A stretch of DNA of 45,774 nt from Fibrobacteria bacterium (lineage in GTDB: Bacteria; Fibrobacterota; Chitinivibrionia; Chitinivibrionales; FEN-1185): positions 1 to 45,774 of the forward strand of contig JBBIGR010000042.1 of the NCBI GenBank assembly GCA_037447435.1, written 5' to 3'. The number at the start of each line of letters is the position of its first letter. Within the stretch, counting starts at the first letter, position 1. The notes beneath the pieces are model-generated. The model ran no database searches, was not told the origin of the DNA, and worked only from the letters and a program-made list of their open reading frames with translations. Positions 1 to 45,774 of the stretch are shown piece by piece. The position numbers and the translations under genes are program-made.

Positions 1-26
1 ATCGGGCTAACGCATTGGATCTTCAT
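1..26 (-). CDS. 5' end of a gene running off the window edge (MKIQCVSP...), possibly another glycosyltransferase
   Basis: ATG at 26-24, 7 nt after the GT2 stop on the same strand; only 8 codons visible. Confidence 0.35.
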
Positions 27-33
27 GACGTTT

Positions 34-954
34 TTATAGGGTTTCTTTGATGGTATAGGTGTTTTTCGGGCTTGCATGCGTTATCATTTCACCAATAAGC
101 CCTATTGAAATGAATTGTATGCCCATAATAATCGCACCCATTGACAATAGAACAAGGGGCCGTATCCTCATTTGCTGGGTGATAATCCATTCTACACCAA
201 AATATGCCAAAACCGTACTGCCTGCCGCCGCAAAACAAAGACCGACCAGTCCGAAAAAATGAAGCGGGTTCTTCATGTATTTACGTAAAAACAAGAGAGT
301 GAGCAGGTCGAATATTCCTTTTAGACCCCGACCAAAACCGTATTTTGACTTCCCGAATTTACGTGCATGATGCGGCACGACCATTTCCGTTACTTTTGCT
401 CCGTCCCAATGGGCAAGCACCGGCAAATACCGATGGCGTTGTCCGTAAATTTCCAGGCTTTTTGCTATATCTGCCCGGTACGCTTTAAAACCGCAATTAA
501 AATCGTGCAGTCGAATTCCGGCAACAAGGGAAGTTGCAATGTTCCACACTTTAGACGGCAAGGTTTTCGTAATTGGATCATATCGCTTCTTTTTCCATCC
601 CGAGACTACATCAAAGCCTTGATCAAGCAACGCGATCATATCCGGAATTACCAAAGGATCATCCTGCAAATCGGCATCCATTGTCACAATTATATCACCG
701 CTAGCTTTTTCAATACCCACAGCCAAGGCGGCAGCTTTTCCGTAGTTTCGTGAAAATCGAATTGCATGGACTTTATTTACGAACTTTTTGTGCAACCCGA
801 TAATGGTTTCATACGAGCCGTCTGTACTCCCGTCATCGACAAATACCACCTCATACTCGATTTTATGTGTGTCAAGCGACTGGGATATGGCATCCATGAG
901 CGGCGAAAGACTTTCGACTTCATTGAGCAACGGAATGACTAAGGATATTTTCAT
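34..954 (-). CDS. Glycosyltransferase family 2, ArnC/DPM1-like polyprenol-phosphate glycosyltransferase
   Basis: SLVIPLLNE start, VDDGSTD, RNYGKAAAL, MDADLQDDP, DFNCGFKAYR and two C-terminal TM helices. Confidence 0.92.
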   Translation of the reverse strand: MKISLVIPLLNEVESLSPLMDAISQSLDTHKIEYEVVFVDDGSTDGSYETIIGLHKKFVNKVHAIRFSRNYGKAAALAVGIEKASGDIIVTMDADLQDDPLVIPDMIALLDQGFDVVSGWKKKRYDPITKTLPSKVWNIATSLVAGIRLHDFNCGFKAYRADIAKSLEIYGQRHRYLPVLAHWDGAKVTEMVVPHHARKFGKSKYGFGRGLKGIFDLLTLLFLRKYMKNPLHFFGLVGLCFAAAGSTVLAYFGVEWIITQQMRIRPLVLLSMGAIIMGIQFISIGLIGEMITHASPKNTYTIKETL

Positions 955-1922
955 TCGGTTTTCCTTGGTGATTTTACTTTATTTACAAGAAACAGAATTC
1001 CGCCTGTTAAACTTGCGACGCTTCCGATGAGCGTCGCTAAAAAACCCATAACGATTGCGGACCCGGCTTGGAAACCCGCAAACGTAAACAATGTTCCGCC
1101 GATGCTTTCACGAATGCCAAAGGGAAGGGGCGCAATCATGAGAATCGCCAGAATCGGTACGAATATAAAAAAATAGTGTATGTTTGCGGCACTTAAAAGC
1201 CCCAAACTGCCCGCGCAGAGAACATGAACGCCGATGCGCAGGAATTGCACAACAGTAGAAAGTACTCCTACTGGTAATAAAATATGGACATCATGAACTT
1301 CGATAAGTGTCTCATTCAGAATTTTTTTAAGGGATTCTTTTTGCTTTATAGGGACCGGAATCAGGTCAATGATATTAAATGCTATTGCCTGAAGCTTTTT
1401 CGACATTAAAAACAGCAATGCCCCGCCAAAACAAAAAAAGGCCGCGAACAACGCCACAATCGCCAATGTCATGCTCCGGCTTTCCAACGATTTTTGTTTG
1501 ATAAGCAACACACTTCCGAAAATCGCATATCCGAGCATTGCCCACAAGCCGGCAAAACGGTCTAAAAAGGTCGCCGCAAAACCGGCTTTTCCGCTACCTT
1601 CTTCAACCTTGATGTATGCCACTTTAATTGCGTCTCCGGTAATGATGCCGAGCGCGAAATTATTGAAAAACATACCGATAAAATACAATGAAAACACTCG
1701 TGAAAAAGTCAGGGACAATCCCCTGTTTTTCAGGATTATCTGCCATTGGATAACGCCGAGCCATCCTGAAATAAAAAACAAGACAAGCGCCGACACGAGC
1801 CAGGCCGGGTTCGCCTGTTCGCAAGTAAGAAGAATATGTCTCCATCCCAGTTTACAAATAATGAAGGCAATAACGCCGATCGTCACGCCGATTTTTAAAA
1901 TTATCCCGATTATTTTACGCAT
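951..1922 (-). CDS. Lysylphosphatidylglycerol synthase TM domain / UPF0104 flippase-like membrane protein
   Basis: Multi-TM; YFIGMFFNNF..GDAIK, DRFAG and PFGIRE motifs; ATGA overlap with GT2; start put at MRKII (1922), alternative 1940. Confidence 0.82.
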   Translation of the reverse strand: MRKIIGIILKIGVTIGVIAFIICKLGWRHILLTCEQANPAWLVSALVLFFISGWLGVIQWQIILKNRGLSLTFSRVFSLYFIGMFFNNFALGIITGDAIKVAYIKVEEGSGKAGFAATFLDRFAGLWAMLGYAIFGSVLLIKQKSLESRSMTLAIVALFAAFFCFGGALLFLMSKKLQAIAFNIIDLIPVPIKQKESLKKILNETLIEVHDVHILLPVGVLSTVVQFLRIGVHVLCAGSLGLLSAANIHYFFIFVPILAILMIAPLPFGIRESIGGTLFTFAGFQAGSAIVMGFLATLIGSVASLTGGILFLVNKVKSPRKTE

Positions 1923-3022
1923 ACGTCTTCCCGTAGCCATCGTTCCATTTTCTTATAACTTTCGTCCCAAGAAAATCCTAGGGCCCATTTCCTGCCGTTT
2001 TCTTCAAACGCTTCACGCTTTTTATTATTGTCAAGAACTTGGCACAGGCAATTGACAAAATCATTCAAATCGTTTTCCTGGAATAACAAGCCGGTCTCAT
2101 CGTGTCGTACCGAATCGCGGAGACCTGCGACATTATTTGCAACGACCGCCGTTCCGCATGCCGCTGCTTCGATATTTGTAATGCCCCAGCCTTCTTTTCT
2201 GGATGGATTGACAAAAACAATTGCTTTTCTATACAGATTTATTTTTGCTTCTTCTTCAACAAATCCATAGAACTCAACATTTTTATCTATACCTAAACGT
2301 TTTACCTGCGCCTGAAGATTATCTTCATCGTCTCCTGTTCCGGCAATGGCCAATTTTAAAGACCTCCCCGAATCATTCAACCGTTTGATCGCATCAAGTA
2401 TCATCGAGACATTCTTATATTTTTTCAATCTGCCCGCATAAACGATCAAGGCCGGATCTTTTGTTATTCCCGGTAAAGGAGAATAGCGTTCGGTGTCCAC
2501 GCTGTTTTCTATGATGCGTATCCGGGCTTTTTGAAAGCCTAAATCGATAAGTTCTTGGGCCGTGCTCTCCGAAACAGTGCAACAGGGAGTTTTTCCATAA
2601 CCGATTGCGCTGAGTTTCTCTAATAGCAATACATAAAGCGCCAAAGGGTATGCGGCAAGGCTGAATATGGTTGAACCGAATAAATGGTGGAAAATAACAC
2701 CGCATGGCACGCAGGGAAACCAACGGGGGCTAAAAAAAGGTATTTTATTGACATCATCGACGATGCAATCAATGGCATGCCTTTTCAGAATCCGTTTCAC
2801 CAAGACCGGAACTTCCCAATTAAAAATGTAGGTGTGCGCCCATCGGTAAACGGTAATCCCGTCTTGTATATCGTACCTATCGCTGCCGGGAAAGCGCGTT
2901 GTCAATAACACTACCGAATGCCCGTTTTTAACAAATCTGGAGAATATCTGCTGGAAATGCACTTCTGCACCCCCGGCCTCTGGGTGTTTTATGTCGCGCC
3001 AGTTAAGAACAAGTACGTTCAT
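1910..3022 (-). CDS. Glycosyltransferase family 4 (GT-B)
   Basis: NWRDIKHPEAGGAE, GRLKKYK, PSRKEGWGITNIEAAACG (EX7E). Confidence 0.93.
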   Translation of the reverse strand: MNVLVLNWRDIKHPEAGGAEVHFQQIFSRFVKNGHSVVLLTTRFPGSDRYDIQDGITVYRWAHTYIFNWEVPVLVKRILKRHAIDCIVDDVNKIPFFSPRWFPCVPCGVIFHHLFGSTIFSLAAYPLALYVLLLEKLSAIGYGKTPCCTVSESTAQELIDLGFQKARIRIIENSVDTERYSPLPGITKDPALIVYAGRLKKYKNVSMILDAIKRLNDSGRSLKLAIAGTGDDEDNLQAQVKRLGIDKNVEFYGFVEEEAKINLYRKAIVFVNPSRKEGWGITNIEAAACGTAVVANNVAGLRDSVRHDETGLLFQENDLNDFVNCLCQVLDNNKKREAFEENGRKWALGFSWDESYKKMERWLREDVCVK

Positions 3023-3073
3023 AATTTAAAAAATACATTTGGCTTGCTGCAATAATCCTGCCTAATTGCCTTG

Positions 3074-3117
3074 AAAATAAAAAAGGCCCCTGGGCATCAA
3101 ATCGCGCCCAAGAGCCT
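3074..3117 (-). terminator. Rho-independent terminator after the sugar permease
   Basis: Minus strand AGGCTCTTGGGC-N10-GCCCAGGGGCCT followed by TTTTTATTTT; G.U pairs work only on the minus strand. Confidence 0.8.
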
Positions 3118-3141
3118 GAATTGAATGCTGTATCCAACGGG

Positions 3142-4467
3142 TTAATCTGATTCCGTAACGCCTTTCGGCAACTTCGGAATCGAACCCTTGGCACCATAAA
3201 ACAATATATACAAATAGCAAATGAGAGGAATAATAAACGACATATGCAAACCAATAACATCTGCGAGCTTGCCCATGATCCACGGCATTATCGCGCCGCC
3301 GACGATTGCCATGCACAAGAGACCGGAACCGGAACTTGTATGACGGCCGAGCTTGGCAATGGCAAGTGTGAAAATCGTAGGGAACATGATCGAATTGAAC
3401 AATCCGATTGCCAGTACCGAAAACATTGCCACATGGCCCTTCGTGGCCATGGTAACAACAAGTAAGAGGCAAACAACGATTGCGTTAAAAGCGAGCACAG
3501 TTGCCGGCTTGACAAAGCGAAGTATTGCAGACCCGACAAAACGACCGACCATTGCGCCGCCCCAATAAAACATAAGAAATTTTCCTGCTTGTGCGGGGGT
3601 AAATCCAACAAGGTCTTTCATGTAATTCACAAGAAAACTTCCGATGGCTACTTCGCCGCCGACATAAAAGAAAATGCCGAGAGTACCAAGCGCCAGATGA
3701 GGATATTTCAATGTCTTGGCAAAAAGTTCTATGGTACCTTCGTGTTTGGCACCAGCCTCACGAGGCTCTTCTACAATTTTTGGAAGCTTCATAATGGTAA
3801 AGAAAATTGCTAAAAGGACAAACACGATTGCCAACCCAACGTAAGGGACTTGTACCGCATGCGCATTTGTTTGCAAAGCTTTAGCGGCATCAGACGCACC
3901 CATTTTTGCGATTTCATCAGCCGACTTAATTGCAACCGACAAAATCAGTACCGATCCGAAAAGCGGTGCAACCGTAGTCCCAAGAGAATTAAACGCCTGG
4001 GTGAGAACCAAACGCGATGAAGATGTTTCGGGTTTTCCAAGTATAGCCACATAAGGATTAGCTGCAACTTGAAGCAAGGTTATTCCGGAAGCAAGAACGA
4101 AGAACGCTAAAAGAAAGATCGGATATTGCTGAGTACTGGCTGCAGGATAGAACAAAAAGCAACCGAGTCCCGAAACAAGAAGTCCGATAACAATACCGAT
4201 TTTATATCCTATTTTCCTCACGATAACGCCGGAAGGCATCGACATGATAAAATACGCGGCAAAGAAAACAAATTGCACCAACGCAGCCTGGGCGTAATTG
4301 AGTGTAAAAATAGCCTTCAAATGCGGAATCAGAATGTCGTTAAGACAAGTCATGAATCCCCAGATGAAAAACAGCGAGGTCAGGGTGACGAGCGCCGGCG
4401 TATAGTTTGCGTTTGAATCTGTTTGGGCGCTTGTTACTGCGCCGCTCGAAGAACCGATACTTGCCAT
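3142..4467 (-). CDS. gluP: MFS sugar:H+ symporter, FucP/GluP (glucose/galactose) family
   Basis: [61 protein letters not shown]. Confidence 0.9.
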
Positions 4468-4502
4468 GACGTTCTCCTCTTAGCTAAAGGTGAATAAAGG
4501 GC

Positions 4503-6185
4503 TTAAAAATTTCCCGTGAATCTCAATGACCACCACCAGTGATCGCTTGATTGCAAAAAATCGTCCGTTTGCATATTTTGCGGAGCAGCAAGTTCAGTCG
4601 GTTTCATATGATCGCGGCCGACTAGCGCCCAAATTGCGAATCTGTCCATAAATGTTTTCTTGAAATTAAATGCATATTTTGTCGGCTGTGGAGTGCCAAA
4701 CGCTGCATCATTTCTGTTTTTATTACTAATGGGCATAGGATAATTGGTGTTTGGATCAACAACAGTTTTATTGCTATTTGGGAATCGCTGCGAAAACCAT
4801 TCAAATTCAAGTGAAAATTGATCAGGATCCAAATTCCAGCCAAAGAAATAATCGGCAACACCGCTTGCCAAAGCCGGAATCAAAGTTACATAGGCAAGCT
4901 GGGTGATATCCGACCCTGTTTCATCTTTGAGCCATTTGGTAAGAATAAATGGTAAAATTCCATAGCTGATCAGAGAGTTAGTTGGCAAATTGATGCCGAG
5001 CATCATTGGCATTCGGTCTTTTACATTGTTATAGTAATTGAGGGAATCGGGAACTTTCTGCCAATGATTGACCCCATTGGTATCCTGTATTGAATCAAAT
5101 GCCGTATAATTATCCAATCCCAGCACTGCAATTTCACCGTAGATTTTAAAATCTTCTTTGCCGAAAAACGGATTTTTACCAAATACGAATTCAGGAGGAA
5201 TTTTAAATTCCGGAATAAATCTTTGAGGATTTATTGCAGCACGAGCCATAAGCTTTGTTGCCTTAAAGGAATAATAGCTTGTGTCTCCGTTTTCGTTGAA
5301 TATCATGTTTCCGTCAGGAGGCAGACTATTGTTCCGCTTAGGAGTAGTTTTTGATTCATCGACTGAAAAAAGCCTTTGATACGAAACACCGAAACCAATA
5401 TCAAGAAATTTTAAAAATGAATTTGATATGACGCCAGAAAGCGTTCCATCCAAAGTTGGGAAATCGTGCGTTTCAGATGTCAACATTATATCCCAAGTCA
5501 GCTTATCAATATCGGGATTACCGATAAGCCAATTAAAATCACCGCCCAAGTGTATTCCAAGTTCCCGTGTTTGCGGAACATCAAGATCCGACACAATAAC
5601 AGTCGGATACGCTTTGCTTCGAAATAAGAATTCACCTAAATGTTTGGAATCCGGATTATACTTATAGGGAAAATAACCTAACGCAAACTTAAGCCAAGGC
5701 GCGTTAAAATCTCCCCAAGTGTATTTCATCTCAATATCATATGGCATAAACGTAAATGCCGGATTGAGCGTTGCAGGAAATTCCAAAATAGGAAGGATTG
5801 AAAAATCTAAAACGCATTGCATTTCGATTACGAATTCCAGCCTATCATGATAAGTCAGGCTTTGGGAATAATTAAACCACATGCTTTGCTGCCAAAGATT
5901 TGTAAAGGTAGTATATTTTTTCCCGTTCTTCGCTTTGCTCGTATCGCCACTATAAACGCCCTTCATGGCCTCACCTTCGTTAAGAGAAAACCATGAATGC
6001 TGCTGCGATTTATATTCGTCCGTTTTGCCAATACCGATATTGGTTTTGGCTATAGGTGCCGAATGATTGGCAGCAACAACGTCTAAGGTGTCCACTGCCT
6101 GAGTGGTGGTACCAGCTGAATCAGTCTGTTGCGCCAAGCTCGCTAACGCACAGACTAGCACTCCACTAATTATCCTCAAAATCAT
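4503..6185 (-). CDS. Hypothetical secreted protein, predicted outer-membrane beta-barrel (paralog 1)
   Basis: RBS AGGAGG before ATG 6185; signal peptide; aromatic-rich strands; C-terminal WWWSLRFTGNF beta-signal-like end; shares GYFPxKYNPD and MLTSETH blocks with the next gene. Confidence 0.7.
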   Translation of the reverse strand: MILRIISGVLVCALASLAQQTDSAGTTTQAVDTLDVVAANHSAPIAKTNIGIGKTDEYKSQQHSWFSLNEGEAMKGVYSGDTSKAKNGKKYTTFTNLWQQSMWFNYSQSLTYHDRLEFVIEMQCVLDFSILPILEFPATLNPAFTFMPYDIEMKYTWGDFNAPWLKFALGYFPYKYNPDSKHLGEFLFRSKAYPTVIVSDLDVPQTRELGIHLGGDFNWLIGNPDIDKLTWDIMLTSETHDFPTLDGTLSGVISNSFLKFLDIGFGVSYQRLFSVDESKTTPKRNNSLPPDGNMIFNENGDTSYYSFKATKLMARAAINPQRFIPEFKIPPEFVFGKNPFFGKEDFKIYGEIAVLGLDNYTAFDSIQDTNGVNHWQKVPDSLNYYNNVKDRMPMMLGINLPTNSLISYGILPFILTKWLKDETGSDITQLAYVTLIPALASGVADYFFGWNLDPDQFSLEFEWFSQRFPNSNKTVVDPNTNYPMPISNKNRNDAAFGTPQPTKYAFNFKKTFMDRFAIWALVGRDHMKPTELAAPQNMQTDDFLQSSDHWWWSLRFTGNF

Positions 6186-6254
6186 TTGTTTTCCTCCTGT
6201 ATTAAGACTGTCGGGATTTTTCACCGGTTATTCTTTTTTCACACTTTCGGTGAA

Positions 6255-7892
6255 TTAAAAATTGGCCGACAATCTAATTGTCCACCACCACATGCTATTT
6301 GTTTGGAGAAAATCATCGTTAATCGTTTTCTTTGTATCTGCGAGGACGACCGGCCGCATGTGGTCCCGAGCTACCATTCCTGAAAAGGCAAACCTATCAT
6401 TTGAAAACGATTTTTTAAAATACAAAGCATATTTTGCTTGTTGAGGAGAACCAAGGTTATAAGCGGCCAAGCCTTGCAAACGTCCTTGCTCATCAGCTGG
6501 AATGGGACGGCTGTTTCCCGGCTCTATTGCATAGCCATTGTCATTTGGGAAACGCTGACTTACCCATTCGTATTCAAACGAAAGAACGTCAAGACCAAGA
6601 TTCCATCCAAGGAAGTGATCTAGCACGCCACTTGCCAAAGCGGGAATAAGGGTAACAAAAGCTAAAGGTCTTATGTCATCACCCGATTCATCTCTAAGCC
6701 ATTTTGTCAGAATGAATGGAAGAATTCCATAACTAATTAAAGGATTAGTTGGAAGGTTAATTCCAATCATATAGGGCATTCTGTCACCCAAAGAATCATA
6801 ATAGTTTTTACTTTTAATTTGTTTCTGCCATGTTTTTAGGCCGGTTACTGGATCGACTATGGAATCATATGCGGTATAATTTTGCAACCCCAGAATTCCG
6901 AGTTCAGCATAAACTTTTAAATCTTGAGACCCGAAAAAGGGTCTGTCGCCGAAAATCTCCGGAACCGGGAGCCTGAATTCAGGAATAAAACGCATTGGAT
7001 TTATTGACCCGCGCCCCATGAGTTTCGTTGCCCGATACGTATAATATGAGGTGTCACCGTCTTCGTTTCTGTATTGGCTAGAATTATTCTTTGGCGTTGT
7101 TTTTAATTCGTCAACAGAAAAGAAACGGTTTAAAGAAACACCTGCTCCAAGGTCAAGAAAATTGAACAAATTATTCGAAAGGATTGCCGACACGGTCCAG
7201 TCTTGAAGCGGCCAGTTATGAGTTTCACTTGTCAGCATAAAATCCCATTTGACCTGGTCTATGGCGGCATCGCCAATAAAACCATTCAAATGCAAACCCA
7301 GCTCGCGAGTCATTGCAAATTCAAAATTGGTTATAATCGTATTTGGGTAGGCATCATCGCGAAGCAAATATTCGCCAAGATCCTTGGCATCCGGATTATA
7401 TTTGAATGGAAAGTAACCGGCCGATATTTGCAACCATGGCTTATCGAGATTACCAAAAGTATATCTCAATTCAACATCATTCGGGTAAAAAGAAAACGAC
7501 GGCGCCAATGTTGCTGGATATGCTGAATATTGTTTAATTGAAAAGGTCAACGCACATTCAATGCTTAAAATAAAGCGCATTCTTTCTTGGTAAGTCACAT
7601 CATTTGTTAAGTGAAAGAACATCTTCTGTATCCAGAGCCTGTCATATTCCTTATACCCTCCGCTTGGATCCGTACCTTGCATTGCCTGACCTTCATCGAG
7701 AGCAAAAAACAGGGATTGCGTGTTTGTAATCGGGCTTTGAGTACCATTTTCTACTTTTGCAATAGGCTCCGTTTTTTTAAGGCTCTGCGAAACTTCCTGT
7801 ACCGTGTCATCAGTTTGTCCGAAGCCGGGGCATACAGCAAAAATCAGCGCTACTAACGTGGTCCAAACAACTTTTTTCCCTGTCATAGCCAT
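6255..7892 (-). CDS. Hypothetical secreted protein, predicted outer-membrane beta-barrel (paralog 2)
   Basis: Signal peptide; GYFPFKYNPD, TRELGLHL, MLTSETH; C-terminal WWWTIRLSANF. Confidence 0.7.
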   Translation of the reverse strand: MAMTGKKVVWTTLVALIFAVCPGFGQTDDTVQEVSQSLKKTEPIAKVENGTQSPITNTQSLFFALDEGQAMQGTDPSGGYKEYDRLWIQKMFFHLTNDVTYQERMRFILSIECALTFSIKQYSAYPATLAPSFSFYPNDVELRYTFGNLDKPWLQISAGYFPFKYNPDAKDLGEYLLRDDAYPNTIITNFEFAMTRELGLHLNGFIGDAAIDQVKWDFMLTSETHNWPLQDWTVSAILSNNLFNFLDLGAGVSLNRFFSVDELKTTPKNNSSQYRNEDGDTSYYTYRATKLMGRGSINPMRFIPEFRLPVPEIFGDRPFFGSQDLKVYAELGILGLQNYTAYDSIVDPVTGLKTWQKQIKSKNYYDSLGDRMPYMIGINLPTNPLISYGILPFILTKWLRDESGDDIRPLAFVTLIPALASGVLDHFLGWNLGLDVLSFEYEWVSQRFPNDNGYAIEPGNSRPIPADEQGRLQGLAAYNLGSPQQAKYALYFKKSFSNDRFAFSGMVARDHMRPVVLADTKKTINDDFLQTNSMWWWTIRLSANF

Positions 7893-7950
7893 GCCTTTCT
7901 AAAAATCTTGAATGCCTGTTTCGATGAGACTTAGCATCTCGAAAAACTAC

Positions 7951-7991
7951 ACACAGTCGGCCTGAATGAAACTCATTCAAGCCGACTGTGT
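7951..7991 (-). terminator. Long intergenic stem-loop (partial terminator or mRNA stabiliser) between GH3 and the OMP genes
   Basis: ACACAGTCGGC-TTGAATGA-GTT-TCATTCAG-GCCGACTGTGT on the minus strand; U-run starts 4 nt after the stem. Confidence 0.7.
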
Positions 7992-8036
7992 TGCAAATAA
8001 AAAATAATTAAAGACAGAATTCTAAAGGGCGCGCAA

Positions 8037-10481
8037 TTAATCCGCGGGAAGCATGGTAATTGTGCTTGTTAAAGCGGCATTATCCATGGAATTCTTTCCA
8101 ACAGAAATTTCATAAGTACTGTTAGGATCCACTATCCACCCTGATGCTAAAGTCCAATGGGCAAAATCCCATTCTTTTAAATTAAAGGTAACCGGAGCGG
8201 ATTGACCTGCTTTTAAAGGAACACGAGCAAAACCGCGCAGTTGTTTCACCGGACGGTTTGCAACAGGTGTTTTTTGAGAAATATACAATTGTACAATTTC
8301 TACGCCGTCGGTAGCTCCCGAATTTGTCACATTGACCGTAACCTGAAGCTTATCCCCAATATACGCAGTCGAAGGAACATTCAGAGCCGAATATGTAAAG
8401 GTTGTATAGCTTAAACCGAAACCAAACGGAATAAGAGGAGCCTTTTTTGCAAACAGGTAATATGGATAGCCTCTGCCTTCATTTGCTTTTTCGTAAGGTA
8501 CATATTGATCGGCATTGGTAAATGTCGGCAAATCCGTTTGATTGACAGGAAACGTAATGGTAAGTTTTCCGCACGGATTGTAATCCCCAACAAGGATATC
8601 CGCAAGTGCGATGCCTTGCTTTTCGCCACCGTACCCTGCATAAATAACCGCATTAGCAGTATACCACGCGCCGCTGGTGACAGCCGCACCTCCAGTTAAT
8701 ACAACAATCGTACGATCTTTTTTGGTCGCAAGAATTCCCTGCACATATACATTTTGGTCTTGAGCTCCGTTGTCAGGAATCGACAATGTCGCATCTGGTC
8801 GATCCTGTCCTTCATATGCTGCACTAGTCGTACCTTCATCAGACGCGATGCCGACGACAACAACAATATAATCGGCAGCATTAATGTCAGTTGTAATTTT
8901 AGCAGCACCGAGTTTTCTCGTTATTGCTTGTAACGGCGTGTTGACAAGCTCAGATTCAAACGGTTTAACTTTTGAACTCGTATACTGACCATTTCCGCCC
9001 ACGCGAAGAATATTTGCATATGGGCCCACAACCGCAACTGTTTTTGTCCTATCGATTGGCAGAATTGGCTTTGCAGCCCCAGCGGGAATATCGTTTTTAA
9101 GGAGAACGATACTTCTATGAGCAGCAGTATCTGCAATGAGCTGATGATTTATTCCACCAGCGCCATCATGAAGCTGTTGGATTGTGTAACCGCCAATTGT
9201 TTTAGGATAAGTCGTCATGCAACCGGCCCAGGCTTTTGCTCTCAAAACACGTAAAACTTTTTCATCGAGCACATCCTGAGTCATTCTTCCGCCGGTGATT
9301 TCGGCCGGCAATTTCGAATATACCGTATTCTCGGGCATTTGCACATCAAGGCCGGCGTTACCGGCGGCCACGGTCATCATTGTTGACCAATCGGAAATAG
9401 TGAGCCCGCGGAAGCCCCATTCTTTTTTAAGGATAGTGTTGAGAAGAAAACTATTTTCAGTACAAAGAACACCGTTGACTTTATTGTACGCCGCCATCAA
9501 TCCCCATGCTCCTGCTTCACGAATCGTCATTTCAAAGGGATAAGCATATGTTTGCCTCATTGTGACCGTGTCGATGTTCATACTCGCTTGAGTACGATCG
9601 CGCTCCTGGTCGTTACAAAGGAAATGCTTGGGAGTTGCCACGATTTTTTCACTTTGGATGCCTCGAATATCAACACTTGCCAGTTTGCCCATCAAATAGG
9701 GGTCTTCGCCAAACGTTTCATAATCGCGGCCGCCGCGAGGATCCCGAACCAAATTCAACATCGGCCCAAGCAATTGGAAACGTCCCTGCCATAAGCCTTT
9801 AGCTTCTTGTGCAATCGCCTGTCCGATTTGATACGTAAGAGCAGTATCCCATGCATTGGCGGTTGTCCCATTGCAAGGAAACATTGTTGCTTGTCCCCAT
9901 CCCCATCCATTGATCCCGTGAGGACCATCGCAGGTACTTAGCCCTACAACGGTACCATAGGTTCCGCCATTCATGTCTCCGGTACAAAACGCGTCATGTT
10001 GGGCCGGCGCAACGCCATTTCCACCGCAAAGAATTTTTGCTTTTTCCGTGTTGTTTGGAATGGCTGCTAAAACAGAACGCGCCAATTGTTCATTTGCACT
10101 CATATTAGGAGTAACAGTAACGGTTGCTACGTATTGATCGGAAGCTGCGGGCGCAGAAGCAAACGTGCACTCAAAGAAAATTTCGCGTTTACCGTTCAAA
10201 CCGGTAATCATTGGATAAATTCCAGCATCGCCACTTGTTTTTGTGACTGTGCATGTTGGAGCCGTTGGAGTCGTAGATGCAGGAGCAATGCTCAAAACAA
10301 TTTGAAGAGAATCATTATCTCCAACAGATAAATAATACGTTACCTTTCCGGTCCAGTTAACACCACTTCCCTTGATTATCTTCGCAGGAACTTTTACACT
10401 ATCAAGAGTCGTCGGTATAACAGGCAGCGCAAACGACGCCGCCGTTAAAATCATAAGCACGCCTATTGCTTTTCTTATCAT
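8037..10481 (-). CDS. Secreted glycoside hydrolase family 3 (beta-glucosidase/xylosidase-like) with N-terminal extra domain and C-terminal Fn3-like domain
   Basis: DGPHG, RDPRGGRDYETFGEDP, PKHF, ISDW nucleophile, SIVLLKN, PFGFGLSYTTF, EIVQLY..KQLRGF; RBS spacing favours ATG 10481 over 10490. Confidence 0.93.
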   Translation of the reverse strand: MIRKAIGVLMILTAASFALPVIPTTLDSVKVPAKIIKGSGVNWTGKVTYYLSVGDNDSLQIVLSIAPASTTPTAPTCTVTKTSGDAGIYPMITGLNGKREIFFECTFASAPAASDQYVATVTVTPNMSANEQLARSVLAAIPNNTEKAKILCGGNGVAPAQHDAFCTGDMNGGTYGTVVGLSTCDGPHGINGWGWGQATMFPCNGTTANAWDTALTYQIGQAIAQEAKGLWQGRFQLLGPMLNLVRDPRGGRDYETFGEDPYLMGKLASVDIRGIQSEKIVATPKHFLCNDQERDRTQASMNIDTVTMRQTYAYPFEMTIREAGAWGLMAAYNKVNGVLCTENSFLLNTILKKEWGFRGLTISDWSTMMTVAAGNAGLDVQMPENTVYSKLPAEITGGRMTQDVLDEKVLRVLRAKAWAGCMTTYPKTIGGYTIQQLHDGAGGINHQLIADTAAHRSIVLLKNDIPAGAAKPILPIDRTKTVAVVGPYANILRVGGNGQYTSSKVKPFESELVNTPLQAITRKLGAAKITTDINAADYIVVVVGIASDEGTTSAAYEGQDRPDATLSIPDNGAQDQNVYVQGILATKKDRTIVVLTGGAAVTSGAWYTANAVIYAGYGGEKQGIALADILVGDYNPCGKLTITFPVNQTDLPTFTNADQYVPYEKANEGRGYPYYLFAKKAPLIPFGFGLSYTTFTYSALNVPSTAYIGDKLQVTVNVTNSGATDGVEIVQLYISQKTPVANRPVKQLRGFARVPLKAGQSAPVTFNLKEWDFAHWTLASGWIVDPNSTYEISVGKNSMDNAALTSTITMLPAD

Positions 10482-10527
10482 GGTAAACATCCTCCTAAAA
10501 TTTTCGCTTTAATGGGTTTATTTCTTA

Positions 10528-10920
10528 TTAATAAACTATTTTTAAATTCTTTTTAAATTGACCATATGACAATGATGCGAAATAAATTCCAGAGGCCATT
10601 CTAGTCTGCGTCGCATTTAAAAAGCAATTTCCGGTATTTGAATTTAATTCAAGAGTTCGAACCAATTTTCCTGCCACGGTATATAATGACAAGCTTCCTT
10701 TATTTGCCTTTATTTGAGGAAGAGACCAGGAAAACTGCATCCCTTGCTTGCCGACCACAATTCTTTTATACGAAAACTTCATACCATTGACCGAGTACGA
10801 AACTTGCTGCAAGACTCCCGTCTGAACAAAACTAAAAGGTACACTTGACTTTGAAATTGGGGCCTCAGCAAAAACCCCGAGTGCCAAAAGTAGCACAAGT
10901 AACTTACATTTTGAAAACAT
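10528..10920 (-). CDS. Small secreted protein made almost wholly of a T9SS/Por-type C-terminal sorting domain
   Basis: Signal peptide then LSLYTVAGKLV..ASGIYFASL..KKNLKIVY, the typical CTD pattern; RBS AAGGGG. Confidence 0.7.
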   Translation of the reverse strand: MFSKCKLLVLLLALGVFAEAPISKSSVPFSFVQTGVLQQVSYSVNGMKFSYKRIVVGKQGMQFSWSLPQIKANKGSLSLYTVAGKLVRTLELNSNTGNCFLNATQTRMASGIYFASLSYGQFKKNLKIVY

Positions 10921-11127
10921 ATCATTACCCCTTTGCAGGAAATATTGTGGTTAATAAAAGCTGGTACAATCGAATTTAGAAAATCCAAGGAATGGTTTGA
11001 TTAATTTAATACAATAATAATAAAAGATAATACCTTTTTGTTCCTTAATTAGAAAAAAACGTATCCCAAAAGAATACGATCGTAAATAAAATAATTCATT
11101 GTTATTACCGCACCAACCACATCATAG

Positions 11128-11152
11128 TATCAACTTATTAATCAATGACTTA
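11128..11152. promoter_or_regulatory. Two tandem IHF-consensus sites in the AT-rich region upstream of the GH3 operon
   Basis: TATCAACTTATTA (11128-11140) and AATCAATGACTTA (11140-11152) both match WATCAANNNNTTR. Confidence 0.4.
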
Positions 11153-11195
11153 CAAATAATGAATTATTTATTTGTTTAATAGCATATCTTTGAAA

Positions 11196-13607
11196 TTATT
11201 GTTTTTTTTGACTCTTTCGCACAAAACCGACTATTCCAAAGAATAGAGTGATAATAATCGAAACCATTGAAATTATCATCCCTTTGTTGAACACGTCCGT
11301 TGAATAATAGCATAAAACCGAATGCTGTCCTTTTTCAACGGGTATCGCACGCAGCGCATAATCGGCTCGATAAACCGGCACCGGCTTGTTGTCGACGAGA
11401 GCTTTCCACGCGGGGAAATGTATTTCGCTTAAAACGAGCAAACCGTTTTTAGGAGTGGTAACATTCATCTGTATCGAATTCAACGAATAGTTGGATATCG
11501 AGCAATTCCATCCCGAATCCATTTTTGCGGTATCGGGTTTAAAACCAGGGGCTTCTTCCAAAATTACTTTCCTTTTATAGTCGAAAGACGAATCATACAA
11601 TAGCGGCAATATATTCTTCTCTTCCCGGACGACCGAATAGTCAAAAACCATGCGACATCGCGGAAAATACGTATCCCGGAGTGCAAGCCCCATGGTGCCC
11701 CGTTTCTGATCGGTTTCTATGGCATATTTCACATTAAGGATATCAAGCGTCCTTGGATTCCTATTGACAAGTTGCCGTTTGAGCCGAAGCGGGTTATATC
11801 CTTCCATAAGAAACAAACGATGAACGCTTCCTTGGTTTTTGCGAAACACCATATTGGGACCGCCCAGATCCTCGGTTCCCGGGTTCGAGTCTCTGGCATT
11901 TATCCTGAAATATTCGCCCATTCCTAATTGTTGCAATTGCGACACGATTGAGGTTTTTTCGTACATGACGCTGGGGTCGATTTTTCCTGCGGAAAAACCG
12001 TAGGCGAAAAGCAAAAAATCTCCGTAGGTGATAATCGTAAGAAGTAAAACCGTGTTTCTCCCCGACAATTTGCCCTGCAACCGGAAAAACAATATCGTAA
12101 CGCACATTGCCAATAAGATACAGAAAATCCACACGCCTGCGAGTATCGAAGGATAAATATTTTTATCGACATATGCCGACAAGTCGGGACCGCCCGATCC
12201 GAAGCGACCGGACGATATCATGAAATCAATGATGCCGTTTTTAAAGAAGCCGGCTAAATATAAAAAGCCAATGACGAGGAAGAAACCGGCAATTGCCAAA
12301 AGAAATTTTATAAGCACCGTCCTTGATTTGGCATTTTCTTGCAAAGCGTCGCGTTGCAACCATGTTATAAAAAACCCCGACAATAACGCAATTGAAATTG
12401 AAAACATATACGCGAACCGGCCCGGTATTCGGAATGCATTCATGGCCGGCATAAAATTATAGGCAACGCCGTACAGGAAAAAAGAATTTCCCATTGCCAA
12501 TAACAATGAAATTATTCCCATCCCGGATAGGAAAAAAACAAACGGCGTGCGGATGAAAAAGGGAGCTATGACCGCACATACCAGCGGTATTACTCCTGTG
12601 TAAATTGCGGTTTCCCAATAATTATGCATGCCCGGGTTTTCATCGTTTTGCGACATCCCCCAATAGGCATTTTTTTGCGGTTGACCAAAATAATTCGGCA
12701 CAATCATAGTGATAAACCGATAGGGCCGAAACGAACCTTCACAGGATTGAGCGAATTCCAGTTTAGGGCGCACCGAATTTTGAGCCAGTTCCTGCGTTGT
12801 ACGCATTTGTACCGAAGAAATCCCGATGCTCAGCGCAACGCAAATTCCAAAAAGTAAACCGCGCCTCAGCTCCAATGCAATTTTTACTTTCTGCCGCAAC
12901 CGCAGTATCAGACCAAAACAATAAAACGCCGCAAGCCAATAATACATATGCACCAACAGCTGCGGGTATCCGCAGTAAAAAACGATGCTGAGGCAAAGCG
13001 ATGTGAGTGCCATGTACAGTAAACTTATTCGCTCGATGCTTCGTTTGAACAGGAAAATGATAAGCGGGAACCATGCTGCCGCGTGAATCAGATTCATGTG
13101 GAATATATGAGTCGAAAAAAAGCCGCAAAACATGAAGGTCAAGCCCGACACGATTGCTCCGCGTTTGCTTATACCCAAATCGCGCGCTAACAGATACATG
13201 AAACATCCGGCCAAAAACACATGGAAAATGACCTGGTATTCGACTAGAACCGGGCTGAGCCACTCACGCGAGGCAAACAAGGTAAGAACGAGATTCAACG
13301 GATAAAATACAGCAGCCTGGACATCCGCAAAAAACGGCATGCCTGAAAAAACATAGGGATTCCAAAAGGGGATAATGCCGAGTTTCAAGGAAACTGCGGC
13401 AAAGAGGCGGTATACGTAATTTTGTTCTAAGAAATCATTCCACAGGAAACCTTGACACGAGAGGATAGGCCAATAGAACACAACGGTAGCCAGAAAAAAA
13501 ACGGACAACGGGACCAAAGATATCCAAAACCGGCTCTGTTTTATTTTTTTTTCGGGTAATGGAACCTGTTTGGGATTAACAACGACATTTTGTTTTTTTT
13601 GTTTCAT
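11196..13607 (-). CDS. YfhO-family membrane protein (GT-C-type glycosyltransferase)
   Basis: PFWNPYVFSGMPFFA..FYP, many TM helices, FRIPGRF, LDILNVKY, C-terminal LVLSEIHFPAWKALVD..RAIPV..G.H. Confidence 0.88.
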   Translation of the reverse strand: MKQKKQNVVVNPKQVPLPEKKIKQSRFWISLVPLSVFFLATVVFYWPILSCQGFLWNDFLEQNYVYRLFAAVSLKLGIIPFWNPYVFSGMPFFADVQAAVFYPLNLVLTLFASREWLSPVLVEYQVIFHVFLAGCFMYLLARDLGISKRGAIVSGLTFMFCGFFSTHIFHMNLIHAAAWFPLIIFLFKRSIERISLLYMALTSLCLSIVFYCGYPQLLVHMYYWLAAFYCFGLILRLRQKVKIALELRRGLLFGICVALSIGISSVQMRTTQELAQNSVRPKLEFAQSCEGSFRPYRFITMIVPNYFGQPQKNAYWGMSQNDENPGMHNYWETAIYTGVIPLVCAVIAPFFIRTPFVFFLSGMGIISLLLAMGNSFFLYGVAYNFMPAMNAFRIPGRFAYMFSISIALLSGFFITWLQRDALQENAKSRTVLIKFLLAIAGFFLVIGFLYLAGFFKNGIIDFMISSGRFGSGGPDLSAYVDKNIYPSILAGVWIFCILLAMCVTILFFRLQGKLSGRNTVLLLTIITYGDFLLFAYGFSAGKIDPSVMYEKTSIVSQLQQLGMGEYFRINARDSNPGTEDLGGPNMVFRKNQGSVHRLFLMEGYNPLRLKRQLVNRNPRTLDILNVKYAIETDQKRGTMGLALRDTYFPRCRMVFDYSVVREEKNILPLLYDSSFDYKRKVILEEAPGFKPDTAKMDSGWNCSISNYSLNSIQMNVTTPKNGLLVLSEIHFPAWKALVDNKPVPVYRADYALRAIPVEKGQHSVLCYYSTDVFNKGMIISMVSIIITLFFGIVGFVRKSQKKQ

Positions 13608-13620
13608 TGTGAGCTTTTGC

Positions 13621-14082
13621 CTATACGGTAGCCGATGCGCGTTTGGAAAACACCCAGAAATGCCCGATGAAAAAATTAACGACCGCGCCCAGCCCGATGC
13701 CGATCAGATTTGATATATGATAATTCGGGACATTGGCAACATGATAATTGACATGCAATATCTCGGTCAGCAAAACAAGCAATCCCCAGTTTACCGCAAA
13801 CGCGGTGAATCCCGACGACAGGTGAAATTTAAGCAACATGTAGGCAAACGAACGTTTGCTTTCGGCCTGGCGATCTTTCCACGTCCAAAAATAATTCCAT
13901 AAAAAATTATTCAACACCGCACATTCGATGGCGAAAATACTGGCTAATCGATAATCGAGTTTTGCCGATGCGGTAAACACGTGAAGCAGGCCTACATTTA
14001 CGGCGACGCCGCTGCCGCCCACTATGCCGAATTTGACAAAGCGAATAAAGGACTGAACTTTGGACGAGAATTGGTCTTTCAA
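13621..14082 (-). CDS. GtrA-family flippase
   Basis: RFVKFGIVGGSGVAVN, NNFLWNYFWTW, NFFIGHFWVF; four TM helices; TTG start. Confidence 0.88.
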   Translation of the reverse strand: MKDQFSSKVQSFIRFVKFGIVGGSGVAVNVGLLHVFTASAKLDYRLASIFAIECAVLNNFLWNYFWTWKDRQAESKRSFAYMLLKFHLSSGFTAFAVNWGLLVLLTEILHVNYHVANVPNYHISNLIGIGLGAVVNFFIGHFWVFSKRASATV

Positions 14083-14098
14083 TTAATCGGACCTTTTA

Positions 14099-14863
14099 CT
14101 ATTGACATGTTTGGGTTGTCTTCCAAGGAATATTGTCGTAGAGCGTCGAAATCCAGTCCGAAACGGCTTGCGGAAGCGTCGCCGGACACAGCTTGTTGTT
14201 TTCGACCGTGATACCGTTTGATAACACCAGACCGGTGATCGAAGCAGGCAATTTTGTCAATTGATTGTCAGCCAAGGTCAAACGGTTCAATTTCGTAAGT
14301 TTTGAAACGCCCGACGACAAACTGTCGAGGGAATTGGAATTCAAAAATAACGATTGAAGATTTACACAATTATAAAGACCTTCCGGCAACGCGGTCAAAC
14401 TGTTATGGCTAAGATCGCAGGACGCCAGCGCAACGCAATTGCCTATTTCCGACGGTACCGTCGCTATTTTATTATTCGACAAGGAAAGATTCTGCAATTT
14501 GGTGCAACTGCCTATCTGGGCGGGAACCGATGTAATCGCATTGCTGTCTAAAAACAGGTATTCCAATGCGGTCAATTGCCCGATTTGCGAAGGCAACGTC
14601 GTAAGGCCTTTGTTTTTGAACCTGATTTCCGTGACCCTGTATGTACCATTGACATTAGTTTTGACAAAGTACGTCAAATCGCTTGCCGAAACGGTCGTAA
14701 TCCCGTTTGCCGTGAGAATCGCCTGAATTGCCGCAACATCGGAATCATAATTCACCGTCGTGTTTGTGGCAGCAGGATTTGACGCGTCGCTGCTTTTTCC
14801 ACACGAGCTTAAAAAAACCGTGATTGCACAAGCGAAAAGGCCAAGCAATTTAACCGTTTTCAT
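14099..14863 (-). CDS. Leucine-rich-repeat lipoprotein
   Basis: Lipobox LSSC; about six 23-aa LxxLxLxxNxL/IxxL/VPxxI repeats. Confidence 0.9.
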   Translation of the reverse strand: MKTVKLLGLFACAITVFLSSCGKSSDASNPAATNTTVNYDSDVAAIQAILTANGITTVSASDLTYFVKTNVNGTYRVTEIRFKNKGLTTLPSQIGQLTALEYLFLDSNAITSVPAQIGSCTKLQNLSLSNNKIATVPSEIGNCVALASCDLSHNSLTALPEGLYNCVNLQSLFLNSNSLDSLSSGVSKLTKLNRLTLADNQLTKLPASITGLVLSNGITVENNKLCPATLPQAVSDWISTLYDNIPWKTTQTCQ

Positions 14864-15018
14864 AGAAACACCTTTCGGTAATAAAATAGACCTGTTTATT
14901 TATAGCGATAAAGATACTATTTGCCGATTCCAAGACAAAACGCCATTGCACATTGAAAACAGGCAACCATTATTTTTTACGTGTCCGCTTTTTTTACTTC
15001 TGAAGGGTATTGGGTTGT

Positions 15019-15906
15019 ATGCGGCTTTTTCTTTTCCTGTATGCCATTCTGCTTCCGCTCCTTTGTTTCGGCTCCGATTCTATTCAAGCAAAGGCATCTC
15101 CATGCGAAATAGATGAAGAATGGTGTAAACTTGAAAAGCAACTCGATTTTCCGGACAAATTTTCCAAAACTTTTATAGATTCGCTTCAAGCAGTTAAAAA
15201 GGTTTCGGACGCCAGGGCATTACGGCGACTTCCGATGCAGCAATTTTGTTTTGGGGAAAAACTCGTTTTTGCCGTGAACTGGGGCCCTATAAATGCAGGG
15301 TATACGATTATCGAGGCTAAACCGGATTCAACCGGTTCTACGATGGAAATTAGCGGAAAGGGCATGACAAACGGCTTTTTCAGTTCATTTTACAAAGTTC
15401 GCGATTTAATCAGCGCGACAATCGACATGCAGGGTATTTACCCGTTCTTTTTCGAACAACATATTCGTGAAGGTAAATATAAGGCCGAACGCTGGGAAAT
15501 GTTCGATCAACAAAACAACCTTACATATTCTCATAGAAAAGAAGCGGATTCCATTCCGTGCCCGGCATTCGTACAAAATTATTTTTCAATGATTTATTAC
15601 CTCAGAACATTGACGTTTGCCCCCGGCGACTCGTTTTTTTTCGATTGTTTCGTTGATAAAAAACCCTATCGAATCGTTATGCAATGCCCCAAACGTGAAA
15701 CTATCAAGGTCGGGGCCGGCACGTTTCAATGCCTTATTGTCAAACCCTTGTTGGTAGGCGAAGGTCGGGTTTTCACAAAAAAGGACGAAATACTTATTTG
15801 GTTTACCGACGATAAATACAAAATGCCCGTCATGGCAAAGGCAAAAATCAAATTCGGTTCCATAACGGGCAGTTTGCTTTGGTATAACAGAAAAAATCAG
15901 CAATAG
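15019..15906 (+). CDS. DUF3108-like exported protein
   Basis: Signal peptide; GEKLVFAVNWG, FYKVRD, ETIKVGAGTFQC, IWFTDD..PV pattern. Confidence 0.72.
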   Translation: MRLFLFLYAILLPLLCFGSDSIQAKASPCEIDEEWCKLEKQLDFPDKFSKTFIDSLQAVKKVSDARALRRLPMQQFCFGEKLVFAVNWGPINAGYTIIEAKPDSTGSTMEISGKGMTNGFFSSFYKVRDLISATIDMQGIYPFFFEQHIREGKYKAERWEMFDQQNNLTYSHRKEADSIPCPAFVQNYFSMIYYLRTLTFAPGDSFFFDCFVDKKPYRIVMQCPKRETIKVGAGTFQCLIVKPLLVGEGRVFTKKDEILIWFTDDKYKMPVMAKAKIKFGSITGSLLWYNRKNQQ

Positions 15907-15907
15907 C

Positions 15908-15939
15908 TGTATGGGATGCGGACTTCGCCACCCCATACA
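15908..15939. terminator. Stem-loop between convergent genes
   Basis: TGTATGGG...CCCATACA inverted repeat between stops at 15906 and 15963. Confidence 0.6.
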
Positions 15940-15962
15940 ATTATTGACAAGCAGTCTACAAA

Positions 15963-17417
15963 TCAGCGGGTCATCGTTACGGCGGCATTCAAAAGCCCGT
16001 TTCCATCCTGTAAAACCGCGCGGTACACGCCTGCAGCGAGAGAAAGCTCCCGTAAAGAAACAACTGTTTTTCCTGAAGATGACATATGTAATCTCTGTGA
16101 TATATCGGCGACCATTTTACCCTGCATTGTGTATAATTTGCATGATACGTTTTGCGATGAAATAAGGGATATATAAAGTTCCCCCCCACAACACTTTATC
16201 GATGAAATTTTTGGATCGATCGTTTTTAAGGCTATTGCAGATGTAGTTGGTGTTGCCCGCAAATACATTTCAGACCCTGCGAGCATAAAGGCACCTTCAC
16301 CTTCCGGAGCCGAATTATTATCGTCGCCGTTGGTTGTCATGTTTGTCGGGCCCCAATCAACATGTTGGCATTTAAACAGTCTTCCATCCGTAGGACTAAC
16401 ATTTTTAACAAGATCTCTCCAGGCTTTATTAATTGAAGGCACAAAGGTGGCGGAATCGAGTAAGCCGTTTCGAACGCCCCATGCAAAGGCATAACAGAAA
16501 AAGGCTGTCCCTATAGATTCAGGTCCTGGAAATCCAGTATGATCAAGCATACTTGTTGTCCACATGCCATCATAAGGCGTTGAAAATCCTTGTTGTTTTC
16601 GAATTGCATCGCACATTTCTTTATATTGCGACTCAAATTTACTGCGATTGGCATAGGTTTTCGGCATTGCGTCGAGAACCCGTACCAAACCACCTACTGC
16701 CCAGGCATTTCCACCGGACCAAAATGTATTTGAACCTCTTGTTCCATTGTCTCGATACCAGAATTTCTGGGTCGTATTATACAAATAGCCGCTTACACTC
16801 CACCAATATCTGTTTAAAGAATCCAAAAAACGGTTTTCGCCGGAAGCTTTGCAATATAACGCAATTGCCGGAGGCGCCATATACAAAGCGTCGCACCACC
16901 ACCAGCCGCCCGGGTTTACATAGGGAGGATTCGGTTTCACATTGTCAAAATAGTTTGTCAAGCACTGTTTGGTGTACGTTATCATGTTGTTGTTTGCGGA
17001 CGTCGGATTAAGCATATAAATTTCGGAATACGTTTGCGTGCAACACCAGTTATCGGCAACTGTTGCATTCACATTATTATAGCAAGGCTTCCAATTAAAG
17101 GTTGTTGCCCACCGTTTCGCAAAGTTCAAATATGTAGTGTCTTGGGTGGTTTTATATAAGGCCATAAGTCCGGTAAAAAACGATCCTACATCCCAATCTG
17201 CACCCTGATTTGTCGCTGCCCACTGATTGGGCTTATCGCCTTTATTTGCCGAAGTATGATTGAAAAGATTGGCAATGTCCGCATAGGTCATGCGGTATTT
17301 TGCAACCCGTTTCATAATATTGACTATACTGTCTTGATCAAACTCTGTTTTTGCGGACCCAATGCGGAAAAAGAGACATAGAAATACAAGACCCCAAATA
17401 AAAAAACGACCCTTCAT
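15963..17417 (-). CDS. Secreted GH105/GH88-like (alpha/alpha)6 hydrolase with T9SS-type CTD
   Basis: Signal peptide; WWWCDALYMAPP, FWYRD, GTAFFCYAFAWGV, GAFMLAGSE; C-terminal LYTMQGKMV..AAGVY. Confidence 0.82.
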   Translation of the reverse strand: MKGRFFIWGLVFLCLFFRIGSAKTEFDQDSIVNIMKRVAKYRMTYADIANLFNHTSANKGDKPNQWAATNQGADWDVGSFFTGLMALYKTTQDTTYLNFAKRWATTFNWKPCYNNVNATVADNWCCTQTYSEIYMLNPTSANNNMITYTKQCLTNYFDNVKPNPPYVNPGGWWWCDALYMAPPAIALYCKASGENRFLDSLNRYWWSVSGYLYNTTQKFWYRDNGTRGSNTFWSGGNAWAVGGLVRVLDAMPKTYANRSKFESQYKEMCDAIRKQQGFSTPYDGMWTTSMLDHTGFPGPESIGTAFFCYAFAWGVRNGLLDSATFVPSINKAWRDLVKNVSPTDGRLFKCQHVDWGPTNMTTNGDDNNSAPEGEGAFMLAGSEMYLRATPTTSAIALKTIDPKISSIKCCGGELYISLISSQNVSCKLYTMQGKMVADISQRLHMSSSGKTVVSLRELSLAAGVYRAVLQDGNGLLNAAVTMTR

Positions 17418-17667
17418 ACCTTACCCCCCTGCAAGTGAAGAAAAAACAATACGTGTACGCGGAATTATCAGTATATAAAATAAGGAAAAAATGAAAGAAA
17501 CGAATAAGGAAACATTTTTTTCTTTTATTTTTTCAATTTTTTCCCCTTCCATGACTACTATTTAGGCTTCCACGAGCACGTTTTAGCCTTCCATGCAGCA
17601 TTTTAAAGCTTCCATACCGGGGTTTTTCGATTTCCCCTGCAGAAATTCAATGTATTTTACTGAACTT

Positions 17668-18288
17668 ATGCTGCAACAATTATTACATCTCGACACGGTA
17701 TTGTTTCTATTTATCAATCACACCCTGGCAAATCCGGTTTTCGACGCAATATTCGTCACAATCACCAATGGCAGGTTCTGGATTATTCCCGGAATACTTG
17801 CCGCAGGCTTTTTTATTTATCTCAAGAAAAAGCAGGCGATTATTGTGATCGCATTGTCCCTTCTTACCGTATCCGTTTCCGACCCGGTATGCAATCGAAT
17901 CATTAAACCGTGTTTTCATAGATTGCGGCCATGCGATGATCGTGTCCACATCGATAATGCGCGATTTTTGCTCGGCAGAAAATCCTCGGCATCGTTTCCT
18001 TCATCGCATGCAATGAATATGTTTGCTCAGGCTATGCTGTTTTCACTGCTTTACAGAAAAAAACGCGTTATTGGTACGGCTTTTGTTTTTGCGACTCTTA
18101 TCGGGATTTCAAGGATTTATACCGGCGTGCATTATCCGTTTGATGTTTTTGCAGGGGCTTGCTTTGGATTAATCGTGGGATTATTTGTCTATGGAGTGTA
18201 TGTTTTTACCCGGAAGCGATTTCCCGGAATTACGTTACAAGCCTCAAAAGCCCGGTCGCAAAGCAGTATCGAAAAGATTCCTAAATAA
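17668..18288 (+). CDS. PAP2-family phosphatase (undecaprenyl-PP / lipid phosphatase-like)
   Basis: K-x6-RP, SFPSSH, SRIYTGVHYPFDV motifs; start put at ATG 17668. Confidence 0.88.
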   Translation: MLQQLLHLDTVLFLFINHTLANPVFDAIFVTITNGRFWIIPGILAAGFFIYLKKKQAIIVIALSLLTVSVSDPVCNRIIKPCFHRLRPCDDRVHIDNARFLLGRKSSASFPSSHAMNMFAQAMLFSLLYRKKRVIGTAFVFATLIGISRIYTGVHYPFDVFAGACFGLIVGLFVYGVYVFTRKRFPGITLQASKARSQSSIEKIPK

Positions 18289-20206
18289 CTTCGAGCTCTG
18301 CCTGAGCGTCAACGACGCCTCTGTTGATAAGTTCCAGAGCCTGATGCAGGCGATCACCGATAAACGGATCGGGAATGGCATCGCGTAAGGTTCGTAATAA
18401 TTGGACGGTCATTCGAAGCACCCGTACCAAATCACCTTCAGGCACTCCGAAGGATTCCAATTCCGCAAGCGTACACCCGTTTGCCCAGGCAAAAACAGGC
18501 CCCGCAAGAGAGAAATCGCATTCCCGAATCGGCGCATCGATTTCATGCTTGATTTCTTTTGCCCTCAATTTGTGGATAACCGATTCGGCATGAAAACGCA
18601 TTTTAATGTCCGAAGCAGGCGGCGCGTTTTTCCTCCTGCTTTCTTCGGTAATAAGGCTCGCAATGACAACCGGCAATTGACTGGCGCTGCATTCATCGAA
18701 ACTTCGGGAAAAATACAATTCGGCTGCCTGAATTTCGTAGCCGTTGACCGCTGCCGCAAGTTTGCCCTTTTCGGTGAGCTTTGTGGATTCTAAAAATCCG
18801 GTCGATTGCAAAAAGCGGATTCTATTGACAATTTGCTCCTCTTCGACACGGTAGGAATGCGTGTAAGAAAACTGACCTTTACGGTAATTGCTAAGGCTTT
18901 TCCGGAAAATGTCGAAGGCGGATTCGCCGAATTGGCTATAGAGCGATAGAATGGTCGAATAGGAAGCGAAAAACCTGCTCGAAATGCTTTCATTCTTGCC
19001 AAACCATAAACGCTCCACTTGCCGGGGATCCGTTGCCTCGGGAATGATTTGCGAATACACATAACCGACATCATCCATGCCGCGCCGCCCGGCCCGGCCC
19101 GCCATCTGATTGTAATGTCTTGTCATAAGATAATTAAACTCCACGCCGTCGAATTTTTCGAGTGTGTCGAAAATAACCGTGCTTGCAGGCATATTCACGC
19201 CGAGCGCGAAGGTTTCGGTACAAAACAAAAGTTTGATAAGTCCTGCCGAAAACAAGCGTTCCACGATTTCCTTTGCAGCAGGTAAAATCCCGGCATGATG
19301 GTAGGCAACGCCGCTTTCCCATAACTGCTTCATCGCATTCAGCCTGTCGTATGAAGTAAGGTGATATTGCGCGACCAATTCATCGACCATGATTTTCACC
19401 CGCTCACGATCGTCATTGGAAAGCAAGGTATCGTACGCATGAATATGTGCGTTTCGTTCGCATGAATTCCGGTTAAAACAGAAATACATGATAGGAACGT
19501 GTCCCGTGTCTTGCACAAAATGGACAATATTTCTTGATGACGGTTTTTTCCGGGCAAACGATTTTCTTCGCTGGGGATTTTTGCAATACAATTTAGCAAC
19601 TTGCTTTATTGACATGACCTTGAATTTGGGGCTGTACAGGAAATGTTTCAAAGGCACGGGCCGATGGGTTTCTTCGATGATTTCTATGGAAGATCCGCGA
19701 ACGTTTTCCATCCATCGCGAAAGCTCGACGATATTGGGCACCGTTGCGGACAAGCACATGAACCGGATATGTTTTGGCGCAAGAATGATACTTTCTTCCC
19801 AAACCGTTCCTCGTTCCGGATCGTCAAGATAATGGATTTCGTCGAAAACCACGTAATACACATTCTCCAACCGCGGAGAATTTTCAAGGATAAGGTTGCG
19901 GAAAATTTCGGTGGTCATGATAAGCAATTGGGCCTCCGGGTTCATTGAAACGTCCCCGGTGTGTATGCCGACAATTTGCTCGCCGAACCGTTTTCTGAAA
20001 TCCCGAAACTTTTGATTCGATAATGCCTTTATCGGGGCAGTGTAAATAACGCGCATCCCCTTTTTCATGGACGCTTCAACAGCGTATTCCGCAATGAGGG
20101 TCTTACCGCAACCCGTAGGCGCCGCAACGATGAGGGATTTCCCCTGATCAATGGCCGCGACCGCCTTTTCCTGAAACGGGTCGAGTTTATAACCTAAATA
20201 ATCCAA
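18281..20206 (-). CDS. Ski2-like (HelY-type) DExH RNA helicase with DSHCT C-terminus
   Basis: APTGCGKT, PIKALSNQK, DEIH, SAT, TETFALGVNMPA, QMAGRAGRRG, EGDLVR; TTG start. Confidence 0.92.
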   Translation of the reverse strand: MDYLGYKLDPFQEKAVAAIDQGKSLIVAAPTGCGKTLIAEYAVEASMKKGMRVIYTAPIKALSNQKFRDFRKRFGEQIVGIHTGDVSMNPEAQLLIMTTEIFRNLILENSPRLENVYYVVFDEIHYLDDPERGTVWEESIILAPKHIRFMCLSATVPNIVELSRWMENVRGSSIEIIEETHRPVPLKHFLYSPKFKVMSIKQVAKLYCKNPQRRKSFARKKPSSRNIVHFVQDTGHVPIMYFCFNRNSCERNAHIHAYDTLLSNDDRERVKIMVDELVAQYHLTSYDRLNAMKQLWESGVAYHHAGILPAAKEIVERLFSAGLIKLLFCTETFALGVNMPASTVIFDTLEKFDGVEFNYLMTRHYNQMAGRAGRRGMDDVGYVYSQIIPEATDPRQVERLWFGKNESISSRFFASYSTILSLYSQFGESAFDIFRKSLSNYRKGQFSYTHSYRVEEEQIVNRIRFLQSTGFLESTKLTEKGKLAAAVNGYEIQAAELYFSRSFDECSASQLPVVIASLITEESRRKNAPPASDIKMRFHAESVIHKLRAKEIKHEIDAPIRECDFSLAGPVFAWANGCTLAELESFGVPEGDLVRVLRMTVQLLRTLRDAIPDPFIGDRLHQALELINRGVVDAQAELEVI

Positions 20207-20538
20207 AAGAAGTCCTGCAATTAAAGATCAGAATGCCTCGCCTTATTCCGTTCGTTTCGGCAGAGATCATATCTACGCGTTTCGAGTATCGTAGATATTT
20301 TCTACCGAGCCGCTCCTACAAGATACTACATATCATGCGTCAACAACAACAAATTCGGATAATAAATACTGTTGCCAACAAGGCCGACAATTGTGTATAC
20401 TGTATAAACCCCAACGATCAGGCATATACCATTATCGACGACAGCTTGACTTGCGCAGTAGCAACCATTGAAACCCTGGGACCCGGCCGGATCCAAAAGA
20501 GGCCATCATAAAACCGTTAATTTATCGGACGGCAGCGC

Positions 20539-21717
20539 TTGACAGAGACAACTTTAAAAAACTTGATCCTTATAACCGATACGTATTGGCCGGCAAACGG
20601 CGGCGTGGAGGCTTGGGTGCATGCTCATTCCGCCCATCTGGCGTCTTGCTACAATGTCAAGGTGCTTGCCCATGCAAACGATTCTTCGCTCAAAGGGATT
20701 TTATCGCGCACCGTATTTTTAAAGGGATTTTCCCCGTATTCGGACGACGCGGGAAACCGAGTCGAATGTTTAAAACCGTCGTTGTTGGGCAGAATAGCTT
20801 TATTGCCTTTCGTGGTCTGGAACATACCTTTGGCAAGAAGCCTTTTCGCAAAACCGTTATTTGATTTCCTTGCCTATTTTTATAAAGCCGCATTCGGCAA
20901 GCAATTATTTCGAATGGTTCAAAATGCCGATATTGTTCATTGTTTTTCCACAAGCCATCTTGCGATCGCGGTTTCTGATGTTTGCAAAAGACAAAACCTC
21001 AAGTTCGTACAATCACCCCCGGTACATTTTCAACGTTGGGGCGACACGCCGAAGCTTCTTTCGTCATATGCACAGGCTAACGCAATCATCTGTCTTTCCC
21101 GATCGTTCAAACGCGAATTCGAATGGAAACGGCCCCAAGACAATACAAAAACACATGTCATACCCGCATTAACGACACATAGCGAAGGAAGTTCGCCGCC
21201 CAAAACTTTACCCTCTCAGCCGTATGTGATGTTTTTAGGTCGTAAAGAAGCACATAAAGGACTGGGGTATTTATGTCAGGCCTTTTATACGATCCGCACC
21301 TATGCATCGTTAGTCATTTGCGGTTCCGGCGAAAAAATGGACCCCATTTGCGAAAACATGTATGACTATGGAGCGATTACCGAACAGGAAAAAGCCTGGC
21401 TTTTGGAACATTGCACCGTGTTTTGCGTACCGTCTCTCGACGAGTCGTTCGGAATCGTTTATGTAGAGGCAATGCGGTACGGCAAACCGATCGTGGCTTT
21501 CGATATTGCCCCGGTCAATGAATTGGTTGAAAATGGCGAAAGCGGATTTTTAATCGATCCTCAGGATGTAAAAAGCTTAAGTAAGGCGCTTTTAAAACTG
21601 ATTGCCGACCGACCGTTATGTAAAGAAATGGGCAAAAAAGGCAAGGAACGATTCGACTCCTTGTTTTCGCCGTCGGTTGTTTTGGAAAAAACAAAACAAA
21701 TTTACGGGTCTTTATGA
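20539..21717 (+). CDS. Glycosyltransferase family 4
   Basis: YWPANGGVE, FLGRKEAHKG, PSLDESFGIVYVEAM. Confidence 0.88.
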   Translation: MTETTLKNLILITDTYWPANGGVEAWVHAHSAHLASCYNVKVLAHANDSSLKGILSRTVFLKGFSPYSDDAGNRVECLKPSLLGRIALLPFVVWNIPLARSLFAKPLFDFLAYFYKAAFGKQLFRMVQNADIVHCFSTSHLAIAVSDVCKRQNLKFVQSPPVHFQRWGDTPKLLSSYAQANAIICLSRSFKREFEWKRPQDNTKTHVIPALTTHSEGSSPPKTLPSQPYVMFLGRKEAHKGLGYLCQAFYTIRTYASLVICGSGEKMDPICENMYDYGAITEQEKAWLLEHCTVFCVPSLDESFGIVYVEAMRYGKPIVAFDIAPVNELVENGESGFLIDPQDVKSLSKALLKLIADRPLCKEMGKKGKERFDSLFSPSVVLEKTKQIYGSL

Positions 21718-23651
21718 ACCAATTGCCTGCCTTTTTCGGTAATTACGCGGACATCTTCTTTTCTTTGAATGATACCTTCCGCATCGAACAATGCATACAA
21801 AAGCAAACAGATTTTCCTATTGCCGTTAACTAAATCGCGGAATCGTGCAACGGTTAGCCCTGCTTGATTTCCGGCTAATTCATCGAGAAGCAGCTTTCTG
21901 GCTTTATCGACTATACCGCAATGCAAATACGCGTTTTCGATACAATAGAGCATTTTTGCCGAAACCATCAGACCGAGCAATTGCTTCAATCGTTTTTCAT
22001 CGATTGAATGTTTTCGTGCAAACAGGACCGCATCAGCATAAATCGGCGTTTGCATGCCGCATCTTTTAAAATATTCTTCCAGTAATTTTCCCTGCTCCGT
22101 ATCCTGTTTCGATACATGCACCGCGTGCGAGTACAGCGAATAGGTATTGGCGATGCGTTTAACGATTTTCATTTGTATTGCGGAGTGTAGGAAAACCCCT
22201 GCAAAATCCCTCGATTCGGCAGAATCGCCGAGGCCTAAAATGCCGAGTAGTTCGTCTTTTGTCCTTCCGGTTTCCAAAAGCGGATGTTTCTTATGGAAAT
22301 CGGAAAGGACTTTCTTCAAGAACGAGTATAACGATTCCAAATGCCCCGTATCGATAAGGAACTTGTTTTTTTCCGACGATAAGACAACGACGCCGGGAGG
22401 CAGGTCTTTCTCAAAAAGCGCATCAATGTCTTGCACGGAAACATTAAGCAGATCCGCCATTGCCGCGTGCGCGATTCCCTTGGTATGCTTGAGCGTTTCG
22501 TTTCTCACAAGCAAACCCAGCTTTCCCGTAGAAAGCATTTGTAAATTCTCGATGAGTTCCTTCGGCCTTCGTTTGTGATGCAGGGGATGGGGATCAATTA
22601 CTTCGCCGCCGCCGATGGTTTCTTCGCCCGACGAATTTCGCAATACGAAAGTATCCTGCATCTGTGAAACGCATTGCAGCGGTAAATGGATTTGGGCGAT
22701 CGCGGTGTCGCCGGGCTTTGCCCGGTCCGATTCAATCAAATGAATTTTGACTTGTGTGTGTAAGGTACCCATGATAAATTCGGCGACGGACCATATCCCG
22801 ATCGGTTTTGCATGTTCAAACAACCGTATCTTGACGTCAATACGATTCGAACTGTGCAGCGGACGATCGGCAATCATCATGCCGCGTTCAAACTCTTCCT
22901 TCGAAATACCGGCAAGATTCAATGAAGCACGATCGCCCGCAACCGCATTGTCGACCGGAACACCGTACCGTTCGATCCGTCGGACCCGCAATTCCTTGTT
23001 CGTCGGCAAAAGATACGCTTTGGCATCGGTGCCGATTCTCCCGCTTTTTACGGATCCGGTTACAACGGTGCCAAAACCGCTCACGCTGAAAATGCGGTCT
23101 ATGTACATACGGAAAACGGTTCCTGCTTTTCGTTCCGAAACGCTTGCAACCGTTTCCTCTATCGTTTTTTTTAACGTGTCAATACCGTATCCGGTGACGC
23201 AAGAAACGTCTACCAGAGGGCTGTGTTCCAGAAATGTGTTTTTTGTAAACTTCGCGATTTCTTCATGCAGACGCTTCAAGCTGTTTGTATCGACCAAATC
23301 CGTCTTTGTGATTACTATGATACCCGATCGCACGCCGAGCACGTCGCAAATGCCGCAATGTTCGCGCGTTTGCTGCATTATCCCGCTGTCTGCGGCTATA
23401 ACCATAAGCACGATATCTATGCCGCTGGCGCCGGCAACCATGGTCTGCACAAAATCCCTATGGCCGGGGACATCGACAATGCCGATATTGTTTCCGGCCG
23501 AAATTTCGTAATGGGCAAAACCCAAATTTATGGTAATACCGCGTCGTTTTTCTTCCTTGTGGGTATCGCAATCGATGCCGGTTAAAACCTTGACAAGCGT
23601 TGTTTTTCCATGGTCAATATGGCCGGCAGTACCAAGAATGAGGTGCTTCAT
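21702..23651 (-). CDS. selB: Selenocysteine-specific elongation factor SelB
   Basis: [46 protein letters not shown], long winged-helix C-terminus; next to selA and selC. Confidence 0.96.
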
Positions 23652-23708
23652 GAAGGTTGAACGTTCGTTTGATTTTTATTAAATAATTTCTTCGTTTTAA
23701 CTTTACAT

Positions 23709-23756
23709 CCCTATCACCCCTCTCCCATTATTGGGAGAGGGGCCGGGGGTGAGGGT
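23709..23756. repeat. GC-rich REP-like palindrome between selA and selB
   Basis: CCCCTCTCCCA-TTAT-TGGGAGAGGGG (11-bp perfect stem, 23717-23742) followed by CCGGGGGTGAGGG. Confidence 0.7.
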
Positions 23757-23772
23757 AAAAAGAGCTTAGGAT

Positions 23773-25197
23773 TTACCTTTTATCGTATGTCTTAATCGCA
23801 TTTACAACGGATTTGCATAATCCGGAAATTTCACTACTATCAACCGACAGCATATCGAGAACGATATCGCCTTCCCTGAGGATGGCAACAACCGGCATAT
23901 CCTGACGCAACAAGGTTTCTAAAAGCGTTTTTGAATCTTTATTTCGCATCGCTCTGTTTTTCGATTTTATGTCAAGCACGATGCCGAAGCTTTGGAGCGA
24001 TATGTTCGGCAAGGTGCCGCCCCCGCATTGCCCCACGGTTTCAATGACTTTGCAAGCGATTCCTTTGCTTGCCAACTCCCGGGCGCACATTTCGGCACGG
24101 ATGCGAATATCGGCACTTTTTTGGGATAGTAGCGCAAAAACGGGGTTATGCTCGCGCAGGGTTTCATCCGTCAAATAACTTCTGCATGCCGAAAGAAGAG
24201 CTGCCATGGTCAATTTCCCGACGCGCAAGGCGCGCATAAGCGGTGATTTTGCCAAACGCGTTATATACTCCGACTTTCCCGCAACGATACCGGCCTGCGG
24301 CCCGCCTAAAAGTTTATCGCCGGAGAACAATACAATGTCCGCTTGTGCAGAAATTGCGCCAAAAACGTCGGGTTCGGTTTCAAGGCCGGGTATTGGCGGT
24401 TTTTTAATAAGGCCGGACCCTATATCGTACACGAATGCGAGATTATGCGTATGGGCGCATCGCGCGCATTGTTCGAGGCTCGCTTCTTCGACGAATCCGG
24501 TTATATTGTAATTCGATTTATGGGCTTTAAAAATAAGAGCCGTCTTATCGGTAATTGCTTTTTCATAATCCTCGATGCGGGTACGGTTTGTCGCACCGAC
24601 CTCAACCATCTTGCATCCCGATAGTGCCATAATTTCGGGGATCCGGAATTCGCCGCCGATTTCAATAAGTTCACCGCGCGAAACAATGACTTCCCGTTTT
24701 TTCGCAAGCGTCGAAAGCGTCAGTATAATGCCCGCGGCATTGTTATTTACCACAAGCGCCTTTTGGGCACCGGTTAAAAAACAAAGCAATTCCGAAATAT
24801 AATCGTTTCTGTTTCCTCTTTTGCCCCTCGCCAGATCCATCTCTATGGTCGAATATCCTTTGACAATATCGGAAATATCCGACAACACAGCATTCCCGAG
24901 CACGGCACGACCCAAATTCGTATGCAAAACAATTCCGGTCGCATTTATGACCCTGGTAAACGAAAGACCGAGAATCGACCGAACGCGTTTCCCGATTTTT
25001 TCATCAAGCACATCAGCATCCAGGTTTTCCAAACCGGTTCCAGCGGTATCTCCGACAGCCCGTAATTCATCGGCAACGGCGCGTGCGGCAAAGGTCACGA
25101 TCGCAGGACCATATGCGTTGCACAGAGATTTTTGTGCAATCCGCTTTAAAAGACTGTCGATGCTTGGTATATTGCGGAAGGTTTTATTCGTATCCAT
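23773..25197 (-). CDS. selA: L-seryl-tRNA(Sec) selenium transferase SelA
   Basis: VINATGIVLHTNLGRA, VVNNNAAG, SRGELIEIGG.FRIP, SGDKLLGGPQAG (PLP Lys), RALR. Confidence 0.97.
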   Translation of the reverse strand: MDTNKTFRNIPSIDSLLKRIAQKSLCNAYGPAIVTFAARAVADELRAVGDTAGTGLENLDADVLDEKIGKRVRSILGLSFTRVINATGIVLHTNLGRAVLGNAVLSDISDIVKGYSTIEMDLARGKRGNRNDYISELLCFLTGAQKALVVNNNAAGIILTLSTLAKKREVIVSRGELIEIGGEFRIPEIMALSGCKMVEVGATNRTRIEDYEKAITDKTALIFKAHKSNYNITGFVEEASLEQCARCAHTHNLAFVYDIGSGLIKKPPIPGLETEPDVFGAISAQADIVLFSGDKLLGGPQAGIVAGKSEYITRLAKSPLMRALRVGKLTMAALLSACRSYLTDETLREHNPVFALLSQKSADIRIRAEMCARELASKGIACKVIETVGQCGGGTLPNISLQSFGIVLDIKSKNRAMRNKDSKTLLETLLRQDMPVVAILREGDIVLDMLSVDSSEISGLCKSVVNAIKTYDKR

Positions 25198-25219
25198 AGT
25201 TTTACCGATTTACTAGTAT

Positions 25220-25311
25220 CAGAGGGAGCAGGAATCGAACCTGCCACAGACGGTGTTATCCGCCCGCCACTGGTTTTGAAGACCAGCCGGAACACCAGTT
25301 CCAACCCCTCT
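25220..25311 (-). tRNA. selC: tRNA-Sec (anticodon UCA), 92 nt, CCA not encoded
   Basis: AGAGGGG TT GGAAC TGGT GTTCC G GCTGGT CTTCAAA ACCAGT G GCGGGCGG ATAACA CCGTCTGT G GCAGG TTCGATT CCTGC TCCCTCT G: 6-bp anticodon stem, 4-nt D loop, long variable arm, G73. Confidence 0.95.
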
Positions 25312-26524
25312 ACAAACAAATTCCTTTCAACAAAGTTTCGATTTTTCTCCTATCGCTTTTCGAAACAAACCGGTGAACGGGAATGGTAACTACCAAATCC
25401 GAACACTGCTTTGCTTTAGGGAAAGCATTTGCTGCAAACCCGGTCACTTGCGGCAATTGATTCAACGGCAACGGGTAGGTTATAGTGATTCCCAAACCCT
25501 GTAAATTACTCAGTTTCAATATCTTTTTACAAAGTTCTTTGCTGTGCATTCGTATGGGAAATCGCAACAAATCCCGAGCTGCCGAATTTGTTTTGGCAAT
25601 ACTATCGATTCCGGGTAATTGATTTTTATTAAAAAAAGACACCCAAAACGAACTATTTTCATATCTTTCTTTCCGTATTTTTTCCAAGGCTTTTACCCAA
25701 TTCCACGACAGTCCTGCCTGAAAAGAACTTAGTTTTCTTATTTTGAAATCTGCTTCGAAATGCGTTTCGCCAAGCCCCAGAAACGGCAGGCTTTTAGGTA
25801 ACCAAAACAACCACGGCCTTGAAAAAATCAAGAGAACCACGGCTTTGAAAATCATCATGCCTATCTCAACTGAATTATGCTTCGGTAATGTTTCAACCAC
25901 GCCATGGACGCCTTGATCAATATCGTTTCTGTTGGTAACAATTATCCCGCCTTCACAGGTCGTATATGCTTTTCCCCGCCCCAAACTGAAAAAACCGACA
26001 TCAGCCTGCAATCCTAAGGGAACCTCATTTTCTTTTCCGCCCATGACCTGCGCAGCATCTTCAACGATAAAAATCGAATCATCGTTGATAAGAGATTTCA
26101 GTTTACTCACATTGGCATGCATGCCGAACAAATGAGTTGCAACAACGCATAATAAACGGTCCTTATTTTTAAGCTCTTTTGTCATCATCATGAAATCAAA
26201 GTCCAAAGTATTAGGGTCAACCTCACACAACCTGACTTTAAAACCTGCCCGTAACACAGCGGATGCGACGCAATAACAATTAAAGGCGGGAATCAAGACC
26301 TCGTTTTTTTCCGGACTCAGTTTATGCAAAGATTTTAAAATGCAATACAAAGCCGTTTTACCCGACGAGACGGTTTCACAATGGGACACGCCAAAAACCT
26401 GTTTCAATTCATTGGTAAACTGCGTCTGGGATTTTTCCCAAGAGAACATACCCGCAACACCGCTGAAAATGTTTCCAAGCGTAAGTGGCGCCAAGGCCGG
26501 GGAAAGTACTCTGCCGATTTTCAT
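25310..26524 (-). CDS. DegT/DnrJ/EryC1/StrS-family PLP enzyme
   Basis: SSGKTAL, EVLIPAF, HLFG, IVEDAAQ, FFSLGRGK..EGG, TIPVH. Confidence 0.88.
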   Translation of the reverse strand: MKIGRVLSPALAPLTLGNIFSGVAGMFSWEKSQTQFTNELKQVFGVSHCETVSSGKTALYCILKSLHKLSPEKNEVLIPAFNCYCVASAVLRAGFKVRLCEVDPNTLDFDFMMMTKELKNKDRLLCVVATHLFGMHANVSKLKSLINDDSIFIVEDAAQVMGGKENEVPLGLQADVGFFSLGRGKAYTTCEGGIIVTNRNDIDQGVHGVVETLPKHNSVEIGMMIFKAVVLLIFSRPWLFWLPKSLPFLGLGETHFEADFKIRKLSSFQAGLSWNWVKALEKIRKERYENSSFWVSFFNKNQLPGIDSIAKTNSAARDLLRFPIRMHSKELCKKILKLSNLQGLGITITYPLPLNQLPQVTGFAANAFPKAKQCSDLVVTIPVHRFVSKSDRRKIETLLKGICL

Positions 26525-27597
26525 AGGGGAATTTGTTTACGGATAATAGGACCCAAAATTTTAGTTACGGCAAGCGGGAGTTTTTGCCACACTTTTATGA
26601 AAAGCTCCTTTTTCATACTGTTTCCTTCAAGCGGATTTGAGATCTTATCGCGGGTGAGGTAATACCAATATAAGGGTTCGGGTCTGGCACCCCACTGTTC
26701 CTTGAAACGATAGGTCCCTTCTTCTTTTGTAGAGCGTCCAAAATCAAATGATTCGTATTTATTGGCTATTGCATATTCCATCATGCTCCAATATAAAAGC
26801 ATGTTGGGAGCGATGGGACGGTATTTTTTATTGAACGAGGCCCATGGATTAACCAAAGATTTTTTCATTCCTGCAACCAGCGAACATGCTATAGGCATAT
26901 TGTCTTTGTAAACGACAAAAATCCGAGCATCTTTGCCGAAATGACCGAGCGTATTGGCCATCATCGATTTATGATGTACCGGCGATCCTAAATCGCGCAT
27001 ATTATGCACAAAAACCTTATAGAAATCGTCGAGCAATTCAATACCGCCGTTTTTTGCGATACAGCCTTCTTTCTGGGGTTTTCTAATTTGGCTGCGAAGC
27101 TTTGGATCAAAACTTTTAAAGAGTTTTTCGGCGGTATCCGGCAAATCCAGTTTCATGCGCACCTTTTCGGCCGACACGTGCAGCCGATCCCGTTGCACTC
27201 CGGACACTGTCGATTGGGTTTGCAAGAAAGGAATCGCAAACGTTTGTCGAAGTTCCAAACAATCGAATTTGTTCGAATGAAGCAGGGAAACGGCTTGTTC
27301 TAAAAGCAATTTCCCCGCTTCCTCATTGTCATATAAAATCCCTCCGTAATCGCAAAACCCCAACGATACGATGTTTTTTCCGAACAAGGCGCCGCTGACA
27401 AAAAACAGAGGCAATATGCCGACTATTGTTCCATGATGACCGTCGAATGCGGCTAAATAAGAGGTTTTATGGCCGTAGGTTTTTTCAATCGCGCTTCGAA
27501 ACGCATAGCAATGATATACGGAAGCGTTGGGGTGTACATTCACATACGCGTCCCAAAGGGATGATTCGTCGGAGGATATTGCTTTAATGGAAATCAT
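26521..27597 (-). CDS. FemAB-related GNAT protein (type found in exopolysaccharide / PEP-CTERM loci)
   Basis: WDAYV..H, GILPL, FCDYGG, KLRSQIRK, NMRDLGSP, PNMLLYW, FDFGRS..GTYRFKEQWGA. Confidence 0.88.
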   Translation of the reverse strand: MISIKAISSDESSLWDAYVNVHPNASVYHCYAFRSAIEKTYGHKTSYLAAFDGHHGTIVGILPLFFVSGALFGKNIVSLGFCDYGGILYDNEEAGKLLLEQAVSLLHSNKFDCLELRQTFAIPFLQTQSTVSGVQRDRLHVSAEKVRMKLDLPDTAEKLFKSFDPKLRSQIRKPQKEGCIAKNGGIELLDDFYKVFVHNMRDLGSPVHHKSMMANTLGHFGKDARIFVVYKDNMPIACSLVAGMKKSLVNPWASFNKKYRPIAPNMLLYWSMMEYAIANKYESFDFGRSTKEEGTYRFKEQWGARPEPLYWYYLTRDKISNPLEGNSMKKELFIKVWQKLPLAVTKILGPIIRKQIPL

Positions 27598-28304
27598 AAT
27601 TGTAACTGTGATTCCTGCCTCAACGCTTCCAATAATTGTACCGGCGTGAGCATGGTAATTTTATGAGGGAAATCGATATGCGGTTCGCAACAAAGCGCAC
27701 ATTTATAATTTGAAGCCACTTCGTACAATTTAAAATGCATTTTCGGTATTTCCCTAAAAACCTCCATTCCTAAATGGCAAGTATCGGGCAATACGCAAAA
27801 ACTTTTTAGGGATAACGATAGGCCTTTTCCAAGTGCCTTTACATAGCTTTCTTTTAACGTCCATAATTCAAAAAAAATCTCCGCCTTTTTCTCTGTCAAC
27901 GTTTTTTCCAAATAATCATATTCTTTTTCATGAAAAAACCGCTTTGCGATATCATTATCGCATATCCTTACTTTTTCTATATCGATTCCTACAGGAGTAT
28001 CGCTAATTGCACATGCAATAAACTCATGTGAATGCGAAACATTAAAATGAATCTTTTCTTCTCCATCGAGGTATGGCTTGCCGAATTCGTCGATTTTGAA
28101 CACGATTTCCGAGGTAGGCACGTGAGCAAATCTCGAAATGCAATATCGTGCGAGAAGTTCGCCGATAACGCTTCGGCACGCATCTTCATGGCGGAGAAAA
28201 CGTTTCGCCCGTTCTTTTCTGGAATCGGATACGAGCGTTAGCATTTCATCGAATTGGCCGGAAAGCAAATTGTTTGAATGAGATGTTAGGACAATTTGGA
28301 TCAT
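27594..28304 (-). CDS. Sfp-type 4'-phosphopantetheinyl transferase
   Basis: FGKPY, FNVSHS, VGIDIE, FFELWTLKESYVKALGKGL; start put at ATG 28304 (ORF open to 28397). Confidence 0.93.
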   Translation of the reverse strand: MIQIVLTSHSNNLLSGQFDEMLTLVSDSRKERAKRFLRHEDACRSVIGELLARYCISRFAHVPTSEIVFKIDEFGKPYLDGEEKIHFNVSHSHEFIACAISDTPVGIDIEKVRICDNDIAKRFFHEKEYDYLEKTLTEKKAEIFFELWTLKESYVKALGKGLSLSLKSFCVLPDTCHLGMEVFREIPKMHFKLYEVASNYKCALCCEPHIDFPHKITMLTPVQLLEALRQESQLQL

Positions 28305-28536
28305 ATACTTTTTATTAAAGACCTTTTGCCATTTTTTTATGAAGGAGCCTGAATAAAAATAAGACAAAAACGTCACTGTACTGTGTAAATGGAACAAGGA
28401 AATACTATTGCTCCACCCTTCATAGGAATGGTATATTTAACATGGTACATTAATATAGTATTTGGATGGAATTCGCTCTTCAGATTTAGTAAACGGTCGA
28501 TTTCGGCGATCTGGAAACCTTTTTATTGGACTTATA

Positions 28537-30897
28537 ATGAATACTTTGCCCTCTCGAATGACGCAAACAAAGCCCCCGCCGGGGTTGGATTACTTTATTC
28601 CCCATTATTTGAATTTAATTTGGCGATGGAAATGGTATATAGGTATTGTTACCCCCGTTGTTTTTCTCTGCTGGAGTTTTGCCGTTGTAAAATTCGGACC
28701 TACAAGGCAATACTTGGAAAGTGTTGCTGTTTTAGAATTTAATAAATCGAGCGGACCGACAAATCAATCGAACCAATCTTTATCTATTCAGCAATCAACA
28801 TGCGATGCTTTTATTCATAGCAGACCGTTTCTTGAATCTATAGTTCAAAAACATTCATTGCAACTTATCGTGCAGAAAGATTTTCGCGGATATGTATTCG
28901 ACAGTGTATCGGTAGAAAACGACGCACCGCAGGGTATTTATAATTTTGTCGTTGAAAAAGGCAACTATACCCTTTATTTCACCAACAAACAAAGATTGAT
29001 TGAAAAAAAAGTGATTGGCGCCGGCAGAATTTCTGAACTTAATTCAATTGCATTTCAATCGGTTTTTGTAAAATTTACCAAAGATTTTCTGTATGAACCG
29101 CATTCGGTAACTTTTAATATAATCGGTATGCGCGATGCAATAGACCGGGTGCTTGGAAACCTTTCGACCAAATTTCCGGGAGATAGAGAAAGCGGTTTAC
29201 AGGGTACAATCATGACCATTTCCCTAAAAGGCAACGATTACCCGCTTGTCACACAAACCGTAAACACGATAGCCGATGATTTTGTTGCCCATAACAACGA
29301 AATTATTCGATTAAAGAAATCCGGCAATGTTCAAATCCTTGAGAAACAACTGCAATCCGCCCATGAGGATCTCGAAAACGCCGAAGGTGCAATGCGACAT
29401 TTTCGTGAAGCAAACCTTTCCGTGGGCACAACGAGCGGACTTTCCTCTTCAATAAACGAAGTTTCCAACCTTGAAAATTCGGTTACAAACCTGCAGCGAT
29501 CGATCGACGATGCCGTCACCTTGCAAACACGCAGCAAGAACGCCACGACTTCCGACGACAAGCTTGCCGTCATGTATGAAGCGATTACTTTTCTTTTAGG
29601 TCATCAATCGGTTTCCGCTCCCGGATTGCAATTGGAACTCAATGAAGTAAGCAATGAAAAACATCGTATCGACGCGGATTATTCGCCCCAACATCCAATG
29701 GCTGTCGAAAACAGGAAAAAAATCGACAACCTTGCAAAGAATATTTTCGATGTCCTTGCGAATTTAATTGACAAAATGCGATCCGACGTAACGGTGGCGA
29801 CCACAAAAAAGAGGAACATTTCCGAAGAGTTTCAAAAACTTCCTGCCAAAGAGCTTCAATATGCCGACCTGGAACACCGACGCTCCTCTGCAATGGAATT
29901 GTATTCGAGTATGCTCAACCGGTATACTGCAAGTAAAATGGCGGAAGAAACGGAAACCGCTGAAATATCTGTACTTGATCACGCAGTGGCTCCTTATTCT
30001 CAAAGCCGATTCCAACAATTGATGCAATTGATGTTGATCGGATTTCTTGTCGCAATAGTCGTCGGGATAGGGCCTGCGGTTATACTCGATTATATTGACA
30101 AAAGGGCTTGGAGTGAAGGAGATTGCCGACGATTTTCCAATTTTCCGTTTTTAGAAGGAATACCGATTAATCCGATTTCCGATAAAACAAAAAAACCGAG
30201 CAAAGACAAAATAGACCCGTTTCTCGTTGCTGCAACATTTGAACCGTATTTATTCGATGAAATGTACCGTTCGCTCAGGACCAAAATTCTTCTTCATTTG
30301 CACAATGAGCAAAATAAAATGTTGGTCGTCACCAGCCTCGACGTTAACGAGGGGAAATCGTTGACATCGGCTAATATTTCAATTGTCATGGCGCAACAAA
30401 AACTACGAACGCTCCTTATAGACGGCGATATGCGAAAAGGCGTTCAACATCATTCCTTTGTATTGAACAAAAAACCGGGATTATCTGAAATCCTTTCCTC
30501 CCAATGCGATTTATCGGCATTGCCAATGCAATCGTTTATCCAAAAAACCCATATACCTTTTCTATCACTTATTTCCAGCGGCATGCCGATTCCAAATCCG
30601 GCGGAATGCATGAATTCTAATAAATTTCGCGAGCTTATTCCCATCCTTACGGAATGGTTTGATGTGATCGTGCTCGATACGCCGCCGCTCCGCGTTGCAG
30701 TCGATGCGGCGATTTTACCGGAAGCTTTTAATCATTATATTCTTGTGGCCAGAGCCGAATCCACCAATTTGGTTGCGTTGGAAAAGAAAGTTGGTGATTT
30801 TCCCGGACTTCGAAAAAAAGTACTTGGAATCGTATTAAACGGGGCGCCAGTAGACAATAAAATGCATAATTATAAATATTCTTATTATCATCAATAA
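28537..30897 (+). CDS. wzc: Wzc-type polysaccharide co-polymerase / BY tyrosine autokinase
   Basis: Two TM helices flanking a coiled coil; YRSLRT, Walker A VTS..NEGKS, IDGDMRK, LDTPP; C-terminal Tyr cluster NYKYSYY; start uncertain (28462-28558). Confidence 0.92.
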   Translation: MNTLPSRMTQTKPPPGLDYFIPHYLNLIWRWKWYIGIVTPVVFLCWSFAVVKFGPTRQYLESVAVLEFNKSSGPTNQSNQSLSIQQSTCDAFIHSRPFLESIVQKHSLQLIVQKDFRGYVFDSVSVENDAPQGIYNFVVEKGNYTLYFTNKQRLIEKKVIGAGRISELNSIAFQSVFVKFTKDFLYEPHSVTFNIIGMRDAIDRVLGNLSTKFPGDRESGLQGTIMTISLKGNDYPLVTQTVNTIADDFVAHNNEIIRLKKSGNVQILEKQLQSAHEDLENAEGAMRHFREANLSVGTTSGLSSSINEVSNLENSVTNLQRSIDDAVTLQTRSKNATTSDDKLAVMYEAITFLLGHQSVSAPGLQLELNEVSNEKHRIDADYSPQHPMAVENRKKIDNLAKNIFDVLANLIDKMRSDVTVATTKKRNISEEFQKLPAKELQYADLEHRRSSAMELYSSMLNRYTASKMAEETETAEISVLDHAVAPYSQSRFQQLMQLMLIGFLVAIVVGIGPAVILDYIDKRAWSEGDCRRFSNFPFLEGIPINPISDKTKKPSKDKIDPFLVAATFEPYLFDEMYRSLRTKILLHLHNEQNKMLVVTSLDVNEGKSLTSANISIVMAQQKLRTLLIDGDMRKGVQHHSFVLNKKPGLSEILSSQCDLSALPMQSFIQKTHIPFLSLISSGMPIPNPAECMNSNKFRELIPILTEWFDVIVLDTPPLRVAVDAAILPEAFNHYILVARAESTNLVALEKKVGDFPGLRKKVLGIVLNGAPVDNKMHNYKYSYYHQ

Positions 30898-31146
30898 AAA
30901 CACCGACACCCGTAACCGGTTGCATCAAAGGGCATCACTGAGCGGTTCTTGGAAAATTATTGAATATGCGACAAGATACTAATTTGTGAATTTCTGCGTC
31001 TGTGCACAGGATGCATAATCCTCATTCTTAATCCTTTACGCAAGATCCTTTGATTATTTTAGAGGAGAAACTTATTTTATTTTTATGGGTATTCGGCATA
31101 ACCGACTATTTTTTCGTTCCTTGATTTTAGGAGAAATGCGGACGAA

Positions 31147-32271
31147 ATGGATAAGAATGATGAAGCCTATTTTGATCTGGAATTTTACGCAGATAACCAA
31201 GTAGCGCATACCCATCTGTTTGAGAAACAAAAAACGGACGAAAAGCGAAAAGCGAAAATGCCTGTAAAACCACACAAAAGCCTTCCTGAGGCGACTACGT
31301 GCAAAGACGAGGAACCGTTGTTCGATGTTGGCACCCAAATTCCATCGGACCAACACCATAACACGAAAAAAAAAGAATCAATTCCCGAAATCTTTGGATA
31401 TACCCATGTCGAAGTTGTCAAAAGACCCGAAGGAATAGTACAATTAGCAAAGGTAATTACAACTTTATCGGGCCAAGCAAAAACCGTCCCATTTTCAAAA
31501 TCGGTTTTAAGCCCCAAAAAACCCATTATTTCCACAATTTTCACAAAAAACATCATGAACCAAGAAGAACTTCATACACCTGCAAGCAAAGAGCAACCGC
31601 AAGATAAACCCCTTCCGGTGGCGACCCGATTTTCCACTTTAGCAAATCCATCGGAATTTAAAGCGTTTGTTTTTGAGAACCTGGCAGAAACCGGTTGTTT
31701 TGGCATTGCCTTAAAAGGAAGATTCGAACATTTGCACCAAAGTAAGTTTGATGCATTTTTGGATGTCAACTTGCCAACGGACGGAAGGCTTGTTATTCTG
31801 GATTTAGACGGTCTTATTTCAATTAGTTCTTCCGGTTGGGGAGTATTGATTGCCCAATTACAACGTGTAAAAAAAAATGGGGGCAATATAGCCTTATGCG
31901 GAATGCATGGCGAAGTTGAAAATTGTTTTAAAATCCTTGAACTCGGAGCGCTTTTTCCGGTTTTCCCAACAATCATTGATGCTTTGAAAAATCCGGGCTT
32001 AATGGTTTCCAAGTACTCAAATGGTAAAAAATCAAAGGTATCTTCTACGGCGCATCAGGATGCGGACGCCCCGGCTTTGTTGCCATTAGAGGATAAAATT
32101 AAGCGCATCATTGTGGAAAACCCAGTCATTAGCCTCGGCGAAATATCCCGGTTATTACGAAGCTCATTGTACGGCAAGATAAAAATAGACAACAGAACGT
32201 TGCGCGAGAAGCTATCGGCCATGAATCTGGGTACCAAGGAAGAAAGACTGCGTTATTTTCGTTCGGCATAA
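31147..32271 (+). CDS. STAS (anti-sigma antagonist) domain protein with low-complexity N-terminus and helical C-terminal domain
   Basis: VILDLDGLISISSSGWGVLI..GGNIALCGM..FKILEL STAS signature. Confidence 0.72.
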   Translation: MDKNDEAYFDLEFYADNQVAHTHLFEKQKTDEKRKAKMPVKPHKSLPEATTCKDEEPLFDVGTQIPSDQHHNTKKKESIPEIFGYTHVEVVKRPEGIVQLAKVITTLSGQAKTVPFSKSVLSPKKPIISTIFTKNIMNQEELHTPASKEQPQDKPLPVATRFSTLANPSEFKAFVFENLAETGCFGIALKGRFEHLHQSKFDAFLDVNLPTDGRLVILDLDGLISISSSGWGVLIAQLQRVKKNGGNIALCGMHGEVENCFKILELGALFPVFPTIIDALKNPGLMVSKYSNGKKSKVSSTAHQDADAPALLPLEDKIKRIIVENPVISLGEISRLLRSSLYGKIKIDNRTLREKLSAMNLGTKEERLRYFRSA

Positions 32272-32312
32272 AGTTTCCGTCAATATTACTTGTTAACCAG
32301 GAGTTGCATTTC

Positions 32313-33104
32313 ATGACAAGACGCGGCATTGATATTTCATATCAAACATTGGTACACCTGTCTGTTTTATTTCTAGGAATACTGTGGGTACCGGCGCTGT
32401 CTCAAAACAAAGCGATTAAATTCGACAATGTTCGACAAGAAGATACCGCTGCTCACAAAATCCAATCCGTACCTGCGACACAAACTTCCCGTGCTGAAAA
32501 ATTGGGCTCAACGGGAGGTTTTGTAAACGCCGGGGAGGCTATCAGGATTTATGCGTTTCCCGATACGAATTCCTTTATCAATGGTTTTTACCCGGTGGAC
32601 GGCAAAGGGCGAATTTATTTGCCCATTATCGGGAAAATGGACGTGACCGGAATGAGCGAAAAGGATTTTTTGGACTCCCTTAAGGCGCAATATATAAGTT
32701 ATCTCAGGTATCCGAATTTGCAAGTACGACGTCTTATTAGGATTAGCCTTTTGGGCGGCTTTCAAAAGCCGGGATTGTACTTTATTGATCCGGATTATTC
32801 TTTATGGGACGCGGTTTTTCAAACGAACGGAACCATTCGGGAAGACGGGTTGAAACGAATGAAATGGGAACGCGACAGAAAAATAGTTTCCGACGACATT
32901 ATTCCTTTTTATCAATCTGGCCAACCGTTGAGCACTATCGGTTTTCACTCGGGGGACCAGTTGTGGACTCCGACGGAGCCAAAAAGCAACTGGTGGAACG
33001 TTGTCGTAAAGGACATTATGCTGAGCCAAGTTTTCCCGATTATCACTACCAGCGCTTCGATATTTATCAGCTATATGATGTATAAGACGTATCAAAGTCG
33101 TTAG
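32313..33104 (+). CDS. Polysaccharide export protein, Wza/OPX-like with SLBB domain
   Basis: GEAIRI, VDGKGRIYLPIIG, ISLLGGFQKPGLY, SGDQLWTP, C-terminal helix; RBS AGGAG. Confidence 0.82.
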   Translation: MTRRGIDISYQTLVHLSVLFLGILWVPALSQNKAIKFDNVRQEDTAAHKIQSVPATQTSRAEKLGSTGGFVNAGEAIRIYAFPDTNSFINGFYPVDGKGRIYLPIIGKMDVTGMSEKDFLDSLKAQYISYLRYPNLQVRRLIRISLLGGFQKPGLYFIDPDYSLWDAVFQTNGTIREDGLKRMKWERDRKIVSDDIIPFYQSGQPLSTIGFHSGDQLWTPTEPKSNWWNVVVKDIMLSQVFPIITTSASIFISYMMYKTYQSR

Positions 33105-33321
33105 ATTTTCCGTTCAAACAACGACCATATAAACAGCATAAAGAGTGCCGCATTTGCTTTCCAACAAAGGCAATTTTGCCGAAAAGCGATTATTGCGTGG
33201 TATATACTGAGCACGTCGTCGACAAATCAGATATATTTAAAGTACTATATAGTCATCGTTCACATGCCCCGGTCCGACAAATTAGCGTTTATTTGCAAAA
33301 GAACATATTTTCGGTAGAGTT

Positions 33322-34182
33322 ATGATAAGACAATTCTTAAAAAACGCCATAAATCTTACCGGCTTGGAAATTAAGCGGGCTTTGAAAAGCGATCCGGACA
33401 TCGGATTATACGAGGCCATTTATGCAAAAGAAAGTGTTGAAAATCGACGGTTTTATAATATAAGCGCAGGAGGACATTTTGATTTCGGTTGCGGAATTCA
33501 TCATCCTTGCTGGACAAATATCGATGTGATGAAACCATGGCCGCATAAAAATGAATATGACCCCCGGCTCGACATTGCTCATGACCTTTTATTGCAACAA
33601 CCGATTCCCCTCGAATCAAATACTGCAGAATTAGTTTATTCGAGAATCAGCATCGAACATATCACCGACGAAGCAGCCCTTTTTATGTTTAAGGAAGTTA
33701 AGCGCATTCTTAAACCTAAAGGTGTTTTTCGAATTGTCACTCCGAATATCGATTTGGATTACCGGGCATTTATGACCAATGATAAACGATATTATTATTG
33801 GTTCGACAATCAGCCGGAAGTATCGATCGAACAAGCTTTCCTAATTCATTTTGCAGCACATGCTTCTCCGTTGACGCTTAATACTGCACCGGATAAAATT
33901 TCGGATGAACAATTCAGGAACCTTTTTAAAACAATGACCTTTGAAGAGGCCATGAATTTCTGCACCTCAAAATGCCGGATCGATGTGCAAACAAAAATGA
34001 GAGAATTCCATATCAATTGGTGGAATGCAAAAAAACTGGAACGGATGCTCGGGCTCGCCGGATTTAAATCAATGTATATTTCCGCTCCGTTGCAAAGCAT
34101 TTCGCCGGTTCTGCGCAACGAATACTTTTTTGACAATGTGTACAATAAGGTCATGTTATATATGGAAGTCATCAATACCTAG
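33322..34182 (+). CDS. Class I SAM-dependent methyltransferase-like protein
   Basis: YNISAGG..WTNID, IEHI, EVKRILKPKGVFRIVTP. Confidence 0.72.
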   Translation: MIRQFLKNAINLTGLEIKRALKSDPDIGLYEAIYAKESVENRRFYNISAGGHFDFGCGIHHPCWTNIDVMKPWPHKNEYDPRLDIAHDLLLQQPIPLESNTAELVYSRISIEHITDEAALFMFKEVKRILKPKGVFRIVTPNIDLDYRAFMTNDKRYYYWFDNQPEVSIEQAFLIHFAAHASPLTLNTAPDKISDEQFRNLFKTMTFEEAMNFCTSKCRIDVQTKMREFHINWWNAKKLERMLGLAGFKSMYISAPLQSISPVLRNEYFFDNVYNKVMLYMEVINT

Positions 34183-34196
34183 AAAAAGGGCCAGCG

Positions 34197-36176
34197 ATGT
34201 GCGGTATTACCGGAATACTAGACTATCATGGAGCAGGACTCTCTCATAAAACAACGTTAAAACGAATGGTGTCGACCTTGTCCCATCGGGGCCCCGACGC
34301 ATGGGGTACTTACCTTTCGCCCTATTTGGCTTTCGGACATACCCGTCTTTCAATATTGGACCTCCAATCCGGCGACCAGCCCATGATGACCGATCGATAC
34401 GTGATTGTCTATAATGGCGAGGTATTCAATTACGTTGAATTGAGAAAAGAATTGGAATCACGAGGCATCGGATTTACTACCCAAAGCGATACCGAAGTGG
34501 TTATTCGCTGTTTTGATGTTTATGGGGAAAAGGCTTTCTCGCTTTTTAACGGACAGTTTGCTATTGCGCTTTGGGACCGAATTAAAAACCGATTGATTAT
34601 TGCGCGCGACCGATACGGAATACGACCGTTTTTTATTTTAAAACACAAAGATATTTACTATTTTTCCTCCGAAATGAAAGCCTTCGATTGTGTACCGGGC
34701 TTTCACCGCACCTATGAGATGGAAAACTTGTTCGACCATGCCTTGTTGTGGAACACCCTCGGCGATTCTTCGGTCTATCGCGGCATTCGAAGTTTGCCGC
34801 CAGGATCGTATGAGATTTACGAATTAGGTCGCGATCCGATAAATAAAAAATATTATGAACTCGGCGAATCGATTGACAATATAAATAAGCCAAGTGATAT
34901 TAATGCCGCGCAAGAAGAATTTAATGCGAAACTGGAACTTGCCGTCGACCTCCGTCTCCGCAGTGATGTTCCGGTCGGCGCCTATATCAGCGGCGGGATT
35001 GATTCATCCGTTATCGCCCATCTAATAAGTCTTAAGAAAAAGGAAAAACTCCAGACATTTTCTATTGCTTTTGAAGATAAAGATTTTGACGAATCAGACT
35101 ATCAACGCGAAATGGTAAAGCAGTTGAACGTCGACCACAACGAAATAACGGTCGATTATAAAACAATCGACTCGACGTTTCTCGATACGATGTACCACGT
35201 CGAGCAACCCATTTTCAGGACCGCGCCTGTTCCGCTTTACTTATTGTCAAAGGAAGTACGGAAACGGAACGTCAAGGTCGTGCTTACCGGAGAAGGCGCC
35301 GATGAAATTTTATTCGGCTATGATTCTTTTAAGGAATTGAAATTACTGCAAACCTGGCGCAAAGACGCGAATTCTTCGGAAGTAAATTTAATTTTAGGCG
35401 ATTTATACCCGCATCTCAAGCATTACAGCGACCCGCAGCAAATGGGAATGATGCGGATGTTTTATGAAGACCATGTTCACGATTATGATAACGATTTGGT
35501 CGGTTTGAATATCCGTGTGAACAACAATAAAGTTCTTGAGCGTTTTTTCCGTAAGGAGTATGCTATTTCTTTTAGCAAAGATCGCCTCCTGGAAAAATTA
35601 AAAGGGATCTTGCCTACACAATTTTCACAATGGTCTTTATTGCAGCGGAATCAATGTATGGAGATGAAAACGCTATTGGCAGGATATCTTTTATCTTCCC
35701 AGGGAGATCGAATGTCGCTTGCCCATGGTGTTGAAGGTCGATATCCGTTTTTGGATTTTAATGTGGTAGAACTCCTCTTTTCTTATCCGGACGAATATAA
35801 GTTGAACGGAATGGTTCAAAAATTTCTTCTCAAAGATACCTATAAAAATAAGATTCCGGCATCCATAATTCGTCGTCCGAAACGTCCGTATATGGCACCT
35901 GATTTAAAATCATTTTTTGCGAATGGTTTGTTGTCGGAAAAGTCCAGGCATTTCTTGTCCGATTCGGTCATCAAGGATTATGGTATTTTTGATGAGCGTT
36001 CGGTACAGCGTTTTTTGAGAAAATTCTCCCAGGGCGTGCCTGAAAATATCGGTTATCGAGACAACATGATTATAACATTTCTTTTGTCGGCACAAATGGC
36101 AAGCTATTGGAGCAAAACACCAAAGAATTCCGATCCTGACCCAACTTTGGAAAAAGTTGCCATTGAAGATTTTTAA
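34197..36176 (+). CDS. asnB: Asparagine synthetase (glutamine-hydrolysing)-like amidotransferase
   Basis: MCGI N-terminal Cys, HRGPD, RLSILD, YNGEVFN, SDTEV, SGGIDSS, TGEGADE, DRMS..E.RYPFLD. Confidence 0.93.
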   Translation: MCGITGILDYHGAGLSHKTTLKRMVSTLSHRGPDAWGTYLSPYLAFGHTRLSILDLQSGDQPMMTDRYVIVYNGEVFNYVELRKELESRGIGFTTQSDTEVVIRCFDVYGEKAFSLFNGQFAIALWDRIKNRLIIARDRYGIRPFFILKHKDIYYFSSEMKAFDCVPGFHRTYEMENLFDHALLWNTLGDSSVYRGIRSLPPGSYEIYELGRDPINKKYYELGESIDNINKPSDINAAQEEFNAKLELAVDLRLRSDVPVGAYISGGIDSSVIAHLISLKKKEKLQTFSIAFEDKDFDESDYQREMVKQLNVDHNEITVDYKTIDSTFLDTMYHVEQPIFRTAPVPLYLLSKEVRKRNVKVVLTGEGADEILFGYDSFKELKLLQTWRKDANSSEVNLILGDLYPHLKHYSDPQQMGMMRMFYEDHVHDYDNDLVGLNIRVNNNKVLERFFRKEYAISFSKDRLLEKLKGILPTQFSQWSLLQRNQCMEMKTLLAGYLLSSQGDRMSLAHGVEGRYPFLDFNVVELLFSYPDEYKLNGMVQKFLLKDTYKNKIPASIIRRPKRPYMAPDLKSFFANGLLSEKSRHFLSDSVIKDYGIFDERSVQRFLRKFSQGVPENIGYRDNMIITFLLSAQMASYWSKTPKNSDPDPTLEKVAIEDF

Positions 36177-36242
36177 TAGGATTTTCTCACAAGAACTTTT
36201 ATTTTCTTTGATGATACACAGACTTAAACGATAGGTTGCACA

Positions 36243-36491
36243 ATGGAATCACTTATCCAAAAAAAATTATTGGAGTTCATTTGTCGAAATTATATGGTTG
36301 AGGAATATGAAATAAATTTGGACAAATCCCTTGTCGATGAAGGAATCATCGATTCTTTTGGTTTGGTCGAAATTTCTTCCTTTTTAAAAAAGGAATTCGC
36401 TATTACTATACTGGAAAACGAAATGAATCGTGCTAATTTCGGTTCTGTTTTGAAAATTGTCTCTTTCATAGAACGAAAAAAAACGGTATGA
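36243..36491 (+). CDS. Stand-alone acyl/aminoacyl carrier protein
   Basis: 82 aa, acidic, GIIDSFGLV with the Ppant serine. Confidence 0.88.
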   Translation: MESLIQKKLLEFICRNYMVEEYEINLDKSLVDEGIIDSFGLVEISSFLKKEFAITILENEMNRANFGSVLKIVSFIERKKTV

Positions 36492-37528
36492 ATACAACAG
36501 TTTCCCGTTGCACCCGCTGTGTGCTTTCGAAAGAATTCCCAAAAATCGCCTTCGATGAAAATGGGGTATGTAATTTTTGCCGTAACGAAATGTTTTATAC
36601 ACTTGGAACCGATGTTATCGATTCTTCAAAAAAAACAATCGCCGAACTCCTTGACGCGCACCGAGGAACATCGTCCTATGATGCGGTCATGTGCTTTAGC
36701 GGAGGGAAAGACAGTACCTATACGCTCATGCTCTCGGTAAAAAAATACGGACTTAAAGTGCTGGCATTCACTTTAGATAACGGCTTTATTTCTCCGGTTT
36801 CGTTTCAAAACATAACGCGGGTTGTGGATTCGCTTGGCGTTGATCATGTTACCCTTCGCCCCTCGTTGAACAACCTGAAAGCTATTATCAGGGCCAGTGC
36901 ATTGCACCCTATTTACAACCCAAAAACACTAACAAGGATTTCCTCAATCTGCAATTCTTGCATATCAATAGTCAATATGACCGCTTTAAAATTTGCCTTG
37001 GAGAAACGAATTCCCTTTATTGTTGCCGGATTTACTCTCGGTCAAATTCCTGCAAATAGTATTGTTTTCAAAAACAATTATCAATTTCTTGAAGAAAGCA
37101 GGGAACAATCGCTATCGAAGCTCCGTGACGAGGCGGGGAGCTGCGTCGACGATTATTTCTGTATTGACCCTAAACTCCTTTCCGAATCCTCTCGCTTTCC
37201 ATATAACCTTAACTTGTTATGCCTCGAAGATATCACAGAATCGGAGATTCTCAATCGAATTCAGGAGTTTGGCTGGATAGCGCCAAAAGACGTTGACGGC
37301 TGTTCTTCCAATTGCAGGCTCAATACATTCAACAACTATGTCCACGAAAAGCAATTCGGATACAGCCCGTACGAACTTGAGTTGAGTCATTTGATACGAA
37401 AGGGGCAACTCACCAGAGATGAAGCATTGCAAAAAATTAATTCCAAACCGATTGGTCAATTGCAGTCGATCATGAATGAACTTCGGATTACCGAAGCCGA
37501 GCTCCCGAACGTGGTGTTAGGCTCATGA
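36488..37528 (+). CDS. Cys-rich PP-loop ATPase (AANH superfamily; N-acetyl-sugar amidotransferase / thiotransferase-like)
   Basis: CTRC..CNFC N-terminus, SGGKDS, CNSC, GCSSNC, IRKGQLTRDEAL. Confidence 0.8.
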   Translation: MNTTVSRCTRCVLSKEFPKIAFDENGVCNFCRNEMFYTLGTDVIDSSKKTIAELLDAHRGTSSYDAVMCFSGGKDSTYTLMLSVKKYGLKVLAFTLDNGFISPVSFQNITRVVDSLGVDHVTLRPSLNNLKAIIRASALHPIYNPKTLTRISSICNSCISIVNMTALKFALEKRIPFIVAGFTLGQIPANSIVFKNNYQFLEESREQSLSKLRDEAGSCVDDYFCIDPKLLSESSRFPYNLNLLCLEDITESEILNRIQEFGWIAPKDVDGCSSNCRLNTFNNYVHEKQFGYSPYELELSHLIRKGQLTRDEALQKINSKPIGQLQSIMNELRITEAELPNVVLGS

Positions 37529-39174
37529 CTGCGGCTGTAGAGCGGGAATCCTTATATAGGGTCGCTCCTGTTTCAGCAATGCAAATGCAATTTTGGGTTC
37601 TCAACGCGATGAACCCGGAGAGTTCCGCATATCACGTGCCATCGGTGATGCGAATCGAAGGTCCCTTACAACGTCCTGTTTTGCTGTCTGCAATCAATGA
37701 AATCATTTCCAGACACGATGTCCTCCGAACCGTTTTTAAATATGAAAAGACCGAACTGACTCAAAAAATCATTCCCGTACAAACGATTGATTTGCCTGTC
37801 GAATCGGTCGAAACCCTTGACCCCGCGCAAAAGCAAGATTCAATAGAAAATCTTATTTTTTCCGAAATTTCCAAACCTTTCAACCTTGAATCAGGACCAT
37901 TAATCCGTTCTCGTTTAATTCGGGTTTCCTTGACAGAACACATATTAGTGTTAACAATCCATCATTGCATATTCGATTTGCGATCAAAAGACTTGTTCAG
38001 CCTTGAGCTTTCAAATCTTTACAATGCAAAAACAAACGGACGCTTGTACCAAACGACAAATCATAATAATCAATATGCAGATTTTTGTCATTTCCAAAAG
38101 CAATGGATGCAAAGTAAAGATTTTCAGACAATGCTAACCCATTGGAAAAATAAAGTTTTAAATCCGGGCGAGACCATCAACCTTCCAATGCAAAGATTGC
38201 GGCCAAAAAAGCGTTCGTTTCGCGGAACCGCCATACCGTTTGAATTCTCGCCTTTAGAAGTTTCCGCAATCAAACGGTTTTGCGATGCTGAAAACACCAC
38301 GCCCTATTTACTACTTCTTACCGGCTACTTTATTCTCCTTTGCCAGTATACCGGACGCACATCGCTAACACTTGGAATACCTTTGTCGAACCGTCGAAAA
38401 GAAGAATTTAAAAATGTGATGGGGTGTTTTGTGAATACGATTCCGCTCACGGTTTGCATTCCGGATTCCTTCAGTTTTCAAGACTCCTTACAGGCAGTAA
38501 GGAGGGAAATGCTTGTGTGCCACAGGATCCAAGAAATGCCGTATCAGGCTATTGTCCAAATCAGCAAAACAAGTCGCGATGCGAGCACAAACCCATTGTT
38601 CCAATTCGGTTTTACATTTGAGCACCCCATGAAATTGGATTTTGACGGTTTGCGAGTAACTCCAATACCAACACATCACGGCGGCTCTCAATTGGATATG
38701 TTCGCTACGTTCTGGGAAGAGGCTAACGGCATTTTCGGTTTTTGGGAGTATTCCACCGACATATACGAAAAGACCGCGGTTGAAAAGATCATTCTTGACT
38801 ATAGGAATATTCTTAATAAATCATTGCAACAACCGGCACTCCCGATTCCCTCTTTAGTTAGGTCGGAAGACAATAACCGATATGTTTCGATATCTCTTGG
38901 ATCGGAACACTCTGTTTCGGAAATAGCCGCTCTTATAAAAGACCAAATTTCCAAGATAATGGAAATTGACTTTCAATCGATTCCCGATTCCGTGCCGTTT
39001 TTAAAAGCGGGCATTAATTCCTTAGCGCTTGTCCGACTTTCCAACAGAATTAAATCCGTTTTTTGCGTACCTGTATCTCTTCGCCAATTAGTACGCGATT
39101 GCAATACAATTGTTGCCCTTTCTTCGTTCATTTTCCAAAAAATATCAGAAAACAACCATTCGGTTGATCCATGA
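37525..39174 (+). CDS. NRPS-like protein: condensation domain plus carrier domain, no A domain
   Basis: SAMQMQFW, RHDVLRT, HHCIFD, GCFVNTIPL; C-terminal GINSL carrier motif. Confidence 0.88.
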   Translation: MTAAVERESLYRVAPVSAMQMQFWVLNAMNPESSAYHVPSVMRIEGPLQRPVLLSAINEIISRHDVLRTVFKYEKTELTQKIIPVQTIDLPVESVETLDPAQKQDSIENLIFSEISKPFNLESGPLIRSRLIRVSLTEHILVLTIHHCIFDLRSKDLFSLELSNLYNAKTNGRLYQTTNHNNQYADFCHFQKQWMQSKDFQTMLTHWKNKVLNPGETINLPMQRLRPKKRSFRGTAIPFEFSPLEVSAIKRFCDAENTTPYLLLLTGYFILLCQYTGRTSLTLGIPLSNRRKEEFKNVMGCFVNTIPLTVCIPDSFSFQDSLQAVRREMLVCHRIQEMPYQAIVQISKTSRDASTNPLFQFGFTFEHPMKLDFDGLRVTPIPTHHGGSQLDMFATFWEEANGIFGFWEYSTDIYEKTAVEKIILDYRNILNKSLQQPALPIPSLVRSEDNNRYVSISLGSEHSVSEIAALIKDQISKIMEIDFQSIPDSVPFLKAGINSLALVRLSNRIKSVFCVPVSLRQLVRDCNTIVALSSFIFQKISENNHSVDP

Positions 39175-42100
39175 TGAACGGGAACAAGACCTCTCATACC
39201 GCCGGATTTTCTGCTCCGACAGCCGATGCGCAGCAAGAAATCTGGATTTCCAGTACATTGGATGAAAAAGCTTCGTGTTCATACAATATATCCTGCACCA
39301 TTTTCCTTAAAGGTCCGTATCGGATAAATACGCTTATCCGTGCTATTCATCAAGCAACTGGCAACCATGATGCTCTATGGGCGAAATTCAGCAACCACGG
39401 CGATTATATGATTAGTCAAGAATCAAGGCCGCATGAAATCCCGATACTTGATATAAGCGCCTTATCCGCCGAAAAGCATGCAATAAAACTGAACGAGTTA
39501 CTGTCTCACGAAATTTCCTATCCATTTATTTTAGACAAAGGACCGCTTTGGCGGGCAACGGTTGTTATTATTTCCTCGCAAGAATGTCGAGTTCTTTTTA
39601 CTGTCCATCAAATTATTTGCGACAGATGGTCCTTAAACGAACTTGCAAGAGACATCGGAAATTGCTATTCCTCAATCATAAAGGAGACGGCAGCACCTTT
39701 TTCAATTGGCGGTTCATTTTTTTCCTATTTACTAGACATACGTGAACACACCAAAGAAACTCAGGATTTTTGGGTTGGCCAATTCCAGGGTCAATTGCCC
39801 GTACTCGATTTGCCGCTTGATATCCCTCGACCTTTTCGGCGATCGTATAATGGGTCTACTGAAATCCGCATGTTCGACAAAAACCTTGTCAACAGTATTA
39901 AAAAGCAAGCTTCGTTCCTCGGGACGGACTGGTTTACCCTTATTCTTGGGGCTTTTGTCGTTTTCCTTAAAAAACTTTCGGGAGAATCCGACCTTGTAAT
40001 AGGAATACCTGCTGCAGGTAAAAAAAGTCTAGACCACCCCTTGGTCTTCGGTCAATGTGAAAACTTACTGCCGTTCCGTGTTTTCGTCGATCCGAACGTT
40101 TCGTTTGCGGCATTGATCCAATCCGTAAATAGAAGGCTCAAACTTTCCTTTGAAAACAATGGGGTCTCATTAAGCTCGATTTTTAAGCTACTGCGTGTAC
40201 AAAGAGATCCAAGCCGAGCACCGTTGGTCTCGGTTGGATTTTGCGCTATCGAAGATTTGAAGTCCGAGGACCTTGGATTTTTCAACCTTGAATCATCCTT
40301 TGCCCTTAATAAAAAGAAATACGAAACCTTTGAGCTTAATGTGACTGCGGAATTGCAGCAGAACGGTATAAAATTGGTATGGAACTATAATTCCGATTTG
40401 TTTACCGCCGGGTCCGTATCACGGTGGGCAAACGAGTACGAAGTCCTTTTGCGTTCGGCGGTAAAAGATGCATCTTGCTTATTACGCAACCTTCCAATCC
40501 TTCCGCCGATTGAAAAAGAACTTGTTTTACATCAATGGAACGACACATTACGGCTTTACCCTGCCGACAATACCGTTGTCGATTTATTTCAAAAGTGTGT
40601 GAATTTGTTCTCAGGGTCTATTGCGGTCGAATGCAATGGACGGCAATTAACATATCGAGAACTCGATAATAATTCCTCAAGTTTCGCAAAATATCTTTCC
40701 GATAACGGTGTCGGCGAAGGTTCAACTCTCGCCATTTGCATTGACCGATCGGTCAATATGCTCGTTGCGCTTTTGGGGGTTCTTAAAAGCGGTGCGGCAT
40801 ACGTTCCGGTTGATCCGATGTTTCCCCGGTCAAGGATCTCTCATATTATTTCCGACAGTAACGCCAGTTATCTTATAACGCAATCAGACCTTCCCATAGA
40901 TATCGGGCCTTGCGGAATTCCTATTGTTTTTATTGACGAAATTGTGTTTACGGAGACACTGTTTTCAAGTAGGGCCAAACAAAACAGCCTCGCCTATATT
41001 ATTTACACATCCGGATCGACTGGAAAGCCGAAAGGCGTTGAAATTTGTCATAAATCCCTAACGAATTTCCTTTTTTCGATGCAGGAGAAACCGGGATTAT
41101 CTCCTCATGATACGGTTCTTTCCGTAACGACGATATCGTTCGATATTGTTGGTTTGGAGTTACTATTGCCCCTGACCATCGGTGCTAAGGTGGTTATTGC
41201 AGAAAGCGACATTGTTGCAGACGGCTCTTCCCTTGCAAGCAAAATAACATCCCTTCGCCCGGCATTGATGCAGGCCACGCCTTCGACCTGGACAATGTTG
41301 CTGGAAGCAGGTTGGCGCGGTTCAAAAGATCTTACAATTCTCTGCGGAGGTGAAGCGCTTTCCAGACATCTGGCCGACCGCCTTTTGGAAACCCAAGCCA
41401 CTGTGTGGAATATGTATGGCCCCACCGAGACAACGATTTGGTCATCTATGCTTCGTGTTCAACCGGGCGTTACGGCTCCTTCAGTCGGCTATCCGATAGC
41501 AAACACGCACATGTATATTCTTGACGAGACCCTTCAGCCTGTTCCAATCGGTGTTGATGGAGAACTTTGCATCGCCGGTTTTGGCTTGGCAAAAGGCTAC
41601 CATAATTGCCCGGAATTAACATTTGATAAATTTCTCCCAAATCCCTTTGCAGATATTCAGGAGAAATTCGGATATTCGAAAATTTTTAAAACCGGAGATA
41701 TTGCCCGACGTTTGGCCGATGGGTCAATCGTGATTGCCGGCAGGAAAGACAATCAGGTCAAGATTCGCGGTTTCCGAATTGAATTAGGCGAAATCGAATC
41801 AACGCTTTTAGCAATGGCGGAAATCCTCGAATGCGTTGTTGTTGATCAGGTTGATTCAAACGGTGCGAAAAATCTTATCGCATACATCGTATACAGAAAT
41901 GGTAAAAATCTTCCCGTAGACGTCCTTCAATCATATCTCCGCGGCTTGTTGCCTGGCTATATGATTCCATCGCAATTCATTACGCTTTTATCAATTCCGC
42001 GACTTCCAAACAATAAGGTAAATCGCTCTGCGCTCGCCTTTAAAGAACCGACGTCAAGGCCATTATTCGTTCCGCCAAACAACGACATTGAAAAAGCTTT

Positions 42101-42380
42101 ATCGTCTATATGGGGCGATGTCCTGGGAAACGACAATTTCGGAGTTCTTGACAATTTTTTTGATCTGGGCGGTCATTCTATGGCAATGGTAAAAGTTTTG
42201 TCAAAAATTCAAGATACAATTAAGATCACTATTGAATTATCCGAATTATTTGACTTCCCGACTATCCGCGAATTCGCACAGTATTTACAAAAAAAGAAAT
42301 ACGGTACTCTTCTTTTCAGTTCAATCGTTGATCGAGCTAAAAACCAAAAAAAAGCTTTTTACCGGCATAGGAGTTCGTAA
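39171..42380 (+). CDS. NRPS module C*-A-T, predicted glycine-activating
   Basis: YTSGSTGKPKG, YGPTETT, KTGD, KIRGFRIELGEIE, PNNKV, GGHS; code read by eye DILQLGMIWK; C motif HQIICDR. Confidence 0.92.
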   Translation: MMNGNKTSHTAGFSAPTADAQQEIWISSTLDEKASCSYNISCTIFLKGPYRINTLIRAIHQATGNHDALWAKFSNHGDYMISQESRPHEIPILDISALSAEKHAIKLNELLSHEISYPFILDKGPLWRATVVIISSQECRVLFTVHQIICDRWSLNELARDIGNCYSSIIKETAAPFSIGGSFFSYLLDIREHTKETQDFWVGQFQGQLPVLDLPLDIPRPFRRSYNGSTEIRMFDKNLVNSIKKQASFLGTDWFTLILGAFVVFLKKLSGESDLVIGIPAAGKKSLDHPLVFGQCENLLPFRVFVDPNVSFAALIQSVNRRLKLSFENNGVSLSSIFKLLRVQRDPSRAPLVSVGFCAIEDLKSEDLGFFNLESSFALNKKKYETFELNVTAELQQNGIKLVWNYNSDLFTAGSVSRWANEYEVLLRSAVKDASCLLRNLPILPPIEKELVLHQWNDTLRLYPADNTVVDLFQKCVNLFSGSIAVECNGRQLTYRELDNNSSSFAKYLSDNGVGEGSTLAICIDRSVNMLVALLGVLKSGAAYVPVDPMFPRSRISHIISDSNASYLITQSDLPIDIGPCGIPIVFIDEIVFTETLFSSRAKQNSLAYIIYTSGSTGKPKGVEICHKSLTNFLFSMQEKPGLSPHDTVLSVTTISFDIVGLELLLPLTIGAKVVIAESDIVADGSSLASKITSLRPALMQATPSTWTMLLEAGWRGSKDLTILCGGEALSRHLADRLLETQATVWNMYGPTETTIWSSMLRVQPGVTAPSVGYPIANTHMYILDETLQPVPIGVDGELCIAGFGLAKGYHNCPELTFDKFLPNPFADIQEKFGYSKIFKTGDIARRLADGSIVIAGRKDNQVKIRGFRIELGEIESTLLAMAEILECVVVDQVDSNGAKNLIAYIVYRNGKNLPVDVLQSYLRGLLPGYMIPSQFITLLSIPRLPNNKVNRSALAFKEPTSRPLFVPPNNDIEKALSSIWGDVLGNDNFGVLDNFFDLGGHSMAMVKVLSKIQDTIKITIELSELFDFPTIREFAQYLQKKKYGTLLFSSIVDRAKNQKKAFYRHRSS

Positions 42381-42382
42381 CC

Positions 42383-45300
42383 ATGACCAATCAAACGCCT
42401 ATCAATTCTCCTCAATTGGCACGGTCCCTTGCCCAATCGAACACGCTCGTTCCGACAACCGAGCAACAACGCGATATTTGGTCTTCGATCGCTTCAGGGC
42501 GTATTGAGCCGTGTTGCTTTAACCGTTGCCTTTTAATGTCGTTTTCAAACAAAAACATTTTAACCCCGGATACGCTCCGCAAAGCTGTCGGCAATCTGAT
42601 ACTCCGCCACGATGCGTTACGCTTGGTATTTGTTAACAATGGAATGGATATGGACATTTGTGAACCGGGAGCGACGGATTTCTCTAAACTTTCGGGGTTT
42701 TCTGCAGAAACGGTATCGATTCAGGAAGCCGTTCGCCAAGAATCGACGACACCATTCGACATTGAAAACGGACCACTTTGGCGTTGCAGGATCATTACTG
42801 CCGATGCGACGTCGCAGCAAGTATTGCTTTTCACGGCACATGCGCTTATTTGCGACGAATGGTCCTTATATGTTGTTCAGCGAGACCTGATCACTTTTTT
42901 CGACTCGCCGCCTTCCGAAAGTACAATAGATTCGTCAATCGCAAGCAAGTTCAGCGATTTTGCAAAAGACCTATCCCTTCATGTGCAATCTTCGGAATTT
43001 CGGATTGATGAGGCCTTTTGGCATTCTCGATTTCCTACGGGGATTCCGGCTGCCGATATTCCGTTTGATTATCCACGCCCCTCGAAAGGATCATTTACTG
43101 TTGCAACTAAAGTACGCATCATCGATTCCGCGCTAACATCACAAATAAATGCCTATTCTGTCGCATCCGGTCTCGGCACATATGCCGTTGCCTTAACAGC
43201 TTATTTTATTTTGCTTCGTCGATTAAGCGGTTCTGCCGATATTACGATTGGCGTTCCTTTTGCCGGGCAACTTCACGCCGACAAATTGGATTTAATTGGG
43301 CATTGCGTCGATGTATTGCCGCTATTACAGTCTGTTTCACCTGCTGAGACATTTGAGTCGATCACGCAAGCGGTTCAAGACATTTTTCTTGATACAATAG
43401 ATCACCGAACATTTCCTTTGGGTAGACTTATCAAGAAATTGAATCTTGACAATAGTCCCGGTCATCAGCCTGTTTTGCCTCATTTTTTTTCATACAAGGC
43501 CACACCGGATGATACAATTACTAATCTAGTTGCGCATTGTGAATTAATCCCCTCTTGCTACGATACCGTTGATTTGAATTTTGCCGTCAAAGAAGCTTCC
43601 GGCTCACTTGAGGTTAGTTGCGCGTATAACACCCAATTGTTTGGGCCACAGACGATTGAGCGTTATCTCGGCTTTTTCGAGTCAATACTTCGAGCAGCGA
43701 TCGCTAACCCCGCAATCCCGGTCGGCCGAATTCCCCTTATGGAGCAAAAAGAGCAGAAAAAAGTATTGGTCGATTGGAATGCGACCAGAACCGATTTGCC
43801 TTATGAAACGACACTGCATAGTCTTATTAATAAGCAAGTTTTAAAATCTCCTGCCGCGTGCGCCGTATTGTACGAAAAGCAAAGTCTTTCCTACAAAGAG
43901 CTCGATGATTGGTCGAACTCCATAGCCTGCATTATTTGCAAGCACGGCATTTCGAAAAATGCGATTGTCGCTATTTGTGCATACCGTTCGCTTGAAATGA
44001 TGGCCGGCCTATTAGGAATCCTTAAGGCCGGTGCCGCATATTTGCCTTTGGATTCGGAAAACCCTCAGGCAAGAATCGATTTCATTTTGAAAGATTCTTC
44101 TTCTCGGGTGTTGCTTGTCCAACGCGATCTTTTCAGGAGGTTTTCGCTCCCGCAGTCGACAACACCTATCATTCTCGAAGACACGCGCAATGTCGAAAAC
44201 GGTAACGACCCGGCTATGTACCCATTGTTTCAAGCGACGCCCGACGATATTGCATATGTCATATACACCTCAGGTTCAACGGGAGACCCTAAGGGCGTCA
44301 TGGTACCGCATCGCGGTATTTGCAACCGACTTTTATGGATGCAAAAGGAATTTGAATTGACTTGCCAGGACAAGGTTCTCCAAAAAACGCCATACACCTT
44401 CGACGTCTCGGTATGGGAATTTTTCTGGCCCTTGATCGCAGGGGGCACGATTGTGTTCGCAAAACCGGACGGCCATAAGGATCCCGATTATATCGCCACT
44501 ATTATTCGCGCCGTTGGAATAACGATAATCCATTTTGTTCCCTCTATGCTTGCCGTATTTGTTGAAGCGCCAGATGCACCCAGGTGCGCTAGTTTACGAT
44601 ATATAATTTGCAGCGGGGAAGCTTTGACCGGAGCACATCGGGACAGGGTCTTTTCGCGGATGCCATCCTCGGTCCGATTATATAACCTTTATGGACCCAC
44701 GGAGGCTTCGGTGGATGTTTCTTATTGGGAATGCACACGGGCAAATACCTCTCCTATCGTCCCTATCGGCAGACCGATCGCCAACACGTGCCTGTTTGTA
44801 CTTGACGAATTCGATCAGCCTGTCCCCATCGGGGTCAGGGGCGAGCTCTTTATCGGCGGCATTGGCCTTGCCCGAGGATATCTTAATAAACCAGGGTTAA
44901 CGCAAAAAAGCTTTGTTTCCAGCCCCTTTCCCTGTCAGATTCCGGGGACCGACAACAAACTGTACCGTACCGGCGATCTGGCCCGATGGCTTGACAATGG
45001 AACAATAGAATTTCTTGGACGGTTGGATTTCCAGGTAAAAATACGGGGGTTCAGGATTGAACTCGGCGAAATCGAAGGTCGCATCGACCGGATCGAGGGC
45101 GTCATAGAATCGGCAGTCAAATGTTTTACAGACGATACAAACGACAAATTGCTTGTTGCATTCGTCGTTGCAAAAAAATCTCTCGCCCCTGATACGCATA
45201 CGATCCGTGAAAAATTGCGCAGCGATTTGCCCTATTATATGATACCTTCTCAAATTGTTTTCTTAGACTCTCTGCCGCATTCTTCCTCGGGAAAAATCGA

Positions 45301-45673
45301 CCGAAAGTTATTGAGTTTTGACAAAAAAAAGCAAGAGCATCATCAGCGGTCCATAATTCCGCCTCGAAACGAGACCGACCGGATATTGGCCGAAATTTGG
45401 ACAAAAGAACTTAAATGTTCCTCAATATCAATTTCTGAAAATTTTTTTGATCTTGGCGGTCACTCCTTACTCCTTGTTAAAATCAACACTGCGATAAACG
45501 AGCGGCTCGATCTTTCGCTCCCCCTCATCTCGCTGTTTGAGCATCCGACCATAGCCTCATTATCGGACCATATAACCCAAACCACCCTAGAAACTTCCCC
45601 GCAGGAAACCGTCCGCAACCGCGCGCTTCTGCAGCGCGAGGCCTTAAAGAAAAGAAAAATGAAAATCGAATAA
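42383..45673 (+). CDS. NRPS module C*-A-T, predicted serine-activating
   Basis: YTSGSTGDPKG, YGPTEA, YRTGD, SSGKID, GGHS; code read by eye DVWHISLVDK; C motif HALICDE. Confidence 0.92.
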   Translation: MTNQTPINSPQLARSLAQSNTLVPTTEQQRDIWSSIASGRIEPCCFNRCLLMSFSNKNILTPDTLRKAVGNLILRHDALRLVFVNNGMDMDICEPGATDFSKLSGFSAETVSIQEAVRQESTTPFDIENGPLWRCRIITADATSQQVLLFTAHALICDEWSLYVVQRDLITFFDSPPSESTIDSSIASKFSDFAKDLSLHVQSSEFRIDEAFWHSRFPTGIPAADIPFDYPRPSKGSFTVATKVRIIDSALTSQINAYSVASGLGTYAVALTAYFILLRRLSGSADITIGVPFAGQLHADKLDLIGHCVDVLPLLQSVSPAETFESITQAVQDIFLDTIDHRTFPLGRLIKKLNLDNSPGHQPVLPHFFSYKATPDDTITNLVAHCELIPSCYDTVDLNFAVKEASGSLEVSCAYNTQLFGPQTIERYLGFFESILRAAIANPAIPVGRIPLMEQKEQKKVLVDWNATRTDLPYETTLHSLINKQVLKSPAACAVLYEKQSLSYKELDDWSNSIACIICKHGISKNAIVAICAYRSLEMMAGLLGILKAGAAYLPLDSENPQARIDFILKDSSSRVLLVQRDLFRRFSLPQSTTPIILEDTRNVENGNDPAMYPLFQATPDDIAYVIYTSGSTGDPKGVMVPHRGICNRLLWMQKEFELTCQDKVLQKTPYTFDVSVWEFFWPLIAGGTIVFAKPDGHKDPDYIATIIRAVGITIIHFVPSMLAVFVEAPDAPRCASLRYIICSGEALTGAHRDRVFSRMPSSVRLYNLYGPTEASVDVSYWECTRANTSPIVPIGRPIANTCLFVLDEFDQPVPIGVRGELFIGGIGLARGYLNKPGLTQKSFVSSPFPCQIPGTDNKLYRTGDLARWLDNGTIEFLGRLDFQVKIRGFRIELGEIEGRIDRIEGVIESAVKCFTDDTNDKLLVAFVVAKKSLAPDTHTIREKLRSDLPYYMIPSQIVFLDSLPHSSSGKIDRKLLSFDKKKQEHHQRSIIPPRNETDRILAEIWTKELKCSSISISENFFDLGGHSLLLVKINTAINERLDLSLPLISLFEHPTIASLSDHITQTTLETSPQETVRNRALLQREALKKRKMKIE

Positions 45674-45774
45674 ACCAAACGGTTTGCACGCGACTATTTA
45701 TTAGCAATGACAATGATACTAGGGGCATCGCGCGTTTCTGTGGGTAGCCCCAATATGTTGTGTTTAGAGTTATA

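Follow-up and report, generated by a model that had tools for sequence, protein, structure and literature searches.

Aminoacyl groups reach envelope glycans from carriers or tRNA, as in Dlt and MBOAT-SGNH systems. PKS-like genes (WcbR, RkpA) are found in capsule loci, and the thioesterase (TE) of Pks13 acts as a sugar acyltransferase. Wbp/Vim systems involve a Ser/Gly linking sugar (PMC7468200), and in Clostridioides difficile type B flagellin, taurinyl-Ala-Gly acylates an amino sugar produced by a DegT-type enzyme (PMC5207245). Amidation of carrier-bound starters is performed by GbnA/GbnC (gladiolin) and MgsC/MgsD (glutarimides), which prime trans-AT PKSs via the KS (bioRxiv 10.64898/2026.04.24.720606). 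Closthioamide is a secreted antibiotic of NRPS-independent origin, the thioamide synthetase of which, CtaC, needs C154, C157, and C284 as Fe-S ligands (PMC6772006). Table S5 of the same 2019 article includes NRPS/PKS-type CtaC homologs from Gynuella sunshinyii, Pseudoalteromonas sp. NBT06-2, and Alteromonadaceae Bs31, along with unrelated "Other" entries; in the available part of this article, no mention of a polysaccharide context for CtaC homologs was found (PMC6772006). More generally, searches of the openly available literature yielded no report of an NRPS or PKS acting on a Wzc/Wzy polysaccharide, and a term search of the main text of the epsSMASH preprint returned neither NRPS nor PKS.

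The window analyzed here comprises 45,774 nucleotides from a Fibrobacteria bacterium (GCA_037447435.1). It is the whole of contig JBBIGR010000042.1 (C42) and ends in an insertion sequence (IS). The hybrid NRPS-PKS line that starts at its right side is of a type usually devoted to antibiotics; here, it likely builds a small Ser/Gly unit, possibly sulfur-bearing, that would be fixed to a surface polysaccharide instead of being released. On sequence grounds, we propose, with a probability of about 0.6, that a carrier-bound (thio)amide-Ser/Gly-ketide unit decorates a polysaccharide. All ORFs of the initial annotation are present, and family matches agree with the two gene arms described there, sfp-femAB-degT and wzc to NRPS (Table 1). 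The domain search likewise recovers four carrier domains in the window, the A-domain codes bear out the Gly and Ser units, and the thiotemplated route that had been suggested is supported. As had been stated, no efflux pump accompanies the cluster within the window, the sole transporter match in the window being an MFS gene at 3142-4467, 21 kb away. The FemAB-like protein reaches 295.8 bits against TIGR03019 (cut-off 260), a family also matched by VimA (PMC7468200). The Sfp-type PPTase is the only BLAST match of that kind in the genome. For Wzc, the ATG at 28537 is the likelier start. A PDB sequence search pointed to no substrate for the methyltransferase-like protein, and promoter and terminator scans stayed at chance level (48 vs. 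40.2 +/- 6.3 and 23 vs. 23.2, respectively).

Table 1. Features of the polysaccharide-linked NRPS-PKS locus (window coordinates on C42, unless otherwise indicated).
Feature	Position	Strand	Remarks
DegT-family PLP aminotransferase (predicted amino-sugar synthesis)	25310..26524	-	PF01041; 58% ortholog in G003
FemAB-like GNAT, predicted aminoacyl transferase onto sugar	26521..27597	-	TIGR03019; 63% ortholog in G003
Sfp-type phosphopantetheinyl transferase	27594..28397	-	family profile match
Wzc polysaccharide co-polymerase/tyrosine kinase	28462..30897	+	TIGR01007 above cut-off; 59% ortholog in G003
STAS-domain protein (anti-sigma-antagonist-like)	31147..32271	+	PF01740
Wza-like polysaccharide export protein	32304..33104	+	PF02563; 61% ortholog in G003
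Class I SAM-dependent methyltransferase-like protein (weak match), cassette accessory	33322..34182	+	14/47 cassette loci
AsnB-type glutamine amidotransferase	34197..36176	+	TIGR01536 above cut-off; N-terminal Cys, PP-loop
Free-standing ACP, GIIDSF motif	36243..36491	+	47/47 loci
AANH PP-loop ATPase, N-terminal CxxC..CxxC and invariant C155/C158/C276	36488..37528	+	
C0-T0 didomain	37525..39174	+	C0 motif HHCIFDL
C1*(degenerate)-A(Gly code DILQLGMIW)-T1	39171..42380	+	
C2*(degenerate)-A(Ser code DVWHISLVD)-T2	42383..45673	+	
8-bp target-site duplication TGATACTA	45714..45721	+	pairs C42 end with contig C67
End of multicopy insertion sequence, full IS ~1.36 kb	45722..45774	+	repeated in genome
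KS-AT-ACP-TE PKS	L001:11729-15601	-	on C67

The suspicion that the cluster runs past the right edge of the window proved justified, as it continues on contig C67. Each of the 10 right ends of the IS (10/10) could be paired with a left end through a shared 8-bp duplication; for the C42 end, C67 is the only partner obtained in this way. Sequencing depth is nearly equal across the join (7.6 vs. 7.8), and in run X2, one record of 1360 letters agrees with the IS at both ends and in the orientation expected; no IS-free contig bridging C42 and C67 was found. The IS separates the last NRPS gene from the PKS without interrupting any gene. The PKS is a single cis-AT module with intact KS, AT, and TE catalytic motifs. 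On the minus strand of C67, it is followed by genes for GT4, GT2, a small membrane protein, Wzy_C, four secreted-type proteins, and an MBOAT, and then by a truncated gene. The far end of C67 stops inside a gene, and no continuation beyond it was found. Since this PKS carries a TE, the absence of a thioesterase reported initially holds for the window but not for the cluster. All the parts of a hybrid NRPS-PKS are present (A, T, active C, KS, AT, ACP, TE, and PPTase), and the NRPS-then-PKS order, or a fusion of both, recurs among homologs. Other PKS/KS or A-domain genes of the genome were rejected as partners; the C40 gene encodes an A-T-hexapeptide-repeat protein and C21 carries a separate A-ACP-AsnB-NadE-like set. 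Wza, Wzc, Wzy, and glycosyltransferases are all encoded in the locus, but neither a Wzx flippase nor a priming transferase was seen on C42 or C67; six PF13440 and five priming-GT matches lie on other contigs of the genome. No PF09721 (exosortase) match was obtained in the host genome (G000, 99.6% complete), although an exosortase is encoded in the orthologous locus of both G003 and G101.

The initial annotation had overlooked a conserved AsnB-ACP-AANH core, and with it a CtaC-like cysteine triad, both of which point to the likely chemistry. Together with NRPS and PKS, this core recurs in 47 genomes from at least six phyla (AsnB 47, ACP 47, NRPS 42, KS 39), and AsnB adjoins AANH in 47/47 loci. 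A wza gene lies within 20, 30, and 40 kb of AANH in 13, 17, and 21 of the 47 genomes, respectively, vs. 0.9, 1.2, and 1.5 expected, an excess of about 14-fold that is overstated because related genomes are not independent. Where the full 40 kb are available on both sides of AANH, wza is found in 9 of 13 genomes. A glycan gene in the fetched DNA, or wza within 40 kb, occurs in 35/47; the other 12 loci have neither, some being on short contigs, and for the glycan-free loci of G073, G099, and G086 about 61 kb of DNA each are available. These data support a non-random linkage of the cassette to Wza/Wzc/Wzy loci across phyla. On the other hand, femAB and degT, initially regarded as parts of the cassette, are each found in only 4/47 loci and were rejected as core genes; they belong to the polysaccharide backbone. 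A candidate acyl-transfer enzyme (alpha/beta-hydrolase, AT3, MBOAT, SGNH, or LbH) is encoded in 25/47 loci. MBOAT itself occurs in 1/47 homologous loci; the host genome has five MBOATs, of which the C67 copy ends in a C-terminal FLYFQF and may simply acetylate. The sister species G003 lacks AANH altogether but has the orthologous polysaccharide locus. There, a TE-less A(Ser)-T-C-A(Gly)-T NRPS, unlike that of the host, lies with two hydrolases and an LbH protein between the GT4 and GT-wzy-wzx genes. In G078 and G092, an NRPS is fused to an LbH domain within a polysaccharide locus.

Which reaction AANH catalyzes bears on whether the unit contains sulfur. C155, C158, and C276 are Cys in 120/120 phmmer matches, and every full-length homolog retains them, down to an identity of 37%. 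D75/S76 in the SGGKDS motif correspond to D77/S78 of CtaC (D in 120/120 and S in 119/120 matches). The spacing of the triad and its S-S-x-C-[K/R]-L context agree with CtaC, an equivalence based on this spacing and on the context as read by eye off published primers, not on a full alignment. An exact scan of metagenome contigs with the ctaC primer stretch gave no match. The organisms of Table S5 recur among the AANH matches, as judged by organism name only, not by accession. Altogether, AANH is a candidate CtaC-type [4Fe-4S] thioamide synthetase. A sulfur-free decoration can also be envisaged, in which AANH would act like WbuX/PseA and use ammonia supplied by AsnB to convert the amide to an amidine (or nitrile). 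Indeed, N-acetyl-sugar amidotransferases top the NCBIfam, PDB-sequence, Foldseek, and VIA matches of AANH, the best fold match being 8wex (TM 0.67; Z 23.4, rmsd 4.6, 324 residues aligned), with Fe-S thiolases such as LarE and NcsA far behind (Z 10.5-10.8). The ever-adjacent AsnB has a glutaminase domain, and no sulfur-relay gene was recognized in the window cluster or on C67, although the cta cluster is also devoid of one (PMC6772006). Nevertheless, the three invariant cysteines are missing from WbuX-type paralogs, among them the C8 copy of this same genome, AANH scores 160.7 bits against TIGR03573 (N-acetyl-sugar amidotransferase), below the 203.2 cut-off, and the triad spacing and its context match those of CtaC. 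We regard a sulfur-free decoration as rather doubtful.

The condensation domains raise the question of whether this copy is still functional. The two C domains marked C* in the initial annotation, those of the A-containing modules, are degenerate, the catalytic second His being lost (HQIICDR, HALICDE). C0 is the only C domain of the genome in which this residue is intact. A quick C-domain tree puts it in a cassette-associated HHxxxDL clade, with C1 and C2 on long branches of unsure placement, and PDB sequence searches assigned no subtype to C0 or C1. It could be imagined that the cluster is decaying or silenced, with the ~1.36 kb IS blocking transcription of the PKS and the degenerate C domains, as well as the atypical GINSL motif of T0, marking decay. 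However, all ORFs are intact and the IS is intergenic. Moreover, in G050 and G058, from the same order, as well as in L027, L029, L052, and L060, the A-T loaders normally have no C at all, so that dead C domains fit the logic of the family; decay appears quite improbable. L042 and L063 have a stand-alone C of the C0 clade after AANH and before DegT, without PKS. Diffusible products are usually released by a terminal TE, and the TE triad is intact here. The line might make a diffusible N-acyl-Ser/Gly beta-keto acid, tetramate, or lactone, released by the TE and merely co-regulated with capsule or biofilm genes. In line with this, the Gynuella (G073) cassette lies among genes for glycine cleavage and other metabolism, 61 kb of sequence there being free of glycan genes, and G075 and G096 pair AsnB-ACP-AANH with an AvrD-like protein, MFS, and porin, without NRPS/PKS. 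Dunbar et al. also view NRPS/PKS clusters with CtaC homologs as sources of thioamidated peptides (PMC6772006). It should, however, be noted that wza is in excess near the cassette and that, in an exporter tally limited to MFS, this gene occurs in 2/47 loci, both without NRPS/PKS. The TE-less Ser-Gly NRPS of G003, the NRPS-LbH fusions, and the stand-alone C beside DegT also argue against a diffusible product, which we consider unlikely. The peptide-decorated EPS suggested initially gains from the wza linkage and the G003 NRPS, and cassettes are linked to EPS genes in most loci, but the downstream PKS with its intact TE, part of what had been named initially as counting against that idea, leaves room for a released metabolite.

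By analogy with the described systems, a route to polysaccharide decoration can be proposed. Sfp would prime the five carriers. A malonyl-type diacid on the free ACP would probably be amidated by AsnB, which is predicted to act as an amide synthetase on the acyl group that the ACP carries, as with GbnC/MgsD. Then AANH, as in CtaC, would adenylate the amide oxygen, and an Fe-S-bound sulfide would replace it, a step that we hold slightly better than even; formation of an amidine is unlikely, and that of a nitrile or other group a little more so. C0, the sole active C, would join the ACP-bound unit and/or Ser to Gly, in an uncertain order, while A1-T1 and A2-T2 would serve as loaders, since their C domains are degenerate. 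A point against this scheme is that a single active C, faced with two amino acids and a starter, would not yield a simple linear product. The PKS would add one malonate without reduction. Finally, and more likely than not, the TE or the adjacent MBOAT system would transfer the unit to the polysaccharide repeat, at an amino or hydroxyl group.

This route shares features with each of the known systems. As in the CtaC system, an AANH with SGGKDS and a CxxC...C triad stands beside a free carrier; unlike for closthioamide, the locus has an obligate AsnB-ACP partner, canonical NRPS/PKS modules, and a polysaccharide context. As in the GbnA/GbnC and MgsC/MgsD pairs, an AsnB homolog, here with the glutaminase Cys, and an adjoining free ACP precede an assembly line. 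Here, however, AANH is a third enzyme, no dedicated loading AT lies beside the ACP, and the likely acceptor is a distinct C-domain clade. With Dlt, MBOAT-SGNH, and Wbp/Vim, the locus would share the placement of Ser or Gly on an amino sugar; polysaccharide loci with FemAB-like and AsnB-like genes and a nearby MBOAT are further common features, but those systems move a single residue without any condensation or ketosynthase step. The peptidylamido-glycan of C. difficile similarly has a short peptide acylating a DegT-made amino sugar. WcbR/RkpA and Pks13 provide precedents for a PKS within a polysaccharide locus and for a TE transferring to a sugar, but their products are of lipid type and they have neither NRPS nor AsnB-ACP-AANH core.

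In its most complete form, the proposal is that a swappable cross-phylum NRPS-PKS cassette attaches a thioamide-bearing peptide-ketide acyl group to capsular polysaccharide or exopolysaccharide, giving the first thioamidated glycan; this we put forward tentatively, as a possibility short of even odds. If true, the product of a multi-module assembly line would be a decoration on a polymer of the cell surface and not a secreted metabolite. NRPS-PKS clusters are commonly mined as sources of diffusible natural products. If the family decorates polysaccharides, widespread silent or orphan clusters would have been searched for products in the wrong fraction. The cassette family also has hosts in culture (among them Pseudoalteromonas sp. 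NBT06-2, Desulfoluna spongiiphila, and Saccharicrinis sp. FJH54) and would allow CtaC-like enzymes beyond closthioamide to be tested simply in vitro. Were polysaccharides decorated in this way, acyl groups made by assembly lines, and possibly thioamidated, would join the known chemistry of capsules, and phage recognition, the binding of metals or sulfide, and biofilm properties would be affected.

The AsnB-ACP-AANH-NRPS-PKS assembly line (AANH being a PP-loop ATPase) lies within a Wzy-type locus and is complete and larger than first reported; an insertion sequence (IS) splits it. The present contig (C42) terminates in one end of a multicopy IS. Two types of IS end occur in the host genome, one represented 14 times and the second 10 times. 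Each of these 10 matches an end of the first type through an exact 8-bp target duplication; the only partner of C42 is contig C67, through the duplication TGATACTA. Moreover, both IS ends, oriented as expected, are matched by a 1360-letter record of sequencing run X2, and in run X1, possibly the source sample, the depth of C42 equals that of C67. We infer the join, because no record spanning it was found in runs X1 and X2. The initial annotation had considered that the cluster might extend beyond the right edge, and through this join it does continue on C67. A PKS/TE, wzy and glycosyltransferases were to be sought there; C67 carries KS-AT-ACP-TE as well as Wzy_C, GT4 and GT2. Thus, the assembly line is complete and has polysaccharide genes on both flanks.

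Locations of features in the window (contig C42) and in related loci
Feature	Location	Remarks
GT2, LPG synthase TM, GT4, MFS, GH3, YfhO, GtrA, LRR, GH88 genes	34-17417	
Two unannotated proteins	4503-7892	573 and 545 aa
selA-selB (selenocysteine machinery)	21702-25197	directly downstream of degT, same strand
Split of divergent arms	28397/28462	ORF map
asnB, ACP, AANH, C-T, two C-A-T genes	34197-45673	overlapping or almost touching
AANH	36488-37528	
IS end	45722-45774	last 53 bases; IS ~1.36 kb, 8-bp target duplications; with 23 other contig ends, ten contig pairs joinable
KS-AT-ACP-TE	C67, ~80 bases beyond duplication	catalytic motifs intact, HAFH present
Genes after PKS, in order	C67	GT4, GT2, small membrane protein, Wzy_C, four secreted-type proteins, MBOAT ending FLYFQF, truncated gene
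Second carrier set, host genome	contig C21, L002:1163-6692	LbH, A domain, ACP, AsnB, NadE-like, beside glycosyltransferase
Paralogous wza-wzc locus, host genome	contig C23 (L004/L005)	two femAB-degT pairs, priming transferase; no NRPS match
NRPS with C-terminal hexapeptide-repeat (LbH) acyltransferase-like domain	L114:7666-13470; L115:7453-13266	A-T-C-A(Gly)-T; polysaccharide loci
NRPS of sister genome G003	contig C34, L121:11154-18403	TE-less, inside GT-wzy-wzx run with exosortase

Every gene listed in the initial annotation was recovered by the ORF map and family scans. A genome search found only three condensation domains in the host, C0 of the C-T gene and C1 and C2 of the two C-A-T genes, and there is one Sfp-like match. 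The specificity codes of the two adenylation domains, DILQLGMIW (A1) and DVWHISLVD (A2, read by eye), are taken here as Gly and Ser, respectively, by Stachelhaus codes, and the HAFH motif of the C67 AT is of the malonyl type. C0 has the motif HHCIFDL; the second His of the catalytic motif is gone from C1 and C2. A quick tree built from 67 C domains places C0 inside a 52-member clade (SH-aLRT 99) whose members are mostly HHxxxDL, and C1 and C2 on long branches outside it. Loci that combine a single C domain with two A domains are common (L016/17, L018/19, L025, L027, L029, L047, L052, L060, L064), so that the dead C domains here correspond to the A-T loaders of other loci.

At E ≤ 1e-10, AANH matches 2070 homologs; identity among the best 120 is 57-78% (self excluded). 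A GTDB scan gave 80 loci, of which 45 at ≥50% identity were analysed together with genomes G050 and G058 (n=47), leaving aside L062, L067 and L074 (very short contigs) and 32 loci at 37-45% identity. The analysed loci come from Bacteroidota, Spirochaetota, Thermodesulfobacteriota, Pseudomonadota, Myxococcota and Fibrobacterota. Among 60 relatives of the host, just 2 contain a close AANH copy; same-order relatives group with a Fibrobacteraceae genome, in keeping with a host in Fibrobacterota. In the fetched DNA, AsnB and ACP stand beside AANH in 47/47 loci, C and A domains occur in 42, KS in 39, MTase in 14, femAB in 4 and degT likewise in 4. Codes for Ser and Gly are seen repeatedly, the second residue being variable in some Bacteroidota and Pseudoalteromonas. 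In myxobacteria (L054, L056), AANH is apparently fused to an esterase domain (~620-660 aa).

As to the chemistry of the core, a preprint describes amidation of a carrier-bound malonyl or succinyl starter by AsnB and a free ACP (bioRxiv 10.64898/2026.04.24.720606). According to the CtaC study, this Fe-S thioamide synthetase accepts only a carrier-bound substrate and needs D77, S78, C154, C157 and C284 (PMC6772006). In AANH, C155, C158, C276 and D75 are found in 120/120 unbiased matches and S76 in 119/120; C272 is variable in distant members, and the cysteine triad is absent from WbuX-type paralogs. By eye, the surroundings of C284 in CtaC, deduced from primers in the same source, read S-S-G-C-K-L, compared with S-S-N-C-R-L in AANH. 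Table S5 of that study lists NRPS/PKS-type CtaC homologs, and three of those organisms, compared by name only, are among the AANH matches. Against a CtaC-type role, the best HMM and fold matches of AANH are N-acetyl-sugar amidotransferases, so AANH might instead form an amidine. In a distant group, the genes accompanying AANH encode an ACP, a separate A domain and either AsnB or a NadE-like enzyme, in some cases also MBOAT; thus, AANH is usually partnered by a carrier and an enzyme that forms amides. This group (L066-L099, e.g., L071, L083, L098) comprises Chloroflexota, Planctomycetota and archaea, some members being MBOAT-adjacent in a Dlt-like layout.

It is probable (about 0.6) that the line supplies the polysaccharide with a Ser/Gly-ketide acyl unit capped by a (thio)amide; a diffusible product, the main rival, is a distinctly less likely outcome. 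Co-occurrence of the cassette with wza or glycan genes holds for 35/47 loci and fails for 12, several of them on short contigs. At distances of up to 20, 30 and 40 kb from AANH, 13, 17 and 21 of the 47 genomes have wza (PF02563), where copy number and visible flank would predict 0.9, 1.2 and 1.5, a significance inflated by kinship. At least one glycan-pathway gene is present in 31/47 loci and at least two in 25/47, against 37 and 17 of 192 host-genome tiles of 21 kb, a control that is lenient because references were drawn from the loci themselves, with extra flanks for 14 genomes only. Among the 12 unlinked loci, those of G073 (Gynuella), G099 and G086 have no glycan gene in ~61 kb read. Those of G075 and G096 combine AsnB-ACP-AANH with MFS, porin and an AvrD-like protein but have no NRPS. 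L034 and L055, where the core adjoins a kinase/AvrD-like fusion, MFS and porin without NRPS or PKS, likely make a small exported product.

The strongest single comparison for the polysaccharide link is provided by G003, a same-genus genome (98% complete) without AANH. Its orthologous locus retains wza (61% identity), wzc (59%), femAB (63%), degT (58%), GT2 (56%) and sfp (45%); the NRPS there is another one, A(Ser)-T-C-A(Gly)-T, lacking TE and PKS. After it come two alpha/beta-hydrolases and an LbH protein, in a run with GT4, pyruvyl transferase, wzy and wzx. Elsewhere, G078 and G092 encode an A-T-C-A(Gly)-T-LbH fusion, and in L042 and L063, without PKS, a stand-alone C domain of the C0 clade adjoins DegT. 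Such cassettes look like interchangeable tailoring units whose products would end on sugar. The parts of the assembly line have precedents, and CtaC homologs were listed in 2019 (PMC6772006); neither the cassette nor its link to polysaccharide turned up in our literature searches. The G003 locus offers a simpler system in which to test for peptide decoration of polysaccharide.
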